Source: a candidate division WWE3 bacterium (GTDB taxonomy: Bacteria; Patescibacteriota; WWE3; JAPLWK01). Taken from it: a stretch of 64,000 nucleotides of DNA. A program made the position numbers and the translations under genes. The notes under the pieces are model-generated. The model made no database searches. It was not told the origin of the DNA and worked only from the letters and a program-made list of their open reading frames with translations. Numbering within the stretch: the first letter of the stretch is position 1; each line of letters begins with the position of its first letter. The DNA lies in NCBI GenBank assembly GCA_026396615.1, contig JAPLWK010000008.1, positions 75,817-139,816 on the forward strand. Reading direction: 5' to 3'. This document shows positions 1 to 64,000 of the stretch, piece after piece.

Positions 1-395
1 ATATTTACGTCGCCAAAGGCTTTAATGGGCAGCTTTTAGAGGACGTGGTGACGCATATTACCAGTGACAAAACCCGTTGGGTTAATATTATGATGAAAGA
101 GGAACTGGGAATAACCAGAGTTAACACCACAACGGTTCTGTGGACCGCGGCGACGGTAGGAATAGCCGCTTTAATTGCCTCATTTATTCCGGTTTTTCCG
201 TTCTTCCTGACGACCGGAATAAAGGCTGTCGCTATTTCTTTGACCGTCAGCGCGATTTCTTTGTTCGCGATCGGCGCCTATGAAGCCAAAACATATGTTG
301 GTTCTTGGAAACGGAGCGGTGTACAATTAATGATAATTGGAATGGGAGCGGCTACTGTCGGATTTTTAATTGGTAAAATATTTCACGTTAATTAG
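1..395 (+). CDS. VIT1/CCC1-family membrane protein, C-terminal part (the ORF runs off the 5' edge of the window; frame is open from nt 3)
   Basis: An open frame continues upstream of the ATG at 45 with no stop. The motif MMKEELGI and the following TM helices are typical of the VIT family. Confidence 0.45.
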   Translation, partial: IYVAKGFNGQLLEDVVTHITSDKTRWVNIMMKEELGITRVNTTTVLWTAATVGIAALIASFIPVFPFFLTTGIKAVAISLTVSAISLFAIGAYEAKTYVGSWKRSGVQLMIIGMGAATVGFLIGKIFHVN

Positions 396-418
396 TTTTT
401 TTAAGGAGGTGATTTTTA

Positions 419-676
419 ATGTTTAAAGTCGAAAAAAAGGATGGTACTTTACAAGAGTACGATCAAAGTAAAGTAATAAACTCTATGGTTACCGCCGGGG
501 CCAGTCATGAGGAAGCAGCCAAAGTATTACCAGAAGTGGAAGCTTGGGCGGAAGCCATGGCCGAAAACGGGGTGATTAAGTCGGTGGATATTCGCTTAGA
601 AGTAATTAAAGAATTACGAACGGTGAATCCAGAAGCCGCTAGCGTTTTTGAGAAGTTTAGCAAGCCACAGGCCTAA
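419..676 (+). CDS. stand-alone ATP-cone domain protein (NrdR-like, without zinc ribbon)
   Basis: Begins MFKVEKKDGTLQEYDQSKVINSM, the N-terminal pattern of ATP-cone domains. A strong RBS (TAAGGAGGTGA) lies 8 nt upstream. Confidence 0.5.
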   Translation: MFKVEKKDGTLQEYDQSKVINSMVTAGASHEEAAKVLPEVEAWAEAMAENGVIKSVDIRLEVIKELRTVNPEAASVFEKFSKPQA

Positions 677-700
677 AACCACCGATATAAACGTAGGGGC

Positions 701-754
701 GACATTTATGACGCCCTCAACCGATCTGATTGAGGGCTTGATGAATCAAGCCCC
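701..754. terminator. nested inverted repeats between convergent genes. The outer arms (11 bp) are ACGTAGGGGCG / GCCCCTACGTT. The inner hairpin is GCCCTCAA / TTGAGGGC
   Basis: Inverted-repeat structure read directly from the sequence between the ATP-cone gene and the recF 3' end. No U-tract is present. Confidence 0.35.
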
Positions 755-1809
755 TACGTTGTGTGGATTCTCTGACAATACTTTAACTCTCTAAATTCAG
801 GAACGTGTGTCGCCGTTAGAATTGTTTGTTGCTTCCCAATAGTAGCCAAAACGGCCTCCTGATGAACGTCATCCAGTTCCGAAAAGACATCATCCAGCAG
901 TAACAACGGTCGCTCCCCTACTTTCATCGAAATATAATCAAGTTCAAAGAGTTTAAGGGCTAGGACCCCGGTCCGTTGCTGCCCCCGGGACCCAAAGAGT
1001 GACAAATCATAATCTGACTCTAATAATTTCCAGTCATCGCGATGCGGCCCTATTAAAGTTATGTGAGAGGCCAGTTCCGCGGCTTCGTGCGACAATAATC
1101 GCTCTTTATTCAACCTGTTGGGAAGATAATTTATCTGTAAATCTGTGAGCAGACCTCCTAAGAGATCGTTGACGACCTGTGGCAAATCGTGATTTAACTC
1201 GGCAATAAACGCTTGGCGTTTCTCCTGGATGACCGTGCCAAATGACAATAATTCTTGATTCCAATATTCCAATTCTTGTAGTAGCTGAGTGGACGACCGC
1301 GTGTCATCGGCCAGCAAATGATTACGACGAGTGACTATTTTGCCGTAGTTACTGAGTGATTTGCTGTAAGCACCGTCGACTTGGCTTAAAGCGTCATCCA
1401 AATAACGCCGTCGAACTGCCGGCCCGTCAACCAGCAGATCAATATCCTCAGGTCGAAAGATGACAGACCGCAAATTCCCCACAAAGCCGGAAATATGCTT
1501 TGGAACGTTGTTAACTTTATAAAGTTTTTGCGAACTGTACTGGTTATCACCACGCTCTTGAACGACCACAGACAACTCGTTGTCAGAAGTAACGCCAAAA
1601 ACATCAGCGTAAGTTTTACCGTGCCTGATTACTTCGCGGTCAAAGCGACCCCGAAAAGTGCGACCCGCTGAAAGCATCCCTAAGGCCTCTAAGATATTAG
1701 TTTTACCGCTGCCGTTAGGACCGACGATGAGCGTCGTTTTGGGGTCAAAGCTAAACTTGGCTTTCGAGTAAGATCTAAAATTTCGGAGCTCTAACGATTT
1801 TAGTTCCAT
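754..1809 (-). CDS. recF: DNA replication and repair protein RecF
   Basis: MELKSLELRNFRSY...GPNGSGKTNILEA is the RecF N-terminal Walker A region. The length (351 aa) fits. The C-terminal LLLLDDVFSELD is the Walker B/signature region. Confidence 0.9.
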   Translation of the reverse strand: MELKSLELRNFRSYSKAKFSFDPKTTLIVGPNGSGKTNILEALGMLSAGRTFRGRFDREVIRHGKTYADVFGVTSDNELSVVVQERGDNQYSSQKLYKVNNVPKHISGFVGNLRSVIFRPEDIDLLVDGPAVRRRYLDDALSQVDGAYSKSLSNYGKIVTRRNHLLADDTRSSTQLLQELEYWNQELLSFGTVIQEKRQAFIAELNHDLPQVVNDLLGGLLTDLQINYLPNRLNKERLLSHEAAELASHITLIGPHRDDWKLLESDYDLSLFGSRGQQRTGVLALKLFELDYISMKVGERPLLLLDDVFSELDDVHQEAVLATIGKQQTILTATHVPEFRELKYCQRIHTT

Positions 1810-1858
1810 ATGCAGTATTCAGTATAGAGTATTCAGAAATCGAAACCGTTGTTTTCTT

Positions 1859-1963
1859 GTCATTCCGGCCCCAGAGCCGGAATCCAGTAAATCCGATTGT
1901 TTTTTGTTATTTGTTGTTTGTTTTTTTGAAGTTACTGGATTCCGGGTCAAGCCCGGAATGACG
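1859..1963. mobile_element. MITE-like composite. It consists of hairpin repeat type B (1859-1893, + orientation), a 38-bp T-rich spacer, and hairpin repeat type A (1931-1963, inverted)
   Basis: Two copies of the dispersed GTCATTCCGG...CCGGAATCCAGTAA repeat in inverted orientation, lying in the divergent recF/fpg promoter region. Confidence 0.4.
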
Positions 1964-1984
1964 AATTTAGTTTATAATACTGTT

Positions 1985-2818
1985 ATGCCCGAATTACCAG
2001 AAGTCGAGACCGTCCGCGCTGATTTAAATAAAGAGCTAGCCGGTCAAACAGTCAAAGGAATCAAAGTCGACAAGCCTAACCTAATTAAAGGCTCACATCT
2101 AGACTTTATTAAAGAGTTAACCGGAGCTAAGTTCACCGGTGTTCGCCGCCAAGCCAAACTACTTATATTCGACCTCACTAAAGACGGTCGTGATTTCCAT
2201 GTCGTCGCCCATCTTAAAATGACCGGCCGCTTTCTACTACGAGAGCAGTCGGATCAACCTGATAATTACCAGCACATCACTATCGACATCGGAGGCGGCA
2301 AGGAACTCCGTTTTTGCGACCTCCGCCAATTTGGTTATCTAGCAATTACCTCTAAAGAGGACCTAGCTAAAATTTTAGCTGGTTACGGCCCGGAACCACT
2401 TAAAGACTTGACCGTAGAGAAGTTTGAAGAGGCGTTAAAACGTAAATTAGCCATTAAAAAGCTGCTTCTCGATCAAGCCGTTTTCTCCGGTATTGGTAAT
2501 ATTTATGCCAATGAAGCCCTATTTGAAGCCAAGATTCAGCCAGAGCGACTGGCTAACACACTTTCGATTAAAGAAGCAAGTGACCTTTTTCAGGCGATCT
2601 CTAAAGTCATCACTTCCGGTCTTACTAATCGAGGTACCACCACCAAAGATGATTCTTTTAAAGATATTTACAACCGAGCTGGATCGAATGCGAAGTATCT
2701 TAGGGTCTACGAGCGGACCGGTCAACCCTGTTTAAACAATTGTGGCGATAAGATTAAGAAGATTATGGTTGGTGGTCGCGGGACGTATTTTTGCCCCAGT
2801 TGTCAGCCACAACTTTAA
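1985..2818 (+). CDS. mutM: formamidopyrimidine-DNA glycosylase (Fpg/MutM)
   Basis: MPELPEVETVR is the canonical Fpg N-terminus with the catalytic Pro2. The C-terminal CxxC-x-CPSCQ zinc finger is present. The upstream part of the 1904 ORF is repeat-derived and was discarded. Confidence 0.9.
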   Translation: MPELPEVETVRADLNKELAGQTVKGIKVDKPNLIKGSHLDFIKELTGAKFTGVRRQAKLLIFDLTKDGRDFHVVAHLKMTGRFLLREQSDQPDNYQHITIDIGGGKELRFCDLRQFGYLAITSKEDLAKILAGYGPEPLKDLTVEKFEEALKRKLAIKKLLLDQAVFSGIGNIYANEALFEAKIQPERLANTLSIKEASDLFQAISKVITSGLTNRGTTTKDDSFKDIYNRAGSNAKYLRVYERTGQPCLNNCGDKIKKIMVGGRGTYFCPSCQPQL

Positions 2819-3899
2819 AAACCTCATTCTTAAAATCCTTACCTGAAAACACTGCCGCCCGTTTCCGACATTCCTCAGACAAATAGTTTGTCGACTTAAA
2901 ATTAGACAAGACACTTTCTAAAGACGCAACAGTTGCCTCAGGAAATAATTCCCCTGTGATTCCGGGGGTAATTACCTCACTGGCCCCGCCGCCTGTAAGC
3001 GCCACTACGGGCTTACCGTACGACAAAGCCTCTACAGGCACGATCCCAAAATCCTCATCGCTGACAGGGTTTAGCAAGGCCTGGCACCCCTTGTAGAGAC
3101 CTGCTAGCTCACTATCAGACACCCGTCCTAAGAACTTGGTGGTTGGCACGGCCAAATGTTTCAGTCTGGCTAGTTCCGGCCCGCTACCCACAATCTGTAA
3201 GCTTAAGCCTAGTTTCTGGCAGGCTAAAATCGCCAAATCGAAGTTCTTATAACGCACCAATCGCCCCACGCACAGAAAATAAGGCTCAATACTGCTATTG
3301 TCTACAGAAGTAACTATCGTTTCAGAGAGCAATTTAGACGGAGGGTATGTCACAATAGAATCTCTCCTATAAAACTTATAAATCCGATCCGCCGTATTCT
3401 TTGATGGCGCCAGCAGAATGTTTGGTCGCTGAGCGGCCGAGTAATCCCAAACCCTTAAATAATTGTCGACGATACTGAGGATTGGCTTCCAGAACCAGTT
3501 CGACCGTTTGTTCGTCTCCGTTTCGTAGCCATACAGAAAACGCGGTGGAGTGTGAATGTAGCTAACGTGTAACTGCTTTGAAGTAGTGATAACCCCTTTG
3601 GCAAAGTTGGCAGTATCGGAAATGACCACATCATAGGCCGACAGATCCAAGCCTTCAAAATATAACGGCCAAAAGAGGGTAAAGTACTTAAAAATATGAC
3701 GAATTAAAGGGATTCTAGAAGCCGACGAGACCCGAATATCCCAGGATGACGAGGGGAACGAGGCTTCAAGGCGTTTATCAAAGATAGTGGTGTACACCGG
3801 CGCCTGCGGGTACAGTTCGTGCAGCGCTCGCAGCACCTGCTCTGCCCCACCGTCTTGAATTAAAAAATCGTGAATTAGAGCTACTTTAGGGTTTGTCAT
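2763..3899 (-). CDS. glycosyltransferase family 4 (GT-B, RfaG/WcaC-like)
   Basis: The N-terminus KVALIHDFLIQDGGAEQV and the C-terminal EDFGIVPVEALSYGKPVVA (E-x7-E region) are typical of GT4. Confidence 0.8.
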   Translation of the reverse strand: MTNPKVALIHDFLIQDGGAEQVLRALHELYPQAPVYTTIFDKRLEASFPSSSWDIRVSSASRIPLIRHIFKYFTLFWPLYFEGLDLSAYDVVISDTANFAKGVITTSKQLHVSYIHTPPRFLYGYETETNKRSNWFWKPILSIVDNYLRVWDYSAAQRPNILLAPSKNTADRIYKFYRRDSIVTYPPSKLLSETIVTSVDNSSIEPYFLCVGRLVRYKNFDLAILACQKLGLSLQIVGSGPELARLKHLAVPTTKFLGRVSDSELAGLYKGCQALLNPVSDEDFGIVPVEALSYGKPVVALTGGGASEVITPGITGELFPEATVASLESVLSNFKSTNYLSEECRKRAAVFSGKDFKNEVFKVVADNWGKNTSRDHQP

Positions 3900-3904
3900 A
3901 AATA

Positions 3905-3998
<94 letters not shown>

Positions 3999-4009
3999 AG
4001 GTATGTTTT

Positions 4010-4069
4010 GTCATTCCGGGCTTGACCCGGAATCTAGTAACTGGATTCCGGCTCCGGGGCCGGAATGAC
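4010..4069. mobile_element. two hairpin repeats (type A in + orientation, type B inverted) abutting or overlapping, forming a 60-bp palindromic composite
   Basis: gtcattccgggcttgacccggaatctagtaactggattccggctccggggccggaatgaca. It lies immediately 5' of the tRNA-Ser gene. Confidence 0.4.
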
Positions 4070-4328
4070 AAGTTATTAAACGCAGCCTCTCACTTTTCCC
4101 CTATTTATGTTTTAAATAGTACTATCGTTTATACGCGTCAACTTTATTCAAACCGCCTTCAATGTAAATTAAGCGCCAAGGACCAAAAGGCCAAGTCGCT
4201 TTGGCAGAGCCCGTGTTATGCTCCTTGACTTGACTTTCAATGTCTAGAGTGACACCAACATATGTTCGCTGATGCGTCAAACTTTGAATAATATACACTA
4301 AATATAACCTAAATGCTCAAAATTATAG

Positions 4329-4793
4329 TCACTCTGCAGGTCGTTGGTTACCAGTATCAATTTCCTTGAGTTCTCGATCCGTCTCCCGCTCGATATCTCT
4401 TGATTTAACCAGCTCTTTCTTACCGTATTGGTTGCGACCGTGACCTAAGCCCACCGTGAGCTTAATGCGATCGCCTAAGGTATAAAATTGCAACGGAATA
4501 AGCGCATAGCCCTTACGTCCTCCTAGGCCAACCATGCGTTTAACCTCTGATTTAGTAAGCAACAATTGGCGGGATCGTTCCGGATCAAACATTATTGCCG
4601 AGTTTTTATAGTTTTGGATATGGGCCCCCACGAGGTACGGCTGAGCATTAAAGAATTTAACGTAAGCACCATTAAGCCTGGCATTTTTGCCGCGAACGGA
4701 CTTCACTTCCGACCCTAGCAGTGCAATTCCCGCTTCCCAGGTTTCTAAAATTTCGTAATCATGCCGAGCCATCCGATTTTCGGCCAGGATCAT
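4329..4793 (-). CDS. smpB: SsrA-binding protein SmpB
   Basis: NRMARHDYEILETWEAGIALLGSEVKS...GAHI matches SmpB over its full length (154 aa). Confidence 0.9.
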   Translation of the reverse strand: MILAENRMARHDYEILETWEAGIALLGSEVKSVRGKNARLNGAYVKFFNAQPYLVGAHIQNYKNSAIMFDPERSRQLLLTKSEVKRMVGLGGRKGYALIPLQFYTLGDRIKLTVGLGHGRNQYGKKELVKSRDIERETDRELKEIDTGNQRPAE

Positions 4794-6415
4794 TGGAAAC
4801 TCCCACTCAAAGCCTGAGTATCACCGGCGACCGTAAAAGTCTTAGCGGTTTCGGAGACTACTAAATCCCGCACCGTAAAAGGCACTTTTGGCAGAGCCAC
4901 TTGAAATTTGTAAAGACCGGTTTTGTTAACCGCTACCAAACGGCTGTTTCCGGCATCATAGACGTAGAGGTTATCGCTGTCACCATCGGTATAAAGCGCC
5001 AGCGGATTATTAAAAGGCGCATCAATTCCGGAAATTGTGAAAAGAGTGCTGTCATTTTTGTAGAACTTCTTGATGCTTGTTGCATCCAGAACCCAAACAT
5101 TACCGTCGACCGCAATCCCCAAACCTTTTCCAACATCTGACGAATTCTTAAGCCACGGAGTAACAGTGAAACTTTTGCCTAACGGTGTTGCTTTGTATAT
5201 TTGCGAATCAGTAGGCGAAACTAAATATAAAAAGCCAACGTAGTCGCTGTAAGCCGTAACGCTCCCTTTTTTGTTGAAGGTGAGATCCTTAAACTTGGCG
5301 CGGACGACACCCAAAGTAGCCGGCATAGAAGCCTCTCGCCACGATGGCAGAGCCGAAATATTGTAAGCTTGGATTTTTAAGGAAGTAAGTGAGTCACTTA
5401 AAGTTTTAAAGTTAGCCTTGCGTTTGTCTTCCGGCGACAAATTATTTAAAGTGGTAAACGCCACCGTTAATTCTGCTTTGGCGGCCGGCAAATCGATGCT
5501 AAGATTACTGGTAATCTCCGAAATTTTGGCGTTTAAATCGTCGGTGCTACTACCCAGTACTTTTGTAGCGGGCGAGGTCGCGACGGTCTGCTTATCGCGT
5601 AAAGATAAAGCCAGTGACCCTACCAACACCACCCCTAAAACCAAGACGGCAATCCCTAGTAATTTAGTTTTCTTAAGTCCGGGATTCTCATTAACATTAC
5701 TTTTAGATTTAAAACTAAAGCGATGAATTAAATTACTTAACGACTTTTTACCGGAATTAGAACCGGTCTTAGTCAAGGTTTCGGTATTCTTAATTATTAA
5801 AGCTAGTTCTGCGGCTTTATTAGGACTTATAGCCAGCTCGCTTTCTAAAGTTCCCAGAGTAGTTAACAACTTTTCAAAAGAAAGGCGATTCCCCAAATGC
5901 TTGGAAGTGAGCATTACAATATCGTCGGTATCCAGTGGGTGCGAGGCAAAACTCACCTCCATGGAACTGTCACAAACTATCTCTTTAACTCCCATGCCCC
6001 GAATCAAAAATATTTTGCCGCCTCCCAGAACCGCCGTATATAAGAACTGGCCCCATTTTACTATCGCCACCAAATTTAATTCAAAATTAGGGGCTGTTTC
6101 CATTGACGGCAACGGATTAATACTCAAGCCAAGAAGTCGCCCGCGAACGGCGGTTAAAGCTTTTTCCAAGGCCTGTAAAGGGGTTCCCTCAATCTCACTG
6201 TAATAACTATCTTTTAAAGTATCCCAAACGAGTCTGCCAAAGAGAGGGGCGGTTTGGGCGGAGATACCGCTAAAATCAAGGACCGAGTATAAACTGCCGC
6301 GACTTTCCAAAACCGGTAAATCGACCGGCTCTTCAATGTTGGAAAAGGCTATTTCCCCGGTTTTGGGGTTGGGGGCAACATTACCACCGATTTTTTGGAT
6401 TTTGGCGGGTATCAT
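4790..6415 (-). CDS. membrane protein with an N-terminal PP2C-like domain (apparently catalytically degenerate), a single TM, and a C-terminal beta-propeller/NHL-like repeat region
   Basis: The PP2C fold pattern is present, but DGHGG is replaced by DFSGIS. The TM segment is LLGIAVLVLGVVLVGSLALSL. The C-terminal repeats resemble YVYDAGNSRLVAV. The gene overlaps smpB by 4 nt. Confidence 0.3.
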   Translation of the reverse strand: MIPAKIQKIGGNVAPNPKTGEIAFSNIEEPVDLPVLESRGSLYSVLDFSGISAQTAPLFGRLVWDTLKDSYYSEIEGTPLQALEKALTAVRGRLLGLSINPLPSMETAPNFELNLVAIVKWGQFLYTAVLGGGKIFLIRGMGVKEIVCDSSMEVSFASHPLDTDDIVMLTSKHLGNRLSFEKLLTTLGTLESELAISPNKAAELALIIKNTETLTKTGSNSGKKSLSNLIHRFSFKSKSNVNENPGLKKTKLLGIAVLVLGVVLVGSLALSLRDKQTVATSPATKVLGSSTDDLNAKISEITSNLSIDLPAAKAELTVAFTTLNNLSPEDKRKANFKTLSDSLTSLKIQAYNISALPSWREASMPATLGVVRAKFKDLTFNKKGSVTAYSDYVGFLYLVSPTDSQIYKATPLGKSFTVTPWLKNSSDVGKGLGIAVDGNVWVLDATSIKKFYKNDSTLFTISGIDAPFNNPLALYTDGDSDNLYVYDAGNSRLVAVNKTGLYKFQVALPKVPFTVRDLVVSETAKTFTVAGDTQALSGSFQ

Positions 6416-6418
6416 AAA

Positions 6419-6625
6419 TTACAGCACAATAACGGCCAAAACGGTTAAGGAGAGAGCGAATACTAAGTGGAAGCGGGCCACTACCCGTAAGGTTGGGTCC
6501 AAATTGGTGCCGAGCACCTCGGTCATCAAACCAATCTGACGGAGCACCATAAAAGCAAAGCCACAATATAAGGCGAGCAGAACAATGTAGCCAATTTTAA
6601 TAATTTGCCAAATATCAAAAATCAT
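6419..6625 (-). CDS. small two-TM membrane protein
   Basis: 68 aa with two hydrophobic helices, translationally coupled between the flanking genes. Confidence 0.3.
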   Translation of the reverse strand: MIFDIWQIIKIGYIVLLALYCGFAFMVLRQIGLMTEVLGTNLDPTLRVVARFHLVFALSLTVLAVIVL

Positions 6626-6629
6626 AAAT

Positions 6630-7205
6630 TTAAATAATTACCGTGGGATCGCTTAATTTAGGAGTCCCGTGCGTCCCCGCCATTAAATCAGTAATCAAAT
6701 CATGTACCTGGGCCGGATCGGGAGCCCCCTCAAACTCAAATTCCCGCTGCTCTCCTGCCGTTTGCATCGATACACTGCCGTAATTAAGCAAACTTTGAAA
6801 CACGCCATGTTGGGCGTAAGTGCAATCTTCTAAATGAGCAATTTCGGTTTCAGAAACATTCTTATTAAGTAATCCCCAAAAATCAACGTCCACAATTCTT
6901 TTTTTGGTGATTATTAACACATTAAAATACCAAATAATAAAGGTTTCTAGAGAGTAGGCAAATACAAAGAGCAGCCAAAAGATAACGCCAAAAGTAATAA
7001 AGCGGCCCGGAATAAACGGCAGTAATCGCGGCGCAAAGGGGCCAGCTACTAAAGGGACTGCAGCTAAAATTAGAATGGTAATAATACTACCCACTTGGGT
7101 AAACCAATGGCGGCGCACTAGCATTAATAAAGCTTCCCCCTCTTCTTGAGATTGAAAACTTACACTAATTGGTTTTTTAATTAACGCGGCAAAAACTTCC
7201 TTCAT
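6630..7205 (-). CDS. bacterial PH-domain (bPH_2 / YdbS-YdbT-like) membrane protein
   Basis: Two N-terminal TM helices are followed by ITKKRIVDVDFWGLLNKNVSETEIAHLEDCTYAQHGVFQSLLNYGSVSMQTAGE, which is typical of DUF304/bPH_2. Confidence 0.5.
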   Translation of the reverse strand: MKEVFAALIKKPISVSFQSQEEGEALLMLVRRHWFTQVGSIITILILAAVPLVAGPFAPRLLPFIPGRFITFGVIFWLLFVFAYSLETFIIWYFNVLIITKKRIVDVDFWGLLNKNVSETEIAHLEDCTYAQHGVFQSLLNYGSVSMQTAGEQREFEFEGAPDPAQVHDLITDLMAGTHGTPKLSDPTVII

Positions 7206-7267
7206 ATGCCCAATTATAGCAACTTCCTTTAATTATGGGAGTAAGCTAGAATGCAATCTGCTAAGTT

Positions 7268-8026
7268 ATGCAATGCGGACTCTGTAAATCCTTTAAATTT
7301 AATACTATTTTTGAGAATCAGACTAATTCAATTGTTAAATGTGTGGAATGTGGGTTAGGTTTATTAAATAAGCCACCTGCGGCAGTAGCTGAAACATATA
7401 AGTGTGATTATTTTAATGATAAAAAAACTGAAGATTACTATAAAGATTCCTTAAAGAAGTTTGCGTATGTTAAACCATATTTAAATTTAGAGTCTCGTAT
7501 TTTAGATTTCGGTTGCGCAGTTGGTCACTTTGCAGGTGTTTGCAAAAACAAGGGATACTCTGTAGCTGGATTTGATATTTCTGAATATGCTGCAAGTCAA
7601 ACGGCGACTAGCTATGATATCGAAACTAAGTCGGGGGCGTTAAATAAAGATCTCTTTGCTGAAAATTACTTCGATGTTATTACTTGTTTCGATGTAATCG
7701 AACATATTCCCAACTATATAGAAACGTTGAAAATTATAAAAACGTGGTTAAAGCCAGGTGGACACATTTTTATCACTACCCCAGATACGGAAAGTTGGGA
7801 TGCTAAGATTCTAGGTAAATATTGGTACGGTTTTACCAAAATACCACAACATATTCTTTATTTTAATAGAAATTCACTACAACGAATACTTACAGAAACT
7901 GGTTTTACGAATATTAAAATTAATCAATGGGGTTTTGTTAGGAGCCTGGGATTCTGGTTTAAAAAAAGTTTTCCGCCTTATTTTTATATTCCGATGGTAG
8001 ATATGATAGTAGTTGCTAAAAAATGA
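7268..8026 (+). CDS. class I SAM-dependent methyltransferase with N-terminal Cys4 zinc-ribbon (sugar C/O-methyltransferase-like)
   Basis: CGLC...CVECG zinc ribbon. Motif I is LDFGCAVGHFAG, and the post-I and motif II sequences include FDVITCFDVIEHIPN. Confidence 0.7.
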   Translation: MQCGLCKSFKFNTIFENQTNSIVKCVECGLGLLNKPPAAVAETYKCDYFNDKKTEDYYKDSLKKFAYVKPYLNLESRILDFGCAVGHFAGVCKNKGYSVAGFDISEYAASQTATSYDIETKSGALNKDLFAENYFDVITCFDVIEHIPNYIETLKIIKTWLKPGGHIFITTPDTESWDAKILGKYWYGFTKIPQHILYFNRNSLQRILTETGFTNIKINQWGFVRSLGFWFKKSFPPYFYIPMVDMIVVAKK

Positions 8027-8766
8027 ACTTTTTACAGGAGTTTCTAAAAATAGCCCCGTATTCTTTAGCTGTGTGGCGGGCGGGAGAGGCTGAGGCCATA
8101 AACCAAGCTTATGCTGATTTTAAACCGCAGGGCAAAATTCTAGATATTGGCTGCGGCTTTGGAGAATTCATGAGCGTTTTTAGTAAAGTTATTAACGGTA
8201 ATAAAATTGATTTGGGTGTAGATATTTGCCAATCAGATATTAATGAGGCTCTTAAAAAAAATGTTTATGAAAAAATTATCTGCTGTGACGCTAGGGACTT
8301 ACATCAAATAAAAGATAAATATAATACTGTCTTAGCCGTTAGTGTTTTAGAGCATATTAGTAATGTAGAAAAAGTATTTGACCAAGTGCAAACGGTACTT
8401 AATCCTGGTGGCTATTGCATCTTTACGGTACCTACGAATAAACTTAATTCTAAATTGTGGACTAAACTGCTCCATAAAACTTTTAAACACGTCAGCCTTT
8501 TAAGTAAAGAAGAATGGATTAAAATATCGGAAAATAGCGGTCTTACGATTAGGCAAGTAAAAGGAACAATTTCGCAAAAAGAATTAACTGCCTTTGAATC
8601 TGGCTTGATTACGGCTTTAGTAACCCAGCCCAGCAGATGGCTATTTAAAAAACGTTTACTAATATCCCCCGAGGCTAGACTAAAAACCTTCGAAAAAGTA
8701 GCTGTAGCGGCAGTTGCTGATGAAAAGATGGAAAGCAACATTTTAGTAGTTGCCCAAAAAATATGA
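8023..8766 (+). CDS. class I SAM-dependent methyltransferase (Methyltransf_11/12-like)
   Basis: ILDIGCGFGEFMS (motif I) and VLAVSVLEHISNVEKVF. It overlaps the previous gene by 4 nt (ATGA). Confidence 0.7.
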   Translation: MNFLQEFLKIAPYSLAVWRAGEAEAINQAYADFKPQGKILDIGCGFGEFMSVFSKVINGNKIDLGVDICQSDINEALKKNVYEKIICCDARDLHQIKDKYNTVLAVSVLEHISNVEKVFDQVQTVLNPGGYCIFTVPTNKLNSKLWTKLLHKTFKHVSLLSKEEWIKISENSGLTIRQVKGTISQKELTAFESGLITALVTQPSRWLFKKRLLISPEARLKTFEKVAVAAVADEKMESNILVVAQKI

Positions 8767-9683
8767 TCTGTAAAAGATGGTTTAGAGAATATAAAATAGA
8801 ATTTTCTTTATTTATAGTGGCTCTAATTTTATCGCTGTTACCAATTTTTGTTAGTGTAGTTAAAACTCCACGAGACTTTATACCAACTCTAAACAACCAG
8901 TTTTACGATATGCGTGACGTTTTTGTTTATACAGCAGGTGTAAGGCTAGGGCTAGATGGTAACTTTTTGTATAAATATAAATTTTACCCGGCTAAAGCAG
9001 AGAACCAGGTGTTAATCTATCCTGCCTTAACTATTACCGGTTTAATTCTAAAACCTCTAAGCGTATTAATCCCCAAATTTTACCTAGCTATCGGTGGGTA
9101 CCTATTACTTAAAATTATCGGGTCTGTTTTACTTTTTTTAGCAGCCCTGCACTTTTTCAAATCTTTTAATTTTAGTAAAAGAGAATCTATAATTACCACC
9201 GCTTTTTTATTGTTTTCTGGAGGCTCAGTAAGTATTGATTTCCCTGGATTATTTCCTGAGGCGGCCCTAACTATCGCCTCCTTTTCTTTAGATTTATCAT
9301 TTACACTACTGGCCGTAAGCTTTACAAAAAGGATCGTTGAACATTTCAATAAAATAAATTGCCTGTGGTTAGCGGCAGCAATACTTGGAGTAGTAGTTAC
9401 CCACCCCTATAGCCTATTACCAGTGTTATGTATAGTTATAGGAACTACTACAATTTTACTAGCCAAGAAAACTATTAAAATCCAAACAAGTGCGGGTATT
9501 TTTGCGACGTTTATACCGGCATTAAGTTACTGTGTGTATCTGTACTACAATTATTATCAATTGGATGCATTAGGTTGGGTAAAGATGTTTGATGGGGTGG
9601 CCCAATTTATGAAAACTCCACCGGTAATCGTAATAGTTATCTACCTCGGTTTACAGGGGACACTGGTGGCGGGTATATCTTAA
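8763..9683 (+). CDS. polytopic membrane protein, N-terminal part of a GT-C-like glycosyltransferase/polymerase (possibly interrupted)
   Basis: At least 8 predicted TM helices. It overlaps the upstream MTase gene by 4 nt and ends 36 nt before the next membrane-protein ORF, which is in another frame. Confidence 0.35.
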   Translation: MICKRWFREYKIEFSLFIVALILSLLPIFVSVVKTPRDFIPTLNNQFYDMRDVFVYTAGVRLGLDGNFLYKYKFYPAKAENQVLIYPALTITGLILKPLSVLIPKFYLAIGGYLLLKIIGSVLLFLAALHFFKSFNFSKRESIITTAFLLFSGGSVSIDFPGLFPEAALTIASFSLDLSFTLLAVSFTKRIVEHFNKINCLWLAAAILGVVVTHPYSLLPVLCIVIGTTTILLAKKTIKIQTSAGIFATFIPALSYCVYLYYNYYQLDALGWVKMFDGVAQFMKTPPVIVIVIYLGLQGTLVAGIS

Positions 9684-9718
9684 AAAATATTAGAATTACC
9701 AAATTTTCCCAGTTAATA

Positions 9719-10273
9719 ATGTTTGTATGGTTGGGTTCGGCTTTTATTACAGCTTACCTACCAAGCAATACACAAAAGGCGCAAATAAAAAGCCTAGGTT
9801 TAGTATTGGTCGTTATGGCGGGTGCGGCCTTTGCCAATATAATTAGTAGTAAGTTAACTAAAATAAACTGGAAAATATTAAGCCCAATCTTACTAATTTT
9901 TCTAGGAGGCTATTTTATTAATACAACTTTCCCAATTTATAGAATACTTAACCAAAAGACCCCAGATAAAATCAGTTACATCTCAAAAAATAGATTAATG
10001 GCTTTAGATTGGTTAGACAAACACGAAAATAACAAAAGTAGAACGGTATTATCAACCGAAAAAGAAATGGGCAGCTATGTACCCCTAATAACAAATTTAA
10101 CTACATTAAATAGTTATGCATTATTTGAAAGTGCGGAAATTATAAAGGACAATTCTAAAGTTATACCCGATTATGTAATCGAAATTAGCGGCGGTAACAT
10201 TATAAAATCTACGGAATATGGGGCAGTTTACCAAAATCCGGAGGTAACTATTTATGAAAATACCAAAATTTAA
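9719..10273 (+). CDS. membrane protein with C-terminal extracytoplasmic domain (possible C-terminal part of the preceding GT-C-like gene)
   Basis: Two TM helices followed by a soluble domain. Its size and position suggest a frameshifted continuation of 8763..9683. Confidence 0.3.
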   Translation: MFVWLGSAFITAYLPSNTQKAQIKSLGLVLVVMAGAAFANIISSKLTKINWKILSPILLIFLGGYFINTTFPIYRILNQKTPDKISYISKNRLMALDWLDKHENNKSRTVLSTEKEMGSYVPLITNLTTLNSYALFESAEIIKDNSKVIPDYVIEISGGNIIKSTEYGAVYQNPEVTIYENTKI

Positions 10274-11813
10274 TAAACCAATCTTTACTGAGGCACTGTG
10301 GATTGGTTTAACAGCAGCCATTTTATTTTTCGTATTTCTTAATATAGCTCTTAAATACTTAGATCCCGATTTAGGTTGGCATTTAGTAATTGCCCAAAAT
10401 TTCTTAGAAACCGGCTTCTTCCCCAGTGTAGATGTGTACTCTTTTGCTATTAAAAACTTTCCTTGGGTAGTGTTTGAATTTCACCTCTCTAACCTAATGT
10501 ACTTAATTTATAAGCAAATTAGTTATTTAGGGTTAGCGGTAGTTTTTTCGGGAATAACAGCCGCCTTACTCACTTTACATATTTATTTAACTCGCCAAAT
10601 ATTTAAAATACGCCTACTAACTATCCTAATTTTCGGTGGCGTTTTAATAATCGGCACCTTTAGCACTTTTGGGATTCGCACCCCGGTATTTTCGATTTGG
10701 GCCAACATAATCCTTTTTTGGTTGCTGTGGGATCTACTAAAAGACAAACCTCGATTACTTACTAGATTATCGTTGATGGGACTATTTTTAATCTGGGCTA
10801 ATTGCCACCCCAGCTTTTTTGTAGGAGTGGCCACTTTAGTGATTGCGGTAATCTATAAAACTCTGCGCCGCAAAACAGTTAGTTTAGCCGACATTACCAC
10901 CGTCATCACTACCGGCTTAATAACACTGCTGAACCCTTACGGCATTCGACTATGGTGGGAAGCTCTGGGGCACTTTTTGCCCACTAGTAGCTTAATGCAT
11001 ACATATATTAGAGAGTGGCAATCGGTGTTTAAAATGTTTCCAGTGGATTTACTGGGGCTAATTACTCTCTTTTTCGTACTGCTGGTGTTTATAGAAAATT
11101 TTAAGAAACTGTGGAAAAACTACCCCGCTCATTTTATCGTCGCTGTAATCTTTTTAGTGGGTACTTTTATGGCCACTCGTAATATTGGCCTCTTAGCTAT
11201 TTGGGCCTTACCCTTAGTCTTAGCTACCCTAAACAATAGTGTAAAGGTGGCTCTTCCGCCAAAACATTATCATTTAATTAGGGTGCTCCAAGGCGCCCTA
11301 GCCATTTTAATAGTTAGTGAATTTGTCAGCTTATTAGCAATTAATTGGTGCACTAACTTTCTGCAAACTGGGGCCAGTGGCTACCCTTCAAGTAAAGCTT
11401 TAGACGAAGTTAAGCAATTAACTAATCAGGGTGAGTGGTTATACAATCCTTATGATTGGGGTGGCTATTTAGACTGGCACTTTAAAGGGACTCCTCAAGT
11501 TTTTATTGACGGACGAATGCCCGCCACCTGGTTTAATAAAGATAATTTCCCGTTTAAAGATTATGTGGCCATGTATAGCACTAAGGGTAAAGGGGAAATT
11601 TTCGCCAAGTATGATTTTACGGTGGCGATAGTTAAACCAACTATAGCGTCCAGTCTTGACCCTTTTAATCGATTTTTAATTGGGGGAGCGGCGGGCGAAG
11701 CTAAACTGAACGCCGAGGCGGAAAGATTATCCGTAAAAACTTGGCTGGAGGGGCAACCGAATTGGAAAAAAGTTTATAAAGATGACACAGCTGTAATATT
11801 TGTCAAAAAGTAA
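10254..11813 (+). CDS. polytopic membrane protein, GT-C-fold-like (ArnT/PMT/YfhO-like) with C-terminal soluble domain
   Basis: About 12 TM helices, then an approximately 150-aa hydrophilic C-terminal domain (YNPYDWGGYLDWHFKG...). Confidence 0.4.
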   Translation: MKIPKFNKPIFTEALWIGLTAAILFFVFLNIALKYLDPDLGWHLVIAQNFLETGFFPSVDVYSFAIKNFPWVVFEFHLSNLMYLIYKQISYLGLAVVFSGITAALLTLHIYLTRQIFKIRLLTILIFGGVLIIGTFSTFGIRTPVFSIWANIILFWLLWDLLKDKPRLLTRLSLMGLFLIWANCHPSFFVGVATLVIAVIYKTLRRKTVSLADITTVITTGLITLLNPYGIRLWWEALGHFLPTSSLMHTYIREWQSVFKMFPVDLLGLITLFFVLLVFIENFKKLWKNYPAHFIVAVIFLVGTFMATRNIGLLAIWALPLVLATLNNSVKVALPPKHYHLIRVLQGALAILIVSEFVSLLAINWCTNFLQTGASGYPSSKALDEVKQLTNQGEWLYNPYDWGGYLDWHFKGTPQVFIDGRMPATWFNKDNFPFKDYVAMYSTKGKGEIFAKYDFTVAIVKPTIASSLDPFNRFLIGGAAGEAKLNAEAERLSVKTWLEGQPNWKKVYKDDTAVIFVKK

Positions 11814-11905
11814 TCGATATTCGGATACATTCGGAATCAATTCGGATTAATGAACGCTCATTTCATTCGCTATCAATTTCACTAGGCTTTCAATTGTAGG
11901 ATGTC

Positions 11906-13633
11906 TCACTTCACTTCAAACCAAGTGCTGTAAATCCAATCTTTCTCCGGGCTACGAACGTTAAAGGCGTAGCGAAAGCGGATGCCAGTGATCTCACCAC
12001 TATCGATTGACCGGTTGGACCCTTCGGCTTTAACCCATTTGACTCGGGAACTGCTGCCTCCCATCGTCTCCACAGACACTGATTTAACGGCTTCGATTGG
12101 CGTCTTCCCCTCACTCTTCAGCATCGAGCGGACATCTTCCATTGACGTTTTGCTGCTGACCTTATCCAAATCCGACGGACTTAAAAGAGCGGTATTTAAA
12201 ACGTCACCCATATCAATTTGTCCAATCTGGGTCCCCTCAGAACTATCCTTTTTTGGCGGAAAACTTTGGGTTTTCCAGGAATTACTCATGAGGGCACTCC
12301 AATTATTGTAGGGCGACATGGTGTCGTTAAAGTCTGTTGACCGAAGATAGGGATAAGCATCGTTAATAGAGCCTGAATCTTTATACTGCCGCGTATCGCT
12401 ATTAAAAGCAAACGACGGTGTGTCGCCAATAGAATCGGTGTGCGGCCCGGAAGTCGAGAAGTAAAAAGCCCGAATTGGTTCGCCTGAATAAACCATAATT
12501 TTACCCCGAGTTTTATCGGCGGCGTCTTTTTTGGCCGTCCCGCCAATGTAAACTTGACAAGCTTGAGTGGTACAAATGGAACTGTTATTTATGGCATAAG
12601 TGCGAGCGGCAATGATTTGGACCCGATCCATGACGGCGGCAGCATCACTATTAATTGTCCGCCACACCGGATCGGTTTCGCCAATTCCGGCTAAATACTC
12701 GTCCTCAAAGTTCATGCTTCCATAACCCTCGACGTTAATCGAGTCTTTAGAGACGGTCTTAAAGTCGATATCGTGATAATAAAATTTAAGAATCCTTTCT
12801 TCGTCCCAACCTTGGGCGGCCAACATAAAAGCGCCCCATTGGCTCATGCCCACTCCATGCTCCGTCCCGTAACCACCAATGCGCCACGAGGGAGCACCGG
12901 AGGCATTTGGAGTATTTGGGCGGCCGGACCCAGATTCTTTAATATTCTGAACGGCCGACTGCTGCCAACTCATTTGACTGCTAATCTCGGCACTTAAGTC
13001 CGACAGTTTCTGACCAAGAATGGCTTCCTGAGCGGCATATTGTGACAAACGAGCCGAGGCTTCATTCGCCTGATTTTTAAGTTTGCTTTGCAAATTAGCT
13101 AAGGCTTGTTGTTGAGCCAGCAATTGATTTTTAATGGACAGGGCTTCCGCTTTGTTGGCCTCAAAATTAGTGATCTCGTCGTTAAGATTGGTAACAGTGG
13201 CGCGAACGTTGTTTAAAGTGACTTTAAAATAGATTAGACGCTCCGGCCATTCCTGCCAGGAATTAGAAGAAAATAAGAGGACCAAAGGAATGACTTCGCC
13301 CCGTTTGTAATAATCCAAAACCGCCGCGTCTCGCAAAGTTTCCTGTATTGCAATTTTGCCTTTGCGATCAGCCAAACTGGCTTCAATTTGAGTTAAAGTT
13401 GACAGCGTGGCCGTAATTTTAGCTTGCACTGCCGCAATTTGAGAGTCGGTTAAGCCCAGTTTGGTAGACAAATCTTTTAGTTCCACCGCCAAGTTGTCTT
13501 TATCGGATTTGAGTTTAGACAGTTGAGTGGCGGTACTTTGATAATCATCCAAAATTGAAGCCGAGGCAACATTTCCGTTGACAGAAAGCGCCAGAGACAC
13601 TAGGATGATGGGAATGAAGAGAAACCACCGCAT
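11906..13633 (-). CDS. SpoIID/LytB-domain protein with signal peptide and long coiled-coil region
   Basis: GYGTEHGVGMSQWGAFMLAAQGWDEERILKFYY is the SpoIID/LytB signature. The N-terminus has EnvC-like coiled coils. The likely true start is MRWFLFIPIILVSLALS (about 13633); the longer ORF extension to 13804 was rejected. Confidence 0.55.
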   Translation of the reverse strand: MRWFLFIPIILVSLALSVNGNVASASILDDYQSTATQLSKLKSDKDNLAVELKDLSTKLGLTDSQIAAVQAKITATLSTLTQIEASLADRKGKIAIQETLRDAAVLDYYKRGEVIPLVLLFSSNSWQEWPERLIYFKVTLNNVRATVTNLNDEITNFEANKAEALSIKNQLLAQQQALANLQSKLKNQANEASARLSQYAAQEAILGQKLSDLSAEISSQMSWQQSAVQNIKESGSGRPNTPNASGAPSWRIGGYGTEHGVGMSQWGAFMLAAQGWDEERILKFYYHDIDFKTVSKDSINVEGYGSMNFEDEYLAGIGETDPVWRTINSDAAAVMDRVQIIAARTYAINNSSICTTQACQVYIGGTAKKDAADKTRGKIMVYSGEPIRAFYFSTSGPHTDSIGDTPSFAFNSDTRQYKDSGSINDAYPYLRSTDFNDTMSPYNNWSALMSNSWKTQSFPPKKDSSEGTQIGQIDMGDVLNTALLSPSDLDKVSSKTSMEDVRSMLKSEGKTPIEAVKSVSVETMGGSSSRVKWVKAEGSNRSIDSGEITGIRFRYAFNVRSPEKDWIYSTWFEVK

Positions 13634-13967
13634 TGGTTTGATTATACCAACTATTTTGGCTTCCCAATTTTTACTGGCTCCCAAAGTTTTGGCCGCGGAT
13701 ATTGCCACTAACGACATCGGTAGTTTTGTGGGCGGTATCGCAGTCGCGGCAGTGGGTATTGGCGGTGGTGTCGCTCTACTTTTAATAATTATTGGTGGCC
13801 TCATGTTTTCTTTAAGTCGTGGCGATCAGGATAAAGTTCAAAAGGCTAAAGATATGATCACCAGCGCTATTGCAGGGCTGCTCTTAATAATCTTCGCGAC
13901 TGTAATTCTTCGAGTCATCGGCGTTGATATCTTTGGTTTACCGGGAATGCCAGTCTTTAATTTCTAG
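13614..13967 (+). CDS. TrbC/VirB2-like pilin-family small membrane protein (paralog 1)
   Basis: Signal peptide MKRNHRIGLIIPTILASQFLLAPKVLAAD, then two hydrophobic helices separated by SRGDQDKVQKAKD. No class III prepilin motif, so this is not a type IV pilus pilin. Confidence 0.5.
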   Translation: MKRNHRIGLIIPTILASQFLLAPKVLAADIATNDIGSFVGGIAVAAVGIGGGVALLLIIIGGLMFSLSRGDQDKVQKAKDMITSAIAGLLLIIFATVILRVIGVDIFGLPGMPVFNF

Positions 13968-13969
13968 TT

Positions 13970-14920
13970 ATGAAATTTTTAAAAGTCTTTTTTTTGTGTT
14001 CGATTATCTCTGCAGCTCTAGTATTTTCAAGTCGACCTGTTTTGGCAGCTGCCGGAGACTGCGGAGCGGGCTCCTGTCCGGCTAATTATACCTGCCAAGC
14101 GACATCCAATCCGATATTTTGTTGCCCAGTTGCTACTCCGACTCTTACCGCTTGTGGCACCAGCTGCTGCGAAGTCGCTAATTGCTATCATCCGGCAATA
14201 GGTTTACCAACCTGCGTTAATACCAACACCAGTAACTTAAGCACCTGTGGAAGTAATCTCTGTGTCACACAAATTTGTTGTGATACAGGCACATTAGATA
14301 ACTGTGTGCCATTACCAGCTGCCGGTTGTAGTCAGCGTCAACGGGTAAACGATGGCTGCGATAGCGACGGCGTTACCTGTCACCTAAAGCCTACCGACGC
14401 TTCGGTCCCCGCGCGGTTCATCACCGCGGCCGGTTCTGAGTGTGGTAATCACTTATGTGACCCCGGTGAGGCGTGTGAGTTTTCGATTGTCGCCGGAGGC
14501 GTACCTTTTACCTGCGATGGCAATGGCGGCACATCACCACTACCTGCTGGACAAACTTGCAACGCCACCTGTACACAAATTATTTCCAACGGCCAAGGTG
14601 GAGCGATTAGCGGCAATCCCTCAACGTATCATCTTGACACCACTGCCATCGGGGTCACCCCTAAATTCACAACGCTTGGTGGCATTACTTCTTTTGTCGT
14701 TAAGACAATGGTCGGGTTGGCTGGCGTGGCTTTTATGATCATGTTTTTGATCGGCGCCTTTAAGTTTGTGACTTCCCAAGGCGATAAAGCGGCTGTAGAG
14801 AGTGCCAAAGGCACGATTACCAGTGCTTTTATTGGCGTGGCCTTAACGGCGGCCTTATTTGCTATAATGACGCTGCTACAGAACGTTTTTGGCGTTTCGT
14901 TACTAAACATCACGACCTAA
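13970..14920 (+). CDS. fusion protein: signal peptide, a Cys-rich extracellular domain of about 200 aa (about 40 Cys), and a C-terminal TrbC/VirB2-like pilin domain (paralog 2)
   Basis: The C-terminal 75 aa (VGLAGVAFMIMFLIGAFKFVTSQGDKAAVESAKGTITSAFIGVALTAALFAIMTLLQNVFG) are homologous to the neighbouring pilin paralogs. Confidence 0.5.
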   Translation: MKFLKVFFLCSIISAALVFSSRPVLAAAGDCGAGSCPANYTCQATSNPIFCCPVATPTLTACGTSCCEVANCYHPAIGLPTCVNTNTSNLSTCGSNLCVTQICCDTGTLDNCVPLPAAGCSQRQRVNDGCDSDGVTCHLKPTDASVPARFITAAGSECGNHLCDPGEACEFSIVAGGVPFTCDGNGGTSPLPAGQTCNATCTQIISNGQGGAISGNPSTYHLDTTAIGVTPKFTTLGGITSFVVKTMVGLAGVAFMIMFLIGAFKFVTSQGDKAAVESAKGTITSAFIGVALTAALFAIMTLLQNVFGVSLLNITT

Positions 14921-14923
14921 GTT

Positions 14924-15238
14924 ATGAACTTAATTACTAAAGCCTACGCTGTTGTGATTGATCCTGGAATGATTGGGGTTAAAAATATTACCCCGGAATC
15001 GGGAATTATGATGGTCGTTAAAGCTCTAATTGGCGCTTGCGGCTTTGGCGCTTTTATTTTTTTAATAATCGGTGGCGTCAAATTTGTGGTCTCAGCGGGA
15101 GACAAAGGGGCCGTGGAAAGTGCTAAAAAGACAATTACCTTCGCCGTCATCGGCCTGGTCCTGGCCGCGGCCGCTTTTGCAATTGCCTCCTTGTTACAAA
15201 ACGTATTAGGGATTAATATTCTAAATGTAACTATCTAA
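14924..15238 (+). CDS. TrbC/VirB2-like pilin-family protein (paralog 3)
   Basis: ALIGACGFGAFIFLIIGGVKFVVSAGDKGAVESAKKTITFAVIGLVLAAAAFAIASLLQNVLGI. Confidence 0.5.
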   Translation: MNLITKAYAVVIDPGMIGVKNITPESGIMMVVKALIGACGFGAFIFLIIGGVKFVVSAGDKGAVESAKKTITFAVIGLVLAAAAFAIASLLQNVLGINILNVTI

Positions 15239-15262
15239 AAACAGGAGGTGACTTAATTTATT

Positions 15263-15620
15263 ATGTTTTTAATCAAAGATCTATTAGTAAAAGCTGCGTA
15301 TGCGGCACCAATTGATATTTTTAAAACTGCAGACGCTACCAGCGTTGACTTAAAAATTCAGAATGTTCAGACAGTAGTTTCTACCGGTATTAAAGCCCTA
15401 ATCGGAGCCGCCGGTTTACTGTTCTTTGTGATGTTAGTCTGGGGTGGTATTCAATTCGTCACTTCTGGCGGCGATAAAGCTCAAGCTACCGCCGCTAAAG
15501 ACCGAATTACTCACGCTTTATTGGCATCGTAATTGTGGCAGCCGCTTTCGCTATTGCCACGTTGCTCCAAAACGTCTTAGGAATTGGAATTACCGATTAC
15601 AACATTAGTAATGCTTACTA
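15263..15620 (+). pseudogene. TrbC/VirB2-like pilin paralog 4, disrupted by a 1-nt deletion frameshift near 15518. It is a near-identical tandem duplicate of paralog 5
   Basis: nt 15401-15588 are identical to 15775-15963 except that a single C is missing. The ORF stops at 15532, but the out-of-frame downstream sequence encodes the conserved C-terminal helix (IVIVAAAFAIATLLQNVLGIG). A good RBS (AGGAGGTGA) is present. Confidence 0.5.
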
Positions 15621-15642
15621 AGGGAGGTGAATTGTTATAATT

Positions 15643-15996
15643 ATGAATTTTTTAAATATAATCTCTGGTAAAGCTTTCGCTGAAAGTGTATTTGTAACCG
15701 GAAATAAAGCCACCGCTGTAGGCTTAAATATCTCCGACACCGGACTTCTGGTGTCCACAGCTATCAAAGCCTTAATCGGAGCCGCCGGTTTACTGTTCTT
15801 TGTGATGTTAGTCTGGGGTGGTATTCAATTCGTCACTTCTGGCGGCGATAAAGCTCAAGCTACCGCCGCTAAAGACCGAATTACTCACGCTCTTATTGGC
15901 ATCGTAATTGTGGCAGCCGCTTTCGCTATTGCCACGTTGCTCCAAAACGTCTTAGGAATTGGAGTTACCAACTTCACGATCCAACAGGCTTACTAA
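15643..15996 (+). CDS. TrbC/VirB2-like pilin-family protein (paralog 5)
   Basis: ALIGAAGLLFFVMLVWGGIQFVTSGGDKAQATAAKDRITHALIGIVIVAAAFAIATLLQNVLGIG. RBS GGGAGGTGA. Confidence 0.55.
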   Translation: MNFLNIISGKAFAESVFVTGNKATAVGLNISDTGLLVSTAIKALIGAAGLLFFVMLVWGGIQFVTSGGDKAQATAAKDRITHALIGIVIVAAAFAIATLLQNVLGIGVTNFTIQQAY

Positions 15997-16059
15997 TCAA
16001 ACGTTTCGCCCGGTAGCTAGGCAATCTAGCTACCGAAGCATCGTTAGATTTTTTAGTAT

Positions 16060-16368
16060 ATGGCTATATGCACAATTGGTGATCCACCCACTATAGATCA
16101 ACTGGGCCCCTGCTTTGTAAGCATTATTAAGCTAGTGGTAGGTTTTGCTGGGGTGGCTACCGTAATTGTGTTTTTAATTGGCACCGTTCAGTACATCACT
16201 TCCCGCGGTGACAAAGAAGGCGTTACCGCGGCTAAGGGTACCCTCACCTACGCCATTATTGGCCTGGTGGTGGTCGCCGTCGCCTTTGGGCTAGTCAGTC
16301 TTATTGACCGAACTATTCTTGGTGGAACCAACACTCTTCTCAACTTCGACGTTCCCAGTATTCACTAA
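16060..16368 (+). CDS. TrbC/VirB2-like pilin-family protein (paralog 6, most divergent)
   Basis: LVVGFAGVATVIVFLIGTVQYITSRGDKEGVTAAKGTLTYAIIGLVVVAVAFGLVSLI has the same architecture as the other paralogs. Confidence 0.45.
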   Translation: MAICTIGDPPTIDQLGPCFVSIIKLVVGFAGVATVIVFLIGTVQYITSRGDKEGVTAAKGTLTYAIIGLVVVAVAFGLVSLIDRTILGGTNTLLNFDVPSIH

Positions 16369-16377
16369 ACTCCATTT

Positions 16378-16409
16378 GTCATTCCGGGCTTGACCCGGAA
16401 TCCAGTAAC
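16378..16409 (+). repeat. hairpin repeat type A (GTCATTCCGGGCTTGACCCGGAATCCAGTAAC), solo copy
   Basis: Exact consensus copy 10 nt after the stop codon of pilin paralog 6. Confidence 0.8.
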
Positions 16410-16444
16410 TTCAGATTGATAATTAATTAGTTTATACTTACCTC

Positions 16445-19400
16445 ATGCCCAAGCGAGTGTCGATAATATTGGAATTTTCATTATTATTAATTGCAATTAT
16501 TATTCTAAAACCAACCCCCGCCTTTGCCGCTGCTCCGGATCCCGTGGCCTGCTTCACCAACGAAGATCCCACCTTTGGGGGCGTTACTCGAGGCAATTCT
16601 ACCAGCTTTAATGTTCTATTGAACATGAAAATCACCGATTTCTACTGCGCCGCTCCTAACTGGCCCGTCGCTTCCGTTCTTGAAGGCAACGATGCCACGC
16701 ATATGGATGTTGGCACTAACTGCCCGGCGGCCAATGATCCGGCAGTCCTGGCTAAAATCGTGGCCCAACTAAAAAGCCAAATCGAGAATGTTTCCTTAAT
16801 CCCAGGTGCCATGACCAATCCCAGCGTTCTTAGTCAAGCCAATTTTCAGGGCGATACTACTTGGACGTTACTGCGACCGCCTAGTGATATTACTCCCAAC
16901 AAAGTCAACAATATTACCGGCCAAACCGCTCTTAATACAGTGGGCACTTCCAAGATTTACTACGCCGCCTGCACCAACGTGCCCGAGGTGGGACCGGTCT
17001 GGTTTTCAATGGCTAAAGACGTCCCAGCTCCTCAGGGCAAAGTCCTACCCTCGTATCGTAAAGAAGCCGCCGCCTCTTTTTACCTGCAAAATTATTTGAC
17101 CCAAGTGCCGGGTGACGATCCAATCATTAAAGAGCTTAAAAAGGAAACGCCGGTTTTTAATGACAATACTACCTCCGACCTTCTTCCCTTTCCAAAACTT
17201 AGCTTTCAGTTAGCCTCTCGAAAAATTGCCGAAAGCGATTATTTAATTTACTGGAAACTATGCGCCAAAAAGGGACCTGTGGACACAGTCAAAAAAAATA
17301 TTTCATGCCAACTTAGTAATTTTATTACTGACATCGAGCACACCGATGTTAGCGGTGCGAAAAGTCTGGTCGCCGAAATTCCTAACGATGCTTGGGGCAA
17401 GAACACCGGCGATGACTTCACTTGCTTTACCACCGGCGATTTCGACACCCATCCTCTTAAAGTGACAGCAACCCCAGGCAGCAGCTACCCGCTTTCCGTC
17501 AAACTCATTGGCACGCCGATTGACGAAAACGTTTGTCAGAATAATGCGCAGCTCGATAGTGCCGTTTATCTCGACCCCAATAATCAATTGGCATACAGCG
17601 GTTATTCGACTACCCCTCACGTGGCCTTCTGTAATGGCGTCAACTCAACAGTCGTCAACAATACCAGTCAGAGCGTGTGTATTGGTGGAGACTGTCATGT
17701 GACGGCGATTGCCAAATTTTTTAACGACGCTTCCGCTAAAATCAGTGCTGTTTTTGACAATTGGATTCATCAACTCACTCCTACTACTACTTGGGGTGAC
17801 GTAAATCCTGATTCCGCAGCGTCCTGTCAAAAGACAGCGGAAGATATTTGTAATGGCCCCAAAGGTCAAGGCGCTTCTGATAATCTAATCATCACCCAGT
17901 CCACGGACTTCAATTGGATTCAGGTGGATCCGGCCGCCAAACCGGTCGACAAAATAATTAAGGTTTTCGTTACCAACAATAGTAAAAGGGATGCCACCCT
18001 TAATGTTTACAGCCAAGTTCTGGTCACTAGCGAAAGATCGCTCCCGGTAACAATTACCACCTCCAATGCCGCGGGAAGCCAAAATAGTCCTCAAATTGCC
18101 GTTTACGGAAACACTATTTACTGGAATGGCCTGATCGTCCCCGCAAATGGCGTCACTACTGAACTTGATTATCACGTTAGCGTGACTGCAATAAACTCCG
18201 GAACTATTTCAGCTACTTCTGGTGTCAGTGGTGATATTTATAAAACTGTCACTTTTTATAGTGACACTAACTTTGCTTGTCAGAAAGTCGCTGGAGTTGG
18301 TACAAATTCCTGTGATCCTAAAAATAATGACGCCGACTGTAGCGCTAAGCACCTAGCATGTAATAACGGCACCGGTATCTGTGAGTTAGTAAACGGCGCC
18401 GGTACTAATACTTGTTTAACTAATTCCCAATGTAAAGACGACAAGCGACATCTTGACTGTGTAGGTAACGCCTGTGTGGCTGTGCAGGGGACTGGGGTAG
18501 ATAATTGTAATCGTTTGGCGAGTTGTAATACTACTACCCATACCGGTTGTAGCCTCGATTCGGCAAACCCAACTTGCGCGAGTTTTACTTATGTTGGTCC
18601 TAATAAACCAACCAATAATTGCAGTATCAGTGGTAATAGCGGATGCGACGGTGCTAACTCCTCAAGTTTTCATATGGAGTGCAGCAGCGTCGGTAAACCC
18701 GAGCCTAGAGATGTTTCGCAGCCCGAATCGACTTCCACGCAGTCCGGCTTAATTACCGTTTCCAGTACCAACGCTTCTGACGATGAAAACTTATGTGTGA
18801 AGATTGCGAAAATCGTCTGCTATATAACCACTATGCCGTCCCTAATGAGCGGTTACTCCTACACCCAACCTCTAGAGGTTAAAGTTTATCCGTACCCGGA
18901 GGCTTCATATACTCAAGGCATAGACACGCAAGCCGCCAGCCCTAAGGATGGTCTTTTTAATCTCTTCTACGCGCCTGGACAAGATAACAAAATCGCCGCT
19001 TTAAGCGAAAAGGATGTTGACGCCAAAGCCGGATTAAATACTAATATAAACGGTAACAGCCCCGCCACCGACGCTTCGATTAAAGGCAGCCAACAGACCC
19101 TGTCGCCTTTGAAGTATCTGCAGAAAAATGCCCTCTGCCCTCCCGGTCAAGAGGCAACCTGCCCCGATATGCCCCAAACTGTCAACGAGGCGATGCCAAC
19201 TGACGGGAGCATTCCACCTCCCGATACTCCACCGCTACCAGGACCAGTTGTTCCCGGCGCCAACGTTGGCTTCAGCGTTCCAGCTTGCACCGGAGGCAAT
19301 GACGTGGCCATTTCCCAGCGTTCGACCTACACCCAAAATATATTAGCCCAAGCCGCAGCAGCCGAGGGCGTTCCAGTGAGTTTATTAACAGCTATTTTGA

Positions 19401-19852
19401 CCGTCGAAAGCGGTAACGACGCTCTAATCTCCGCCAACGGGACCGCCCCCGTCTGCGTTACTTCTGTTTGTAGTGCTCGCGGCTGGTTTCAAATCACTAG
19501 CGGCTATCAAAATGTGGATTGTAGTGAGTGCAGCGCTTGGTGCTGTGATTACAATAATGACAGCATTAAAGAAGCGGTGTGCTTAGAATCTAGAAGCGCT
19601 TTTGATCCCCCCGGAAATTTTGACCTCTGCAACCCAGCCCAGTCCGCCATCGCCGCTGCTAAAGTTTTAAAGGCTAAGATGGGTGTCGATGGTACACACG
19701 TGTGGACGATCGATGATGCCTGTGTAGCTGCTGCTCGCTACTTTGGAGCGGATAGCTCAGCCTGTGAAACCAGTGGTGGTTATTATCCGCGCCTTGCTAA
19801 CTGTACTTATGGCGGATTTGTAAAAAAGTTTGTGAATATTACCGGACTTTAG
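16445..19852 (+). CDS. giant secreted Cys-rich protein (1135 aa) with C-terminal lytic transglycosylase (SLT, VirB1-like) domain
   Basis: Signal peptide. Three tandem G-x-G-T-N-x-C-x5-6-C modules lie at aa about 620-690. A Pro-rich linker (PPPDTPPLPGPVVPG) follows. The C-terminal LTAILTVESGNDA...GWFQITSGYQ matches the SLT catalytic E-S motif and the GLMQ-type motif. Confidence 0.55.
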   Translation: MPKRVSIILEFSLLLIAIIILKPTPAFAAAPDPVACFTNEDPTFGGVTRGNSTSFNVLLNMKITDFYCAAPNWPVASVLEGNDATHMDVGTNCPAANDPAVLAKIVAQLKSQIENVSLIPGAMTNPSVLSQANFQGDTTWTLLRPPSDITPNKVNNITGQTALNTVGTSKIYYAACTNVPEVGPVWFSMAKDVPAPQGKVLPSYRKEAAASFYLQNYLTQVPGDDPIIKELKKETPVFNDNTTSDLLPFPKLSFQLASRKIAESDYLIYWKLCAKKGPVDTVKKNISCQLSNFITDIEHTDVSGAKSLVAEIPNDAWGKNTGDDFTCFTTGDFDTHPLKVTATPGSSYPLSVKLIGTPIDENVCQNNAQLDSAVYLDPNNQLAYSGYSTTPHVAFCNGVNSTVVNNTSQSVCIGGDCHVTAIAKFFNDASAKISAVFDNWIHQLTPTTTWGDVNPDSAASCQKTAEDICNGPKGQGASDNLIITQSTDFNWIQVDPAAKPVDKIIKVFVTNNSKRDATLNVYSQVLVTSERSLPVTITTSNAAGSQNSPQIAVYGNTIYWNGLIVPANGVTTELDYHVSVTAINSGTISATSGVSGDIYKTVTFYSDTNFACQKVAGVGTNSCDPKNNDADCSAKHLACNNGTGICELVNGAGTNTCLTNSQCKDDKRHLDCVGNACVAVQGTGVDNCNRLASCNTTTHTGCSLDSANPTCASFTYVGPNKPTNNCSISGNSGCDGANSSSFHMECSSVGKPEPRDVSQPESTSTQSGLITVSSTNASDDENLCVKIAKIVCYITTMPSLMSGYSYTQPLEVKVYPYPEASYTQGIDTQAASPKDGLFNLFYAPGQDNKIAALSEKDVDAKAGLNTNINGNSPATDASIKGSQQTLSPLKYLQKNALCPPGQEATCPDMPQTVNEAMPTDGSIPPPDTPPLPGPVVPGANVGFSVPACTGGNDVAISQRSTYTQNILAQAAAAEGVPVSLLTAILTVESGNDALISANGTAPVCVTSVCSARGWFQITSGYQNVDCSECSAWCCDYNNDSIKEAVCLESRSAFDPPGNFDLCNPAQSAIAAAKVLKAKMGVDGTHVWTIDDACVAAARYFGADSSACETSGGYYPRLANCTYGGFVKKFVNITGL

Positions 19853-19885
19853 GCAGTTAGGGCGCTACTATGCTAAAATAACCTC

Positions 19886-21397
19886 GTGAAACCAGCCACA
19901 ACTACCGCCAAAATAATAGCCCTTATCACCCTTACCGCCTTTATCACCCTTATTAACACCACCCCTACAAATGCGGAGACGATAAGCTGCGGTGAAGTGG
20001 TGCCTACCACTGGTGCTGGGGCCGCTAAAAGCCCTTCCCAATATTTTGAAGTTTCAGTACCGGCCAGCTTTGGTATGTCTGAAGAAGATATTAGAAAGTC
20101 AGCCGAAGAAAAGTTAACCCGAGAAATTACCGTGGCTCAAGATAAATACTCAACTCCCAAAGCCGCCAGTCTCTCCCAAAAATATGAAGACATGCGCTTT
20201 GTGTTGCAGCCGCCAATGAATCCCACCGTCAACAGCTCTGCGCAAGGCATGAGTAAGGCCACGGAATATATAACCGCCTGCGAAGAAGGCACTACTAATT
20301 GGTTTTATATTGAGAGCCAGGGCATTGAAGGGCAAATTAGTAAGGATTTCACCCTGGCCGATAAGGCCACACAGCCCCTCAATGATTATTTAATTCATCT
20401 ACCGCTGTCGCCAACCAGAGTTGAAGAAGTAAATTCCAGCCAAGGGGCCGCCGCTCACTATTTTTTGGACCAACCCGACAGCGGAATTCCCAAGATGTCA
20501 CTGATTCTGCGACCAAGGATCGAAGACACTGATAGTTATAACGTTTATTGGGATCTGTGCGTGACACCTCCCAACCCCTACGACGCGAGTAATAGGGTCA
20601 GTTGCCCTTTTGAAGAGTTTGTGACCGAATTATCGACGAGTACCGGTGACACGCAGTCGATCGTTCCTGGAGCCTATACCAGCTTTGACGGCTCGATCGT
20701 TAACTGGGGAAATAGCCAAAGTGCCATGTGTGTAAGTTCCGAGACGCTAAAACTATCACCCTTTAAAGTTGCTAAAGGCCAAGGAGTGAGCGTGACGGCT
20801 AAGATTTTCGGTCGGCCGAGTGAAGCCAAAAGAGATACTTGCGTTGATAACGCCGCCGAAGTAACAGCCAACGCCTTTGCCTCGATTGATGGTGTGACCA
20901 AAAGTGAACATAGTCAAGCAGCCACCAAAGTGATGTGCCCCGGCGTCTATACCCCGGCCGGCCGGATTTTTAAACCGGAAGACCACTGCATTGCTGGTGT
21001 TTGTAAAATCGACCCGGCTATTCACACTGTTCAATCAATTACCGGAAACCTATGGGCCTGGCTTCAAAGTGCCCTTAGTAACTGCAACTCCGTCGCCGAG
21101 TGTATTGCCAAAATCCTCGTCCAAGACACTCGTAAATACTATGTTTATTTTTATAACGCTGGGGGCAATTACGGAGCCATCAATAGCAGTGCTACCAATA
21201 CCGGCGTTCAGTCCGGTTTTAATCAGTTATTTCGCCCACCTCAAGATGAATTTTCCAGTATCTTTGCCGAGGAACCAGCCGGCGATAACAACCACTTAAG
21301 CCACAACACGCCAATTAAGTCGGACTACACCAAAGTGCAGACGTATTTAACCCCACCGGGACAAAGTTTCCTCACAGATAAATCAGAAATGCGTTAA
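19886..21397 (+). CDS. secreted protein, paralog of the N-terminal domain of the 16445 protein
   Basis: Signal peptide. The shared motifs YNVYWDLCVTPPNP...VSCPFEEFVTE match LIYWKLCAKKGP...ISCQLSNFITD, and SLILRPR matches TLLRPPS. Confidence 0.45.
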   Translation: MKPATTTAKIIALITLTAFITLINTTPTNAETISCGEVVPTTGAGAAKSPSQYFEVSVPASFGMSEEDIRKSAEEKLTREITVAQDKYSTPKAASLSQKYEDMRFVLQPPMNPTVNSSAQGMSKATEYITACEEGTTNWFYIESQGIEGQISKDFTLADKATQPLNDYLIHLPLSPTRVEEVNSSQGAAAHYFLDQPDSGIPKMSLILRPRIEDTDSYNVYWDLCVTPPNPYDASNRVSCPFEEFVTELSTSTGDTQSIVPGAYTSFDGSIVNWGNSQSAMCVSSETLKLSPFKVAKGQGVSVTAKIFGRPSEAKRDTCVDNAAEVTANAFASIDGVTKSEHSQAATKVMCPGVYTPAGRIFKPEDHCIAGVCKIDPAIHTVQSITGNLWAWLQSALSNCNSVAECIAKILVQDTRKYYVYFYNAGGNYGAINSSATNTGVQSGFNQLFRPPQDEFSSIFAEEPAGDNNHLSHNTPIKSDYTKVQTYLTPPGQSFLTDKSEMR

Positions 21398-21403
21398 TCG
21401 TTG

Positions 21404-21425
21404 AGGACGAGGCATGCCTCGTCCC
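21404..21425. terminator. GC hairpin with GCATGC apex (GGACGAGG-CATG-CCTCGTCC) between convergent genes
   Basis: 8-bp perfect stem. The 26-nt string TTGAGGACGAGGCATGCCTCGTCC is repeated identically at 49700. Confidence 0.4.
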
Positions 21426-21497
21426 TACACTTATCGTCAGGAGGCCTCCTTTAGATTTGTAGGGACGACCCATGGGTCGTCCTCGATGATTCCGCTT

Positions 21498-22508
21498 TTA
21501 TTGCAACGCCTTGACGAAATATACAGCCGTCGTCGACCGCCCATCCGCCAACGTCACCGTCCCACTAAACGCATATACCGGTTCCAAATACGTACCTCCC
21601 TTACGAGTTTCCAGATACTCAAGTTTAACGTCAGTGAAACTGGCGGCATTAATTCCCGCCACCATCGCCAAACTATCTCCTACAATTCCCAAAGTCGCGA
21701 GAGTCGCCCGTCCAGCCTTTAAGTCTTCCAAAGCCGTTTCGATCGTCTTTAAAGGATAAACCCCAAAACTACCGTCACCATTTTGCAGCAAATGATAGTA
21801 AAACTTACCGGAAATTAGACCGTCATTTTGCCAACCAAAAGTTATCAGGGTTTCGTCACCAGGCAAACTGGTTACCGGCACATTATTAACGATTCGCAGC
21901 ACATTAAAATCGCCGGTTGGCGTATTTAAAGGCTGGTCGAAACTTAAATCAGGATAATTTAAATCCAGTGATTTTAATAGATTCTGCAGCACTTCGGTCT
22001 TTGAAGAAGCCTCCCCGCCAAATGACGCGATATCGCGAGGCTGCGCCAAGTTAAAAATAAAGCCATCGCTTACGGAATCGTAAAATAGATAATTGCCTTT
22101 TTCCTGCCACGTCTGACCCCCAAAAGTCGGTTTTGACTTAACCGTAAAACCTAATTTGACCGCCAATTTGTCTAGGGTGGACGGGGTTAAAACAGCTGTT
22201 TGCCCAAAGCGATAGACTCGAGCGGTCGCTGGAAACTTTAAAGTCGCTGTATCAATAAAGCTCTGCATGGCTGAAGGAGTGGCTCCCGGAATCGGGCTCG
22301 GTGGTAAAGAAATGACCGGCAGCGAGCCGAAAGTTTGGCTAACAGGCTCGCTAGGCACGGTAGTTGAAGTTGCCGGGGTCGTTGGTGCCGAGCTGCGCGA
22401 GGCCAACAAAAAGATGATTAAACCAATCCCGACAGCGCTAATAATGGCAATGGCCAGGATTTTATTATTCGCATAAAACTCTTTAAAAGCGGCAATATAT
22501 TTATCCAT
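21498..22508 (-). CDS. bitopic membrane protein (N-terminal TM anchor, Pro/Thr-rich linker, extracytoplasmic domain)
   Basis: TM ILAIAIISAVGIGLIIFLLA. Its start codon abuts the stop of the upstream 1178-aa gene. A VirB8/PrgL-like role is pure speculation. Confidence 0.35.
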   Translation of the reverse strand: MDKYIAAFKEFYANNKILAIAIISAVGIGLIIFLLASRSSAPTTPATSTTVPSEPVSQTFGSLPVISLPPSPIPGATPSAMQSFIDTATLKFPATARVYRFGQTAVLTPSTLDKLAVKLGFTVKSKPTFGGQTWQEKGNYLFYDSVSDGFIFNLAQPRDIASFGGEASSKTEVLQNLLKSLDLNYPDLSFDQPLNTPTGDFNVLRIVNNVPVTSLPGDETLITFGWQNDGLISGKFYYHLLQNGDGSFGVYPLKTIETALEDLKAGRATLATLGIVGDSLAMVAGINAASFTDVKLEYLETRKGGTYLEPVYAFSGTVTLADGRSTTAVYFVKALQ

Positions 22509-25500
22509 TAAGAACCTCCACTACAAACCGCAGCCGTCGAATTAACATAAGTTTCCGGGCAGACGCGGCTACCACTCGGATCAAAGATTTCATAATGTAA
22601 ATGGTACCCCGTGGAATAACCGGTTGATCCGGTTTTACCAACAATGCCGCCAATTCCCACATGCCAACAAGAACCCGTTGGCTTTCCGGGCATATAGCCG
22701 CTACCGGAATCACCGGCAATCGGTTGAAGGTGGGCGTAACGAGTGCGGTAACCGCCATCACCGGTAATATCAATATACACACCGTAAGGTAAATTGTTAT
22801 TGTTTTCGGTGGAAACGGCGTAACGACAAGCATTTCCCGCGATTAAAGCGTGGATCTCTGTGCCATCGCCGTAAGGTAAGTCGACGGCCAGCAACCCCTC
22901 ACTACCCTGATGCCAGGAACAGCCAAAAGTGACAGAGGCTGCCCCATCAGGCAAGCCACATGGCGCTATTTCCGCCGGCGTCCCCACTTTTATAACGGCG
23001 GTGGCGCTGTTACTCACACTCGCCCCCGAAATTGTGCCGGTGGCCGTCACCGTAGCAACAATAAAACGACTAGTGGTCGTGTACACTGTCATATTACAAG
23101 TATAGGTGATGCTGGCTCCTGCGGCCAGAGTCCCGGACCCAAAAGAAATATTCCCGCCGGATTCGGTGCCACTGGGCGTACAGGAACCGTAGCTAACGCC
23201 ATGGCCTGGTTGATAATTGTAATTAACGTTTAAACCGATAAGTTCGCTGCTACTGATATTAGTCACCTTTATGGTGTAAACAACAGCGGGACTGGAGTTT
23301 AAAGTTATAATTGGGCGGTCCACCGACATCTCTACTTTTAGATTAGGTGACGCCGCCCCCGCATCCGCCCCGCCGTGAGCGTTAAAATTCGCCCCGCCAA
23401 TTACCCCCATCGCGCCAAAAAGTAGTAGTGGGAATAGACATCCCACCGCGCAACAACCACAACTAACCACTTTTATATTTTCCCCGGAACTCATGAAGCC
23501 GTAATCGGTAAATACGGTCATTTTAAAAGGTCGCCAATAAAAAGCTGCCGCTTTTGACACCGGCCCCTTAATCGCACTCCAAATCTTCCCTAAAAGTTTT
23601 TGGCCAATCCACGCCAAAACAGCGGTGATAATTGGACCTAAAACAGGAAGGGCATTAGATAACGCTTCGATTCCGCCTAATATAGCCCCCAAAACTGCTT
23701 TTAAAGCCACTTTAAGTGCACCTTTAAGACCTAGCTTAAGTGCCATTTTGGCCCCAGAAGAAATAAGTCTTGTCTTTAACAGTAAAGCCCAAGCCTTAGG
23801 ATCCGCCGCAGCTGATTTTACCCAGCCACCTCTAAAAAAATTGATGGGACCCTTCAGCCACGGAACTCTTTTAAAGAGCGCCTCGAAGGCCACGCTTTGA
23901 AGATGATCTAAATTTTTACCGACTGAAGATACGGCCCCAATATATTTCTTAGCCAATCCATGAGAATCGATATCTTCCCAAAATTTAGCGAATTTGGTTA
24001 AATCAGAAACGCTGCCAGTAGCATCAATAATACCGTGGCTAGTTAGAAATGCCTTAATTTGCGGGTTTTTAGCTAAAAAGGTAGCTAATTCCCCCGCTGT
24101 AAGACCGGCCACATCACGAGTCATCCCAGGAGCTTGACTAACAGACCGACCAATAACAGCCTGAAGAACATCAATACTCCCTGGAGCCCCTGAAAGAATT
24201 CCATTGATTTCTGCGGCACTTACTAATGGAAGATTAGTAGAAGGATCAATTATAGAGGCTGCTTTCTGTAAGAAGTTAACTACTTTCCAATCGGTGTCAG
24301 CAAAACCTAAAGCGCTACTTACTTTACCGGCAGTTAGCTTAATTGTTCTCTTAGCGACATCTTTATATTCTTTTTTGACGGGATCCCAGGTAGAGGCTCC
24401 GAAAGCGTCGAATTTATCAATTACATGTATGTATCCAAAATTCTCGGTGTCAATTAAACCAAATGATAACCTATTTACAACATTCGCTAATTTGGGATGA
24501 TCCGCAACTGCTTTAGTTAATTTGTAGAATGGCTGCCAACCGGTTATATCTGTGTCATCAAATCCATTTAGCAACCCGAATGTTTTTACCTTCTTCATTG
24601 CAAAACTAACGTAGTCTGCTGGGCTTAAGTACTTGGCGTATTGGGAAATGCCAGGAATATATTTGGCGACCCTGGTACCCCAAACAAAAAACTTAAAAAA
24701 AGATTTTGAATCAACTGCTTCTAAAAAGTCTGTCGCGGTACTTTGAGTTTCACGATAATTAACTAACTTCACCCAAGTCACCATCCGAGTTGCTTCAGTT
24801 GCAGACAAGCCTAGATCAGTCAAATATTGCGTACCACCCTTCAACACATCCTTCCACGTTTGATCAACATTTTTATACATCTCCTGATACTCTTTCTCTT
24901 TTTCCCAGAATTTATCTCTCGCCGCTTTAAGGTCAGGGTTGGTCATACTGGCCGCGGCGGCCGCCCCAATAACCAGTGGTTGGGGTACAAACGGAACCGC
25001 TAGGACACCTAACCCAGCAGTCGCGGGACTCATGCTACTTAGCCCTTTATTAAACCTATCTTGTATTTTCCCTTTGGTACTTATGTCAAATCTTAAGTTG
25101 TCCCACTTTCTTCCTTGAATATCCCCACTAAAAGGATGAAAAACACCACCGGAATCGGTATAACCGGTTTGTACTACACCGCTTGTGTCTGTATAAGAAT
25201 ACGTAACCGTCTGAGTTGGTGGAGCCACAGCAAAAGGATCTACTTTATCCGCTACCTCTATTGCTGACCCTTGAAGATTCTGCCAACGCAATGCAGCCGC
25301 TTGAACAGCCGGATTAGGAGAGGCTAACATGCTGGTTAAATTAGCCGCATTTATTTGGGCGTTAATAGAATCCAATAAATCAACTTGAAGATCTTGGTAA
25401 TTCTTTAAACGGCTAGGGCGACTACCGCGAGTTATTCCCCATTTCTGAATATCGTTAGCCACTTTCTTGTACATGTCGGTTCCGTTAACTATTACAGAAG

Positions 25501-26044
25501 CTGAAGAGCTGATAGCCCCAGTAACAGGATCTTCTACAACTAAACCTTTACCACCGATACCGTGATTCTCACCTTTAACTAAAGGCTGCCAAAAATACTC
25601 CAGCTCTGCAACTGCTTCTAGATCTTCCGTGTTAACTACTGCTTTCCACCAATTATCTGCAGTTTTTTCTAAAACTTTCTCAGGGTCATCTAACCAATCT
25701 TTTAAATTTAGGGAGAGTGGGGTGCCCGCAGCTCCTGGGAGGTCCCTGAGTTCTTGTTTAGTAGTTTCTACATCAATATCCTTCTCACGATCACCTTCAG
25801 GGTTATAGCGAGCGCTCAAGAAGCGGTTTATATCTGCACCTAAATTTTTATAAACTTTAGCCGGATAAGTACCAATATTTAAATCGTCTATAAAAGCGTC
25901 AAAATCGCCCTCGTCTAAAAGTCCACCCCCGTACTCATAAGGCTCCCATTCTTTTACGTAGCCTCGAGCAATCGGTTTTCTACCTTTTGGGGGAACTTTT
26001 TTAAAACTCCGGCCTGGGCCTCGCTTCTTTTTGGGTGGTGGCAT
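22508..26044 (-). CDS. giant protein (1178 aa). It has a highly basic N-terminus, a long alpha-helical region with a Gly/Ala/Lys-rich amphipathic segment and a TM, a DUF11/CARDB-like beta domain, and a C-terminal peptidase M23 (LytM) domain
   Basis: The C-terminal TGYSTGYHLHYEI and HALIAGNACRYA...YGVYIDI match the M23 HxxxD / HLH metal-binding motifs. The N-terminus is MPPPKKKRGPGRSFKKVPPKGRKP. A tape-measure-like AL-K-rich stretch lies at aa about 720-800. Confidence 0.55.
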   Translation of the reverse strand: MPPPKKKRGPGRSFKKVPPKGRKPIARGYVKEWEPYEYGGGLLDEGDFDAFIDDLNIGTYPAKVYKNLGADINRFLSARYNPEGDREKDIDVETTKQELRDLPGAAGTPLSLNLKDWLDDPEKVLEKTADNWWKAVVNTEDLEAVAELEYFWQPLVKGENHGIGGKGLVVEDPVTGAISSSASVIVNGTDMYKKVANDIQKWGITRGSRPSRLKNYQDLQVDLLDSINAQINAANLTSMLASPNPAVQAAALRWQNLQGSAIEVADKVDPFAVAPPTQTVTYSYTDTSGVVQTGYTDSGGVFHPFSGDIQGRKWDNLRFDISTKGKIQDRFNKGLSSMSPATAGLGVLAVPFVPQPLVIGAAAAASMTNPDLKAARDKFWEKEKEYQEMYKNVDQTWKDVLKGGTQYLTDLGLSATEATRMVTWVKLVNYRETQSTATDFLEAVDSKSFFKFFVWGTRVAKYIPGISQYAKYLSPADYVSFAMKKVKTFGLLNGFDDTDITGWQPFYKLTKAVADHPKLANVVNRLSFGLIDTENFGYIHVIDKFDAFGASTWDPVKKEYKDVAKRTIKLTAGKVSSALGFADTDWKVVNFLQKAASIIDPSTNLPLVSAAEINGILSGAPGSIDVLQAVIGRSVSQAPGMTRDVAGLTAGELATFLAKNPQIKAFLTSHGIIDATGSVSDLTKFAKFWEDIDSHGLAKKYIGAVSSVGKNLDHLQSVAFEALFKRVPWLKGPINFFRGGWVKSAAADPKAWALLLKTRLISSGAKMALKLGLKGALKVALKAVLGAILGGIEALSNALPVLGPIITAVLAWIGQKLLGKIWSAIKGPVSKAAAFYWRPFKMTVFTDYGFMSSGENIKVVSCGCCAVGCLFPLLLFGAMGVIGGANFNAHGGADAGAASPNLKVEMSVDRPIITLNSSPAVVYTIKVTNISSSELIGLNVNYNYQPGHGVSYGSCTPSGTESGGNISFGSGTLAAGASITYTCNMTVYTTTSRFIVATVTATGTISGASVSNSATAVIKVGTPAEIAPCGLPDGAASVTFGCSWHQGSEGLLAVDLPYGDGTEIHALIAGNACRYAVSTENNNNLPYGVYIDITGDGGYRTRYAHLQPIAGDSGSGYMPGKPTGSCWHVGIGGIVGKTGSTGYSTGYHLHYEIFDPSGSRVCPETYVNSTAAVCSGGS

Positions 26045-26090
26045 ATGTGAGTAGTTTAGTGTAAATAGAGCAAATTGTCACCGATCATCC

Positions 26091-26122
26091 GTCATTCTGA
26101 ACTTGATTCAGAATCCAGTAAC
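26091..26122 (+). repeat. hairpin repeat, compensatory variant (GTCATTCTGAACTTGATTCAGAATCCAGTAAC)
   Basis: Both stem arms changed (CCGGG to CTGAA, CCCGG to TTCAG) while keeping perfect 8-bp pairing and the CTTGA loop. Confidence 0.75.
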
Positions 26123-26233
26123 AGTAAATGAATTTGAAATTCTAAATTTGAAATTTGAAATTGTAAATTATCTACAGAGGAACTTTGAGGCTTTGTAAAT
26201 CTTTATCTAAGGCGTTTAGATCGGCGTCTGGCG

Positions 26234-26974
26234 TCAATCTTTGGCTAGCGATAAACACCACACTTGCCCGCAACCGGCTTCTTTTAAAGCTTTCGCGGCG
26301 GAAAGGAAAGTGGCCCCGGTCGTACAGACATCGTCAATCAGAAGAATGTCCTTGTCGACTAGTTTTGACGTGACCTGCGACCGGACTTTAAAAGCCCCGC
26401 TAACATTTTGGTGACGTTCTTCCCTCTTCAATCTGGTTTGGGTTTTAGTATTCTTGATCCGCAATAGGGATTTGACGTCTAAAGTTAAACCAAAGTATGT
26501 AACGAGAGAGCGGGCAATTAGTTCCGAAACATTAAAACCACGGATCATCCGCCGTCGCCAATGTAAAGGAATCGGGATAACGATGGTTTCAGGACCGAAT
26601 GACACTCCTTTATCGACTAATTCCGACCAGGCGATTGGCAGTAATTCCTGAAGAGAATTAAAGGCGTATGGCGAATATTTGGCCTTTTGGAGGATTTTCG
26701 AAAACGGCCGTTTGTAAGTATAAATCGACAGGAATTTTTCCGGTGTAAATTGCGTCGCGCATTGACGATGCGTGTGACCTTTTACTGAGGCCTTGTCGCA
26801 TTTTAAACATACGTTATCACTGCAGAATTTAAGATCACGCTGGCAATCGCCGCAAACAAACTGACCCCTCTTCCCGCAACCGCCACAACGAATTGGAAAT
26901 AATAAATCTCCAATAACTTTCAAGAAGTTATCCACAGTGGTTGTTGTGCTTGTCATTACTGCTTTTAGCGACAT
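26234..26974 (-). CDS. comFC: ComF family protein (ComFC; phosphoribosyltransferase domain with N-terminal double zinc ribbon)
   Basis: N-terminal CGGCGK...CGDCQ...CLKCDK and C-terminal LLIDDVCTTGATFLSAAKALKEAG (the PRTase motif). Confidence 0.75.
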   Translation of the reverse strand: MSLKAVMTSTTTTVDNFLKVIGDLLFPIRCGGCGKRGQFVCGDCQRDLKFCSDNVCLKCDKASVKGHTHRQCATQFTPEKFLSIYTYKRPFSKILQKAKYSPYAFNSLQELLPIAWSELVDKGVSFGPETIVIPIPLHWRRRMIRGFNVSELIARSLVTYFGLTLDVKSLLRIKNTKTQTRLKREERHQNVSGAFKVRSQVTSKLVDKDILLIDDVCTTGATFLSAAKALKEAGCGQVWCLSLAKD

Positions 26975-27212
26975 ATATGGCTTGTAGTTGTTTGCTCGCT
27001 AGGCTCGTAGTTTACGTGCAGAATTCTAATTTTCAATTTGCAATTCGAAATATACGCTCGCTCGGCTCGCTACCAATTATCGTGACGATAATTGTTGAAA
27101 ATGCTTAAAAATTGAATTCAACAATTTGCCACAAATTGGTAGTGAACAAAGTGAACGTTTATTTTAAATTGTAAATTTCAAAAGTATAATCTAAACCAGG
27201 AGGTGATTTTAA

Positions 27213-27698
27213 TTGGAAATAACTGCCTTAAAGTGGTCGGCCCCCAGTCGGCCTTTTAAGAAATTAAATAAAAAATACTACTCAACAATTGGAATTTTAG
27301 TACTAGCTGCCTGCTTGGTCTTTTTGGCGGCCGGTCAATTTGCGCTCATTGCTGTGCTATTTGCGGTGTTATTTGCCAACTACGTCCTGGCTAACGTTGA
27401 GCCTGGGATAATTCATCACGAAATTAATGACCGCGGCATCAGCTATGACGGCACTATTTACCTGTGGGACGACTTAAAAAGCTTTGGCTTTAAACATAAA
27501 GATGGCTATACTTTGCTTTTAGTTAACACTAAAGCCATGTTCCCCGGTCAACTTACGCTAATATTGCAGCAAATTGACTTAGAAGAAGTGAAGCAAGTGC
27601 TAATAACTCATTTGCCTTTTGAAGAACGCTTAAGCAATCCCACCTTCTTTGAGAAGATCAGCCACCGCTTCTCAACCATGCTCGCGCTCGACAAATAA
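27213..27698 (+). CDS. hypothetical membrane protein (two TM)
   Basis: RBS AGGAGGTGA 6 nt upstream. Hydrophobic helices at aa 20-60. No recognizable domain. Confidence 0.4.
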   Translation: MEITALKWSAPSRPFKKLNKKYYSTIGILVLAACLVFLAAGQFALIAVLFAVLFANYVLANVEPGIIHHEINDRGISYDGTIYLWDDLKSFGFKHKDGYTLLLVNTKAMFPGQLTLILQQIDLEEVKQVLITHLPFEERLSNPTFFEKISHRFSTMLALDK

Positions 27699-27722
27699 GG
27701 CTTTTGAGGGTATAACCACTTT

Positions 27723-27754
27723 GTCATTCCGGGCTTGACCCGGAATCCAGTAAC
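27723..27754 (+). repeat. hairpin repeat type A, solo copy
   Basis: Exact consensus 25 nt after the stop of the 27213 gene. Confidence 0.8.
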
Positions 27755-27825
27755 CGGTTAAAATTTTCAATCGATTTTTAAATATTGATTAAAAATTAAG
27801 AATTAAAAATTAAAAATTCCGATCT

Positions 27826-27901
27826 GCGCTCGTAGCTTAATGGATAGAGCATTAGCTTGCGGAGCTAACGGTTGCGCGTTCGAATCGCGCCGAGCGCACC
27901 A
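27826..27901 (+). tRNA. tRNA-Arg(GCG), CCA encoded
   Basis: Cloverleaf with acceptor GCGCTCG/CGAGCGC, D-stem GCTT/GAGC, anticodon stem TTAGC/GCTAA, loop TTGCGGA (anticodon GCG, G37), and T-loop TTCGAAT. Confidence 0.75.
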
Positions 27902-27907
27902 CGTTTT

Positions 27908-27936
27908 TTGACTACCATCTAAAAAAGGCGTATAAT
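27908..27936 (+). promoter_or_regulatory. consensus sigma70 promoter for ssrA: TTGACT-17 nt-TATAAT
   Basis: Perfect -10, near-perfect -35, and 17-bp spacer, about 24 nt upstream of the mature tmRNA 5' end. Confidence 0.6.
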
Positions 27937-27960
27937 GGTTCCCAGGCACTTTAAAAACAT

Positions 27961-28330
27961 GGGGACGACGGGTCTAGACTAGATTCTGTCGATTACCTGT
28001 TGCAAGCCCAGCCAAGTTAACTGGTAAAACTGACTTAAAACATAATTGCTGACAAAACAGCTACTGTTCCCGCTTACGCCTACGCTAACGTGTATGCTTA
28101 AGTTTTCGAACCGTTCTTAAGAGTGATTTTTCCTAGGTGATCGCTTAAGGGCGTAATAAAATCTGGGATCGGGGGTTCTACCGGTGAGTAGAACTTTTTA
28201 GGCATTATTCACCACTGGCTTACTTTGTTTGTTGATTTAAAGGAGTAAGTTTTATCTAAAAATCATCTATGCTTGTAGATACGGGAGTCAAAGCTTTAGG
28301 ACGAGGGTTCAACTCCCTCCGTCTCCACCA
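27961..28330 (+). ncRNA. ssrA: tmRNA (SsrA), 370 nt
   Basis: The 5' GGGGACG pairs with the 3' CGUCUCC-A-CCA, including the G3:U70 alanine identity pair. The 3' GGACGAGGGTTCAACTCCCTCCGTCTCCACCA is a tRNA-like T-arm and acceptor. The internal tag ORF is gct gac aaa aca gct act gtt ccc gct tac gcc tac gct aac gtg tat gct taa (ADKTATVPAYAYANVYA*). Confidence 0.85.
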
Positions 28331-28437
28331 AAAAATCTTAGTGAAGTGCCTTAGTAGGCACTGAACTTAGAGTTTTTGAGTGCCCTCCGTAGCTTTAGCG
28401 GAGGAGGGCGGGTGTAAAACTAAACTTAAGAAAAAAA

Positions 28438-28470
28438 AGAAAATCCTCCACTCGGGGGATTTTTTAGTTT
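28438..28470. terminator. bidirectional rho-independent terminator (ATCCTCC-ACTC-GGGGGAT flanked by A-run and T-run)
   Basis: AAAAAAAAGAAAATCCTCCACTCGGGGGATTTTTTAG sits between ssrA (+) and the RDD gene (-). Confidence 0.55.
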
Positions 28471-28487
28471 CTTAAGACTTGTGATCC

Positions 28488-29348
28488 TTATGTCCGACTA
28501 TCTCGCCAAATCACCTCGCAGTTTTGCTTCAGCATATTAAAATTACTACATTTTCCATCCCCCTGGCCGGTAAAACCACCATCAGGAGAACAAATCATCT
28601 TTCCATTAAAATCATAAACTCGGCTCGGAACGTCACAACAGTGAGCCGGCTGATAAATCACAGTTTGACCGTTGTACAGGCATTTTAACAGTGCCGCTGG
28701 TGGGTTGGCCACCGGAGCAGCCGCTTCGGAAGCAATCAGATTTGTAAGCCACGGCGACTGCGGTGTTTGATTTTTTCCAGGAAAGGTACTTTCTATTTTT
28801 AGAACTAATTTCCCCAAGTCATCTCTTAACACTTGATTGTTTACTAAACTTTGATAACTCCCATACCAACCACCAACGTTCGTCACTAAAAGTACCAGCA
28901 CCACCAAAATTCCCAGCGGCCATAGTGGGCGTTTTCGAACCACTGAAGAACCAACTAACAAATCGTGCCAAGCCAAACGTTCCTTTCGCAAGGTCCAAAA
29001 GAAGCCCAAGCAAAAAAGGGCGGCCGACAGAACATACCCTACTGTATAACGAAGCAGTGACGTTGCTAAAGACAGATGTTTATTGTCGATGTCACAAATT
29101 TCTATCCCCACCAAAAGCTTTCCTAAAGTGCCGCCAAAGAAATGCGTAAATAAAACCCGATAAACCAGGACTAACCCGATATCGTTAAGAATCACAATTC
29201 CAAAAATAGTTAGAGAGCTGGTAAGGAGCTTTACTAAATTTGGCTGATTTAGAAAAACTAAATAAAACGCCCCCATATTTATAAGGCCAAAAAGTAAGGC
29301 GTCAATTATTCGGGCCAAGAGCCGTTCCCAAAAAGTGGCTTTGATCAT
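28488..29348 (-). CDS. RDD-family membrane protein with C-terminal Cys-rich extracytoplasmic tail
   Basis: WERLLARIIDALLFGLIN...R..D topology of the RDD family, with three TM helices. Confidence 0.5.
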   Translation of the reverse strand: MIKATFWERLLARIIDALLFGLINMGAFYLVFLNQPNLVKLLTSSLTIFGIVILNDIGLVLVYRVLFTHFFGGTLGKLLVGIEICDIDNKHLSLATSLLRYTVGYVLSAALFCLGFFWTLRKERLAWHDLLVGSSVVRKRPLWPLGILVVLVLLVTNVGGWYGSYQSLVNNQVLRDDLGKLVLKIESTFPGKNQTPQSPWLTNLIASEAAAPVANPPAALLKCLYNGQTVIYQPAHCCDVPSRVYDFNGKMICSPDGGFTGQGDGKCSNFNMLKQNCEVIWRDSRT

Positions 29349-30298
29349 TTAACCTCCTTAGGTTCCTTCAAATCTTTAAAAAGCGTTGACCAAGTAGCAT
29401 ATTTAAAAGCGGTGAAGATGCCCAGCCCTAGCGTCACGATGGTCAAAAGAGCCAGTCCCAAAATCACAAATACCGGTATCAGTAGCCAACCAACGACTGG
29501 TATCAAACTAAAAACTATTAAAATCAAAATGACTACGGTCGAAATTGGTACGAGTACGCACCCCAGACCACAACCCAGTAAAGTGTTAACAAGACCAATC
29601 AGCAAGGTCGACGACAAATTCTTCCAAAACATTTTAAAACCCTCTTTAAAGGCCGCCCACCAGCCTAAATTATGAATAACGATTAAGCGTTCGCCCCACA
29701 AACTAGCCACACCAGTAAAGAAACCGCCGATCACAACAGCCAGTATCCCCGAAATCAGAACCAAAAATCCGAGGAAGGTTGCCTGTCGTGAAACAATTAG
29801 AATTGCCCCAATTCCCCCAATTGCCCCTAAAGCAAAGAGGAGCAGAAGTTTCGGGAGAAAGCTCAGGGCCGCCAAACTCTTCCAACTTTTTTTACCCCAA
29901 TGAGAAATTTCCGGAAAACCAACTTTAGTGCCGTTAAGTGCTTCATAGGTGCCTCCAATTAGGGCCCCGACCGCGAAACTGCGAATTAATAAAGCGACGG
30001 CGATACCAACCACAATCGCGATGACGACGGCGACAGCGACAAAGACCCAAGTCGTCATTGGAATCTGTTTAAGCAAACCTAAGATGATATTGCTTAAAGA
30101 TGAAAATGTTGATTCAACATTCTTAAGTGACGCTGACGCTGATGAAGAACCGGTCTGTGACTTACCAAAATTACTAAAATTACCACCGGAAAATCCAGTC
30201 CCGCCGGTCACCGCCATGACGAGGACCCCAATTACCCACAGGACTTTATTGTTCTTAACCGCTTGCCAAGCGCGTTTATAAACACTACCTAAATCCAT
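29345..30298 (-). CDS. hypothetical polytopic membrane protein
   Basis: At least 6 TM helices. Translationally coupled (4-nt overlap) to the RDD gene. Confidence 0.4.
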   Translation of the reverse strand: MDLGSVYKRAWQAVKNNKVLWVIGVLVMAVTGGTGFSGGNFSNFGKSQTGSSSASASLKNVESTFSSLSNIILGLLKQIPMTTWVFVAVAVVIAIVVGIAVALLIRSFAVGALIGGTYEALNGTKVGFPEISHWGKKSWKSLAALSFLPKLLLLFALGAIGGIGAILIVSRQATFLGFLVLISGILAVVIGGFFTGVASLWGERLIVIHNLGWWAAFKEGFKMFWKNLSSTLLIGLVNTLLGCGLGCVLVPISTVVILILIVFSLIPVVGWLLIPVFVILGLALLTIVTLGLGIFTAFKYATWSTLFKDLKEPKEVK

Positions 30299-30359
30299 AT
30301 CTATATATTATAACGAAACTTAATGATTTTTTCATGTCCTTCAGGTAGAATGACTAAAC

Positions 30360-30743
30360 ATGAAAAAGACTACTATTTTACTTGTTATTGCTTTAGGTTT
30401 AGTTATCGCTGGCTGGTTTTTATTGAGATCAAAAGGGAGTAGCACTCCGTCAAAGAATAGTGAAGCTTCCTCGTCTGCGATGATCCTTTTCTACGGTGAC
30501 GGCTGCCCCCATTGCAAGAACGTTGATGATTTTGTAGCTACCGTTCCCAACCTTCAAAATAAATTAGGTTACAGTCACAAAGAAGTTTTTCTGAATAAAG
30601 ACAACGCCGCCACAATGCTGGACAAAGCCAAGACTTGCAAGCTGGACACGACTCAAGGCATGGGCGTGCCATTCCTGTGGACGGGATCGGCCTGTGTTGA
30701 AGGAGACACTGATATAATTAATTTCTTTAAGAGCAAATTGTAA
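30360..30743 (+). CDS. secreted/membrane-anchored thioredoxin-fold protein (CPHC active site)
   Basis: N-terminal signal/anchor, then ILFYGDGCPHCKN, a CxxC motif in thioredoxin-like context. Confidence 0.5.
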   Translation: MKKTTILLVIALGLVIAGWFLLRSKGSSTPSKNSEASSSAMILFYGDGCPHCKNVDDFVATVPNLQNKLGYSHKEVFLNKDNAATMLDKAKTCKLDTTQGMGVPFLWTGSACVEGDTDIINFFKSKL

Positions 30744-30750
30744 AAAACAT

Positions 30751-30961
30751 GTCATTCCGGCCCCGGAGCCGGAATCCAGTAACTTCCGATTTTAGTTATC
30801 AGTTCTCGGTTGTCGGTTGTCAGAATTTAGTTGCCCAGTTTTCAGTTTGTCGGTCAAATTGACTGATTAACAGACAACTGACAAACCAACATCTGAAAAT
30901 AGAAAACTGAGAACAGATAACTTGATCGATTTACTGGATTCCGGGTCAAGCCCGGAATGAC
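30751..30961. mobile_element. MITE-like composite of 211 bp. It consists of hairpin repeat type B (30751-30783, + orientation), a 147-bp palindromic cargo (family-2 element), and hairpin repeat type A (30931-30961, inverted)
   Basis: The terminal inverted repeats are the dispersed hairpin repeat. The cargo is about 80% identical to 43581-43716. Confidence 0.45.
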
Positions 30962-30970
30962 AATATTATT

Positions 30971-31471
30971 GTGTCATTTCTAATATCACTACTTTCAACA
31001 ATCTCGACCCCAGCCTACGCCATCTGCCCCGTCTGCGTCGTGGCTGTGGGCGCCGGCATTGGACTCTCTCGCTATCTAGGTGTTGACGATACTATCACCG
31101 GACTCTGGGTCGGAGCTCTAATCGTTTCAATGATTGTAACCACGCTAGACTTTCTAAAGAAACGTCACTGGGTCTTTAAAGGCGTCGGAATCGTCATCAC
31201 TCTTGGATATTACCTTCTCGTCATCATCCCACTCTACCTAAAAGATATCATTGGCCACCCTTTTAATAGGATTTTAGGAATCGACAAATTAGTTTTCGGA
31301 ATTATCTTTGGGACTATGGCACTGATTGTTGGACCCAAAATCCACGCTTGGCTTAAAAGTCGACATGGCGATAAATCATATTTCCCCTTTCAGAAGGTCG
31401 CTGTCCCCGTCTCGCTCTTAATAATCTTAAGTGGTATATTTTATATATTCACTAAATTCTATGGAAGATAA
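30971..31471 (+). CDS. hypothetical membrane protein (4-5 TM)
   Basis: Hydrophobic profile only. Confidence 0.35.
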   Translation: MSFLISLLSTISTPAYAICPVCVVAVGAGIGLSRYLGVDDTITGLWVGALIVSMIVTTLDFLKKRHWVFKGVGIVITLGYYLLVIIPLYLKDIIGHPFNRILGIDKLVFGIIFGTMALIVGPKIHAWLKSRHGDKSYFPFQKVAVPVSLLIILSGIFYIFTKFYGR

Positions 31472-31988
31472 AAATATTGACGCCTTAATTAAAAAAATAA
31501 ACGATGCTAAAAAGCAAAATCCTCTGGACCTGTCGTCCGATGAGGATCTGTCGATTGCCATCATGAACCTGGTAAGTATAGAAGAACATCTATTCTTTAC
31601 CGCCGAAAAAACTAATCAACCCAATTATTATGACCTCTTAAACGAGGTTCGCGAAATCAGAAAGTCGCTCCTAGCCAAGATTGTGACCAATCCTAAGGGA
31701 GAGGAATGGTGCATCAGCAAACATCTGCTGGCCTCCTCGATGCGGCTGATGGAAGTTGGTACCAAGCAGCTTTCTAAAGGTAATAAAGATGAGGCCTACG
31801 ACCTATTTCGCAAAGCCTACGACCTGTATTCCATGTTTTGGGGGATTAATTTAAAAGTGATTCAACCCTCAGAAGTAAAGAAAATTGACGAAACGGCCAT
31901 TAGCAAATCCGACCCCACCCCATCTGCCGGTTTCACCGGCAAACTCGGCGACCTCGTCCGCAGAGCCATTAATTGCTGTATCGAGTAA
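31461..31988 (+). CDS. hypothetical cytoplasmic protein
   Basis: The likely start is MEDKNIDALIKK. No recognizable domain. Confidence 0.3.
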   Translation: MEDKNIDALIKKINDAKKQNPLDLSSDEDLSIAIMNLVSIEEHLFFTAEKTNQPNYYDLLNEVREIRKSLLAKIVTNPKGEEWCISKHLLASSMRLMEVGTKQLSKGNKDEAYDLFRKAYDLYSMFWGINLKVIQPSEVKKIDETAISKSDPTPSAGFTGKLGDLVRRAINCCIE

Positions 31989-32004
31989 ACACCTCCGTAA
32001 TTAT

Positions 32005-32036
32005 GTCATTCCGGGCTTGACCCGGAATCCAGTAAC
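32005..32036 (+). repeat. hairpin repeat type A, solo copy
   Basis: Exact consensus 17 nt after the stop at 31988. It is followed by the GCATGC-apex palindrome at 32049-32076. Confidence 0.8.
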
Positions 32037-32111
32037 CGAAAATTACATGTAGAGACGCAGCATGCTGTGTCTCTACAATTATTTTTGGCTGCGCCACGTT
32101 AGATCTTTACG

Positions 32112-32202
32112 TGGCGGAGGGGGTGGGATTCGAACCCACGTGCCCCTTGCGGGACGCTTAGTTTTCGAGACTAGCCCATTGTGACCACTTTGGTACCCCT
32201 CC
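32112..32202 (-). tRNA. tRNA-Ser(CGA), type II, CCA encoded
   Basis: The reverse complement folds with acceptor GGAGGGG/CCCCTCC, G73, D-stem CCA/TGG, anticodon loop CTCGAAA, a long variable arm, and T-loop GGTTCGAATCC. Coordinates are within ±2 nt. Confidence 0.7.
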
Positions 32203-32243
32203 GCGTAACCTGTATTTTAGCACTGATCTGCTAAAATGAGGCC

Positions 32244-34001
32244 ATGGATACGAAGGAATCACCCATTAAAGAAATTAAATCGAAGATTTCAATTGTTGAT
32301 CTTGTCTCTTCCTACGTCCCCCTAAAAAAATCCGGCCGAAATTACAAGGGCTTATGCCCTTTTCACAACGAGAAGACCCCATCTTTCATGGTCAACCCCG
32401 ATCTTGGCATGTTTAAATGTTTCGGTTGCGACGCCCACGGCGATCAGTTTGAGTTTATTCAGCAAGTCGAAGGAGTGGATTTTCCGGAAGCCTTAAAGAT
32501 TTTAGGCCAAAAGACGGGAGTGGAAGTTAAGAACTTTAAAAGTTCCGAGGACGCAACTCGGTCATCGCAGCGTGACCGTTACCTCGCCATCAACAGCCAA
32601 GCCGCCGAATTCTTTCACTTTATTTTAACCAAACATAAAATCGGAGCGGAAGCCTTAGAGTACCTTCATAAACGTGACGTTAGCGACACAACTATTAATG
32701 AGTTTAAACTCGGTTATGCCCCCAATTCCTGGCACAGTCTAGCCGATTTTCTAAACAAAAAAGGCAAACGGCCGGAAGAAATTATTGGCGTGGGCCTATC
32801 AATCCTCGGTGACAATGGCCGGGCGCATGATCGCTTCCGCGGCCGCGTCATGATCCCCTTCTTTAACTTAAGCAACGAAGTCATCGGCTTTACCGGGCGG
32901 ACTCTGCTCCCGGGTGAAGAAGCCAAGTATGTTAATTCACCCGAGTCGCCGGTTTTTAGCAAGAGCAATTTTTTATTCGGTTTAAATGCCGCGCGTCTGG
33001 AAATTAAAAAAAGCGACCTGGCTATCATTGTGGAAGGCCAAATGGATTTTTTAACGCCTTTTCAAGCCGGTTTTAAAAACATTGTCGCTAGCGGCGGAAC
33101 GGCATTGACACTGGGACAACTCAACCTGCTAGGACGATATACCAAAAACTTGGCCCTCTGTTTTGATGGTGACAAAGCTGGTGAAATGGCCATGCGGAGG
33201 GCGATTAACCTCTGCGAGGAAAAAGGCTTTAACGTTAAATTAATTATTTTGCCCAAAGAGTTTAAGGATCCGGATGAATGCGTCCGTCATGACCCGGAAA
33301 TTTTTAAAAAAGCCGTCAATGATGCTTTAAACGCCTATGATTTTTACTTCGTTAGTGCCGCTAAAAGATTTGATTTAAATTCGGCCGTTGGCAAAAAAGA
33401 AGCTAGTAATTTTCTACTTCCGATCATTAAAGAAATCCCGAGTATCATTGAACAGGCTCACTACATTCAAAAAGCGGCCGACGTGCTTAAAGTGTTGCCG
33501 GAAGTTATTAGTCGCGCTTTACAATCAACCGCTGTTAAAGTTGATCGGGATTTTAAGGATGATCACCAAGCAATCAGTGTTAGCCGCGGAGTGGCTGGTC
33601 GGGAAGAATTTCTCCTATCGACGCTTCTCAAGGCCCCTATTAACGATATTTTGCCGATTATTGATGAACTTGCCAAAAAAGACTTTAGTGAAAATAATCA
33701 GAGCCGTTTTGAATACCTTAAAGAACACTTGCTGCTGGAACCCGATATGGATATAACGGAATTTGTGACCCAAAGCCTGGAACCGGATTATTGGCAAAAC
33801 CTGTTATTGCTGGATAGTGGCGACTTTAAATTGGAAATACTGCTGGATTTGGTAAAGTATCTTAAAAAAGAGGCCCTTAATACTCGGCTGCGGGAACTGG
33901 GCGGTAAAATCAAGACCGCCGAAGTAGCCAGTGACAAAGATAAAGTGGCTGAATTGCGTTTGGAGAGCAAGGAAATATATGATAAAATCGGCTCATTATG
34001 A
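32244..34001 (+). CDS. dnaG: DNA primase DnaG
   Basis: [30 protein letters not shown] is the CHC2 zinc finger, and EGQMDFL is from the TOPRIM domain. Confidence 0.9.
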
Positions 34002-35089
34002 ATATTTCTAAAATTCCGGGGTTAGAGAAGCTCATTACCAAAGGCAAGAAACAGGGCTACGTGACCCAAGAAGAAATATTTAAGATTTTCCCGGCCGCCG
34101 AGGACGACCTCGAAACCTTAGACGCCATGTATACCAAGCTCATAAGCCTTGGGATTGACGTTTTTGAGGACTTGGAAAGTGCTAAGGGCAAAGAAAGTAA
34201 AAAAGAAATTCTCTCCGAAAAAGAGCTCCAGTCGGCAGCGCCACTTGATAAAGCCGTCAGTAATGACCCGGTGCGGATGTACCTGCGGGAAATTGGCCGC
34301 GTGCCTCTAATTGATAAAGCCGGTGAAGTCGCTTTGGCTAAAAGAGTCGAAAAAAATGATCAGGAAGCCGTCCATGATCTGATTCGGGCTAATTTGCGGC
34401 TAGTCGTCTCCATTGCTAAAAAATACATGAACCGCGGCATGGTTTTCCTTGATTTAATTGAAGAGGGTAATTTGGGCTTAATGAGAGCTGTGCAAAAATT
34501 CGACTGGCGTCGTGGTTATAAATTTAGCACTTACGCAACTTGGTGGATTCGTCAAGCCATTACTCGGGCCATTGCCGACCAAGCCCGAACGATTCGAATT
34601 CCGGTCCACATGATTGAAACGATCAACAAATATCGCCGGGCCGAACGGGAACTATCTCAAAAACTGGAAAGAGAACCTAAAGTGGAAGAAATTGCTAAAG
34701 CGGCCGGTCTTGAGTTATTCCGAGCTAAAGAAATCGTTAAAATGCTCAACCAGGAGCCAACTTCTCTAGAAACGCCGGTTGGTAAAGAAGAAGATAGCCG
34801 CTTAAAAGAATTTATCCCGGATGATGATTTGTCGTCTTCCCCGGAAGCTTCGGCTAGCTTTGAGTTATTAAAAGAGCAATTAAAAGAAGTGCTGGACACT
34901 CTGGGTGAGCGGGAAAAGAAAGTGTTGCGGCTGCGCTTTGGGATTGACGATGGTCGTAACCGAACGCTGGAAGAAGTTGGTAAGCAGTTCGGGGTCACTC
35001 GGGAAAGAATTCGGCAGATTGAAGCTAAAGCTCTTCGCAAGTTACGGCACCCTAGTCGTGCGAAAAAACTCAGGGACTATCTAGCGTAA
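33998..35089 (+). CDS. rpoD: RNA polymerase sigma factor RpoD (sigma-70)
   Basis: Region 2.4 is [29 protein letters not shown], and region 4.2 is [29 protein letters not shown]. It overlaps dnaG by 4 nt. Confidence 0.9.
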
Positions 35090-35097
35090 TAAACCTT

Positions 35098-35129
35098 GTC
35101 ATTCCGGGCTTGACCCGGAATCCAGTAAC
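35098..35129 (+). repeat. hairpin repeat type A, solo copy
   Basis: Exact consensus 9 nt after the rpoD stop. Confidence 0.8.
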
Positions 35130-35144
35130 AACAAAACAACTGTA

Positions 35145-35164
35145 GGGGCGCCTTTTTGGCGCCC
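35145..35164. terminator. GC hairpin GGGCGCC-TTTTT-GGCGCCC preceded by the GTAGGGGCG motif, between convergent rpoD and kinase genes
   Basis: Perfect 7-bp GC stem. No extended U-tract. Confidence 0.4.
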
Positions 35165-35173
35165 GCATTGAAT

Positions 35174-35776
35174 CTAAATTTTATTGTCAATAAAAATATC
35201 TGCTGCACCATCAGGTCGATACTTATTAAAAAAGTCTCGGTCATTGGGCATAAATAAATTGTCCCATATATCTGCAATTTCTGTGTTGTTATCTTTAAGC
35301 AAGTCTCGATTTTTTCCAAACTTGGTGGCAAGTTCAAGTGATAAGTTAATCCAAATTTTAAAATCAAAATAAGATACTGTTTCTGGGTGGAAAATACTAC
35401 AACCTTCGACTATTTGAAACATCTTCTTTTCCAAAGAAATAGTTATTTCAGCTTTTACACCTGGCCAAAAAGCACTATCGTAAATTATTGGCCAAATATT
35501 TTTCTTCGCAGGATCTATAACTTCTTCGATTAGCCTTTTTCGATTAAAATTACTCCAGTCGCTATCTCTACGCCACGGAAATTGGGAACTAAAGGAATCA
35601 ATTGAAACAATATTACAATTACCTAATCTGTCTGCAAGTTCCCTTGCAAGCGTGCTTTTACCGGACCCACCGAAACCAGAGATACCAATAATATATAAAT
35701 CTTTACCAGCACTTTCTGTAGTAATTTTTGTGATAGCTTCTGAAATATCAAACATGCTTAAATTATATACGCTCAA
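35174..35776 (-). CDS. P-loop NTPase, uridine-kinase/PRK-family-like nucleoside kinase
   Basis: The Walker A is YIIGISGFGGSGKSTLARELA. The size (200 aa) matches the PRK/uridine kinase fold. Confidence 0.5.
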   Translation of the reverse strand: MSVYNLSMFDISEAITKITTESAGKDLYIIGISGFGGSGKSTLARELADRLGNCNIVSIDSFSSQFPWRRDSDWSNFNRKRLIEEVIDPAKKNIWPIIYDSAFWPGVKAEITISLEKKMFQIVEGCSIFHPETVSYFDFKIWINLSLELATKFGKNRDLLKDNNTEIADIWDNLFMPNDRDFFNKYRPDGAADIFIDNKI

Positions 35777-35830
35777 AAATCTTAAATAATTGCGGGCGGG
35801 AAAACCCCGCCCCTACGATCGGAATCGTTT

Positions 35831-36826
35831 TTAGTTATTGTAACTGGATTCCGGCTCAGGGGCCGGAATGACATGCCTAACAGCTTCCCAATATTCAGGG
35901 TGTCCTTGTGATTTGGCCCACAGCCACCACTCCACTCCCCACAAATAAACCCGCGAATAATTGCTGGCCGAAATATAATGCAAACTTTTAGTAAACTGCT
36001 CAATACTTAAAATCTTTGTTTGATCGGCGATTGACAGGCCAGTAAGTCCATTTTGACCCCAGGGCTCCATTTGCAGTTCCGTCGCCCAAACTTTTTCTGG
36101 AACCCAACCTGTTAAATACCCTTTTAGATAGTAGTAAACTAGCGGAAATTTTAAATTAACGTAACCCAAAGTCTGGTTATAAGCCTGGCGATAAATACTA
36201 ATTCCTAAAATGTCCGCTGACCCTTTTAGAGGCCTCCACGGACCCCATTCTCCGGAATCCGTGATAACAACTAGACGTGTAGGGTCGAGTGACCGCACGT
36301 AATCAGCCTCGACCTTAAGATCGGCCGCGGTTGATGTCCCACAACTGCCAAAATTAAATAAAGGCTCATTTTCCACCTGCCAAGCAATGACTAGCGGATT
36401 ATTTTTGTAACGATTAACGACCGCTTGGTACATTTTAAATAAAGATGTCCGGTCACCCCACGCTGGTTGGTAACATTCCGGCCAGCGCGGCGCTTTCTTG
36501 CCCATGGCGAGTAGTATCGTGGCATTGCGAGAACTTGCTTCTTTGACCTCGTAATCCAGTTCTGAAAAGTCGTAATGACCTGGAGATAATTCGATCTGAT
36601 CCCAATACGCCACTAGCCTTAGATTTCGAACCTTGAGATCGTCAAGGACATCCTTGTAGGCCTTTTTCCAGTCTAAGCCCAAATAAGTGGCATACTGCGG
36701 CGTAAAAGTGACTCCAAAAATTGGAGGGTTTGCCGGAGCGGAGAAATAATTTAAATAAAGAAGATAAATTCCAAAGATACTAAAGATTGCGATGATTCCA
36801 ATGATTAACTTCCGACGGATAGTCAC
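35831..36826 (-). CDS. membrane-anchored glycoside hydrolase, GH5/GH113-like TIM barrel
   Basis: An N-terminal TM anchor is present. WQVENEPLF contains the NEP acid/base motif of clan GH-A. The C-terminal 13 aa (VIPAPEPESSYNN) are encoded by hairpin repeat copy 35840-35872. Confidence 0.45.
   Translation of the reverse strand: MTIRRKLIIGIIAIFSIFGIYLLYLNYFSAPANPPIFGVTFTPQYATYLGLDWKKAYKDVLDDLKVRNLRLVAYWDQIELSPGHYDFSELDYEVKEASSRNATILLAMGKKAPRWPECYQPAWGDRTSLFKMYQAVVNRYKNNPLVIAWQVENEPLFNFGSCGTSTAADLKVEADYVRSLDPTRLVVITDSGEWGPWRPLKGSADILGISIYRQAYNQTLGYVNLKFPLVYYYLKGYLTGWVPEKVWATELQMEPWGQNGLTGLSIADQTKILSIEQFTKSLHYISASNYSRVYLWGVEWWLWAKSQGHPEYWEAVRHVIPAPEPESSYNN
35840..35872 (-). repeat. hairpin repeat type B (centre CCCCTGAGC), solo copy, translated as the C-terminal tail of the GH5-like protein
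   Basis: Reverse complement of GTAACTGGATTCCGGCTCAGGGGCCGGAATGAC. Confidence 0.75.
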
Positions 36827-36844
36827 CCTTTAATATTAGTGTTT

Positions 36845-37177
36845 TTATTCGTAATTAACCACTGAGACTTTAATTGTTTGAGGCTGATAGATTTCGGAAA
36901 TGACAGACTTAAATGTATCGGCGCTAATCGACTCTGGAGAGCTGGTGACGAGATCAAAATGCAAGTAACCCAGTTCCGGCCAGGCATGAATCGCTAAGTG
37001 ACTCTCCGCCAACACGAAGACCTGCGTAAAGCCTTGCGGCTCAAAGGGGTGATTAAATTCTTCGACTACGGTTAAATCTAGTTTTTTAACAAGTTCTCGT
37101 CCAGACTCAGGAGACACGGCTGACGCAGCCGTGTCGAAAGCTTGAGCAACAAGATGATTAATTTTAGGAGGCAGCAT
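36845..37177 (-). CDS. speH: S-adenosylmethionine decarboxylase proenzyme, small class 1 (SpeH/SpeD-type)
   Basis: FTQVFVLAESHLAIHAWPELGYLHFDLVTS contains the ESH-x-x-x-H-x-WPE autoprocessing/pyruvoyl motif. The start was chosen at MLPPKINH, just after the pnp stop. The longer ORF overlapping pnp was rejected. Confidence 0.6.
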   Translation of the reverse strand: MLPPKINHLVAQAFDTAASAVSPESGRELVKKLDLTVVEEFNHPFEPQGFTQVFVLAESHLAIHAWPELGYLHFDLVTSSPESISADTFKSVISEIYQPQTIKVSVVNYE

Positions 37178-39392
37178 AAGGCGATTTCCCACTATCATTA
37201 TGGCCCTGACTGCGCGGTCTAAAAGTCGGCCGAGGGCCGCGATCAAAGGATGGTCGAGGCGGCCGTGGGGCCCGAACTTGCTCCACATACCCTTCAGGCC
37301 GTGGTTCTAAAGCCTTTTTAGAGAGGCTAATTTTACCCTCATCATTCACGCCGACTACCTTGACCTTAAATTTGTCGCCAACTTTAACCTTGTCGTCAAT
37401 CCGATCAATGTACTCGTAGGCGAGTTCCGAGACGTGGACTAAACCTTCTTTACCAGGCAAATATTCCACAAAAGCCCCAAAGTCCATCACTTTTTTAACC
37501 GTAGCGTCAAACTCTTCGCCAATGGTGGCTTCGTGAGTCATCGCCAAGATTTCTTTAATGGCCTGTTCTCCACCTACCGCATCAACGGCCGCTACATACA
37601 CACTACCGTCTTCTTCAACATCAATCGTCGCTCCGGTCCGGGCAATAATGTCGCGGATAGTTTTGCCACCAGGCCCAATCAGCAGACCAATTTGATCGGT
37701 CTTAATTTTTAAGGTCGTAATGCGAGGAGCATGCGCCGACAGTTCAGTTCGCGGGACGCTAATCGTTTCGGCCATTTTATCTAAAATAGTCAAACGGGCC
37801 TTTCGTGACGCCGCGATGATTTCGGACATTTGCTGTAAAGTAAGTCCGTGGCATTTAATGTCCATTTGAATCGCGGTCACGCCTTCTTTGGACCCGGTCA
37901 TTTTAAAGTCCATGAAGCCATAAAAGTCCTCAAAGTTGGCGATGTCGGTTAAGATTTGATACTGGGTTTCGTCTTCATTAAAGACTATCCCAATGGCAAT
38001 CCCGGCAACCGGAGCCTTAATAGGCACCCCGGCATCCATTAGCGACAAGCTGGAACCGCAAGTGGCCGCCATCGATGAAGATCCTTGTTGTGATAGGATT
38101 TCAGAAACCACTCGAATGGCGTATGGAAACTCTTCTTTAGAAGGAATGACCGGAAGGAGTGCCTTTTCCGCCAACATCCCATGCCCAATTTCACGCCTTC
38201 CTGGTGTGCTATTCTTCCCAATTTCGCCCAAAGAGAAAGCTGGACCATTATAATGGTGCATGTAGCGTTTAGTAGTTTCGCCATACATGTTTTCGATCGT
38301 CTGTTCCAGCGACATGCTGCCGAGTGTAGTCACAACTAAGCCTTGGGTTAGTCCCCTCGTGAACAAAGCTGAACCGTGAGTTCGGGGCAGAATACCGATT
38401 GACATCGACAGAGGCCGAATTTCGTCAAAAGCCCGACTGTCTGGACGACGTTTTTCTTCCAGAATTAATTTCCGAGTGGTATATTTCTCAAGTTTTGCGA
38501 GTGCTTTGTTCATTTCCACTTTGGAAAACTTGCCCTCAAACTTTTCGTAAACTTTAGTGGCTAATGCCAAAGTCTGGTCGGCACGGTCTAAGTAAGTAGA
38601 ACAAATGATGTTAACCACATCATTTTTAGCAAAAGCTTCAACCGCCTCGTAAACTTCGTGATCAACATCTCGTGAAACGTAACTAATGATGTTCTGCTTA
38701 CAAGCTTTGGCAAAGTCGTCAACGAACGTTAGGAGTGGTTGGGTGGCCTCAAAACCAAACTTAATGGCCGCGAGGACCTTTTCCTCGGGAACCAGGTTCG
38801 CTCCCATTTCCATAGCGACGACCTTATCACTCGATGACGTCATGACGAGGTTAAGATCTAACTTTTCGAATTGGTTCTCACCGGGATTCAAAATAAACTC
38901 ACCATTAATCATTCCCACTCGCACGGTAGACAGCGGACCGGCCCAGGGCACGTTAGAAGCATGAAGGACAGTACTAGCCGCTAAAAGAGCTAGAGTTTCA
39001 ACGTCACCATCGTGTTCAACGGAGAGTGGTGTGACCACAAGATGAGTATCATTTAAAAAGTCTTTAGGGAAACGGGGCCGCACCGCATGGTCGATTAAAC
39101 GACCGGTAATAATCGCTTCGTCAGAAGGCCGGCCTTCACGCTTTTGAAACCGAGAGTTTTTAATGTAGCCACCGGCGTACAAGCGTTCCTCAAAGTCAAC
39201 TTTAAGCGGAAAAAAATCGGTTTCCATTTTGGGCTCGTTGCAAACCACGGTGGCTAAAACGACAGTGTCGCCGTAGCGGGCCAGCACGGCCATGTTAGTT
39301 TGGAAAGCCAGATCTCCGGCTTCCAAAACGAGTTTTTTACCTGCGAATTCGGTCTCTTTCTTAACGGAATGGGTCATCATAGATTTTGGCAA
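37164..39392 (-). CDS. pnp: polynucleotide phosphorylase (PNPase)
   Basis: Two RNase PH domains followed by KH (GPGGKTIRDI) and S1 (FGAFVEYLPGKEGLVHVSEL) domains. 742 aa. Confidence 0.9.
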   Translation of the reverse strand: MPKSMMTHSVKKETEFAGKKLVLEAGDLAFQTNMAVLARYGDTVVLATVVCNEPKMETDFFPLKVDFEERLYAGGYIKNSRFQKREGRPSDEAIITGRLIDHAVRPRFPKDFLNDTHLVVTPLSVEHDGDVETLALLAASTVLHASNVPWAGPLSTVRVGMINGEFILNPGENQFEKLDLNLVMTSSSDKVVAMEMGANLVPEEKVLAAIKFGFEATQPLLTFVDDFAKACKQNIISYVSRDVDHEVYEAVEAFAKNDVVNIICSTYLDRADQTLALATKVYEKFEGKFSKVEMNKALAKLEKYTTRKLILEEKRRPDSRAFDEIRPLSMSIGILPRTHGSALFTRGLTQGLVVTTLGSMSLEQTIENMYGETTKRYMHHYNGPAFSLGEIGKNSTPGRREIGHGMLAEKALLPVIPSKEEFPYAIRVVSEILSQQGSSSMAATCGSSLSLMDAGVPIKAPVAGIAIGIVFNEDETQYQILTDIANFEDFYGFMDFKMTGSKEGVTAIQMDIKCHGLTLQQMSEIIAASRKARLTILDKMAETISVPRTELSAHAPRITTLKIKTDQIGLLIGPGGKTIRDIIARTGATIDVEEDGSVYVAAVDAVGGEQAIKEILAMTHEATIGEEFDATVKKVMDFGAFVEYLPGKEGLVHVSELAYEYIDRIDDKVKVGDKFKVKVVGVNDEGKISLSKKALEPRPEGYVEQVRAPRPPRPSFDRGPRPTFRPRSQGHNDSGKSPYAAS

Positions 39393-39514
39393 AGAAGAGG
39401 TTCTTGGAGTAAATTATTCTAACTGGTCTCAATCAAACACGTTTGGTTGACTGGGGTTAATTAGATTAATTTAGCCAAAACCTCCCTTTGAGTAATAAAT
39501 AAAAACGGTTAAAC

Positions 39515-39781
39515 CTATTTTTTAATTCCCAATTTTTTAATCAGTTCTTTATAGCGTTTTTCGTCTTTCGTTTGAATATATGCGAGGAGACGACGACGTT
39601 TGCTAACCATTTGCAGAAGTCCTCGGCGAGAATGATTATCTTTCTTATGGATCTTTAAATGCTCGGAAAGTTCTTCCATTCTCTTGGAAATCAAAGCAAT
39701 CTGCACTTCCGGAGAGCCGGTATCACCTTTATGAGTGGTGTAAGTTTGGATGACTTCAATTTTAACTTCTTTAGTAAGCAT
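39515..39781 (-). CDS. rpsO: 30S ribosomal protein S15
   Basis: [48 protein letters not shown] is the S15 signature. Confidence 0.9.
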
Positions 39782-39828
39782 CGAGGGCCATTCTAGCAAA
39801 TCTTCCCAAAAACCGCAACAGGGGCGTT

Positions 39829-40500
39829 TTAAGCGTTTTTAAGTGCTAAAGTTAAGCCCAAAGCCAAAAACTTGGCAGCACTGGGAGTAGGACGCCAATT
39901 CCACTGCGAAAGCTTTATAAACAGCATTTCGCATAAGCTTTTAGATTGGTCATCAATGACATCAATCGTTCCAAAGCGACTGTTTTCGAGGTGCCAATCT
40001 AAATTTAAAACAGCGCTGGTTTCAAATTCTCGGCGGTTCTGCTCAAAGAAGTTTCCTAGGTCCGCAAGCCTTCGGGCCCCGAGGATGATCAGCAAATCAA
40101 GGCGCCGTTGCTGCAGGTTTGACTTGATAGCCAAAGGATCGAAGTTACGAGGTAGCGGATGAATCGAAATATTAAAAGCCTTGCCCTCAGCCCAGTAACT
40201 TAATTTCTCCACTTTTTTACCACCGGTATCCAAGGTTAAAACTAAAGTACTTTCGGTAAGATGATCCGAGATTTCCGAGGCTTCCGGCATCGCTTTTATT
40301 TCCTCGGGAAGCGGGCCGGGAAAGGAAACAGCCACCATTTTTCCCTGTGACAGGAGTAAGTCCCGTAGGGCTAAAGCGGCGTACAGACCATCAAGACCAG
40401 CGTTTGGTGAAGCCACAATGGCCACGCTTTGAGTTTCAGCGATAAGGGTTTTTAGTTGATTGTTCTCGGTGTCGGAAGTCATAACCAAAAAACCTGCCAT
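39829..40500 (-). CDS. hypothetical protein, degenerate DHH (NrnA-like) phosphoesterase fold occupying the rbfA/truB position
   Basis: [24 protein letters not shown] resembles DHH motif I but lacks DGD. Motif III is LDWH rather than DHH. Confidence 0.25.
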
Positions 40501-40561
40501 AGAGCAGGGTTGTAATGTATATTATAGGACATTCAGAGGAGGTTGTCAACGTCTTAACTTT

Positions 40562-40593
40562 GTCATTCCGGGCTTGACCCGGAATCCAGTAAA
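40562..40593 (+). repeat. hairpin repeat type A, solo copy, followed by a CCAAT-rich imperfect palindrome (40594-40725)
   Basis: gtcattccgggcttgacccggaatccagtaaat. Downstream arms AATTACCAAT..CCAATCAATT / AATTGATTGG..ATTGGTAATT. Confidence 0.75.
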
Positions 40594-40738
40594 TCAAATT
40601 ACCAATTTACAATTACCAATAACCAATCAATTTCCGAATTTTTTAATGACCAAATAATTAATCGTTAACTCATTGGTAATTGATTGAAAATTGGTCATTG
40701 GTAATTGGTAATTCTGTGACGCAAGTTATGGTAACAGA

Positions 40739-42205
40739 CTAAACTATCTCCAACAGGTCGCCTTTTTTTAGATCTGAGAACTGGGGATGCAATAAAATGC
40801 CACACTCTTTACCGGCGGTGATGATACTGGCTTCGGTTTTACCTTCTTTTAGAGATTTAATGCGACCGTTATAAATAGCCTCGGGCACGTCGCCGCGAGT
40901 TATTTTAACTTTTTCGCCAACTTTTAAGCGCCCCTTAGTAACTTTAGAACCGGCAATAACGTCACCGGAAGGCAGTGGAAACAGCGCAATTACTTCGGCC
41001 CGGCCGCGAGCCATATCGGTATCCACTATCGCTAAACCTGACAGAATCTTTTCAATATCTTCCAGCATTTCGTAAATAATAGTGTAATTCTTAACACTCA
41101 CGTGCAGATCGGCCGATTGGCGAATGGTATCATCAGTAGTTTTAACGTTAAAAGTTACTATTAAAGCGTTGCCGGCCCGGGCCATTTGCAAATCAGAGTC
41201 GTTAATAGGGCCGATGCCGCTGTGCAGAATCACGATGCATCGATCTTCTTTCTCCAACTTCTTAAAAGATCCCAGAATTGCTTCTAAGGTCCCTTGGGTG
41301 TCACTTTTGAGAAGTAAGTTTAGCATTAAAATCCCGTCTTGAGTTGTAACAACCGGTTGAGGCTTGTTGGAAATGACTGGAGCGGCGACAGCAACACTGG
41401 TTATGACCGCCCCTAAGGCTGGCAGAGTGCTTAGGCCCAAGATGACCGCCGGATCTCCAGGCTTAACCTCCGTCAGGTTTTGACCGTGATCGTCAAGTAA
41501 AGCCCGCACTTTTTCCTCTTTTTCACCCAAATAAACCTTGTCACTAACCTTTAAAGTCCCTTCACGAACGATAATAGAAGCTAAAGGGCCTTTGCGAGGA
41601 TCAAGGCGGGATTCGATGACGGAAGCATTAAGCGGCGCTTCGGGTTTAAATGGTAATTCTGCCATTTCGGCGACTAGCAGAATAAGGTCAAGTAGTTCCG
41701 GCAGTCCTTCACCGGTTTTAGCGCTCACGGGGACGGAAACCACGTCGCCACCCCAAGATTCCAGCTGAATTCCACTGCTTGATAGGTCCTGAGTGACTTT
41801 ATTAAGATTCTCGCGAGCGCCTGGCAGATCAATTTTGTTGAGGGCTACGATGATCGGAACGCCGGCCGCTTTAGCGTGACTAATTGCTTCGATGGTTTGC
41901 GGTTGCACAGATTCCGAGGCCGCGACGACTAAGATGATAATATCGGCCACTTTTCCACCCCGAGAACGCATTTCAGAAAAGGCGGCGTGTCCCGGGGTAT
42001 CAATAAAAGTTAACTTTTTATCCTTGTAAGTGATTTGGTAGGCGGCGGTGTGCTGGGTAATTCCCCCAAATTCGCTGTCAACTACGTTAGTTTTGCGGAT
42101 TGCATCAAGCAGCGAGGTCTTACCGTGATCGACGTGACCCATGATGGTCACCACCGGCGGTTTAAATTGCTGTAAGTTTTTCTCTAAAGGCTTTTTCGAT
42201 GTCAT
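40739..42205 (-). CDS. infB: translation initiation factor IF-2 (short form, no N-terminal extension)
   Basis: VVTIMGHVDHGKTSLLDAIR (G1), DTPGHAAF (G3), NKID (G4). 488 aa. Confidence 0.9.
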   Translation of the reverse strand: MTSKKPLEKNLQQFKPPVVTIMGHVDHGKTSLLDAIRKTNVVDSEFGGITQHTAAYQITYKDKKLTFIDTPGHAAFSEMRSRGGKVADIIILVVAASESVQPQTIEAISHAKAAGVPIIVALNKIDLPGARENLNKVTQDLSSSGIQLESWGGDVVSVPVSAKTGEGLPELLDLILLVAEMAELPFKPEAPLNASVIESRLDPRKGPLASIIVREGTLKVSDKVYLGEKEEKVRALLDDHGQNLTEVKPGDPAVILGLSTLPALGAVITSVAVAAPVISNKPQPVVTTQDGILMLNLLLKSDTQGTLEAILGSFKKLEKEDRCIVILHSGIGPINDSDLQMARAGNALIVTFNVKTTDDTIRQSADLHVSVKNYTIIYEMLEDIEKILSGLAIVDTDMARGRAEVIALFPLPSGDVIAGSKVTKGRLKVGEKVKITRGDVPEAIYNGRIKSLKEGKTEASIITAGKECGILLHPQFSDLKKGDLLEIV

Positions 42206-42392
42206 TTTTTTCTATTTCCGTAACTTTGCGCCGAAGAGCGCGATTTAAAGCATTTTTCTTAATAGCCACTTCCCAGCATTTATCGTCAAAGTGTAAATAA
42301 CCATGTCGACCCGTCCCAAATTTAAAAAGGCTCTTTTGTTGAGCCTTGCCAAAACATCCCACGCAAGTGCGAGTTTGTGGTGGCTTACTCAT
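42162..42392 (-). CDS. ylxR: YlxR/RnpM-family (DUF448) RNA-binding protein
   Basis: RTCVGCFGK...L.RAL matches the DUF448 pattern. Position between nusA and infB. The likely start is MSKPPQTR. Confidence 0.55.
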   Translation of the reverse strand: MSKPPQTRTCVGCFGKAQQKSLFKFGTGRHGYLHFDDKCWEVAIKKNALNRALRRKVTEIEKNDIEKAFREKLTAI

Positions 42393-43536
42393 AAAGCTTG
42401 GCGATTTCGGTAATGGCTTTGGGGCCAACGCCTTTTAATTCTTTAACTTCATCCAAAGTCTTCGCCTTCAGTTCTTCTAATGACGTGATACCAGCGGCCT
42501 TGAGGGATGACACTGTTCTGGTCGACAACCCGGCGTCTTTGAGGCTACCCCCAGTGTCTGACTTGGAGATCGATTCGATCGGTTTTGACATTTCGGCTGA
42601 CTGAGCGGGAGTTTTAATATCAATCTTCCAACCGGTCAGTTTAGCTGCCAAGCGAACGTTTTGACCTTCTTTGCCAATCGCTAACGACAGTTGATCTTCC
42701 GGTACGAGCACTCGGGCCTCTTTAGCAGATTTGTTAAGAATAACGTCTAAAACTTTGGCCGGCGACAAAGAAGCGGCGATGAATTTATCGGTATTATCGT
42801 TGTAAGCCACGATATCAATCTTTTCGGTCCCTAACTCCGCAATGACGGCCTGGACTCGAGTCCCTTTTTGACCAACGCAACTGCCAATCGGATCAACATT
42901 TTCTTCAGTCGAAGAGACGGCAATTTTAGTGCGGCTGCCAGGCTCGCGGCTAATAGCTTCGATTTTGACCGTATCAGAAGCAATCTCTGGCACTTCCAAA
43001 GCAAATAATTCTTTTACAAATTTAGGATCGCTTCGGGAAACTATAATTTCCGGGCCCCTGGCCCCTTCGCGAATTTCTTTAATTAAAACCCGAGTTCGTA
43101 AATTAAGTTGCAAGTTTTCGGTCGGAATCTGCTCCGCTCCCGGCATTAGTCCTTGGACTTTTCCAAGGTTAATAACGGCTAAACCGCGCTCTAAACGGAA
43201 GACGTGACCGGAAGCAATAGTACCGATCTTACCGGTGTACTCTTTAATAATGGCTTCTTTTTCACTTTCCCGAATCTTTTGAAGAATCACTTGTTTGGCT
43301 GTTTGAGCGGCAATGCGGCCAAAACCGGCGGGAGTAACGTCTTCTCCGGCATTATAGACCCGCAATTCTCCGGTTAAGCCATCAACCGCGGCCGTAATAG
43401 TTTCTTCAGTCCCTCCAAAATCCCGCATATAAGCGGCCACAATCGCGGTTTTTATAGTGTCTAACACAGCCTCTTCGGAGAGTCCTCGTTCACTACAAAC
43501 TTGTTTTAGAGCGGCAGAAAATTCAGTAATAGCCAT
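42385..43536 (-). CDS. nusA: transcription termination/antitermination factor NusA
   Basis: N-terminal domain, S1 domain and two KH domains (GPGSRTKIAV, IGKEGQNVRLAAKLTGWKIDI). C-terminal HhH. Confidence 0.9.
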   Translation of the reverse strand: MAITEFSAALKQVCSERGLSEEAVLDTIKTAIVAAYMRDFGGTEETITAAVDGLTGELRVYNAGEDVTPAGFGRIAAQTAKQVILQKIRESEKEAIIKEYTGKIGTIASGHVFRLERGLAVINLGKVQGLMPGAEQIPTENLQLNLRTRVLIKEIREGARGPEIIVSRSDPKFVKELFALEVPEIASDTVKIEAISREPGSRTKIAVSSTEENVDPIGSCVGQKGTRVQAVIAELGTEKIDIVAYNDNTDKFIAASLSPAKVLDVILNKSAKEARVLVPEDQLSLAIGKEGQNVRLAAKLTGWKIDIKTPAQSAEMSKPIESISKSDTGGSLKDAGLSTRTVSSLKAAGITSLEELKAKTLDEVKELKGVGPKAITEIAKLYE

Positions 43537-43580
43537 AAGGGCTTCAGAATAGCGCAGAATCGGGATTATGGCAAGTGTTC

Positions 43581-43716
43581 GATTAGTTAGTTATCAGTTC
43601 TCGGTTGTCTGTTGTCAGCATTTAGTTAATCGGTTTTCAGTTTGTCGGTCTAAATAACCGGTAAACAGAAAACTGGCAAACTAATATCTGAAAACCGAAA
43701 ACTGAGAACCGAAAAC
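43581..43716. repeat. family-2 palindromic element (about 135 bp), second copy. It is internally inverted-repeat with short direct repeats (CGGTTGTC, AAAACCGAAAACTGAGAACCGAAAAC)
   Basis: About 80% identical to 30787-30920. It sits upstream of the nusA start. Confidence 0.6.
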
Positions 43717-43745
43717 TAAAAATTAAGGGCCCTCAGGCCCTTAAA

Positions 43746-45128
43746 TCATTTCTTACCCGCCGGCTTCGCAGGCTTCCCCGGGCTCCACCCACCACCCACC
43801 TGCAAAGCGGCTTCTATCTTCTGAGGAATAGATCTGGCAGTCCACACAAACCATAGTCCAATCACCCAATTAAAAATTAATCCTAAAAAAGCAAAAGGTG
43901 TTGAATTTAAGTCGCCTACAATCTGATTTATCATAATTGTAGGCCCTTTTATTAAAATGTTGGTTCCCAGGGATACAAAAAGCCACATAGCAGGTATGGC
44001 AAGAACATTACCAATTAGGGACTTAAACCAACTGGTGATCATTTCGTCTTTTCCCGGAAGAGCGCCTACCAAAAACTGCAGCGGAGCAAAGATTGTCATC
44101 AGCATTATCCTACCAAACCTTGTAAAATAGCTTATTCCAACAGCAATTAAAGCTAAGATATAAGTTACGACTAAAACTAAAAGGAGGCATAATACAAAAA
44201 GCGCAACACCAGTTCCAACACCAGAAGCTCCAGCAGCGGATAAAGCAACCACGCCCAGGGCGGAAACGACAAGTTGAACGAGAACATCTACCATATCTGG
44301 TTGAGAAAAAACGCCACCGACAACTAATTTACCAACAAAATCTCCTAAGACTGGAATTAATTTTATAGCGAAACCAGCGATTGGGTAACTAAAAGTTATT
44401 AGTAGTAAACAAACAACAACTTTTGGTAAAGCGTCCTGAACCGTAATTACCGTTTGCGGTTTAATCTCGTGTCGAAACATCACCATGAAACCGAAGGCCA
44501 CTAGAATAATCACAAATAGTAGGTAGGCTAAATTTCTGAATGCCTTCCATAAATCAAGCACCGTGGTGCCAAAAATACCATCTGCAAGAGTACCCGCAGC
44601 ATAGGCACTTTGGGGAACTAATGGCGAATCTCTCTTAATGTCATTAATATATAAAGCTAAGTTTACCGGCAGTAAATCGACTCGTTTCGGTGCTTCGGAG
44701 GTTACAGCATAAGTCACGCCTAAAAGACTAGGAGGCATAACTTGTGAAGACTGAGGTTTCATATTTGTAAGCGGAGAATTCGTAAGGCATTTTCTTACCT
44801 CAACCGTGGCAGACGCGCGATCTTTAGAAGCAGCCGTTACCTCACTCATATCACAATTACCAAAAATTAGCGTCTGAGAAGCCGCGTTTACCCCAGCCAC
44901 GGCTAAATTACTGGTCCATTTGTCCATATCTGTTGCCAAATGCCTTAAATCATTAAGAGATTTTAAACCTACAGTAGTTAGAGCAAAGTCTAGTACATCT
45001 GCTTTAACAGGTTTAGCTAAAATAAAAGAGCCAATGCTGAAAGTGCTAATGAGGATTAAAAGGATTAAAGATAGAGACAAACGAGATTTCATAATGTTTA
45101 TGCTACAGAGTACGTTGACCGTAGTCAA
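43746..45128 (-). CDS. polytopic membrane protein with signal peptide and a 200-aa N-terminal ectodomain (VirB6/TrbL-like topology, speculative)
   Basis: Signal peptide, then at least 6 TM helices. C-terminal Lys/Pro tail. Confidence 0.3.
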   Translation of the reverse strand: MTTVNVLCSINIMKSRLSLSLILLILISTFSIGSFILAKPVKADVLDFALTTVGLKSLNDLRHLATDMDKWTSNLAVAGVNAASQTLIFGNCDMSEVTAASKDRASATVEVRKCLTNSPLTNMKPQSSQVMPPSLLGVTYAVTSEAPKRVDLLPVNLALYINDIKRDSPLVPQSAYAAGTLADGIFGTTVLDLWKAFRNLAYLLFVIILVAFGFMVMFRHEIKPQTVITVQDALPKVVVCLLLITFSYPIAGFAIKLIPVLGDFVGKLVVGGVFSQPDMVDVLVQLVVSALGVVALSAAGASGVGTGVALFVLCLLLVLVVTYILALIAVGISYFTRFGRIMLMTIFAPLQFLVGALPGKDEMITSWFKSLIGNVLAIPAMWLFVSLGTNILIKGPTIMINQIVGDLNSTPFAFLGLIFNWVIGLWFVWTARSIPQKIEAALQVGGGWSPGKPAKPAGKK

Positions 45129-45144
45129 GAATTACCAGATCTAT

Positions 45145-46284
45145 TTATGACGCCACTTTAACCGGCATTATTAGGTGTAGATAGTCAACTCGATCATCGA
45201 GGCGCCAGAGGCCTGGAGCGAGGGCCCCGGTGGTTTCTAAAATGATATTGTCACCACTAGTGTTGTTCATTAAATCTAGAAGATATTTGCCATTAAAAGA
45301 GATGATCAGATCGTCGCCGCTAATGGTTGCTGGAATAGCCACGGTGCTTTCCCCAACTTCGGCGGTAATCGCCGACAAAGTAATTTGGCTTTTACTCCCG
45401 TCTAATTGGACTTTAATAATATTGCTGGCATCGCGAGCAAAAATGCTACTTAAGCGAGCCGCTTTTAAGAATTCCTCTTTACTAAAAGTGCTCTTGGTTT
45501 TAAAGTCTTTGGGAATAATTCGCAAATAATCCGGAAACTCGCCTTCGAGAAGCCTCGTAATAATTAAGAAGTTTTCTCCCGAAAAAGCGGCTAAATTTCC
45601 CTCACGCTCAATCGAAATTGATAAAGGTGAAGTGCCGGAACCAACCAAACGAGCGACTTCCAAAAGAGCTTTAGCCGAAATAACCACCGGTTCTAAAGTT
45701 ATTGGCTCAGGAAGCGAAAGACGACGCTCCGCGAGTCGAAAGCCATCAACGCCGACCAGAACCAAATCGTTACCCTCAGCTTTAAGAAGAATACCGCCCA
45801 GAATGGGCCGAGCGTCGTCAGAGGAAGCCGCAAAAACGACTTCGGAAACCGCTTTGGCAAAGGCTTTAGGATCAATGGTTAAGGAAAGGTCAGCCGGAAC
45901 GGCCGGCAGACTGGGAAACTCTTCAGCGGAGAGGCCGTTAAATTTGGACTTACCGGCGGCCGTTTTTAAATAGAAAATTTCTTTTTCCAAAAAGGCTTCT
46001 ATTTCTGTCGCTGGTAAATTACTAACCACCTCAGAGATAAGACGAGCCGGCACCGAAATAGCCCCCGCTTCGGTAATAGTAGCTGGGATCCAAGTGATAA
46101 TGCTGGTTTCAAGATTGGTGGCGGAGAGTTTAAGGCGGCCATTGTCCTCGGTCGTGATTAAGACGTGACTAAGGACTGGCAGACTGCCTTTAGTAGCCAC
46201 CGCTTTGCTAACAGTCGATAATCCTTCCCGTAAATTTTCTTGGAGGCAGGTAAATTTCACTCTATTTGACCACAGAAACGACAA
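45145..46284 (-). CDS. dnaN: DNA polymerase III beta subunit (sliding clamp)
   Basis: MKFTCLQENLREGLSTVSKAVATKGSLPVLSHVLI is the DnaN N-terminus. About 370 aa, three-domain length. Confidence 0.85.
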   Translation of the reverse strand: MSFLWSNRVKFTCLQENLREGLSTVSKAVATKGSLPVLSHVLITTEDNGRLKLSATNLETSIITWIPATITEAGAISVPARLISEVVSNLPATEIEAFLEKEIFYLKTAAGKSKFNGLSAEEFPSLPAVPADLSLTIDPKAFAKAVSEVVFAASSDDARPILGGILLKAEGNDLVLVGVDGFRLAERRLSLPEPITLEPVVISAKALLEVARLVGSGTSPLSISIEREGNLAAFSGENFLIITRLLEGEFPDYLRIIPKDFKTKSTFSKEEFLKAARLSSIFARDASNIIKVQLDGSKSQITLSAITAEVGESTVAIPATISGDDLIISFNGKYLLDLMNNTSGDNIILETTGALAPGLWRLDDRVDYLHLIMPVKVAS

Positions 46285-46714
46285 TGTGTCTCTCGTAACC
46301 TTCGCCGGCAGATTCGGATTTCATCCCAGGCATTGTGCCAATGACAGTATGAATTAAACGTCTTTCGAAAGGCGGCATCGGCGGTAAATCAATGGCTTTA
46401 TCTAAAAAGCGGGCTCGGTCGCAGGCATTGGTCGCAATCTCTCGCAGTCTGGCTTCGCGCTCTGAAGCATAGCCCGAAATATCTAACCTTAAATCAACCC
46501 ATTCGCCATACTTATTGTATAAAGCCAAAGCCAACCAGGTTTGCAAAGAAGCTAAAGTTTCGCCGTGATAACCAATCAGTATCCCGAGATTCTCTCCGTC
46601 GAGTGACACCCCAAGTGTTCCTTCAACCTCAGTGACAGAGACTTTGGCTGGCATCGCCAGTTTCTCAATTAGTTCGGTAGTTAAGTTTTGTAAAGTTTCA
46701 ATTTTTTCCGGCAT
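46262..46714 (-). CDS. jag: Jag/KhpB (KH + R3H domain RNA-binding protein)
   Basis: Positioned next to yidC. LIGYHGETLASLQ (KH) and ERRLIHTVI (R3H). Confidence 0.65.
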   Translation of the reverse strand: MPEKIETLQNLTTELIEKLAMPAKVSVTEVEGTLGVSLDGENLGILIGYHGETLASLQTWLALALYNKYGEWVDLRLDISGYASEREARLREIATNACDRARFLDKAIDLPPMPPFERRLIHTVIGTMPGMKSESAGEGYERHIVVSVVK

Positions 46715-47480
46715 ATTTTTTTATTTTCACCAACCAGCGCTTGGCGTGCCCATCAACCACTACTTGTTGAATCAATTGCAGTAACGACGACAAAAACCAG
46801 TACATCGTTAAACCCGAAGCCAGCTTCCAACCAATCAAAACCGTCATCACCGGCATAATGTATAACGATTGTTCTTGGATATTATACATGATATCGTCGC
46901 TTTTTCCAGCGGTTTTCTTGGCTAATTTTTCTTCTTTGGTAACTTGCGGCATCATCATTTTGGAAAGTAAAAATTGAGTAGCGGCGGCGATAATCGGAAG
47001 AATAAAAAATTGATCGGGCTTAATTAAATCAAGATACAAGAAACGGGTGTTTAAAACGTGGCCACCGGCAAATTGCAGGAACGGGTACAGTACTGAATTT
47101 AAGGTTTGGCCGGCATTGTTACCTAGAACCTTTAGAAAAACTTGATACAAAGCAAAAACAATCACTAAAGTAACAATTTGCATAATGCAGCCGGACGAAG
47201 GATTAAGACCATGCTCTTTTAGAAACTTGGCCTGAGCCTCCATTTGGGCTTTTTTATCGTCCTTAAATTTCTCTTTAATGGCGGCGAGTTCCGGAGCTAA
47301 TTCTCGCTGTTTTTTAGCGGATTTTAGCATCGGCAGCGACAAAGGCAAAGTAACGACTTTAATAATTATAGTGATGGCGATTATAGCCAAGCCTAAATTA
47401 CTGCCTAAAGAGTTGTATAAAAAAACCAGAGCGTTGGTTAAGGGAAAAACTAAACCTTGATTCCAAATGTTAGCAAGCAT
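46698..47480 (-). CDS. yidC: membrane protein insertase YidC (short, Gram-positive/CPR type)
   Basis: Five TM helices with the conserved PLS..LP...Q and a C-terminal basic tail. Position after yidD. Confidence 0.8.
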   Translation of the reverse strand: MLANIWNQGLVFPLTNALVFLYNSLGSNLGLAIIAITIIIKVVTLPLSLPMLKSAKKQRELAPELAAIKEKFKDDKKAQMEAQAKFLKEHGLNPSSGCIMQIVTLVIVFALYQVFLKVLGNNAGQTLNSVLYPFLQFAGGHVLNTRFLYLDLIKPDQFFILPIIAAATQFLLSKMMMPQVTKEEKLAKKTAGKSDDIMYNIQEQSLYIMPVMTVLIGWKLASGLTMYWFLSSLLQLIQQVVVDGHAKRWLVKIKKYAGKN

Positions 47481-47486
47481 AATAAA

Positions 47487-47723
47487 TTATTTAACCGGAT
47501 CGAAGCCACCGCGACTAAACGGGTTGCAACGGAGAATCCGGTACATGCCCATTAAAGACCCTCGCAGAATACCATATTTACCGATGGCTTCATAGCTGTA
47601 CTGCGAGCAACTGGGAGTAAAGCGGCAGAAATGAATCCCCGGAAACAGTTTGTGAGGAATTCCGTGATCAAAGGAGAGGAGTTTTTGATAAAGCCGAATT
47701 AAGGCTTGTGCGAATTTCGTCAT
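47487..47723 (-). CDS. yidD: membrane protein insertion efficiency factor YidD
   Basis: [45 protein letters not shown] is the YidD signature. Confidence 0.85.
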
Positions 47724-48009
47724 AATTGCTAGTTAACGACCGTTTAAAAGCGACGATTACCACGTCATAACCCATTTTAAAAGATTCTAAATTTTCGTGC
47801 CAGGCATCCCTAAACATCCGCCGGACGCGATTACGATAGACCGCCCGCTTGTCAAGAGAATTAGTGACAATAATCCCAAGACGCGTTACTCCTTGCGTCT
47901 TAGCGGCCACGTACGACAAGCCAAACAGAGGTGTTGCAACCCCTTTTCCTAAGCGTTTAACGCGACGAAAATCGTAATCTGAAGTGAGTCTATATTTAGC
48001 AGGCAGCAC
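47668..48009 (-). CDS. rnpA: ribonuclease P protein component RnpA
   Basis: [21 protein letters not shown]...[22 protein letters not shown]. Confidence 0.85.
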
Positions 48010-48015
48010 TATTAT

Positions 48016-48174
48016 TTACGCTTTCTGAGTTAACTGCGGCGTTAAAACTTTGCGCCCCTTGGCCCGGCGAGATTTTAAAACCCTACGTCCTGTTGGGGTT
48101 GACATTCTCTTCATGAAACCGTGCACTTTAACGCGGTGTTTTTTCTTCGGTTGAAAAGTTCTCTTTGTAGCCAT
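48016..48174 (-). CDS. rpmH: 50S ribosomal protein L34
   Basis: The reverse strand encodes [47 protein letters not shown] (52 aa). It was not in the ORF track because it is shorter than 60 aa. Coordinates are within ±1 nt. Confidence 0.8.
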
Positions 48175-48285
48175 AACGAATGCATCTTACTTAAAAATAA
48201 ACCAAATAGCAACAACTAAAGAGCCTCTTGACGGCTTGTTGATAACTAACTACGATTTATAAACAACTGCCCCAAACTTACCCAC

Positions 48286-49641
48286 ATGCCAACAGACATT
48301 CTTTGGAAAAACATTTTAAGTGAGATAGAAAAGGAAATCACCAGTAGCTTCTTTAAAGCTTTCTTAACTAAAACAAAGTTAATTAACTATGAAAATGGCG
48401 TGCTTAACGTTACCTGTGCCAGCGAGCAGGCTCGCTTTCAAATTGAAAATAAATACTTGGGAATTATTAAAAGTGTGGCGGATAAGTTAACCCAAAGCAA
48501 CACTAAAATTGTAATGACTGTGGAAGAAGCTGCTAAAAAAGCGGTCACAGAAGCACCACTACTTGATCAAATTGCCAAAGAAAAAGCCCACGACCCGGTA
48601 TTCACTTTAAATAGTAATCTCTCCACAAGCTACACCTTTGATAGCTTTGTAGTGGGTCCTAACAACCGCTTGGCTTCGGCCGTTGCTCATGCTATTGCCG
48701 ACAACCCCGGTACCGTCTACAATCCCTTCTTCATTTATTCCGGCGTTGGCTTGGGAAAAACGCATTTGATGCAAGCAATTGGCAACGAGATTTTAAAAAA
48801 CAAAAAGGGTGGCCGAGTGGTTTACACCACCGGAGAATCATTTACCAATGAGATGGTAGAAGCGATTCAAAATTCAAAAAGACAATATAGTAGCGTTTCT
48901 AAATTTAGAGATAAATATCGCAATGTTGATGCTTTACTCATAGATGACGTCCAGTTCATTGCTGGTAGGGAGACGACCCAGGAAGAGTTCTTCCACACTT
49001 TTAACGCTCTTTATTTAAATCATAAGCAGATTATTTTAACGTCCGATCGGCCTCCCAAAGACATTGCTCGCCTCGAAGAACGCCTCTCGTCCCGTTTCTT
49101 AAGTGGCATGACGGCCGATATGCAAGCCCCCGATTTAGACATGCGCTCGGCTATTCTGCGTCAAAAACGTGACCAATTAAAATTACCAATTACCAATGAG
49201 GTGACTGATTTTATCGCCGAACGAGTTCTTAGTAATGTGCGGGAACTGGAAGGGGCTTTGCTTAAGGTCAGTGCAGTCGGTCAAGCTTCAGGATCAGCGG
49301 TGACGATTGACCAAGCGGCTGAAATCTTGGGGCAAGTAGCCCGCGAGCAACGCAAAAATTATACTTCTACCGACATCATCAAAGCCGTCGCCAGTTATTA
49401 CAACGTTAAATTAGTGGATCTTAAAGGGCCCAGACGCCAAGCCGAAGTCGTCGTGCCTCGGCAAATTGCCATGTACCTGGTTCGCTCTTTAACTCAAATG
49501 CCGGTCATTACCCTCGGCGAAATCTTTGGCGGTCGTGATCACAGCACAGTCATTCACGCCACGGATAAAATAGCGTTAGCGGTTAAAACCGATACCAAAA
49601 TGAATCAAGATATTATTAATATTAAGCAAGGTTTATTGTAG
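48286..49641 (+). CDS. dnaA: chromosomal replication initiator DnaA
   Basis: Walker A GVGLGKTHLMQAIG, box VII, and the C-terminal DNA-binding domain ...IAMYLVR...GGRDHSTVIHA. Confidence 0.9.
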   Translation: MPTDILWKNILSEIEKEITSSFFKAFLTKTKLINYENGVLNVTCASEQARFQIENKYLGIIKSVADKLTQSNTKIVMTVEEAAKKAVTEAPLLDQIAKEKAHDPVFTLNSNLSTSYTFDSFVVGPNNRLASAVAHAIADNPGTVYNPFFIYSGVGLGKTHLMQAIGNEILKNKKGGRVVYTTGESFTNEMVEAIQNSKRQYSSVSKFRDKYRNVDALLIDDVQFIAGRETTQEEFFHTFNALYLNHKQIILTSDRPPKDIARLEERLSSRFLSGMTADMQAPDLDMRSAILRQKRDQLKLPITNEVTDFIAERVLSNVRELEGALLKVSAVGQASGSAVTIDQAAEILGQVAREQRKNYTSTDIIKAVASYYNVKLVDLKGPRRQAEVVVPRQIAMYLVRSLTQMPVITLGEIFGGRDHSTVIHATDKIALAVKTDTKMNQDIINIKQGLL

Positions 49642-49867
49642 GCTGCAGATCCGAATTAATCCGAAAGGGTATTTGAATTTATTCGAATATCGAATCGGGT
49701 TGAGGACGAGGCATGCCTCGTCCTCGGATAAAACAAACATACGTTAATGTGGATAATCAACAATTACACTCCAGGCCTTGTGGATAAAAGTCTAACTTGT
49801 CCACAAAGTTATCTACATAAGTTTATAGTTATCAACAATTGATTCGAGTGTTCCTACAAGCTTAAGT
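49642..49867. promoter_or_regulatory. candidate oriC. It contains a cluster of five DnaA-box-like 9-mers and AT-rich sequence
   Basis: TGTGGATAA at 49748 and 49780 (perfect reverse complements of TTATCCACA). TTGTCCACA at 49798, TTATCTACA at 49808, TTATCAACA at 49832. A GCATGC-apex hairpin at 49703-49725. Another TGTTGATAA box at about 48237 between rpmH and dnaA. Confidence 0.5.
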
Positions 49868-51292
49868 GTGGTCAAAAGTAGTAGGTATCAAAAGTATAGA
49901 CATATGAACAAACAAAAAACATTAAATAACAAGTTACAAAAGGCCGCTTTTATGTTGATCAACATGTTAACACCACCTAATACTAAGACGACTAAATATA
50001 AACAGTTAAAACCATTACAGTGGGTTGTTCATAACCTCAAGTCGATATCTTTTGTTCTGTTATTATTTGGGATAATAGTTAACTGGGGAAAACATTATAT
50101 AAATAGTGGCTCCTACGTTTCTGGAACTTTAGTTGATTACTTAATTCCTACTTTCTATTTTAGTTACTTAACAACTCTGTTTTTTATTAGCGTTAATCTT
50201 AAAGAAGCGGTTACCAATATATTTCAGACATCTTCTAAGATTTACACCGCTCTAAGGATTCGACGATTACTTTTTATACTGGCTATAATTTTTATAGTAC
50301 TAGTCATATTTTCCTATTTACTTAACCCTACTGTTGCTAGTTTAACGAAGACCTTACAGCTATTTTTAATGCTTAATCTCTTTGTTGTGGTCACTAACAT
50401 TCAAATCACGCCGCGGGACCTTAAGGCTATCATGACGACCTTAGTGGCACTGCTAGTTGTGACGGCACTTTTGGGTTTGTACCAATTTATTTTCCAGCGC
50501 AGTTTGTGTGGTTACTTTTGTTTTGGGGAGACAAATTTACTTAAAAATACTTATGGTATTACTACCGACTTTTTTGGAAGTGTCTCCCGAATACTTCCCT
50601 ACGGCCCTTTTCCACACCCTAATATTTTCGGCGGTTTCTTGGCACTAGGAGTAACTTTTGTAAGTTGGCTTTTCTTAAAAACTCATAAGTGGGGCTATAT
50701 AGTTTTTATAATATTTATAGCTTCTATAATTTTTATAACTCACTCAGAAATGGCTATTTTGACAGCCCTACTCGGAGTATTATTTTTGCTATTTTTAAAA
50801 GCGTCATCCAAAGTGTTTAAATTAGTCTGGCTAGGCAGTTTAGTCACTTTAGTGATTGGACTCGAGATTTATTTAGTAACTCATCCGTTAGTTTTAAACA
50901 CCCTTTCTTGGCTACGTCGTTTGCACTTAGCTCAGTCTGCTGTGACGGCCATTAAGAACTTTCCAATCCTGGGGCTGGGTCCTAATAATTTTATAAAGTA
51001 CTTGCCTAGTCTCCCTTATAACCCCGGCTTTCCGCCGTTTTGGCAGCCGGTACATAATATTTATCTGCTAATTGCGTCAGAGCTGGGGGTGCCAACTTTA
51101 ATAGTTATAATATTTATAATTCTTATAATATTTATAACTGTTATACAGTCGCGGCGATATCTTTTTGCGGCATTAATAGCTCAACTTTTAATCTTAGGTT
51201 TTTGGGATCACTATCTGTGGACGACGCCCCAAGGTCTTTTATTGTTTTGGTTGACTTTAGGGGTCGCTGTTTCTAATATAAAGAGGCGATGA
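49868..51292 (+). CDS. O-antigen ligase/polymerase-like (Wzy_C) polytopic membrane protein
   Basis: About 12 TM helices. LGLGPNNFIKYLP...HNIYLLIASELGVPTLI matches the Wzy_C HN-YL..E.G motif. Confidence 0.55.
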   Translation: MVKSSRYQKYRHMNKQKTLNNKLQKAAFMLINMLTPPNTKTTKYKQLKPLQWVVHNLKSISFVLLLFGIIVNWGKHYINSGSYVSGTLVDYLIPTFYFSYLTTLFFISVNLKEAVTNIFQTSSKIYTALRIRRLLFILAIIFIVLVIFSYLLNPTVASLTKTLQLFLMLNLFVVVTNIQITPRDLKAIMTTLVALLVVTALLGLYQFIFQRSLCGYFCFGETNLLKNTYGITTDFFGSVSRILPYGPFPHPNIFGGFLALGVTFVSWLFLKTHKWGYIVFIIFIASIIFITHSEMAILTALLGVLFLLFLKASSKVFKLVWLGSLVTLVIGLEIYLVTHPLVLNTLSWLRRLHLAQSAVTAIKNFPILGLGPNNFIKYLPSLPYNPGFPPFWQPVHNIYLLIASELGVPTLIVIIFIILIIFITVIQSRRYLFAALIAQLLILGFWDHYLWTTPQGLLLFWLTLGVAVSNIKRR

Positions 51293-52584
51293 AATTCTCC
51301 GCGACTCGACTTCTATCCACTGCGCTGCTGGTGACGCTGCCTTTTGGTTTGGGTGGCTGTAACTCTAAGTTACCCGGAGCTGCCGCCAAAGTCACTTTGA
51401 CTTATTGGGGCTTGTTTGAGCACCCGGAAACAGTCGCTCCCTTGATTGCCGGTTACCAAAAACTGCACCCTAACGTCACTATTAATTATTCACCGCAAAC
51501 CTATACCACTTTAGCCAGTTACAAGGAGACGGTTTTGACTCGTCTTAAAGGCGGCACTAGCGGCACCGTTCCTGATATTCTACGAATTCACGCCTCTTGG
51601 GTGCCCGGTATGTACCAAAATTTATCACCGTTACCCACGACGGTTTATAGCCCCACCGATTTTTCGCAGACGTTTTACCCGGCGGCCGCTAAGTCCTTAA
51701 CCATTGGCACCAATATTTACGGCATTCCGTTAATGTATGACGGCTTGGCGTTAGTTTATAACACCGATCTGTTTGCCGAGGCCGGGATTACTTCCCCACC
51801 GACCACTTGGGAAGATTTTCGAGCGGTGGCTGTGAAACTTACTAAACTTGATGCCAGGGGTCGAATCGATCAGTCGGGGGCGGCCATCGGTCTTTCCAGC
51901 AATGTCGCTTTTGGCAGTGATCTGCTAAATTTAATGTGGGCCCAAAGTAGCCTTAAAATTCCCGATGATTTGGGAACGCAAGCGGCTTCCGATGCTCTCA
52001 CTTTTTACACTAATTTTGCCAAGCAGGATAAAGTTTGGGATAGTGACCTTCCCTATTCGGTGACCTCGTTTGCTAACGGCAAGGTGGGCATGATTTTTGT
52101 GCCTTCTTGGACTTTACTGGATATTACCGGCATTAATCCTTCTATTAAATACGCCGTGGCGCCGGTTCCCCAAGTGCCCAGTTTAACGGGATCGCAAAGC
52201 TCCGTAAATTGGGCCAGTTTTTGGGTAGAGAGTGTCGCTAAGTCTTCACCAAATAGTGCGGCAGCTTGGGATTTCCTAAAATATTTAAGCGAAAAAAGTA
52301 CTCAGCAACAGTTCTACAGTGAAACCGCCAAAATCCGGCCTTACGGTGAACTTTACAGTCGCCGTGATTTACGTGACAGTTTATTGTCTGACAAGAATTT
52401 AAGCCCCTATATTTCCGGGGCGGAATCCGCGGTTACCGGCGCTGTCTCCGACCGGGCCGGTAATGACTTTGCGGTGGCCGCCGTTAACGACGCCATTTCC
52501 GCGGCCGCAGCTGGCACCGATGCCAAAACAGCTTTAGGCATTTGCCAAAAAACCTTGCAGCAACTTGGGGTTAGAAGTTTGTAG
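51289..52584 (+). CDS. extracellular solute-binding protein (family 1, sugar-type) lipoprotein
   Basis: Lipobox LGGC. VTLTYWGLFE...GIPLMYDGLALVYNTDLF matches the SBP_bac_1 pattern. Confidence 0.5.
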   Translation: MKFSATRLLSTALLVTLPFGLGGCNSKLPGAAAKVTLTYWGLFEHPETVAPLIAGYQKLHPNVTINYSPQTYTTLASYKETVLTRLKGGTSGTVPDILRIHASWVPGMYQNLSPLPTTVYSPTDFSQTFYPAAAKSLTIGTNIYGIPLMYDGLALVYNTDLFAEAGITSPPTTWEDFRAVAVKLTKLDARGRIDQSGAAIGLSSNVAFGSDLLNLMWAQSSLKIPDDLGTQAASDALTFYTNFAKQDKVWDSDLPYSVTSFANGKVGMIFVPSWTLLDITGINPSIKYAVAPVPQVPSLTGSQSSVNWASFWVESVAKSSPNSAAAWDFLKYLSEKSTQQQFYSETAKIRPYGELYSRRDLRDSLLSDKNLSPYISGAESAVTGAVSDRAGNDFAVAAVNDAISAAAAGTDAKTALGICQKTLQQLGVRSL

Positions 52585-53725
52585 TGGCAGAGGGAGAGGC
52601 GTTGGGGATGACATCGGGCGCAGTCATTTTTTCCCTAATTAAACTTTGAATCTCACTAAAAACGCCGTTACCTTTTCTGGGGATAGCAATATAGCCATAA
52701 ACATCATCGTGACCGTCCACTAAAATCCCACCACCGTCTTCTTGACCCGCCCAAGAACTTAAGACCAAACTGACCGGCTTTACCACTTTAAGTTTTTGAG
52801 TAGCTACCAAAGCTTCCGGAATCTCGGAAATATCAAAGTTGGTGTCGACCGCCGTTTTAAAATTGTTATAAAGCTCCTGCAGTTTACTAATGTTTAAAAG
52901 CGTTTGCGAGGATAGCAGTTTTTCTTTAACGCCCTCAATAATTAGTTGCTGCCTACGTGCCCGACCAAAGTCAGTGCCTAGTGTTCCAACTCCATGGCGG
53001 CTGCGGGCAAATTCTAAAGCCTGGGCACCGTCCAAATGCAAGGGCCCGGGAACGTATTTTAGGTGTTTAAAGCGGCAACGAAAGCGGAAGGCGGGATCTT
53101 CTCCATTTGCTAGCGCGTCCTCAGTCTCTTTATTCACATCCAAGCCACAAGTAGCGTTTTCCATGCCGGTTACTGGGTAGTCAAAATCCTCGTAAGCCGC
53201 AGGAACAACGATATCCACTCCGCCTACGATGTCAATTGCGCGAGTAAAGGCGTCAAAGCCAATTAAAACATGGTAATGAATCGGGAGTCCGGTAACTTCG
53301 GTAACGGCCGCTTCCGTATTTTTAATGTCATCGCCGTTTAAATGATAAATGCTATTTATTTTCATTCTAAAAGAAGGAATGTATAAATCACGAGGAACGG
53401 AGACCATTAAAACCTTTTTGGTCGTCTGGTTTATTGATAACACTAAAATCGTATCGGTGAGGGTGCCACTTTGAATAGCGCTTTTTTGATCGCGAGTGTC
53501 GGTTCCTAAAATTAAAATGTTGGTTACGCCGTCAGATTCTTTAAGAGGGGTGGGGTGCGTGATTTGGGTGTAAATCTCGATGGGATTAAGTTTAGTGACT
53601 TTAGCGATACCAAAGATTCCGGCCCCAATGATTCCCATGACGACTAAAAAAAGAATCGTAAAAATAATCGTCGCATTCTTATTTTTCCTCTTAGAAACTC
53701 TGGGAGCCAGATCAACGTATTGCAT
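52571..53725 (-). CDS. LytR-CpsA-Psr (LCP) family cell-envelope glycopolymer transferase
   Basis: N-terminal TM. NILILGTDTRD...DTILVLSIN...MVSVPRDLYIP is the LCP core. Confidence 0.75.
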   Translation of the reverse strand: MQYVDLAPRVSKRKNKNATIIFTILFLVVMGIIGAGIFGIAKVTKLNPIEIYTQITHPTPLKESDGVTNILILGTDTRDQKSAIQSGTLTDTILVLSINQTTKKVLMVSVPRDLYIPSFRMKINSIYHLNGDDIKNTEAAVTEVTGLPIHYHVLIGFDAFTRAIDIVGGVDIVVPAAYEDFDYPVTGMENATCGLDVNKETEDALANGEDPAFRFRCRFKHLKYVPGPLHLDGAQALEFARSRHGVGTLGTDFGRARRQQLIIEGVKEKLLSSQTLLNISKLQELYNNFKTAVDTNFDISEIPEALVATQKLKVVKPVSLVLSSWAGQEDGGGILVDGHDDVYGYIAIPRKGNGVFSEIQSLIREKMTAPDVIPNASPSATTNF

Positions 53726-53730
53726 AATTT

Positions 53731-54399
53731 TTAAGCGTACGCTTGGATAATTTTAAAAAGTTCTTCCGGTTCTCGCGAGGCGTTACCAACGAGGACCCCC
53801 CAAATCTCAGAAGACTTGGCGTAAACGGCGGCATTTTTACTGTTTACACTGCCCCCGTAAAGCACGGGAACGTCCGGAAGAATTGTCTGCACCTCTTTAA
53901 TGAATGCTAAAACCTCTTTAACATCTTCTGCTTTACCAACTTTACCGGTACTAATAGCGTCCAGTGGTTCATACGCAAGGAGTAAATCATCGGCTTTAAA
54001 ACCGGCATCAGCGAGAATTTGCACTTGGTTTAGATTGGATACGCAAACAATCGGCATAATATTACAGGCAAAAGCTTGACCGATTTTAGCAACTATAACC
54101 TCATCACTTTCTTTAAACTCAGTCCGCCGTTCACTATGCCCGATCAACGCATAGTCAACCATTTCAGCAACTTGGCTGGCCGCTACTTCACCGGTATGGG
54201 GTCCGGTCGGAAAGGCCGAAACATCCTGAGCCCCTAAAAAGTAAGGCACTCCTTCAAAGGCTTTTAGAAGCGGTAGTGATGGGCAGAAAATGACGACCAC
54301 ATTTTCCGGGAGTATTTGATTATTAAATTCCACCAAGAATTCCCGAGTTTCTTTAATATTTTTATTAGCTTTCCAGTTAGCAACGACGAATTTTTTCAT
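53731..54399 (-). CDS. tpiA: triosephosphate isomerase
   Basis: VVANWKANK (NWKMN motif), IGHSERR, and the C-terminal YGGSV. Confidence 0.85.
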   Translation of the reverse strand: MKKFVVANWKANKNIKETREFLVEFNNQILPENVVVIFCPSLPLLKAFEGVPYFLGAQDVSAFPTGPHTGEVAASQVAEMVDYALIGHSERRTEFKESDEVIVAKIGQAFACNIMPIVCVSNLNQVQILADAGFKADDLLLAYEPLDAISTGKVGKAEDVKEVLAFIKEVQTILPDVPVLYGGSVNSKNAAVYAKSSEIWGVLVGNASREPEELFKIIQAYA

Positions 54400-54405
54400 A
54401 AAGTA

Positions 54406-56289
54406 TTATGGAATGTTAACCTCTGTTACGCCACTTGACCCCGATGTTAGATTTTCTTTAAGTTCCTCAGTTTTAGCGTCTTCTTTAATTTTTAAAACCT
54501 CGGAAGGCTTAGTGGTAATTAATTTATGCTCTTCAGGCGAGGCGACGACTTGGATGGCGACGTGATTAGCGCCGGCAAAGAACAGACCCTCTCCAATGCC
54601 AGCGGAGAGTAATAATCTTTTTTCCCCGTCAGACAAGTAGAAAACGTCGCCCAATTTGTCGATTTCTGAAGGACTTTGCTTTAGCAGTATTTGCAGTGAA
54701 GAGTTGGAAATAATGGCTTGGCCAAAGTCGGTTCCTAAAAAGTCGCCGACATTTTGAGTAATTGTGGTTAGTCCCAAGAAATATTTGCGGCAACGCTTGG
54801 CCATGGAGTATAGGAAACTGGCGCTATCGGGGCTTTGCATCATATACCAAGCTTCATCCACAATTAAAATCCGTTTCTTCATTTCTCGTTTTACTTTAGT
54901 CCAAATGTAATCAAGGATAATAAACATGGCAATGGGCCGCAGCACATCCTCCAGTTGCTTGGTTGAAAAGACCGTAAAGCTGTTATCTAAATTTAAATTA
55001 CTATGGTGATCAAAAATCCCGGCCATACTGCCCTTAATATATCTTTCGAGTCTGGTCGCCAAACCTTTGGCCTCGACTTCTTCCATGCCCAGCAACACTT
55101 TATAAAGATCTTCCATCAATGGCGGCTCTTGGGTGCGCTGGGTTTCGGGATCGGGAGTAATGCCCTTTAGCTTGTAGGTAGCCACCAAAGCGCGATCCAA
55201 AATGGCCTCCTCAGTGTTACTAATTGTGCCGTAAATTATTTTAAAAAGCGAGTGCAGACTTAAGATTTTTAAACCTAGTTCATTCTCACCACTACCTGTG
55301 ACGCCAGCCAGATCAAAAGGATTTATTTTAGATTGAGAGCTTGAGGAAAATTCGATGTACTCGCCGCCAACCGCTTCACATAAGCGGTCGTACTCATTTT
55401 CCGGATCTAGTACAATCACGTCAGTTCCAAACATTAAGGAGCGTAAAGCCTCTAATTTCACAAAGTAAGACTTTCCGGCCCCGGCCTTGGCAAAAACCAC
55501 CGAGTTAGCGTTTTCCAAAGTAAAGCGGTCAAAAATAACTAAAGAACCGTTATGTTTATTAATACCATATAGAATTCCTTCGTTGCTGGTTAATTCTGAT
55601 GAGGTAAAGGGAAACGTCGTTGCCAAAGAGGTCGTGTCCATGTTCCTGGTCACTAAAATCTTGTCTAAACAAGTCGGCGTGGTGGTTTGAAAAGCCTGTT
55701 CCATTTGTAAAGTGGCGTGTTTAGAAATAATCATGATCGAGCCTAGTGTCCCTTCGACCCGCTTAGTGACAGCATTTAATTCATCCAGGTTAGTGGCCGG
55801 AATCGTAATATATAAGGAGAATTGGAAAAAGCGTTCCGCTCCTTTTACTAATTGATCTTGCAGCGATTTAGCGTCCTCCAAAGCGGCCCGCACTGTTGGA
55901 TCCACCACTTTACCATGCTCGCTATCGGAAGCTAATGTTGCCTCCATTTCGGCAATTTTATGCCGTAAATCATCTAAAACTCCTTGGGCTTGAACCGGAT
56001 AATAAAACATGGAAATGTCTAAGGTATGATCAAAAGTAATTAATGGTGATAGCCAGTTGGCGCCGACGAATCTGGGGTAGCCGGAAACAAAGAGGGTCCT
56101 AAAAAAAGTGGTTCCGATTTTTAAATGATCAAAGTCTACCTCGATGGCTGAGGGAGCAATAATGTCGGCTACATTAACCATGCCGGCGGCCAAAGTTTGA
56201 GCCGGATTATCCGTCGGGGTTTCGGGAGCGGCGGCTGGTGTTTTTTTCTTCCCCGGTAATAAATCTCTAAAATTTAAGTATAAGGCCAT
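54406..56289 (-). CDS. VirB4-family T4SS ATPase (Gram-positive TraE/PrgJ type), C-terminal 627 aa including the ATPase core
   Basis: IEVDFDHLKIGTTFFRTLFVSGYPRFVGANWLSPL (the CagE_TrbE_VirB region), Walker A VVFAKAGAGKSYFVK, and Walker B ILIVDEAW. The start codon lies 3 nt after the in-frame TAA of the upstream ORF. Confidence 0.75.
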   Translation of the reverse strand: MALYLNFRDLLPGKKKTPAAAPETPTDNPAQTLAAGMVNVADIIAPSAIEVDFDHLKIGTTFFRTLFVSGYPRFVGANWLSPLITFDHTLDISMFYYPVQAQGVLDDLRHKIAEMEATLASDSEHGKVVDPTVRAALEDAKSLQDQLVKGAERFFQFSLYITIPATNLDELNAVTKRVEGTLGSIMIISKHATLQMEQAFQTTTPTCLDKILVTRNMDTTSLATTFPFTSSELTSNEGILYGINKHNGSLVIFDRFTLENANSVVFAKAGAGKSYFVKLEALRSLMFGTDVIVLDPENEYDRLCEAVGGEYIEFSSSSQSKINPFDLAGVTGSGENELGLKILSLHSLFKIIYGTISNTEEAILDRALVATYKLKGITPDPETQRTQEPPLMEDLYKVLLGMEEVEAKGLATRLERYIKGSMAGIFDHHSNLNLDNSFTVFSTKQLEDVLRPIAMFIILDYIWTKVKREMKKRILIVDEAWYMMQSPDSASFLYSMAKRCRKYFLGLTTITQNVGDFLGTDFGQAIISNSSLQILLKQSPSEIDKLGDVFYLSDGEKRLLLSAGIGEGLFFAGANHVAIQVVASPEEHKLITTKPSEVLKIKEDAKTEELKENLTSGSSGVTEVNIP

Positions 56290-56292
56290 AAA

Positions 56293-56988
56293 TTAAGCAA
56301 TCATCGGCTCCACAATGGGGGCGGTATATTCACTGGTATCCTTTATTTTCTGCTCCCTGGAACTGGCGGGGTTATAAATATCATAAAAAAGCGACACCAA
56401 TTCTTCGGTGTTTAATTGCCGAGCTTTAACCCCCATTTTAGAAAATTCTTTAATAATATGATCTCTTTTGGGGATTAATTGGCTAACCGACTTCTTTAAA
56501 ATATATTCGGTATCTACATAAACTCTTTTAGTGGTGACGCCAAATAAGTTTAGCAGCCAATCGAAGGGGCCACTCCCTGTCGCCGACGTGACAATTCCGT
56601 AAGGAATAATCACGTAGAATTTTTTATCTAAGACATCATTTTGGGTAATTAATTCTTCAATAAATTTTCGATACCCAATTACCTGGCCTCGTAACTTTTC
56701 ATTAGCCTGGCCCTCTTCCGCTTTTGTGAGTATCTCCAAATAATTAGATACGTCCATTCTTTTACTGCGAATCACGATTTGAATCGGGAAAGATAGAGAA
56801 TTTAATAGACCGGCGTAAGCGGCAATCATACTATCTTGCTCGCGTTCAGAAAGGAGGTCAAAGTTAACGGCGGTGGTTTGAATCACTATGGCCGCCCCGC
56901 CGGTTTTTAGAATCAAAGTATCATTCTTAATATCCGCGATATCAATGTGTTGCTGAGTGGAAGCATTTATGGGAGTGTTATATTTCAT
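56293..56988 (-). CDS. N-terminal domain of the VirB4/TraE-like ATPase, encoded as a separate ORF in the same frame
   Basis: DIADIKNDTLILKTGGAAIVIQTTAVNFDLLSEREQDSMIAAYAGLLNSL...KKFYVIIPYG parallels the first 200 aa of Gram-positive VirB4 homologs (PINFxLxSExEQ ... RFFVIxxY). Confidence 0.55.
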   Translation of the reverse strand: MKYNTPINASTQQHIDIADIKNDTLILKTGGAAIVIQTTAVNFDLLSEREQDSMIAAYAGLLNSLSFPIQIVIRSKRMDVSNYLEILTKAEEGQANEKLRGQVIGYRKFIEELITQNDVLDKKFYVIIPYGIVTSATGSGPFDWLLNLFGVTTKRVYVDTEYILKKSVSQLIPKRDHIIKEFSKMGVKARQLNTEELVSLFYDIYNPASSREQKIKDTSEYTAPIVEPMIA

Positions 56989-58403
56989 AGATTAGGCTTG
57001 CTGACGAAGTTTAACGTTGGTAAGAGCCTCCCATCAGCAATTACTTCCATTGTAGCAAACTTGCTCCCCGGGAGGCTCGCGGTGACCCGATATTTGCCGT
57101 TAGGGAGCGGGGTGGAGACTACGAATTCTCCTAAATCATTGGTTTTAAGGGCTCTTAAGGGGTCGCCGGTGTCATCTTTAACGATAATAATAACGCCTTG
57201 AATCAGTTTTCCCAAACTATCTTTAACAACGCCATTTATTACATTAGGGCTGGCAGTGAGAGAGCGGCTTTTGTCGATTTTTGGCTCTTCCAATATTTCC
57301 TGGGCGGCATTACCCATTGTAGGTTGAATAGGTACGATAGGTTTGATAGGTGTTATAGGTGTATTGATCGGTGGGTTGGTTCTTAAAGCGGCTAGGTTTT
57401 GTTTCATTTCTTCAAATTCGGCTGCGATTTGTTTTTTTTTAGTTTTCTCGTCTTCTTTAACCTTTAATTCCGCCGCTTCGGCAGCCTTAGTCTCCATTTC
57501 CAGTTTTTTAAGTTCCGCGGTTAGGAGTGGCGGGACTTCATCGACCGTTTTTGGGGCCGGCACCATCGTTGGCATTTGAACGGGACTGTTAAAACCCCGT
57601 TTTTCCCTAATTTTAGTCACCAATTTTTCTAAATTTGTGACTTGTTCGGTAATACTGGCCTCCTGGGGTTTAGTTGTAACCTCGTCATTATTAGGAAGGG
57701 ACGCACCATAAACACTTTTAGCCGGAATATTCATTTGAGTTTGGGTATCTTCAATCTTTAAGGCGCGACCGGCATTACCTTCGGGAGTTACGGTCACTTC
57801 CGGTGGGGTTTCAATAGTCGTTGTGGTTGTCGTCGGAGCGGTCGTTGTTAAATTACCGGGTACTGAAACATTAAAATTTAAATGTTCTAAGTAAAGTTCT
57901 TCGGCGAGATCGAATTTATTTTTAGGTTTATTACTTTGGGCTGCTCCCAGATAAGTCATTAAACGGGCCCGAGAGTTGGCGGGAGCAATTATTAGCGCTT
58001 CATTTTTAAGGGCGGAGGCGTAATCAGCCAGTAGAAATTTAGGCGCCAGTGGCTCTTTTTTCCAGGCCCGCAAGGTCGGACTACTTATTGCTTTCCAAAA
58101 ATTACGAATCCAAACATCCAGACCCCGATTTTCAAAAGGCACGAACGCAAAAGCCAAGCCTCCCAAACTAATAAGAGCAACAAGCGGCCACTTAAAAATA
58201 AATACCAGATGTGAAGAGTACACTGCATAGGCACCAACTACCCCTGTCGCGGCATATACGAATTGGCGGACTGTCATCGAGCCAATCAACTTAAATTCCA
58301 CACTCATGATGTTCTGGGGAACGGGGTGCTGTTTACTGGATGAAAAGTCGGTGGTTGGTAGTGGCATCGACCCTATTATAGTAGAATGCAACCATAAATA
58401 CAC
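56985..58403 (-). CDS. PrgI-like (VirB3-analog) two-TM N-terminal domain fused to Pro/Thr-rich linker, coiled coil and C-terminal Ig-like/carboxypeptidase-regulatory-like domain
   Basis: N-terminal KLIGSMTVRQFVYAATGVVGAYAVY...WPLVALISLGGLAFAFVPFENRGLDVWIRNFWKAI. The C-terminus is VKDSLGKLIQGVIIIVKDDTGD...NGKYRVTAS. It overlaps the VirB4 N-domain ORF by 4 nt. Confidence 0.4.
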   Translation of the reverse strand: MYLWLHSTIIGSMPLPTTDFSSSKQHPVPQNIMSVEFKLIGSMTVRQFVYAATGVVGAYAVYSSHLVFIFKWPLVALISLGGLAFAFVPFENRGLDVWIRNFWKAISSPTLRAWKKEPLAPKFLLADYASALKNEALIIAPANSRARLMTYLGAAQSNKPKNKFDLAEELYLEHLNFNVSVPGNLTTTAPTTTTTTIETPPEVTVTPEGNAGRALKIEDTQTQMNIPAKSVYGASLPNNDEVTTKPQEASITEQVTNLEKLVTKIREKRGFNSPVQMPTMVPAPKTVDEVPPLLTAELKKLEMETKAAEAAELKVKEDEKTKKKQIAAEFEEMKQNLAALRTNPPINTPITPIKPIVPIQPTMGNAAQEILEEPKIDKSRSLTASPNVINGVVKDSLGKLIQGVIIIVKDDTGDPLRALKTNDLGEFVVSTPLPNGKYRVTASLPGSKFATMEVIADGRLLPTLNFVSKPNL

Positions 58404-58405
58404 AT

Positions 58406-58504
58406 GTCATTCCGGCCCCGGAGCCGGAATCTAGTAACAGATCAAAATTATAAATTAAAAATTTATTGTATATTTACTGGATTCCGGGTCAAGCCCGGAA
58501 TGAC
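58406..58504. mobile_element. MITE-like composite. It consists of hairpin repeat type B (58406-58438, + orientation), a 35-bp AT-rich spacer, and hairpin repeat type A (58474-58504, inverted)
   Basis: Located between the dnaJ stop and the PrgI-like start. The dnaJ stop codon lies inside the right-hand repeat. Confidence 0.4.
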
Positions 58505-59430
58505 TAGTGGGTTTGTTTTTGAAGTTCCTCTAATATTCTTTTCTCATCGCGGCTTAGTTTTTTAGGTATTTCGACGAGGATGCGAACAAAAAGGTCACCG
58601 CGGCCTCTTCCATGTAAATGAGTTAAACCTCGGCCCTTAACTCTAAAGTCCGTTCCAAACTGAGTACCACTGGGGATTTTTAGTTTTATATTTTCAACCC
58701 CAACTTCTTTGCGGTCGCTTAAAGCTGGGACTTCGACTTCACCGCCTAAAGCGGCAGTCGTAAAGCTGATGGTCTTTAAAGTGTACAGGTCATCTCGTTC
58801 CCTAGAGAATCTGGCGTCAGGAACGACACGAATCGTTAGCAGCAAATCTCCAGCCGGCGTCCCCGCCGGTCCGGCTTCTCCTTCGCCGGTAAACTTCATT
58901 TGGGCCCCATCATAAATACCGGCTGGAATTTTAATTTTCAGTTTTTTACCTTCAAAGTTTATGTCTTGTTCGTCTCCGTAGGCAGCGGCTAGGAAATTAA
59001 TTCCAATTTGATAATGTTTGTCGCGACCCTTGCGACTGCGACCGTAGCCGCCACCAAAGAAAGATTCAAAAATATCACCCATGCCCCCTTGCCCAAATAG
59101 ATCCCCTAAATCAATGCCTTCACCATTTGTTGAATACGTGTAGCTAAACGGTCCGCCGCCGGCAAAGGGATTACCACCATTCCCGGCTCCCGCGCCGGTC
59201 CCCGCGCCAAAGGCGTCGTGGCCAAACTGGTCGTAGGCCTTGCGCTTTTCGGGATTGGAAAGGACCTGGTAGGCTTCATTGATTTCTTTAAAGCGCTCCT
59301 CGGCGCCGGCGGTCTTATCTATATCCGGATGATGTTTCCGGGCCGCCTCACGAAAAGCCTTTTTTAAGTCGTCTTCCGATGATCCCTTAGGCACTCCCAA
59401 AACTTCATAATAGTCTCTTTTAGTTGACAT
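58504..59430 (-). CDS. dnaJ: DnaJ-family co-chaperone lacking the zinc-finger domain (CbpA/type II-like)
   Basis: J domain DYYEVLGVPKGSSEDDLKKAFREAARKHHPDIDK with HPD, a G/F-rich region, and C-terminal substrate-binding domains. No CxxCxGxG repeats. Confidence 0.8.
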   Translation of the reverse strand: MSTKRDYYEVLGVPKGSSEDDLKKAFREAARKHHPDIDKTAGAEERFKEINEAYQVLSNPEKRKAYDQFGHDAFGAGTGAGAGNGGNPFAGGGPFSYTYSTNGEGIDLGDLFGQGGMGDIFESFFGGGYGRSRKGRDKHYQIGINFLAAAYGDEQDINFEGKKLKIKIPAGIYDGAQMKFTGEGEAGPAGTPAGDLLLTIRVVPDARFSRERDDLYTLKTISFTTAALGGEVEVPALSDRKEVGVENIKLKIPSGTQFGTDFRVKGRGLTHLHGRGRGDLFVRILVEIPKKLSRDEKRILEELQKQTH

Positions 59431-59479
59431 AGCAGTTGAATATTAGCATTCTTTGGCAGAAAACGTATGGGTCTGATGA

Positions 59480-59665
59480 TTACTTTCTTTTGAGTGTCTT
59501 TAAGAAGACATAGAGGCTAATAGGAAGAATTAACAATGGCAGTAATGCTGCGGGGATTCCCAGATTAAGCCGGTTATTTGCAAATATAGCAACAAATACA
59601 ATCGCCGTGTAAGTAATTGTAAAGATAATAATTGAAATTACTGGGATCTTCATAATAAATAACAC
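59480..59665 (-). CDS. small hydrophobic protein (61 aa, two TM)
   Basis: ORF only, situated between dnaK and dnaJ. Confidence 0.2.
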   Translation of the reverse strand: MLFIMKIPVISIIIFTITYTAIVFVAIFANNRLNLGIPAALLPLLILPISLYVFLKTLKRK

Positions 59666-59696
59666 ACCTGCTCAATTGATTTCATAGTCCCTCACG

Positions 59697-59909
59697 TTAA
59701 ACTTTCCTTAAAGTAATTTCTTCTGGTGTTACCTTAAGTATATCAAATTTTGAATTAGCCACATAGATAGTTTTAGTCTCTAGTGGGTAAAATAGTGCAA
59801 GATTGTACGATCCTACAACTATTGAAAATGATTGACTAGTCGGCATTCCTGAATAGGTAAATCCTGAGTAAGATTTACCTATTTTAATTGTTATTTCCTC
59901 CTGATTCAT
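59697..59909 (-). CDS. small hypothetical protein (70 aa) whose ATG overlaps the dnaK TGA (ATGA)
   Basis: Translational coupling geometry. No recognizable domain. Confidence 0.3.
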
Positions 59910-61807
59910 GAAACCACCTCGCCTTCTTTAACTTCACCTGTTCCCTGTGGTCCTGGTTGTCCACCAGCTGGCGGAGGAGTTTGTGGACCTTTGTCGCCGG
60001 CTTGTGGTGAGCCTTTCGAACCATACATCGCTTCGCCGATTTTTTGGACGGCGAGAGATAATTCTTGGGTCTTGGCTTTTAGGTCAGCGACGGACGCAGT
60101 ATTTAAGATTTCTCGCAGAGATTTAACTTTATCTTCAATGTCTTTCTTCACATCGGCCGCGACCTTGTCTCCCGCGTCCCGCAGGGATTTTTCGGCAGTA
60201 TAGCAGAGGTTGTCGGCTTGATTGCGGGCTTCGGCTTGCTCTTTTTTAGCAGCGTCCTCAGCGGCGTGGGCGGCGGCTTCGCTAACCATCCGTTCCACTT
60301 CTTTTTTGTCGAGCCCAGTGCCACCTTGAACAGTGATTTTTTGAGATTTATTAGTGGCTTTATCTTTAGCGGTCACGTTTAAAATGCCGTTAGCATCAAC
60401 GTCAAAAGTCACCTCGACTTGCGGCACTCCTCTTGGCGCGGTTGGAATTCCGTCTAGCATAAATCTACCTAGTGATTTATTGTCGGCCGCGAATTCCCGC
60501 TCGCCTTGCAACACGTTGACTTCGACTGAGGTCTGATTATCAGCAGCGGTGCTGAAGACTTGGTTAGCGGAAGTTGGAATGGTCGTATTTCTCTTAATAA
60601 GTGGTGTCGAAATGCCACCCAGCGTTTCAATACCCAATGTCAAAGGCGTGACATCTAAAAGCAGAATGTCTTTCACATCGCCACCAAGAACTCCGCCCTG
60701 AATAGCAGCCCCGACGGCGACGACTTCATCGGGATTGACGCTCTTGTTGGGTTCTTTACCGAAGTATGCCTTGACGGTCTCCACGACCTTAGGCATTCTC
60801 GTCATTCCGCCAACCAAAACGACTTCATTGATGTCATTTACAGTGAGACCGGCATCACTCAAAGCTTTTTTAGTTGGTTCCATGGTGGCATCGATTAAGT
60901 CGGCGACCAGTTGTTCCAGTTTGGAACGGCTAATTTTAACGCTCAAATGCTTTGGGCCTGTCGCATCAGCGGTAATAAAGGGAATGTTAATTTCGGTTTC
61001 TAAACTTGCGGAAAGCTCAATTTTGGCCCGTTCGGCGGCGTCTTTTAGGCGTTGCAAGGCTTGACGGTCACTACTTAAATCAACGCCCTGCTCTTGCTTA
61101 AAAGTATCAATCAGCCACTTAATAATCCGTTGATCAAAATCGTCACCGCCGAGGCGGGTATTACCATTGGTCGCTTTAACTTCAAACACACCATCGCCAA
61201 TTTCTAAAATCGAGATATCAAAAGTGCCGCCGCCTAAATCATAAACGGCGATCTTTTCGCTTTTCTTCTTGTCTAAACCATAGGCTAAAGCGGAAGCGGT
61301 TGGTTCGTTAATAATTCGCTTGACGTCAAAACCGGCAATCTGACCGGCTTCTTTGGTAGCATTGCGTTGGCTGTCATCAAAATAAGCGGGCACGGTAATC
61401 ACGGCTTCGGTAATCTTTTGCCCCAAAAAGGCTTCTGCGTCGGCTTTCATTTTAGCGAGAATCTGAGCGGAGATTTCTTGCGGAGTATAAGTCTTCCCTT
61501 CGATTTCAACGACCGCCAGGCCGTTAACCCCTTCCACAATCTTATAAGGGTAAGTTTTAGCTAACTCTTGAACAACCGGGTCTGAATATTTTTTCCCCAT
61601 TAATCGTTTTATAGAAAAAACGGTATTTTTAGGATTCACAATTTGCTGCCGTTTAGCAGGAACACCAACGACGTTCTTATCAACCGTCACTACCGATGGT
61701 GTAGTATTGCCGCCTTCGGCGTTGTGGATAACTTTGGGGGTGCCCCCTTCCATCACAGCCATGCAGGAGTTAGTGGTTCCGAGATCGATCCCAAGAATTT
61801 TAGACAT
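59906..61807 (-). CDS. dnaK: molecular chaperone DnaK (Hsp70)
   Basis: [26 protein letters not shown], and [23 protein letters not shown] 9 nt upstream of the chosen ATG. The longer ORF start at 61837 overlaps grpE and was rejected. Confidence 0.9.
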
Positions 61808-61811
61808 AATT

Positions 61812-62231
61812 TTAAATACCTCCTTTAGTATTTCCAACCTTAACTTTAGCGGCTCTTAATATTTTATCACCAATTAAATAACCCTTGGACCCAATTGCCA
61901 CAACTTCATTTTCGGGGCCATCAACCATTTCCAAGGCTTCCATTGTAGCAGCATCAAACTTTTTTCCCAGGCTTTCCATTTCGGCAACACCAAAATCTTT
62001 TAAAACGTCGACAAATTTCTTGGTGGCTAACGTTAATCCCTCATCTTTTACATGATTCGCGGCGGCTTCCACCGCATCCAAAACCGGCAGCAATTCCGAA
62101 AGCAAAAAAGTATTGGCCATGGACGCGAAAGCTTGACGCTCTTCCAGCGTTCGTCTTTCCAAATTGCGATAATCAGCGACAGCCCGCTTCCAATTATTTT
62201 CTAGTTCATTACAGCGATCTTCCAGTGACAT
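61812..62231 (-). CDS. grpE: nucleotide exchange factor GrpE (short)
   Basis: [14 protein letters not shown]...LLPVLD and the C-terminal beta domain [11 protein letters not shown]. Confidence 0.8.
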
Positions 62232-62235
62232 AAGA

Positions 62236-62967
62236 CTACCAGGCTCCTCCCAAGTCGCTTAGCAAATTGTTAATGTGGCGAACGGCCGGAATGATTTGAT
62301 TATAGTGCATCCGACTCGGTCCTAAAATCCCGGCCACGCCTTCAAATTTACCATTTTTAAAATTGGCGACCACTAAGCTGCAAGCGGCCAGTTTTTCTTC
62401 ACCGATTTCGGAGCCAAAATACACTCTCACCTCTGGATTATCTTTGCCCATATTTACAATTTTAAGTAGTGATTCTGATTTATTCATGAGACGTAAAGCG
62501 GCCTGGGCGACATCGATGTCAAAAAACTCGGCGTTTTCGAGAAGATGATCGGCCCCGGAATGGAAAATATAGCCGTTAGTCGTGACTACCACACCCAGAC
62601 TTTGAGTGGTATCGGCCAGGGCGTGAGAGGCGGTGTAAAAGAGTTTAACGGCCTCTTCCCGCTCCTGCCACAGGCGTTGCTTTAGAGCCACTTCTTGCAG
62701 AATAGGCAATTCTTCTTTAGTGACTAGATGTTCTAAGTAGTAGCGCCAACCAAGGCTAGTGGGGGCGCGGCCGGCTGAAGAGTGCGGCTGGCTAAGATAG
62801 CCTTTTTCGCTGAGAGATACCATTTCGTTACGAACGGTAGCGGGGCTCACTTTCATTTGGGTTTTCTCGACCAGATTTTGAGAACCGACCGGTTCGCTGG
62901 ATTCGATGTACTCTTCGATAATGGCTTTTAGAAGTTGAGATTGGCGATCGCTTAAATCAGGAGTCAT
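62236..62967 (-). CDS. hrcA: heat-inducible transcription repressor HrcA (short form)
   Basis: LSDRQSQLLKAIIEEYIESSEPVGSQNLVEK...VSPATVRNEM is the HrcA winged-helix N-terminus. Operon position before grpE-dnaK. Confidence 0.75.
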   Translation of the reverse strand: MTPDLSDRQSQLLKAIIEEYIESSEPVGSQNLVEKTQMKVSPATVRNEMVSLSEKGYLSQPHSSAGRAPTSLGWRYYLEHLVTKEELPILQEVALKQRLWQEREEAVKLFYTASHALADTTQSLGVVVTTNGYIFHSGADHLLENAEFFDIDVAQAALRLMNKSESLLKIVNMGKDNPEVRVYFGSEIGEEKLAACSLVVANFKNGKFEGVAGILGPSRMHYNQIIPAVRHINNLLSDLGGAW

Positions 62968-62972
62968 ATTGC

Positions 62973-63008
62973 TTAGCAATAATAGCGTAAGAGTGATAAA
63001 ATTGTCAA
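62973..63008 (-). promoter_or_regulatory. hrcA promoter (TTGACA-18 nt-TATTAT on minus strand) with an embedded degenerate CIRCE-like inverted repeat (TTATCACTC-N9-TATTGCTAA)
   Basis: -35 and -10 read on the minus strand. The -10 is only about 11 nt from the ATG, giving a near-leaderless transcript. The ksgA ATG (63010) is 2 nt from the -35 on the other strand. Confidence 0.35.
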
Positions 63009-63009
63009 G

Positions 63010-63783
63010 ATGCCATTAAAAAAATCACTGGGCCAAAACTTTTTAATTGATAACTTAGTAATTTGGGACCTGCTAGATGCGATTGATGTCCGGTCAAACG
63101 ACGTTCTCCTGGAGGTAGGAGCCGGTTCCGGGGCCGTCACTACTGAGCTGGCCGGTCGAGCAGCTAAAGTATACGCGGTCGAATTTGATGAAGACTTGAT
63201 TCCAGAGTTGACCTCAAACTTAGAGCAATTTTCCAATGTTGACATTGTTCCGGCCGATATTTTACGCTTTCTAGAAGATTATGACCACGTCAAATCTCTG
63301 GGGATTACTAAAATCGTGGGCTCCATTCCCTACCAAATCACTTCGCCTTTAATACACCTGGCTTTAAAATATAATTATCCGGTCATCTTCGTGGTCCAAA
63401 AAGAAATGGCGGAAAGACTAACCGCTAAGCCGCCAAAAGCAAATTATTTGTCGACTTTTGTGAGTCTGTGGGGTCAAGCCGAGATAGTTCGAACCATTGA
63501 TCGGAATTCTTTCAATCCGGTGCCGGGTGTCGACAGTGCGATCTTGAAAATCGTTCCGCATCCGGTCGTCTCTTCGGTTGACCCGGTCGCTTTCTCTAAG
63601 TTTTTGCACAAAGGTTTTAGTAATCCTCGCAAGATGCTGAACAAAGTGTTTAATAAAGATTTATTAACGTCCTTAGATATTGATCCGATGCGCCGAGCAG
63701 AGACGTTGACTCTTTCGGAATGGTTAAAACTTTTTGATATCGAAATCGGAACGAGGGCTGAGCATGCTCAGCCCCTACAATAA
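63010..63783 (+). CDS. rsmA: 16S rRNA (adenine1518/1519-N6)-dimethyltransferase KsgA/RsmA
   Basis: KSLGQNFLID, VLEVGAGSGAVT, and IVGSIPYQITSP are all KsgA signatures. Confidence 0.9.
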   Translation: MPLKKSLGQNFLIDNLVIWDLLDAIDVRSNDVLLEVGAGSGAVTTELAGRAAKVYAVEFDEDLIPELTSNLEQFSNVDIVPADILRFLEDYDHVKSLGITKIVGSIPYQITSPLIHLALKYNYPVIFVVQKEMAERLTAKPPKANYLSTFVSLWGQAEIVRTIDRNSFNPVPGVDSAILKIVPHPVVSSVDPVAFSKFLHKGFSNPRKMLNKVFNKDLLTSLDIDPMRRAETLTLSEWLKLFDIEIGTRAEHAQPLQ

Positions 63784-63834
63784 TCTGTAGAAGGCCTTCT
63801 GAAGATTCCGCGTAGGGGCGCAGCATGCTGCGCC
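63755..63834. terminator. cluster of four palindromes at the ksgA 3' end: GGGCTGAGCATGCTCAGCCC, CTACA-ataatc-TGTAG, AGAAGGCCTTCT, and GGCGCAGCATGCTGCGCC
   Basis: Read directly from the sequence. Two have the GCATGC apex also seen at 21404, 32049 and 49703. The GTAGGGGC motif is adjacent. Confidence 0.4.
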
Positions 63835-63881
63835 TTCGGCGACTCACACAACCCAATTCCCCACCAGTTACCCGATAGTAT

Positions 63882-63910
63882 TTGACTTTTCCTTGGTTTT
63901 GGGCTATAAT
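63882..63910 (+). promoter_or_regulatory. sigma70-like promoter TTGACT-17 nt-TATAAT
   Basis: Precedes the RBS AAGGAGGG and the ATG at 63963. Confidence 0.45.
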
Positions 63911-63962
63911 ATAAGGACAAATAAGTTAGTTACAGATTTCTGGTCCCCAAAAGGAGGGAGCC

Positions 63963-64000
63963 ATGTCAACAGGTATAACGATACCGGACGAGATGTCACA
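63963..64000 (+). CDS. 5' end of an unidentified CDS (MSTGITIPDEMS...), truncated by the window edge
   Basis: ATG preceded by a promoter and RBS. Only 12 codons are visible. Confidence 0.3.
   Translation, partial: MSTGITIPDEMS

Follow-up and report, generated by a model that had tools for sequence, protein, structure and literature searches.

Which machine do the pilin genes and the genes for giant proteins serve that lie together in a 13-kb block of a candidate division WWE3 MAG? A sequence-only reading of the window, that is, the whole analysed stretch of 64,000 nucleotides, had assigned them to a T4SS-related, chromosomal and non-conjugative apparatus of a small-genome, host-dependent bacterium. 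All of the genes that it listed are present where it had placed them, and its view of the organism (CPR/Patescibacteria) is supported. The block is, in our judgement, probably the extracellular and cell-wall half of a chromosomal, non-conjugative Patescibacteria T4SS, here of a WWE3 bacterium. Belonging to a T4SS already known from ultra-small host-dependent Patescibacteria, it is real, but not a new type of machine. The functional roles discussed below are predicted from the genes of an uncultivated lineage.

The pilin array

The pilin genes form one co-oriented string with the genes for a 1135-aa giant and its 503-aa paralogue, while a 1178-aa M23 protein and a 336-aa bitopic protein are encoded by a pair convergent to that string. 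All six pilin ORFs (13578-16368) match the Pfam family PF18895 (T4SS_pilin; E 1.5e-5 to 1.9e-10), and five of them pass its gathering score, the exception being a 316-aa fusion (25.4 vs 26.6). Two hydrophobic helices flanking a conserved S-x-GD-K loop are found in all five intact pilins. Pilin 1 (13578..13967, + strand; PF18895 E 7.3e-10, TrbC E 7e-4) probably begins with an ATG at 13605-13614 and a Sec-type leader that ends in VLA, and is 66% identical to protein p115 of the related locus L001. Pilin 3 (14924..15238, +; E 1.4e-7) aligns with the other pilins; pilin 5 (15643..15996, +; E 1.9e-10) and pilin 6 (16060..16368, +; E 1.8e-9, 62% identical to L001 p101) complete the VirB2-like set.

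The remaining two genes are unusual. Pilin 2 (13970..14920, +; E 1.5e-5) is the fusion: a signal peptide is followed by a ~200-aa Cys-rich domain with 25 Cys, for which a search detected no relatives, and by a C-terminal VirB2-like module (residues ~235-316) that is 58% identical to that of a fusion orthologue in L001 (245 aa). Of the ‘pilin-tip fusions’ proposed earlier, one fusion therefore stands, with support for neither the plural nor the ‘tip’. Pilin 4 (15263..15532, +) arose by recent duplication of pilin 5 and is frameshifted: aligned with 15620-16000, it is 100% identical over ~190 nt and has a 1-bp deletion, due to which the second helix is lost, and the remnant, with one hydrophobic helix, runs on to ~15620. 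The six TrbC/VirB2-like pilins originally counted are thus five intact pilins and one broken copy.

The giant proteins and their companions

Paralogue and domain comparisons divide the secreted Cys-rich giant (1135 aa; 16445..19852, +) into a Sec-type leader, a region common to the 503-aa paralogue (residues ~120-430), a DUF11-like beta region (the 1175-aa L001 orthologue bears DUF11), ~30-aa Cys repeats (residues ~600-760), a linker and a lytic-transglycosylase tail. The tail (residues 945-1135; 19277..19849, +) has no Pfam match at threshold and was identified by fold and motifs as a Cys-rich SLT/goose-lysozyme-fold domain, with Glu988 (codon 19406-19408) as the putative catalytic residue. 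The secreted 503-aa protein (19886..21397, +) is, as had been suggested, a paralogue of the N-terminal region of the giant (BLASTP 3e-7; iterated search 1e-83); it has neither Cys repeats nor a hydrolase tail, and its orthologues are placed after the giant in L001, L004 and L007.

The second giant, a 1178-aa membrane protein (22508..26044, -), comprises a basic N-terminus, a ~850-aa unrecognised region, a DUF11 domain (23003-23341; E 1.5e-5) and an M23 peptidase domain (22583-22885; E 7e-9, 36.2 bits vs a threshold of 28.7); its homologues are P0003-5. Hydrophobic segments are located at residues 341-365, ~790-815 and 857-885. The net charge of +13 of residues 366-780 favours a cytoplasmic location of this part, and the topology is ambiguous. 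The M23 domain has canonical YAHL and HLHYE motifs, and its first Zn-binding motif is atypical, with no His at the HxxxD spacing. Both hydrolase tails had been claimed from the letters alone: Pfam supports M23 above threshold, with SLT remaining below it, and because of this sub-threshold score and the atypical Zn motif either enzyme is possibly inactive.

The gene for the 336-aa protein (21498..22508, -) begins with a start codon that overlaps the stop codon of the M23 giant gene. This protein is bitopic, as predicted, with a single N-terminal TM segment, and its structure model (pLDDT 65, moderate confidence) likens the ectodomain to YycH/YycI (WalK regulators) and YpeB (the partner of the lytic transglycosylase SleB) of Bacillus. 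There is no sequence similarity to these proteins (7-12% identity) and no WalK-type kinase near the gene; unlike YycH, YycI and YpeB, the protein is translationally coupled to an M23 protein within a T4SS locus. It was also considered as a VirB8-like subunit and rejected, not being NTF2-like; a search for such a subunit at this T4SS found none.

PrgK (pCF10), TraG (pIP501) and CwlT (ICEBs1) are cell-wall hydrolases of Gram-positive conjugation systems, which possess a relaxase and a coupling protein, and in which we know of no pilins. Here, as there, the T4SS locus encodes a membrane-anchored protein with peptidoglycan-cutting domains, and an enzyme domain for glycan strands (SLT or muramidase) is paired with one for peptides (LytM/M23, CHAP or NlpC/P60). 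Unlike in PrgK, TraG and CwlT, each activity has its own ~1150-aa protein, the SLT carrier is Sec-secreted and Cys-rich, and the M23 carrier has its ~850 unrecognised residues ahead of the anchor. The label ‘Gram-positive-type parts’ fits VirB3, VirB4 and the hydrolases, but not the pilins. In the Agrobacterium VirB system, a diderm system with a VirB7/9/10 core, the SLT-fold VirB1 is encoded beside the pilin gene, and VirB2-type pilins consist of two hydrophobic helices. The present locus shares the SLT-fold gene directly beside pilin genes and the two-helix pilins; while VirB1 is ~245 aa long, the SLT tail here, below the Pfam SLT threshold, comes after ~940 aa of other domains.

The rest of the locus and its counterparts

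The membrane platform lies 18-32 kb from the block. A VirB6/TrbL-like polytopic protein (43746..45128, -; ~6 TM segments, 43% identical to a 422-aa protein of L001) is encoded next to dnaN in the window, while its L001 counterpart adjoins the M23 giant; the L053 member of this family matches TrbL (E 2.1e-5). The ATPase operon (54406..58403, -), characterised by Pfam scan and L001 orthologues, encodes a VirB4-like protein (54406-56289, -; 83% identical to the L001 gene), a TrsD/TraC-like protein (56293-56988, -; 77%) and a PrgI/VirB3-like protein fused to a CarboxypepD_reg domain (56985-58403, -; 53%). The L001 counterparts of this operon directly abut the block, which bears out the link already suspected between the two. 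The T4SS assignment of the block is supported as well. Since block and VirB4 side are contiguous in L001, we regard the three pieces around the origin as a single T4SS locus, broken up here by rearrangement.

Every block gene except ComFC has a 1:1 orthologue in L001, in unchanged order and at a T4SS locus beside dnaN/dnaA. The order in L001 and L003 is SpoIID, five pilins, the 1175-aa giant, proteins of 459 and 331 aa, the 1184-aa M23 giant, VirB6-like, PrgI, TrsD, VirB4, a 334-aa protein and dnaN-jag-yidC-rnpA-dnaA; L004 and L007 show parts of it. In a wider survey of 44 VirB4-centred Patescibacteria loci, the layout is readable where the sequence extends far enough from virB4, and there it consists of a pilin array, an opposite-strand giant with a small bitopic protein, VirB6-like, PrgI, TrsD and VirB4. 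The N-region family of the M23 giant occupies the same position in L008, L014, L019, L020, L033, L045 and L046, i.e. at least seven other WWE3-type loci, and M23 tails are confirmed in L008, L021 and L033. Compared to VirB4 and TrsD, the Cys-rich giant (29-39% identity to L001), the 503-aa protein (36%) and the M23 giant (38%) are strongly divergent, which would fit surface-exposed, host-facing parts.

The closest published counterpart is the T4SS of Southlakia epibionticum ML1 (SEML1_0004-0019, beside dnaA/dnaN; Wang et al. 2023, Cell, PMC10633639, Tables S1/S2), which is essential for epibiotic growth, has no relaxase and no recognisable locus-encoded coupling protein, and includes six pilins, three ~1000-1100-aa proteins and a lysozyme/CHAP protein, with ComFC nearby. 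Both systems are chromosomal and dnaA/dnaN-adjacent and share VirB4, PrgI, small TrsD-like and VirB6-like proteins, a pilin array (in Southlakia, six divergent PF18895 pilins), lysozyme-type hydrolases, a cluster without relaxase or recognisable coupling protein, and a ComF-family gene nearby. By description the giants resemble each other as well: the 1113-aa SEML1_0007 has a peptidoglycan peptidase fold at its C-terminus. The systems differ in class (WWE3 vs Saccharimonadia), in the splitting of the locus, in the peptidase tail (M23 vs a Hedgehog/DD-peptidase, M15-like fold), in the glycan cutter (the cryptic Cys-rich SLT ending the secreted 1135-aa protein beside the pilins vs a 643-aa lysozyme x2 + CHAP protein downstream of VirB4) and in the NTF2-like (VirB8-like) protein of Southlakia, not found here.

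A survey of Patescibacteria (Quinonero-Coronel et al. 2025, Microb Genom, PMC12102498) found VirB2 genes in arrays of 2-11 in 383 assemblies; relaxases were absent, VirB1 homologues with M23 domains were present, and the loci lay close to the origin. The window agrees in its MPF_FATA-like VirB4 with PrgI and TrsD, its VirB2 array, the lack of a relaxase, the M23 domain on a VirB1-like protein, and proximity to the origin and KsgA (63010-63783). Within-array identity reaches at most 54% in the survey, in contrast to the ~190 identical nucleotides of two neighbouring pilin genes here; its text does not name WWE3 and describes neither giants nor a YycH/YycI-like partner nor a domain-bearing pilin. 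The original claim that the architecture is undescribed fails, because relaxase-less, origin-proximal loci with pilin arrays, ~1100-aa proteins and hydrolases are already published (PMC10633639, PMC12102498), as are large Cys-rich CPR proteins (PMC4736985). The cryptic Cys-rich SLT subfamily, the partner of the M23 giant and the domain-bearing pilin may each be a new lineage-specific detail.

Competing readings and predicted function

Alternatively, the block could be a DNA-uptake (competence) apparatus in the style of ComB of Helicobacter, passing imported DNA to the adjacent ComFC, which we consider unlikely. The ComFC-like protein (26234..26974, -) is correctly named, having DZR_2 and Pribosyltran (PRTase) domains, and its gene abuts the M23 giant; the Southlakia ComF-family gene SEML1_0021 lies two genes past the pilin array (PMC10633639), comF is common near T4SS genes in the class ABY1 (PMC12102498), and nucleotide acquisition via a T4SS has been proposed (PMC11665869). 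However, ComFC is not a conserved block member: it is not beside the block in the closest relatives, L001 and L004, which have a VirB6-like gene on that side, and between it and the giant lie 189 nt with a promoter-like site. Southlakia ComFC is non-essential, whereas the T4SS genes are essential, and deletion of comEC ends competence with viability unaffected. Both the inclusion of ComFC in the block and the uptake reading are therefore weak.

Slightly less probable still is a reading of the giants and the 503-aa paralogue as common CPR adhesins or autolysins of the cell surface, mere neighbours of the pilins. Large Cys-rich exported proteins, noted in 2016, are widespread across CPR genomes (PMC4736985); the Cys repeat (residues 609-703) recurs in >60 unrelated proteins, the same SLT tail is also found on a 1182-aa protein encoded beside a MurJ-like flippase gene outside any T4SS context, and proteins related to the N-terminal part of the Cys-rich giant occur in one narrow clade only. 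Against this, four independent relatives keep these genes in gene-for-gene synteny with pilins and VirB4 operon at only 29-43% protein identity, in at least 7 further species the M23 giant stays next to VirB6-like, the distant lineage L053 has seven pilins, a 1001-aa giant whose tail is the same Cys-SLT domain and a TrbL-like protein, in that order, and the peptidase-tailed Southlakia counterpart is essential and located inside the T4SS cluster (PMC10633639).

An intact or degenerate integrative conjugative element moving DNA between cells is highly improbable: VirB4, PrgI and TrsD have homologues among the MPF_FATA conjugation proteins and the pilins show a weak match, of 15-31 bits vs a cutoff of 40, to the Mycoplasma ICE pilin-like family NF045849, but the Pfam scan of window ORFs (nearly all of those >=90 aa) revealed no relaxase, coupling protein or integrase, and no repeat-bounded island was found among them, the locus is surrounded by dnaA, dnaN, yidC, dnaK, rpoD and dnaG, its origin-proximal position is the same in relatives, a tblastn search of 72,556 plasmids and 50,697 phages gave no relative for either giant, and relaxases occur in only 103 Patescibacteria genomes of the survey (PMC12102498). 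The earlier view of a chromosomal, non-conjugative system thus holds; a coupling protein could be encoded beyond the window, which is part of a 213-kb contig.

While the function of Patescibacteria T4SSs has been called ‘completely unknown’ (PMC11665869), the preferred T4SS reading suggests a mechanism. VirB4, VirB3 and VirB6 would form a membrane channel, with pilins pulled from the membrane into a pilus or conduit. To open peptidoglycan for passage, the M23 endopeptidase would cleave the cross-links and the SLT domain the glycan strands; the wall crossed would be the producer's own, as with VirB1, PrgK and CwlT, and possibly the host's too. The YycH/YycI-like partner may hold or regulate the M23 giant via its TM helix, and three components could provide surface or host contact: the Cys-rich giant, which evolves fast, its paralogue, and the pilin with the Cys-rich domain. 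The predicted output is contact-dependent host-cell traffic (protein export or building-block import) rather than plasmid transfer. Divergent from pilin 1 lies a gene for a SpoIID-like protein with a coiled coil (11906..13804, -; PF08486 E 3e-6), whose 65% identical orthologue holds the same position in L001 and L003; this conserved neighbour is a possible third wall-remodelling enzyme.

One locus in three pieces around the replication origin

Every gene that the sequence-only reading placed in the pilin/hydrolase block (window 13578-26974) lies where it was put, and its calls of ComFC, PrgI and VirB4 were confirmed. The gene order of two loci from other metagenome contigs, L001 and L003, shows how the block relates to the VirB4 operon 28 kb away. 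In both, a SpoIID-like gene is followed by five pilin genes (including a 245-aa fusion), genes for a 1175-aa giant, a 459-aa and a 331-aa protein and a 1184-aa M23 giant, then by genes for a 422-aa polytopic protein, PrgI, a TraC-like protein, VirB4 and a 334-aa protein, and finally by dnaN-jag-yidC-rnpA-dnaA. As judged by reciprocal BLAST, the window genes from SpoIID through the M23 giant each pair with one L001 gene, with the order kept; the 422-aa protein has its counterpart in the window ORF at 43746-45128, beside dnaN, and the L001 VirB4 operon in 54406-58403. Given this gene-for-gene pairing, the island and the distant operon are one locus, split in this genome into three segments that lie to either side of dnaA (48286-49641). 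While 27 kb separate the pilin/hydrolase block from virB4 in the window, the two are contiguous in L001 and L003 and lie within 10 kb of each other in many species. Parts of the L001 arrangement recur in two further loci, L004 and L007.

The synteny check in related CPR genomes that had been proposed came out in favour of the block, whose genes are kept one-to-one and in order in L001 and L003, and the link to a type IV secretion system (T4SS) holds. The exception is ComFC, which had been given too much weight: it is outside the conserved set, and a VirB6-like gene occupies that side in L001 and L004. Identity between the window and L001 is 29-39% for the extracellular parts and 83% for the VirB4 ATPase, and the far faster divergence of the former fits host-facing roles.

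The split of the T4SS locus around dnaA looks like the pattern of origin-centred inversions. Relative to L001, the VirB6-like gene is still beside dnaN, and the VirB4 operon lies across dnaA, where it adjoins tpiA and a gene of the LCP family. The window lacks a counterpart of the 334-aa gene that follows VirB4 in L001.

That the locus might belong to an ICE or prophage is rejected on gene content and origin-proximal synteny. A Pfam scan of nearly all window ORFs of at least 90 aa returned no relaxase, coupling protein or integrase, so that the T4SS is not accompanied in the window by these or by a replication module, as it would be in a conjugative element, and tblastn against plasmids and phages found no relatives of either giant. 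The non-conjugative interpretation offered earlier therefore stands, and the bacterium was rightly judged to be host-dependent. The window genes outside the block are housekeeping genes (recF, fpg, dnaG, rpoD, pnp, infB, nusA, dnaN, jag, yidC, dnaA, tpiA, dnaJ, dnaK, grpE, hrcA and ksgA). The GC content of the block (0.46-0.485) is just slightly over that of its flanks, and a promoter/terminator scan gave counts that barely exceed those of shuffles.

Elsewhere in the window, 6000-12000 is low in GC (0.35-0.39 versus ~0.44) and encodes three polytopic membrane proteins that match nothing in Pfam, along with two class-I methyltransferases; it may be an envelope glycan-modification island. Just past ComFC, 27826-28330 holds tRNA-Arg(GCG) and a tmRNA gene with the tag ADKTATVPAYAYANVYA, and tRNA-Ser genes lie at 3907-3998 and 32112-32202.

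Pilin array and VirB4 platform

All six small ORFs of the array match the T4SS_pilin family PF18895 in Pfam (E 1.5e-5 to 1.9e-10), and five pass its curated threshold, with 29.3-41.1 bits versus a cutoff of 26.6. The sixth, the fusion pilin 2 (13970-14920), in which a signal peptide and a ~200-aa domain containing 25 Cys precede a pilin module, scores 25.4 bits, under the cutoff, with neighbours matched at 1e-16 to 1e-20. The six had been called TrbC/VirB2-like: they are pilins by PF18895, but scores against TrbC (PF04956) are sub-threshold throughout, and pilin 4 is without its second helix. In the intact pilins, a hydropathy scan and alignment A8 place two hydrophobic helices on either side of an invariant S-x-GD...A...T loop. 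Predicted Sec-type leaders are clear in pilins 1 and 2, the remaining pilins having only short leaders that end in A-x-A. For no Patescibacteria T4SS did we find, in the literature on these systems, a demonstration of pilus polymerisation.

Pilin 4 (15263-15532) is a recent duplicate of the pilin gene at 15643-15996: ~190 nt are identical (100%), and the 5' halves differ. In pilin 4, the upstream copy, a single-base deletion truncates the ORF, with loss of the second helix, making this gene either a pseudogene or an assembly error. The ~190-nt identity itself could be due to recent duplication, gene conversion or a short-read assembly artefact; identity within published VirB2 arrays reaches 54% at most (PMC12102498). 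At the start of the array, the listed ORFs of the SpoIID-like gene (minus strand) and pilin 1 (plus strand) overlap at their 5' ends (13578-13804), and the two genes, like those of L001, still overlap or abut when read from likely internal starts (~13633 and ~13605-13614), which would leave almost no space for separate promoters.

To place the platform, we scanned species-representative genomes with VirB4, which yielded 44 Patescibacteria loci labelled WWE3, Woesebacteria, Gottesmanbacteria, Dojkabacteria and Paceibacterota, several of the record titles being clearly wrong. The window VirB4 shares 58-73% identity with the VirB4 of these 44 MAGs, against 25% with a Vibrio homologue. VirB4 and PrgI are recognised by profile (P-loop_TraG, E 1e-30; PrgI, E 2.2e-7), and a TraC-like family match is recorded for the L001 orthologue of the TrsD/TraC-like protein. 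Wherever the contig is long enough, the loci hold the VirB4, PrgI and TrsD trio, and in those reaching far enough (many contigs are short) ORF and profile searches show a common layout: the pilin array, a small bitopic protein and an 870-1150-aa protein on the opposite strand, a VirB6-like gene, then PrgI, TrsD and VirB4.

The VirB6-like protein of 460 aa (43746-45128, minus strand) has ~6 TM segments. A Pfam scan of 19 members of its family gave no match to TrbL or any other model; a further member, in L053, reaches 24.8 bits against a TrbL cutoff of 25.9 and matches the family profile at 2e-85. The VirB6 assignment rests on topology, position and this one near-threshold match, PDB sequence and profile searches with the protein having returned noise. 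No VirB8-like bitopic subunit of NTF2 fold was found in the window.

The PrgI/VirB3-like protein (56985-58403) carries a fused C-terminal CarboxypepD_reg beta-sandwich domain, and among its relatives (L008-L052) length ranges from ~260 to ~785 aa. Several VirB4 ORFs are extended, to 862, 918 and 1234 aa in L014, L021 and L047. Operons of VirB4, TrsD and PrgI that are 60-73% identical to the WWE3 operon occur in many species-representative MAG records (L011, L012, L022, L024, L029 and others) under the titles 'uncultured Gammaproteobacteria', 'Clostridia bacterium' or 'Candidatus Saccharibacteria', which look unreliable.

Two giant proteins with hydrolase tails

The 1178-aa giant (22508-26044, minus strand) was correctly read as ending in an M23 peptidase domain: PF01551 is above its gathering score (36.2 versus 28.7 bits, E 7e-9, residues 1054-1154), preceded in Pfam by DUF11, and the HxH motif and the preceding catalytic His are present. 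Its catalytic motifs, YAHL and GYHLHYEI, are canonical: they line up with those of the TagE, Csd3-type and lysostaphin chains and do not vary among four homologues. The HxxxD zinc-binding motif is atypical, in that Asp1055 is invariant without a His at -4; in homologues a His is found at -6, a position taken by Glu in the window protein, and His1045 at -10 is invariant. On these motifs the tail is likely, not certainly, active. The ~850-aa N-region gave noise only in PDB sequence and profile searches, with no recognisable fold or relatives there, and a genome-collection scan with motifs from it found nothing. An iterated search over the VirB4-fetched loci recovered its family, which occupies the same position, between the pilin array and the VirB6-like gene, in seven loci; M23 tails are confirmed in three loci, and one has a weak CHAP match. 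The topology of the giant is ambiguous. Its homologues, which share 34-39% identity, led to contigs of other metagenomes. The neighbouring 336-aa protein (21498-22508, minus strand) has one N-terminal TM segment, and seven other loci contain members of its family, located in those cases downstream of VirB4.

The second giant (1135 aa, 16445-19852, plus strand) has a typical leader and 45 Cys, and the 503-aa protein that follows (19886-21397, plus strand) is a true paralogue of its residues ~120-430. The VirB1-like lytic-transglycosylase tail proposed for it stands on fold and catalytic motifs and falls short on the Pfam score. The tail has the goose-lysozyme/SLT fold, and the putative catalytic Glu988 (E-S motif), the G..Q motif and the Tyr of the RYYG motif are invariant across nine sequences; in the best PDB profile matches these motifs align with phiKZ gp144 and EmtA, with E of only ~0.8. 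Against SLT PF01464 the isolated tail scores 16.5 bits versus a gathering score of 21.3 (E 0.0065), and neither the whole protein nor eight relatives match, bar one relative at 13.9 bits. A word-indexed homologue search with the 1135-aa protein returned only itself, the relatives being obtained by exhaustive phmmer search.

The SLT tail accompanies T4SS genes in the window, L001, L053 and L055, and not in L005 or L006. In L053, a run of seven pilins leads to a 1001-aa protein carrying this tail, and a TrbL-like protein comes next; L055 has a small SLT-tail version in the company of a VirB6-like gene, a pilin fusion and a weak CHAP protein. One 1182-aa protein bearing this tail is outside any T4SS context. 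By iterated search, the N-region of the Cys-rich giant and its paralogue are limited to a close clade, and the SLT tail spreads beyond it. The window also exposes an SLT subfamily that standard profiles overlook, which may partly account for 'VirB1' rarely being found near virB4 in the published survey. The N-terminal ~600 aa of the Cys-rich giant, without fold assignment, are as opaque as the N-region of the M23 giant.

Residues ~609-703 of the Cys-rich giant (18270-18553) carry a ~30-aa repeat (C-x-x-V-x-G-x-G-x-x-x-C...C) also present in over 60 metagenomic proteins that are otherwise unrelated; one of these additionally matches the Dictyostelium CTDC repeat family. A DUF11/CLIPPER beta-sandwich occurs in both giants, ahead of the M23 tail (23003-23341) and midway along the Cys-rich giant's orthologue in L001 (15978-19505 in that locus; residues 559-658).

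Published counterparts and a possible role

The sequence-only reading took this architecture to be undescribed; it has been described, and the window is a new WWE3 example with some lineage-specific components. Southlakia epibionticum has an essential T4SS beside dnaA/dnaN, comprising genes for a PEGA protein, a 643-aa protein (lysozyme x2 plus cysteine-peptidase), a 1113-aa protein, VirB4, a small protein, PrgI and a 998-aa protein (Wang et al. 2023, PMC10633639). It also includes an NTF2-like protein, a 1088-aa VirB6-like protein and six pilins that match PF18895. The 1113-aa protein has a C-terminal Hedgehog/DD-peptidase fold whose structural neighbours are annotated M15B and M23, and beyond the pilins come an Hsp20 gene and one of the ComF family, the latter non-essential (PMC10633639). 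A survey of the phylum (Quinonero-Coronel et al. 2025, PMC12102498) reports a VirB4 clade related to MPF_FATA with TrsD and PrgI near virB4, 441 VirB2 arrays with 2-11 genes each, VirB1 homologues that carry M23 and LysM, an almost complete absence of relaxases, and a T4SS close to dnaA/dnaN/ksgA, with comF nearby in ABY1. Its text does not name WWE3, and our full-text literature search returned no paper on a WWE3 T4SS. Large Cys-rich exported proteins were noted in CPR bacteria in 2016 (PMC4736985). A 2025 review describes Patescibacteria T4SSs as unique among monoderms in being essential and potentially piliated (PMC12857230), and a 2024 perspective calls their role completely unknown (PMC11665869).

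In a working model, a platform of VirB4, VirB3 and the VirB6-like protein would build a pilus or conduit from the pilins. The M23 tail would cut peptide cross-links and the SLT tail glycan strands, letting the structure cross a wall, the producer's or the host's; the bitopic 336-aa protein would control the M23 giant, and contact would fall to the Cys-rich giant, the 503-aa paralogue and the domain-bearing pilin. A more specific version, which we consider rather improbable, gives the hydrolase-tailed proteins more to do than perforate the cell's own wall. In it, the secreted, fast-evolving Cys-rich SLT giant would join the domain-bearing pilin and the tail-less paralogue in a pilus-associated module for host recognition and wall breaching, a functional replacement for VirB5 or adhesins: the T4SS pilus of a monoderm epibiont would cut host peptidoglycan, and the YycH/YycI-like 336-aa protein would prevent the M23 giant from attacking the wall of the producer itself. 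Exchange of hydrolase tails (M23, CHAP, M15, SLT) among lineages would then follow the wall chemistry of the hosts.

The Patescibacteria T4SS is essential for epibiotic growth in the single species tested, and to this the window adds a WWE3 example. The relatives suggest a conserved outer module made of a pilin array, a large secreted protein, a small bitopic partner and a ~1100-aa membrane protein with an exchangeable peptidoglycan-hydrolase tail. These are annotation leads for work on tractable Saccharibacteria and leave the picture of what the system is unchanged. In a Paceibacterota-labelled MAG (L042, 11908-16763), the stretch directly downstream of VirB4 and just ahead of dnaN/dnaA encodes a 336-aa family member and a 1267-aa protein whose M23 match is weak, a Southlakia-like position unlike that in WWE3.

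Follow-up and report, generated by a model that had tools for sequence, protein, structure and literature searches.

Six consecutive plus-strand open reading frames, p1 to p6, within a 64-kb stretch of a metagenome-assembled genome (MAG) of a WWE3 bacterium (hereafter the window) form an array of PF18895 (T4SS_pilin) proteins that is far beyond chance. With a probability of roughly 0.6, we interpret this array as the pilin operon of a chromosomal T4SS-like system, composed of five conserved, non-interchangeable PF18895 types (major, minor and adhesin-bearing subunits) and a gene-converted duplicate of the p4/5 type. It seems to encode a constant complement of five specialised types, one of which has recently been duplicated, and not a repertoire of variants that could stand in for one another. 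Both this type of array and the hypothesis of variation are already in the literature: tandem arrays of 2-11 such pilins have been described in Patescibacteria (Quinonero-Coronel 2025, Microb Genom, PMC12102498; Wang 2023, Cell, PMC10633639), and a role in host range or antigenic variation has been put forward for them (PMC12102498).

Table 1. Positions of the pilin array and associated features in the 64-kb window.
Feature	Position	Strand	Description
Pilin array	13614-16368	+	six consecutive ORFs, p1 to p6
p1 (type 1)	13614-13967	+	117-aa pilin paralogue; classical N-terminal signal peptide; most divergent type
p2 (type 2)	13970-14920	+	316-aa fusion: signal peptide, Cys-rich ectodomain, C-terminal pilin hairpin
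p2 ectodomain	about 14048-14650	+	~205 aa, 25 Cys
p2 pilin hairpin	about 14672-14920	+	aa 235-316
p3 (type 3)	14924-15238	+	104-aa pilin paralogue; no signal peptide
p4 (first type-4/5 copy)	15263-15621	+	frameshifted; ORF as it stands 15263-15532, 89 aa, annotated NT141_02055
Conversion tract, p4 copy	15399-15588	+	190 nt identical to p5 copy save a single-base deletion after 15517
p5 (intact type-4/5 copy)	15643-15996	+	117 aa; candidate major subunit
Conversion tract, p5 copy	15773-15963	+	counterpart of 15399-15588
Stem-loop	16011-16035	+	perfect 10-bp stem; p5-p6 interval; U-run at 16049-16054
p6 (type 6)	16060-16368	+	102-aa pilin paralogue
1135-aa secreted Cys-rich protein	16445-19852	+	conserved downstream neighbour; signal peptide
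503-aa secreted protein	19886-21397	+	conserved downstream neighbour
1178-aa membrane protein	22508-26044	-	conserved convergent neighbour; DUF11, C-terminal M23 peptidoglycan peptidase (Pfam), TM segments
dnaA	48286-49641		
T4SS core cluster	54406-58403	-	separate; about 6 kb from dnaA, 38 kb from array
VirB4-like ATPase	54406-56289	-	Pfam P-loop_TraG, AAA_10
231-aa protein	56293-56988	-	between VirB4-like and PrgI/VirB3-like genes
PrgI/VirB3-like protein	56985-58403	-	Pfam PrgI

The array is flanked by housekeeping genes, and its members are tightly packed in a single orientation, p2 beginning 2 nt past the stop of p1 and p3 beginning 3 nt past the stop of p2. Pfam searches with PF18895 (gathering score 26.6 bits), a family typical of Patescibacteria, gave 39.2, 25.4, 31.9, 29.3, 41.1 and 38.0 bits for p1 to p6, respectively, the match of p2 (aa 235-296) falling just below the cutoff. 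A family HMM detected all six at E-values of 1e-26 to 1e-40 (p2: 4e-37), with p5 as the top match, and nothing else in the 64 kb below E 0.7. None of the six ORFs matched phage or holin families, a holin being the alternative named with the original prediction. The database proteins P0001, P0002 and P0018, annotated in a MAG of candidate division WWE3, match p5, p6 and the 89-aa product of p4 exactly, in that order.

As predicted, the six genes lie in a row on one strand, all six share a hydrophobic two-helix hairpin whose loop carries [ST]xGD(x)K...AK, p2 and p3 have AVESAK in common, and p1 and p6 are the most divergent paralogues in the identity matrix and tree. The layout is less uniform than had been described, i.e. 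proteins of 90-120 aa that all carry a signal peptide: p2 is a 316-aa protein with an ectodomain, the p4 ORF encodes 89 aa with one helix, and an N-terminal hydrophobic signal segment is found in p1 and p2 only, the N-termini of p3 to p6 being short and non-hydrophobic. Hydrophobic segments of p1 span aa 7-28, 35-70 and 79-115, p3 consists of two hydrophobic helices only, and p6 displays a conserved N-terminus, MA[IV]CTI..DPP, plus a second Cys ahead of helix 1. AF2 predicted with confidence that p5 folds into a hairpin of two helices (H31-65 and H70-104; core pLDDT >90). The p2 ectodomain is indel-rich and variable among relatives, while the pilin domain that anchors it is 80% conserved; among 1.84 billion representative proteins, the only matches to the ectodomain were itself and one short repeat match.

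Comparison with related loci resolved the six paralogues, for which the original prediction had called for an alignment and tree, into five orthologous clades, with about 57-89% identity to the orthologue versus 18-48% to other types. Orthologue identities were 89% (L007) and 60% (L005) for p1, 77%, 57% and 51% for p3, and 80% (L006) and 61% (L001) for p6. The order p1-p2-p3-p45-p6 is common to the syntenic loci L001-L005, L009/L020 and L021-L023. In every type, a conserved helical core contrasts with fast-evolving N- and C-terminal tails; p5, for instance, shares 72-81% identity with its orthologues in the core and 33-36% at the N-terminus. All syntenic relatives examined have a separate orthologue of each type in the corresponding position. 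The copies are hence old, and each has been maintained in its own right instead of being turned over. Such orthologous conservation across genomes points to specialisation rather than variation. Loci of other Patescibacteria contained arrays of 4-11 such genes.

The count of six genes results from a duplication of the p4/5 type in this lineage; the duplication was not seen in relatives, whose syntenic loci hold a single p45 gene. The two copies had been called nearly identical, which is accurate for the core (the tract of 190 nt, identical save for the indel) and not for the N-terminal ~40 codons, with 33% identity at the protein level (72% overall, 100% in the core). Third-codon-position identity reached 98% in the p4/p5 core, compared to 36-67% for orthologues and 27-34% for other paralogues. 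Given that the tract is embedded in flanks of about 40% (about 33-53%) identity, the pattern indicates gene conversion between p4 and p5, the only pair in the array with a recombination signature. The single-base deletion moves the second helix and tail of p4 into another frame: frame 2 of 15500-15625 reads through GIVIVAAAFAIATLLQNVLGIGITDYNISNAY to a stop, and the shifted tail (15499-15618) was also matched by the family HMM (E 3e-12). On this reading, gene conversion recently homogenised the p4/5 cores in this genome while the N-termini stayed distinct, after which p4 acquired, or is recorded with, the frameshift. Only p45-type genes were preceded by a strong Shine-Dalgarno sequence (AGGAGGTGA for p4, GGGAGGTGA for p5), in the window as well as in the relatives L001, L005 and L009.

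The six genes might instead constitute a variation system, in which alternative, largely interchangeable pilins and recombination-renewed diversity change the exposed surface, the benefit being adaptation to different host strains or evasion of phages or host defences. Quinonero-Coronel et al. suggested such a role by analogy with the virB2 paralogues of Bartonella and Anaplasma, for which surface variation has been proposed (PMC12102498). The tandem virB2 genes of Anaplasma phagocytophilum and Bartonella are likewise several divergent pilin genes located beside one secretion system (PMC12102498), but they encode true PF04956 VirB2 proteins of pathogens facing adaptive immunity, whereas the types described here are orthologously conserved. 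The sharp identical tract in otherwise diverged genes shows that recombination between copies does happen here, and evolution is much faster in the tails and the p2 ectodomain than in the core. However, it was the core that became homogenised by the conversion, with no exchange of the variable parts, and the p4 frameshift is not located in a repeat tract and is thus no phase-variation switch. A search with the family HMM for silent copies, as had been proposed, revealed no further silent or partial pilin copies and no promoterless cassettes elsewhere in the window, and no notable inverted repeats or invertible promoter elements were found. Tight operon spacing and coupled starts moreover imply co-expression. 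Each of the six PF18895 pilin genes of Southlakia epibionticum (SEML1_0014-0019) is required, scoring as growth-defect or essential in Tn-seq (PMC10633639 Table S1). The essentiality of every pilin gene in that screen could reflect polar effects. The predicted antigenic or functional variation is mostly not borne out, given the fixed order of five types in relatives, the same-strand packing and the lack of silent copies in the window, and retains the p4/p5 recombination signature in its favour; we regard it as unlikely. As the five types keep a constant order, no extra copies occur in the window and a strong Shine-Dalgarno sequence is present at p4/p5 only, a set of major, minor and adhesin-bearing subunits is favoured over cassette variation.

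Comparison with classical conjugative pilins bears on a further explanation, namely that the proteins are not pilus subunits but two-helix membrane or envelope proteins (a channel, a stator-like ring or pieces of a cell-wall-spanning conduit), for which 'pilin' is an inherited Pfam name. Tests for homology to classical VirB2/TrbC did not establish it: the best match to PF04956 (TrbC), that of p1, remained below cutoff (20.1 versus 27.9 bits), and profile-profile comparison (hhalign) with bona fide VirB2/TrbC was negative (0.6% probability). A PDB profile search for solved conjugative pilins returned nothing, Foldseek retrieved generic hairpins only (E at least 1), and unrelated TM families were matched weakly at E-values similar to those for TrbC. 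Furthermore, four of the six proteins lack a cleavable signal peptide, T4SSs of monoderms are generally devoid of pili (PMC12102498), and no Patescibacterium has been observed to make a pilus of such proteins (PMC12857230). Against these points, the family consistently clusters with VirB4, VirB6 and VirB3 genes in other Patescibacteria, sub-threshold TrbC matches occur in 5 of 38 family members, and the large extracellular Cys-rich domain of p2 fits display on a fibre. In addition, all five paralogues tested (p1, p2, p3, p5 and p6) align with NF045849, the 'Mbov_0395 family pilin-like conjugal transfer protein' of Mycoplasma ICEs, consistently albeit below threshold (about 60-70 of 80 model positions, E 1e-7 to 1e-3, 18-31 bits versus a 40-bit cutoff). 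In these elements NF045849 is found together with a VirB4 from the same broad monoderm lineage, and the VirB4 of the window scored 266.6 bits against the Mbov_0397 model; judged from the model name only, NF045849 proteins are apparently encoded by single genes on mobile elements, in contrast to the chromosomal array. A role outside a pilus is, in our estimation, quite improbable. The assignment to a pilin family stands as PF18895 'T4SS pilin' membership in a genome with VirB4 and PrgI/VirB3-like genes, and not as VirB2/TrbC homology.

In overall features, the array proteins resemble classical VirB2/TrbC/TraA of diderm T4SSs (PF04956; T-pilus, RP4 and F pili) in size, two hydrophobic helices, a short basic loop, Sec-type signal peptides (p1 and p2) and, by family precedent, association with a VirB4-powered machine. 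They differ in that no significant sequence relationship was found, the virB1-virB2-virB3-virB4 gene order is absent, four of six lack a leader, the host is a monoderm, and several paralogues take the place of one major pilin plus VirB5.

A metagenome assembly artefact (collapsed repeat consensus or indel error) behind the near-identity of the p4/p5 cores, the frameshift or both is highly improbable: the source is a MAG, an exact repeat of 190 nt is longer than common k-mers, so that the two copies could have been merged into one consensus, and the 1-nt indel is the only difference within the tract, yet no assembler can invent the unique junction 15589-15642 and the distinct upstream regions on which a tandem depends, and even with a few differences collapsed the identity is far above the third-position values of 27-67% elsewhere.

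Since the array lies 38 kb from virB4, its link to a T4SS follows from family precedent and not from adjacency. The VirB4-like ATPase of the core cluster scored 383.9 bits (cutoff 325) against NCBIfam NF045971, 'VirB4-like conjugal transfer ATPase, CD1110 family'. Together with the PrgI/VirB3-like gene near dnaA, it matches the published T4SS layout of Patescibacteria (PMC12102498). Immediately downstream of the array, the C-terminal ~180 aa of the 1135-aa protein contain lytic-transglycosylase-like motifs (a conserved Glu and GWFQIT) that are kept in orthologues, and the match to SLT (PF01464) was weak and sub-threshold (E 0.0028, 17.6 versus 21.3 bits); on sequence grounds, this protein is a possible VirB1 analogue. 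Syntenic orthologues of 1175 and 1146 aa are present in L001-L003. The 503-aa protein, which has a syntenic 459-aa counterpart in relatives, shares with it an N-terminal domain of ~250 aa (BLASTP E 3e-7, 23% identity over 249 aa). The 1178-aa DUF11/M23 protein has a syntenic 1184-aa orthologue in L001 and L002, and would have a role in cell-wall remodelling.

For the set of five specialised types, we infer pilus formation with a division of labour among subunits. The p4/5 type, with the sole strong ribosome-binding site and the closest similarity to the family consensus, would on these two sequence criteria be the abundant major subunit. By analogy with minor pilins of type IV pili and T2SSs or with VirB5, p1, p3 and p6 may be low-abundance minor subunits that prime, cap or anchor the fibre or conduit, while p2 would display its fast-evolving Cys-rich ectodomain outside the cell as a host-contact module. 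Assembly would be powered by the VirB4/VirB3-like module near oriC, and probably aided by the downstream secreted proteins, one of them SLT-like, and the M23 peptidase protein. The N- and C-terminal tails would be surface-exposed, provided that the fibre has the architecture of F or T pili. Patescibacteria are ultrasmall and host-dependent.

The sets of type IV pili and T2SS pseudopili (PilA with FimU-PilVWXE; GspG with GspHIJK) offer a functional analogy only: they too are operons of small divergent paralogues of distinct orthologous types with one assembly core, one highly expressed and one with a larger adhesive domain (roles proposed here for p4/5 and p2), whereas neither the fold nor the machinery is related. 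A class III signal peptide, a single N-terminal helix and a globular head characterise type IV pilins.

The closest counterparts are the arrays known from other Patescibacteria (PMC12102498; S. epibionticum SEML1_0014-0019; the TM7x 'Sec secreted array'), likewise PF18895 proteins of about 100-190 aa encoded by tandem same-strand, sequence-divergent paralogues and associated with a chromosomal T4SS with MPF_FATA-like VirB4 and PrgI/VirB3 near dnaA. As in those systems, neither a relaxase nor a coupling protein was noticed in the window, and the size of six falls within the published 2-11. In contrast, the present array is situated outside the T4SS cluster, its host is a WWE3 bacterium while such arrays are reported as most abundant in Microgenomatia and Saccharimonadia, the p4/p5 identity (72% overall, 100% core) exceeds the published within-array maximum of 54%, mean identity is about 37% versus a published 25%, and it includes an ectodomain fusion (p2) and a frameshifted member (p4). 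Being just below the Pfam threshold, p2 would be counted as an intervening 'non-pilin gene'.

Finally, the p5-p6 interval contains a stem-loop. The RNA fold of 15990-16062 had a free energy of -24.9 kcal/mol (z -5.3; 0 of 200 shuffles as stable). The stem-loop was not called in a terminator scan, and with a U-run that begins 14 nt past the stem it does not qualify as a canonical terminator; it may serve to attenuate or stabilise the transcript downstream of the candidate major pilin gene.

The six tandem genes p1 to p6 (see table) encode proteins of the Pfam family PF18895 (T4SS_pilin). Five of them (p1, p3, p4, p5 and p6) scored above the gathering threshold of 26.6 bits, while p2, marginally under it at 25.4 bits, was recovered at E 4e-37 by a family HMM made from its orthologues. 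With an HMM built from the array genes together with their orthologues, p1 to p6 scored at E 1e-26 to 1e-40, indicating that the array is real, far beyond chance. Hydropathy analysis revealed a hairpin of two hydrophobic helices separated by a short polar loop, with p4 lacking an in-frame helix 2; in the AF2 model of p5 the helices span residues 31-65 and 70-104, with a core pLDDT > 90. The loop motif SxGDK...A[AK] does not vary. The original prediction had correctly described the loop motif, here written [ST]xGD(x)K...AK, and the sequence AVESAK common to p2 and p3. It erred in describing six proteins of 90-120 aa, all with a signal peptide: p2 has 316 aa, with the pilin hairpin at its C-terminus only, and an N-terminal hydrophobic signal segment was found only in p1 and p2. 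According to hydropathy, p3, p4, p5 and p6 have a short polar N-terminus followed by hydrophobic helices, two per protein.

Features of the pilin array, its flanks and the T4SS core. NT141 numbers are locus tags of identical proteins in the candidate division WWE3 MAG, on a contig of 213.5 kb; scores of p1 to p6 are for PF18895.
Feature	Position	Strand	Product	Score or remark	Identity to orthologues
sigma-70-like match	13578-13606			TTGACA-17-TAGGAT	
p1	13614-13967	+	117 aa	39.2 bits	60-89%
p2	13970-14920	+	316 aa	25.4 bits	57-80% (anchor)
p3	14924-15238	+	104 aa	31.9 bits	51-77%
p4	15263-15532	+	89 aa	29.3 bits; NT141_02055	55-62% (p4/5 type)
p5	15643-15996	+	117 aa	41.1 bits; NT141_02060	55-62% (p4/5 type)
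p4/p5 tract	15399-15588 / 15773-15963				
stem-loop after p5	16011-16035				
p6	16060-16368	+	102 aa	38.0 bits; NT141_02065	61-80%
sigma-70-like match	16410-16438			TTCAGA-17-TATACT	
1135-aa protein	16445-19852		secreted	syntenic in relatives; NT141_02070	
503-aa protein	19886-21397		secreted	syntenic in relatives	
460-aa protein	43746-45128		polytopic membrane protein		
dnaN	45145-46284				
dnaA	48286-49641				
T4SS core	54406-58403				
VirB4-like ATPase	54406-56289		CD1110 family	NF045971, 383.9 bits (cutoff 325)	
231-aa protein	between VirB4-like ATPase and PrgI/VirB3-like gene		231 aa		
PrgI/VirB3-like protein	56985-58403		with CarboxypepD_reg domain		

The proteins had been called VirB2/TrbC-like pilins, which holds for their membership of PF18895, whereas homology to classical VirB2/TrbC proteins was obtained in no test. 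Only p1 matched PF04956, at 20.1 bits (E 7e-4) against a gathering threshold of 27.9 bits; E values < 0.01 were reached by 5 of 38 family members, and likewise by unrelated transmembrane families. A comparison by hhalign of the 38-sequence family alignment with seven annotated plasmid VirB2/TrbC proteins, all alphaproteobacterial, gave a probability of 0.6% (E 0.1) over 17 columns. No pilin was retrieved by profile search of PDB sequences, where the only matches were spurious (E >= 0.15), and Foldseek of the p5 model against the PDB gave no match at E <= 0.001; generic helical hairpins dominate that output, and the Aeropyrum conjugative pilus 8dfu stands at rank 16 (target TM 0.64, E 3). No report of a filament of any Patescibacterial T4SS was found in the literature examined. 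An identity as phage holins was ruled out, since five paralogues gave no PHROG match at E <= 0.01 and the genes nearby, all chromosomal, serve housekeeping and envelope functions, with no phage context.

The best relative outside the family is the Mbov_0395 family pilin-like conjugal transfer protein of Mycoplasma ICEs (NF045849), which p1, p2, p3, p5 and p6 matched below threshold (18.3-31.4 bits, curated cutoff 40 bits; E 1e-7 to 1e-3) over nearly the whole model. Such scores indicate a distant relationship, not membership, and this similarity is consistent with the MPF_FATA affinity of the VirB4 in the window. According to the literature, MPF_FATA/Gram-positive T4SSs are without VirB2-like pilins. 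The match hints that the pilin-like protein may be native to the monoderm lineage rather than borrowed from diderm systems, and that there may be a monoderm relative of the pilins of Patescibacteria.

A VirB4 of the Patescibacteria/MPF_FATA type (NF045971) and PrgI accompany the array in this Patescibacterial genome, the T4SS core being separated from dnaA by approximately 6 kb and from the pilin genes by 38 kb. The window is chromosomal, containing smpB, fpg, recF-like, dnaG, rpoD, pnp, infB and nusA in addition to dnaN, yidC, dnaA, tpiA, dnaJ and dnaK. Adjoining dnaN is an unannotated 460-aa polytopic membrane protein without Pfam or NCBIfam match, which could be the missing VirB6-like component.

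Arrays of this kind have been described by Quinonero-Coronel et al. 2025 (PMC12102498), who used PF18895 and PF04956 to screen 3,035 genomes of Patescibacteria. They reported 441 'VirB2 arrays', each made up of 2-11 pilin genes, from 383 assemblies, and noted that the T4SS is often close to dnaA. By analogy to Bartonella and Anaplasma, they suggested that the paralogues might aid adaptation to different host strains. Their definition asks for at least two pilin genes on one strand, in tandem or with one gene between; p1 to p6 are six consecutive plus-strand genes with gaps of 2-63 nt. The locus is a genuine case, from WWE3, of an already-described kind, the T4SS pilin array of Patescibacteria, and given the published arrays and host-adaptation idea, both the observation and the hypothesis of the original prediction are therefore in print. 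Identity within the array (mean approximately 37%, maximum 72% for p4 versus p5) is higher than the published values (mean 25%, maximum 54%), due to the converted p4/p5 pair; the published divergence describes such arrays without strictly defining them. A genome scan with an alignment of type-4/5 pilins (A3) revealed loci with 4-11 tandem copies in other Patescibacteria, among them L011 with 11, L010 with at least seven, and L013 and L015 with six each. In Table S1 of Wang et al. (PMC10633639), all six PF18895 genes SEML1_0014-0019 of Southlakia epibionticum are scored growth-defect/essential/essential, polar effects being possible; in the one Patescibacterium genetically tested, T4SS and pilin array are essential for epibiotic life.

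Related contigs carry a syntenic locus, complete in three cases (L001, L004, L005) and partial in others (L002, L003, L006-L009, L020-L023). The shared order is a SpoIID-like gene on the minus strand, p1, p2, p3, one p4/5-type gene, p6, a secreted protein of approximately 1150 aa and another of approximately 460 aa, followed on the opposite strand by genes for a protein of approximately 330 aa and an M23 peptidase of approximately 1180 aa. When 17 sequences were aligned and placed in an NJ tree, each paralogue of the window clustered with its positional orthologues (identities in the table), while identity between types was 18-48%. The alignment and tree proposed as a check on the paralogues thus resolve them into five orthologous types, with p4 and p5 sharing one type. 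All five types and their order are the same in L001-L005, L009/L020 and L021-L023; repertoire turnover was not observed, and differences are confined to the duplication of p4/p5 and to how large the p2 ectodomain is. The five types are thus old genes, each maintained individually and in an unchanged order, a pattern of specialised subunits and not of a turnover-prone repertoire. In functional analogy, the set resembles the major and minor pilins of type IV pili and T2SS pseudopili, or VirB2 plus VirB5. For the WWE3 lineage, it favours a heteromeric machine, composed of a major pilin and minor subunits, over a library of variants. The start of p2 lies 2 nt past the p1 stop and that of p3 3 nt past the p2 stop, the other gaps being 21-63 nt; this spacing and the single orientation fit co-expression.

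Two p4/5-type genes were found in none of the nine syntenic relatives. The description of p4 and p5 as nearly identical applies to a core tract of 190 nt, identical between them except for a 1-nt deletion, but not to its flanks: the 5' approximately 135 nt and the last approximately 35 nt are only approximately 33-53% identical, and the N-termini, at 33%, differ from each other as much as they do from orthologues of other species. At third codon positions of the core, identity is 98% for p4 versus p5, compared to 36-67% for orthologues with 81-91% protein identity and 27-34% for other paralogue pairs. As 98% is beyond the reach of protein selection, the tract indicates recent gene conversion or recombination between the copies, and gene conversion between duplicated pilin copies does occur.

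Relative to p5, which is identical to the collection protein P0001, p4 lacks one base after position 15517 (GCTCTTATT -> GCTTTATT), so that its frame ends prematurely and helix 2 and the tail continue in another frame to 15621. The resulting 89-aa product is the one annotated in GenBank and is identical to collection protein P0018. An exact-sequence look-up of p5 retrieved no contig, and no other metagenome contig matched the exact DNA pattern across the frameshift site. The deletion may be a real and very recent pseudogenisation or an assembly error; the tandem arrangement itself is unlikely to be an artefact, because it requires the unique junction 15589-15642. The best-supported reading of the locus is one of five specialised types plus a duplication particular to this lineage, in which gene conversion made the cores of the two copies alike and one copy is frameshifted.

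How far could the locus nevertheless serve antigenic or functional variation, as originally predicted? One version would take p4/p5 as a mechanism caught in action. In it, the major T4SS pilin would exist in tandem copies that share their assembly core by repeated gene conversion and keep different, surface-exposed N-termini; the modular, lineage-specific Cys-rich head of p2 would add to a changeable fibre display, and the p4 frameshift would represent the on/off state of one variant. If so, an epibiotic CPR bacterium could alter the fibre display at host contact without breaking polymerisation, with effects on host range or on evasion of phage or host defence. We regard this version as improbable. 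Cassette-type variation as known from Neisseria pilE/pilS or Anaplasma msp2 is largely contradicted for the array as a whole by orthology, gene order and the lack of silent copies in the window; for the p4/p5 pair it may still apply, the conversion tract being the sole evidence in its favour, although this tract covers the conserved core, the variable tails not having been moved. Instead of one expression site with promoterless partial silent copies, each copy carries a start codon of its own, a strong Shine-Dalgarno sequence precedes both p4 and p5, and p2 and p3 start 2-3 nt past the preceding stop. A search for additional silent copies, as had been proposed, returned no other pilin-like fragment in the 64 kb (family HMM against the six-frame translation, no other match below E 0.7). 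An invertible-promoter or phase-variation switch was rejected, as no meaningful inverted repeats were found and the p4 deletion lies outside any homopolymer or repeat and so does not represent a slipped-strand switch.

Returning to the five specialised types, their hairpin core is conserved in all cases and their tails are not: for p5 versus its orthologues, identity is 72-81% in the core, 33-36% in the N-terminal approximately 40 residues and 38-46% in the C-tail. In published structures of F and T pili, both ends of the hairpin face outwards and the lumen is lined by the loop. The variable tails would thus be the exposed parts, if the fibres are built like F/T pili. The N-termini of type 3 and type 4/5 carry a short conserved non-hydrophobic leader ending A-x-A-like (MNLITKAYA, MFLIKDLLVKAAYA, MNFLNIISGKAFA; MQELLKLIAKPxxAA in the orthologues of alignment A3), and type 6 starts with an invariant MA[IV]CTI..DPP, plus a second conserved Cys. 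Judged by sequence, these N-termini would suggest an unusual route of processing or insertion, e.g. YidC-dependent insertion or a dedicated peptidase.

Variation is most extreme in p2, which consists of a signal peptide, an ectodomain of approximately 205 aa with 25 Cys, and the C-terminal pilin hairpin (aa 235-316). Among close relatives the ectodomain is rich in indels and the anchor 80% identical; in L021 the ectodomain is nearly absent. Among 1.84 billion representative proteins no homologues of the ectodomain were found except for a 33-residue Cys module, which is repeated in a DUF11 surface protein. This makes p2 a natural candidate for a host-contact or host-recognition module. At published survey thresholds it would probably pass for a 'non-pilin gene' lying between pilin genes, whereas this 'non-pilin' member of such arrays is in reality a pilin with a fast-evolving ectodomain. 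The five-type set, the p2 ectodomain and the p4/p5 conversion yield concrete predictions for cultivable relatives, with no new kind of system being involved. Elsewhere in Patescibacteria, ORFs with two or three tandem PF18895 domains were observed (L028 1300-3185, L030 3072-4136, L035 446-1255), as were stop-to-stop frames of 365-668 aa with a pilin domain inside them or at their end (L014, L016-L018); fusion and ectodomain decoration of the hairpin hence seem common.

A full Shine-Dalgarno sequence (AGGAGGTGA or GGGAGGTGA) was found only upstream of p4/5-type genes, i.e. both copies of the window and those of L001, L005 and L009, whereas p6 has no obvious one. The p4/5 type is also the top scorer for both Pfam and the family HMM. 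These two features lead us to infer that the abundant subunit is of the p4/5 type, with p1, p3 and p6 as minor ones. The array would then be a conserved operon in which a single major pilin is encoded together with three minor subunits and one bearing an ectodomain, five specialised types in all. The stem-loop after p5 (perfect 10-bp stem, z -5.3) lends the proposed abundance of the p4/5 type weak support, as 14 nt separate the stem from the U-run and the spacer is missing from more distant relatives; the close relative L006 has a different hairpin at the same spot.

Upstream, in the region 13559-13640, p1 (ATG 13614) and the divergent SpoIID-like gene (minus strand, likeliest ATG 13633, MRWFLFIPII...) overlap head-to-head by approximately 20 nt, so that their starts, each coding its own signal peptide, are mutually antisense. 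A 14-nt head-to-head overlap was also called in L005. The longest minus-strand ORF, extending to 13804 and overlapping p1 by 190 nt, is probably over-extended. The two sigma-70-like matches (see table) each end 7 nt before an ATG, that of p1 and that of the 1135-aa gene, which would imply leaderless mRNAs for both; in promoter and terminator scans, such sites did not exceed shuffle expectation.

Downstream of the array, the 1135-aa and 503-aa proteins are paralogous over an N-terminal domain of approximately 250 aa, and the 1135-aa protein is rich in Cys-knot-like repeats. Its C-terminus gave a sub-threshold SLT match (E 0.0028), with a conserved Glu and a GWFQIT motif. The C-terminal domains of the orthologues had no SLT match in Pfam, and an AF2 model of the SLT-like domain, built from its single sequence, could not be used (pLDDT 41), so that a possible VirB1-like role is only a lead. 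Homology searches with the C-terminal fragment returned nothing, and those with the full-length protein only itself. The convergent 1178-aa protein combines DUF11 with an M23 peptidase domain. On the other side of the array, between the 541-aa and SpoIID-like genes, the stretch 6000-12000 has a GC content of 0.35-0.39, compared to 0.44-0.48 around it, and encodes a bPH_2 protein, two class I methyltransferases and polytopic membrane proteins. The equivalent stretch of the relatives contains no more than a 521-aa and a 508-aa gene, and the segment may have been inserted or replaced.

What the first reader, a model, noticed from the sequence alone, without database searches (positions are those of the whole stretch)
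13970..14920. Pilin-domain protein carrying a 200-aa cysteine-rich extracellular domain
Paralog 2 has a signal peptide followed by about 200 residues containing about 40 cysteines (CGAGSCPANYTCQ..CCPV..CGTSCCEVANCYHP...). It then runs directly into a canonical VirB2/TrbC-like two-helix pilin domain. VirB2-type pilins are normally minimal, so a pilin fused to a disulfide-rich module would be a candidate tip or adhesin subunit. The neighbouring giant protein (16445) has Cys-spaced GxGTNxC repeats, which suggests a shared binding theme.
Basis: partly seen in the sequence, partly recalled or inferred. Interest (0 to 1): 0.6.

Follow-up and report, generated by a model that had tools for sequence, protein, structure and literature searches.

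The report
Secretion-system pilin carrying a cysteine-rich surface domain
An ultrasmall (candidate phylum WWE3) bacterium encodes, second in a row of six small secretion-system pilin genes, one pilin that carries an extra 190-residue cysteine-rich outer domain found almost nowhere else, which makes it a plausible, untested candidate for the part of the pilus that grips a host cell.

Summary
The ORF is real: 13970-14920 (+), 316 aa, uninterrupted. It has a Sec-type signal peptide, a Cys-rich segment, a Gly/Ser/Thr linker, and a two-helix C-terminal module. That module matches PF18895 T4SS_pilin and is 40-48% identical to three of the neighbouring short pilins.

The cysteine count was overstated: 25 in total and 24 in residues 31-201, not about 40. 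This is still about 12-fold above the window background.

The fusion is not an assembly artefact. Four other proteins from independent metagenome contigs have the same layout, and one 8.8-kb contig has the same gene order.

The pilin module is conserved (52-79% identity). The N-domain is mosaic, 33 to 334 residues long, and has no detectable relative outside this small clade. It has no Pfam match and no usable AlphaFold model. It shares no detectable similarity with the neighbouring giant protein.

Among the 150 best-scoring relatives of this protein, 32 carry unannotated N- or C-terminal extensions, several of them Cys-rich. The papers on Patescibacteria secretion systems that I read do not describe such modular pilins.

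Best reading: a modular, VirB2-like minor pilin that displays a fast-evolving disulfide-rich binding domain. This is a new variant of a known kind. The function is inferred, not shown.

The parts
13970..14047 (+). Signal peptide of the long pilin (residues 1-26, predicted cleavage after VLA)
   Evidence: Sequence inspection of the translation. A hydrophobic segment at residues 1-27 appears in the Kyte-Doolittle scan. The homologs P0003, P0004 and P0005 have equivalent N-terminal hydrophobic leaders.
14048..14344 (+). Cys-rich module A (residues 27-125, 16 Cys). Alignable only with the N-terminal parts of P0003 and P0004.
   Evidence: Alignment A3 shows 32-35% identity with conserved Cys columns. 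BLASTP of residues 2-72 against P0003 gives E 7.6e-10 as a pairwise value. There is no Pfam hit at E <= 10.
14345..14431 (+). Variable middle segment (residues 126-154, 2 Cys). In P0003, P0004 and P0005 this position holds one to three CG..NG..PTNLC..W.W.C repeats that are absent here.
   Evidence: Alignments A1 and A3 and the sequences.
14432..14572 (+). Membrane-proximal Cys-rich module C (residues 155-201, 6 Cys, motif CGNxxC[DE]xGExCE). Shared by P0001-P0004.
   Evidence: Invariant columns C132, N134, C137, E141, C143, E144, C156 and C171 of A3. Pairwise BLASTP gives 33-43% identity with E 2.7e-8 to 6e-10.
14573..14671 (+). Gly/Ser/Thr-rich linker and conserved pre-helix motif (residues 202-234, ...YHLDTTAIGV...). 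Homologs have Pro-rich linkers at this position.
   Evidence: Alignment A1 columns 390-430. pLDDT is below 50 through residue 221.
14672..14920 (+). T4SS_pilin (VirB2-like) module: helix 1, the loop TSQGDKAAVESAKG, helix 2, the C-terminal LLNITT, and the stop codon.
   Evidence: PF18895 matches residues 235-296 at E 1.5e-5. NF045849 pilin-like is weak at E 0.0014. AF2 helices lie at 236-268 and 273-307. Identity to P0002-P0006 is 52-79%. There are 3124 phmmer hits, nearly all through this module.
13578..13967 (+). Pilin paralog p1, with a classical signal peptide. The true start is probably a Met near 13605-13614. Its stop lies 2 nt before the ATG of the long pilin.
   Evidence: PF18895 at 39.2 bits, above the cut-off.
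14924..15238 (+). Pilin paralog p3, the closest paralog of the long pilin's C-terminal module (48% identity). It starts 3 nt after the long pilin's stop codon.
   Evidence: PF18895 at 31.9 bits. Alignment A1.
15263..15621 (+). Pilin paralog p4: a near-identical duplicate of p5 with a 1-nt deletion that truncates the ORF at 15532.
   Evidence: Direct repeats D1 and D2 have spacing 374 versus 375. PF18895 scores 29.3 bits on the truncated ORF.
15643..15996 (+). Pilin paralog p5
   Evidence: PF18895 at 41.1 bits.
16060..16368 (+). Pilin paralog p6
   Evidence: PF18895 at 38.0 bits.
54406..58403 (-). Core genes of the secretion system, about 38 kb away: a VirB4/TraG-like ATPase (54406-56289), a 231-aa ORF, and a PrgI/VirB3-like protein fused to a CarboxypepD_reg domain (56985-58403). 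They lie beside dnaA, dnaN and yidC.
   Evidence: P-loop_TraG at E 1e-30 and AAA_10. PrgI at 31.8 bits. dnaA, dnaN and yidC are.

Best explanation
The gene encodes a modular VirB2-like pilin of the Patescibacteria type IV secretion apparatus.

Shown by sequence:
- A Sec-type signal peptide.
- About 190 residues of low-hydrophobicity sequence with 24 Cys.
- A flexible linker.
- A two-helix pilin module homologous to the five short pilins encoded around it.

Inferred steps:
- The signal peptide sends the N-domain across the single membrane.
- The two helices insert as a hairpin with both ends outside and the GDK loop inside, as in VirB2 and TraA pilins.
- Outside the cell the 24 cysteines form up to 12 disulfides, which stabilise small knotted modules.
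- When pilins are drawn from the membrane into the fibre, this subunit is incorporated as a minor subunit, at the tip or sparsely along the shaft. Its N-domain sits on the outer surface and binds a ligand on a host or partner cell.
- It would thus supply the adhesin role for which no VirB5-like or PrgB-like protein was found in these bacteria.
- The N-domain varies fast through module gain, loss and replacement while the pilin module is kept. This is the pattern expected for a specificity determinant.
For: - The ORF is intact and Cys-enriched.
- The pilin module matches PF18895 and aligns with the paralogs. It gives phmmer E-values down to 1e-22 against proteins that pass the PF18895 cut-off.
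- The same architecture occurs in P0002-P0005 from independent samples.
- Gene order is conserved in L001: SpoIID-like gene, short pilin, long pilin, short pilin(s).
- Divergence between window and L001 orthologs: pilin module 60% identical; flanking orthologs 52-66%; N-domains 188 versus 119 residues and 33% identical over 102 columns. Across the clade the N-domain length ranges from 33 to 334 residues.
- The N-domain has no relatives outside the clade. A single-sequence search of 5.8 billion proteins found only itself. A profile search added only P0004. In the exhaustive 1.84-billion search, only P0002-P0005 extend upstream of residue about 150 among the 150 hits listed.
- Extracellular extensions at either end of pilin modules recur in the family. 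Several are Cys-rich: P0021 has 38 Cys, and P0025 and P0119 have 26 each. Both ends of a hairpin pilin face outward, so this is consistent with display.
- VirB4-like and PrgI-like genes lie in the same window.
- Literature: pilin arrays of 2-11 genes are common in Patescibacteria, and no adhesin such as PrgB was detected there (PMC12102498). The pilins are essential in S. epibionticum (PMC10633639).
Against: - No experiment or structure shows that any PF18895 protein forms a fibre.
- This protein's own PF18895 score (25.4 bits) is 1.2 bits under the curated cut-off.
- Both AlphaFold models of the N-domain are uninformative: pLDDT below 50 and 37.6. No fold, disulfide map or binding site can be given.
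- Foldseek against PDB gives only a non-significant top hit, to an archaeal conjugation pilin (8dfu, E 2.1).
- The array is 38 kb from virB4, not adjacent to it.
- No disulfide-forming enzyme was seen in the window.
- A 190-residue domain on every subunit would probably not fit a tightly packed VirB2-type fibre. Incorporation at low stoichiometry is therefore an assumption.
Confidence: 0.5

Rival explanations
1. It is a membrane-anchored surface protein rather than a fibre subunit. The pilin-like hairpin serves only as a two-helix membrane anchor, or as a docking element at the base of the secretion machine. The Cys-rich domain acts at the cell surface as a receptor-binding, wall-binding or protective domain.
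For: The bulky N-domain would be hard to pack into a VirB2-type fibre. Many relatives are poly-pilins with 2-6 hairpins in one chain, which fits polytopic membrane proteins more naturally than fibre subunits. No pilus made of PF18895 proteins has been demonstrated (PMC12857230 speaks only of a 'potential to elaborate conjugative pili').
Against: The pilin module is as well conserved as in the short paralogs, including the invariant G-D loop. The gene sits inside the pilin array and is translationally coupled to p1 and p3. The 60% identity of the pilin module between orthologs suggests more constraint than a simple anchor would need.
Confidence: 0.27
2. It is a pro-protein. The N-domain is cleaved off near residue 215 and released as a secreted disulfide-rich peptide or protein (effector, toxin or signal). 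The remaining pilin joins the fibre like its short paralogs.
For: VirB2/TrbC pilins are known to be processed at both ends (general knowledge). The conserved motif Y-x-[VL]-[DN]-x-x-x-I-G that follows the linker corresponds to the very N-terminus of the short paralog p3. The long pilins therefore look like short pilins with an N-terminal addition.
Against: No conserved cleavage-type motif precedes that position in P0001-P0006 (GNPST|Y, HPSD|Y, AAQT|Y, APVV|Y, IAGP|Y). A classical signal peptide is already present at the N-terminus. The linkers are Pro- or Gly-rich, as in tethers.
Confidence: 0.13
3. The cysteines bind metal (zinc or iron-sulfur clusters) rather than forming disulfides, which would make the domain a redox or metal-handling module.
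For: The Cys density is very high and includes CC pairs.
Against: The domain follows a Sec signal peptide, so it is extracytoplasmic. No CxxC/CxxH-type metal motifs or His partners are evident (3 His in 188 residues). There are no Pfam metal-binding matches. The mature domain has an even number of Cys (24), as do P0003 (28) and P0004 (32 in the N-domain).
Confidence: 0.05
4. It is an artefact: two genes joined by an assembly or sequencing error, or a non-coding frame that happens to stay open.
For: The source is a metagenome-assembled genome. A neighbouring paralog (p4) does carry a 1-nt frameshift.
Against: The same fusion occurs in four other proteins from different sequencing runs. The reading frame is continuous through a conserved linker. 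No other frame holds an ORF longer than 98 aa.
Confidence: 0.02

Closest known systems
Tandem arrays of VirB2-like pilins (Pfam PF18895 T4SS_pilin) in Patescibacteria type IV secretion systems (Quinonero-Coronel et al. 2025, PMC12102498; Wang et al. 2023, PMC10633639)
   Same: It has the same domain family and lies in a six-gene array in a Patescibacteria (WWE3) chromosome. The paralogs within the array are divergent. VirB4-like and PrgI-like genes lie near dnaA in the same window.
   Different: The passages I read in those papers (retrieved by term searches for pilin, VirB2, fused, fusion, adhesin and additional domains) describe small pilins only. They mention no extra pilin domains and state that no adhesins were found. 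This member carries a 190-residue Cys-rich extracellular domain in front of the pilin module.
VirB2/TrbC/TraA conjugative pilins of Gram-negative T4SS (Pfam PF04956; T-pilus, F-pilus)
   Same: It has a leader, two hydrophobic helices and a short polar or basic loop. The predicted topology puts both ends outside. The top Foldseek hit, though not significant, is a conjugation pilin.
   Different: PF04956 does not match this protein. Those pilins are 70-120 residues long with no added domain. There is no evidence of cyclisation or of a fibre here.
VirB5-type pilus-tip adhesins and the variable TrwL/TrwJ (VirB2/VirB5) paralogs of Bartonella Trw
   Same: The proposed role is the same: host-specific attachment through variable, multi-copy pilus components (PMC12857230).
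   Different: There is no sequence relationship. VirB5 is a separate helical protein, not a pilin fusion. No VirB5 family was reported in the Pfam scan at E <= 0.1.
Modular type IV pilins of type IV pili (for example S. sanguinis PilB/PilC, in which a pilin module is fused to a functional domain).
   Same: The design principle is the same: a polymerisable pilin module plus a grafted binding module displayed on the filament.
   Different: This is an unrelated pilin superfamily. Type IV pilins have a class III signal peptide and one N-terminal helix, with the extra module at the C-terminus. Here a Sec signal peptide comes first, the extra module is N-terminal, and the pilin is a two-helix hairpin.

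Membership tests
PF18895 T4SS_pilin (VirB2-like pilins of Patescibacteria and monoderms) | Profile match at or above Pfam's gathering score | tested here: inconclusive
   The score is 25.4 bits against a cut-off of 26.6, with E 1.5e-5. All five neighbouring paralogs pass, at 29.3-41.1 bits.
PF18895 T4SS_pilin (VirB2-like pilins of Patescibacteria and monoderms) | Significant direct homology to proteins that are members above threshold | tested here: met
   phmmer gives E 3e-22 to P0008, 4.6e-18 to P0020 and 5.5e-18 to P0021 through residues about 226-313. These proteins score 54-80 bits on PF18895. Identity to paralog p3 is 48%.
PF18895 T4SS_pilin (VirB2-like pilins of Patescibacteria and monoderms) | Two hydrophobic helices joined by a short polar loop with the conserved S-x-G-D motif | tested here: met
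   Hydrophobic segments lie at 238-269 and 281-314. AF2 helices lie at 236-268 and 273-307. S269, G271 and D272 are invariant in A1.
PF18895 T4SS_pilin (VirB2-like pilins of Patescibacteria and monoderms) | Genomic association with T4SS core genes (VirB4, PrgI/VirB3) | tested here: met
   A VirB4/TraG-like ATPase lies at 54406-56289 and a PrgI-like gene at 56985-58403, in the same window but about 38 kb away. PMC12102498 found the pilin gene near virB4 in 1135 of the 1948 assemblies that had both.
PF18895 T4SS_pilin (VirB2-like pilins of Patescibacteria and monoderms) | Polymerises into an extracellular filament | not testable with these tools
   This needs microscopy or biochemistry. As far as I found, it has not been shown for any member.
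PF04956 TrbC/VirB2 pilins | Profile match | tested here: not met
   There is no hit at E <= 0.1 for this protein. Only paralog p1 hits, at 20.1 bits, below the 27.9-bit cut-off.
PF04956 TrbC/VirB2 pilins | Fold similarity to solved conjugative pilins | tested here: inconclusive
   The top Foldseek PDB hit is 8dfu, the Aeropyrum pernix conjugation pilus, with E 2.1, probability 0.44 and target-normalised TM-score 0.57. This is not significant, and helical hairpins are promiscuous.
Known cysteine-rich extracellular domains (hevein/chitin-binding, granulin, EGF, knottin-type families in Pfam) | Profile match of the N-domain to any curated family | tested here: not met
   No Pfam family matches at E <= 10 for the N-domain of P0001, the N-terminal modules of P0003 and P0004, or the giant protein's repeats. 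There is no PDB sequence match at E <= 1.
Type IV pilins of type IV pili (modular pilins) | Class III signal peptide, a conserved N-terminal hydrophobic helix, and the extra module at the C-terminus | tested here: not met
   The N-terminus is a Sec-type leader ending in VLA|AA. The extra module precedes the hydrophobic part. No type IV pilin family appears in the Pfam scan. This was judged by inspection of the sequence.
VirB5 pilus-tip protein family | Profile match | tested here: not met
   The Pfam scan of the whole protein at E <= 0.1 returned only PF18895.

The most novel reading that the evidence does not exclude
Patescibacteria may build their essential secretion-system pilus from a mix of plain pilins and 'modular' VirB2-like pilins. 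The modular pilins would carry N- or C-terminal disulfide-rich domains that serve as interchangeable host-recognition adhesins, replacing the missing VirB5 and PrgB proteins. The WWE3 long pilin would be one instance of a broad, undescribed class that also includes poly-pilin chains and pilins with Cys-rich C-terminal domains. Its rapid N-domain turnover would track host range.
Probability: 0.3. Interest if true: 0.72.

Novelty: new variant of a known kind. Interest (0 to 1): 0.5.

Why it matters
- How Patescibacteria recognise and attach to their hosts, and what their essential type IV secretion system does, are open questions (PMC11665869, PMC12857230).
- The published survey found pilin arrays but no adhesin.
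- A pilin that carries its own fast-evolving extracellular domain is a concrete, testable candidate for the missing specificity element.
- VirB2-type pilins with grafted domains are not part of the current picture of type IV secretion.
- If the domain is displayed on a filament, it would also be a natural precedent for protein display on VirB2-type pili.

Tried and rejected
- **Structure of the N-domain.** AlphaFold2 on the full protein with 9 sequences gave pLDDT 50, and below 50 for residues 64-221. On the N-domain alone with 4 sequences it gave pLDDT 37.6. No fold or disulfide map can be derived.
- **Relatives of the Cys-rich module.** A single-sequence search of 5.8 billion proteins found only the protein itself. 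A profile search added only P0004. The genome collection gave two distant Saccharimonadales pilin loci. The metagenome scan gave one truncated contig.
- **Hevein-like or chitin-binding idea** for the first module (CG...CP.N..C....CC...CG..CC...C). No Pfam hit at E <= 10, so I dropped it as unsupported.
- **Internal 31-residue repeat** suggested by CGxxxC at residues 31, 62, 93 and 158. Local alignment scores are not above composition-matched shuffles (z <= 2.2), so I rejected it.
- **Shared module with the giant protein at 16445.** The best BLASTP E-value is 1.1, so I rejected it.
- **Silent N-domain cassettes elsewhere in the window.** tblastn with the N-domains of P0001, P0003, P0004 and P0005 hits only the gene itself.
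- **Foreign origin.** GC rises to 0.52-0.56 inside the N-domain, against 0.44 for the whole window. Similar values occur in other genes nearby, so this is not evidence of transfer.
- **PDB sequence search** of the protein found nothing at E <= 1.

Full report
**What is there**

The window is chromosomal DNA of a Patescibacteria (CPR) bacterium. The exact protein is in NCBI as 'MAG: pilin [candidate division WWE3 bacterium]', on a 213-kb contig. The window also holds housekeeping genes: dnaA, dnaN, yidC, dnaG, rpoD, pnp, infB, nusA, dnaK, a tmRNA and tRNAs.

At 13970-14920 (+) there is one uninterrupted ORF of 316 codons. No overlapping ORF in any frame exceeds 98 aa. It is the second of six same-strand genes between 13578 and 16368. 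All six match Pfam PF18895 T4SS_pilin.

The stop codon of p1 lies 2 nt before its ATG, and p3 starts 3 nt after its own stop. This looks like translational coupling within one operon. Promoter-like sites lie upstream of p1, but the scan is barely above the shuffle expectation.

**Anatomy of the protein**

- Residues 1-26 are a Sec-type leader ending in VLA|AA (by inspection).
- Residues 27-214 contain 24 Cys, 22 Gly, 21 Thr, 20 Ala, 14 Ser, 14 Pro and 13 Asn. They hold few hydrophobic, aromatic or charged residues, and the net charge is -9. This composition is typical of small disulfide-stabilised modules.
There are 25 in all, one of them in the leader.
- The enrichment is still extreme: 13.7% against 1.1% in the window's long open frames, P about 4e-19.
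- After a Gly/Ser/Thr linker come two long helices (AF2 236-268 and 273-307, pLDDT 70-76). They are separated by TSQGDKAAVESAKG.
- This module scores 25.4 bits on PF18895, 1.2 bits under the cut-off. It is 48% identical to p3, and among the ten columns invariant across all the paralogs it keeps S269, G271 and D272.
- It gives phmmer E-values of 1e-18 to 1e-22 against proteins that pass the PF18895 cut-off comfortably. Homology of the C-terminus to the paralogs is therefore established.
- It does not match PF04956 TrbC/VirB2. 'VirB2-like' is the accurate label.

**Is the fusion real?**

Yes.

- Four other proteins (P0002-P0005), each from a different assembly, have a Cys-containing N-domain, a linker and the same pilin module.
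- A fifth, P0006, has a very short version with a 33-residue mature N-domain.
- The 8.8-kb contig that carries P0005 has the same order as the window: SpoIID-like gene on the opposite strand, a short pilin with a signal peptide, the long pilin, then short pilins.

A missed stop or frameshift is thus very unlikely. This is worth stating because the neighbour p4 does carry a 1-nt deletion relative to its near-identical duplicate p5.

**How the two parts evolve**

- Across P0001-P0006 the pilin module is 52-79% identical. The mature N-domains are 33 to 334 residues long.
- Only two pieces of the N-domain are shared. The first is roughly the first 100 residues (16 Cys), found in P0003 and P0004 at 32-35% identity. 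The second is a membrane-proximal module of about 47 residues with the motif CGNxxC[DE]xGExCE, found in P0001-P0004.
- Between them, P0003, P0004 and P0005 hold one to three copies of a CG..NG..PTNLC..W.W.C repeat that this protein lacks.
- Between the window and the syntenic contig, the flanking orthologs are 52-66% identical and the pilin module 60%. The N-domains align over only 102 columns, at 33%.
- The N-domain alone finds nothing but itself among 5.8 billion proteins. A four-sequence profile adds only P0004.
- In the exhaustive search of 1.84 billion representatives, 3124 proteins match. Among the 150 listed, only P0002-P0005 extend upstream of residue about 150.
- There is no Pfam family at E <= 10 and no PDB sequence at E <= 1.

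The N-domain is a lineage-restricted, mosaic, fast-changing module attached to a conserved pilin.

**Wider family**

I classified the 150 best representatives with a local pilin-module HMM.

| Class | Count |
|---|---|
| Plain short pilins | 69 |
| Two or more pilin modules, no extension | 49 |
| N-terminal extension of at least 90 residues | 24 |
| C-terminal extension of at least 60 residues | 8 |

- Some proteins hold up to six pilin modules in one chain.
- Five of the C-terminal extensions are Cys-rich: 38, 26, 26, 18 and 18 Cys.
- Ten of these extended proteins were scanned. All pass PF18895, and none of their extensions matches any Pfam family.
- The ranking favours multi-module proteins, so these are not unbiased frequencies.

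They do show that 'pilin module plus unannotated extracellular module' arose repeatedly, at either end of the hairpin. Both ends of a VirB2-type hairpin face outward. That fits display better than chance fusion.

**Mechanism, committed but inferred**

1. The signal peptide exports the N-domain.
2. The hairpin inserts with its loop on the cytoplasmic side.
3. The cysteines oxidise into disulfides. The count is even in P0001, P0003 and P0004, but odd in P0005.
4. The subunit enters the filament as a minor component, or remains at the surface.
5. It presents a binding domain whose rapid turnover reflects partner specificity.

This fits the literature. Pilin arrays of 2-11 genes are widespread in Patescibacteria, their variability has been suggested to aid adaptation to hosts, and no PrgB-like adhesin was found (PMC12102498). 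The pilins are essential in S. epibionticum (PMC10633639). T4SS of Patescibacteria are described only as having the 'potential' to make pili (PMC12857230).

None of these steps has been tested. The main rival is that the hairpin is merely a membrane anchor. A second rival is that the N-domain is cleaved off. I found no conserved cleavage motif before the pilin module.

**The neighbour claim**

The giant secreted protein at 16445-19852 has 45 Cys, a signal peptide and three V.G.GT(N/D).C repeats. Its last 316 residues give a weak SLT lytic-transglycosylase hit (16.5 bits, E 0.0064). It may therefore be a VirB1-like wall-active or wall-binding protein. It shares no detectable sequence with the pilin's N-domain (best E 1.1). 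'Shared binding theme' is not supported beyond both being Cys-rich secreted proteins.

**Verdict**

- The interpretation as an adhesin-bearing pilin is reasonable but unproven.
- The protein is a member, by homology, of the Patescibacteria VirB2-like pilin family, and it is already annotated as 'pilin'.
- What appears undescribed is the modular architecture. Searches of the paper library for modular or fused VirB2 pilins, and for Cys-rich pilins in Patescibacteria, found nothing relevant.
- I rate it a new variant of a known kind, with moderate interest.

Noticed in passing
window 15263-15621 versus 15643-15996: Pilin gene p4 is a near-identical duplicate of p5 (96% and 88% over 141 and 104 nt). 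It has a single-base deletion ('gctttattggc' versus 'gctcttattggc') that truncates it to 89 aa. This could be a pseudogene, a sequencing error, or a switchable copy.
   Followed up: partly
window 16445-19852: A giant secreted protein (1135 aa, 45 Cys) has three repeats of about 31-33 residues, V.G.GT(N/D).C, near 18278-18577. Its C-terminal 316 residues give a weak SLT lytic-transglycosylase match (16.5 bits, E 0.0064). It is a possible VirB1-like wall-binding or wall-cutting partner of the pilin array.
   Followed up: partly
window 54406-58403 (-), beside dnaA at 48286-49641: The T4SS core genes (VirB4/TraG-like ATPase, a 231-aa ORF, and a PrgI/VirB3-like protein fused to a CarboxypepD_reg domain) sit next to the replication-origin genes dnaA, dnaN and yidC. 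This matches the origin-proximal placement reported for Patescibacteria. They are 38 kb from the pilin array.
   Followed up: partly
proteins P0017, P0059, P0010, P0022 and others (relatives): Many relatives are single polypeptides with 2-6 tandem pilin modules ('poly-pilins'): 71 of the 150 best representatives. I did not find this architecture described in the papers I read.
   Followed up: partly
proteins P0021, P0025, P0056, P0119, P0150: These are multi-pilin proteins with Pro-rich linkers and 245-400-residue Cys-rich C-terminal extensions (18-38 Cys) that have no Pfam match. They are an independent version of the 'pilin plus Cys-rich module' theme.
   Followed up: partly
C-termini of window 13970-14920, 14924-15238 and 15643-15996, and of P0002-P0006: Pilins of this clade carry a conserved N-[IVF]-[TS]-[ITV] motif, at the very C-terminus (LLNITT, LNVTI, LLNITI) or, in p5, five residues before it (TNFTI). 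It has the form of an N-glycosylation sequon or a processing signal. Its meaning is unknown.
   Followed up: no
window 14924-14950, 15263-15304, 15643-15681: The short pilins p3, p4 and p5 begin with very short N-termini that end in K-A-[YF]-A or A-A-Y-A. They lack a Sec signal peptide, whereas p1 and the long pilin have classical ones. This suggests two insertion or processing routes within one array.
   Followed up: no
window 11906-13804 (-) and 13578-13967 (+): The SpoIID-like ORF as mechanically listed overlaps pilin p1. Its likely true start is the internal Met before a signal peptide (MRWFLF..., near 13660). That still leaves the 5' ends of the two divergent genes overlapping by about 50 nt.
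   Followed up: no
window 22508-26044 (-): A 1178-aa membrane protein carries DUF11 and a C-terminal M23 peptidase. Wall-active domains of this kind are reported in VirB1-like proteins of Patescibacteria (PMC12102498).
   Followed up: no
P0003, P0004, P0005, P0006 (and L001 7428-8165): A repeat of about 45 residues, CG..NG......PTNLC..G.........W.W.C, occurs one to three times in the N-domains of the homologs. It has no Pfam family, and it is absent from the window's protein.
   Followed up: partly
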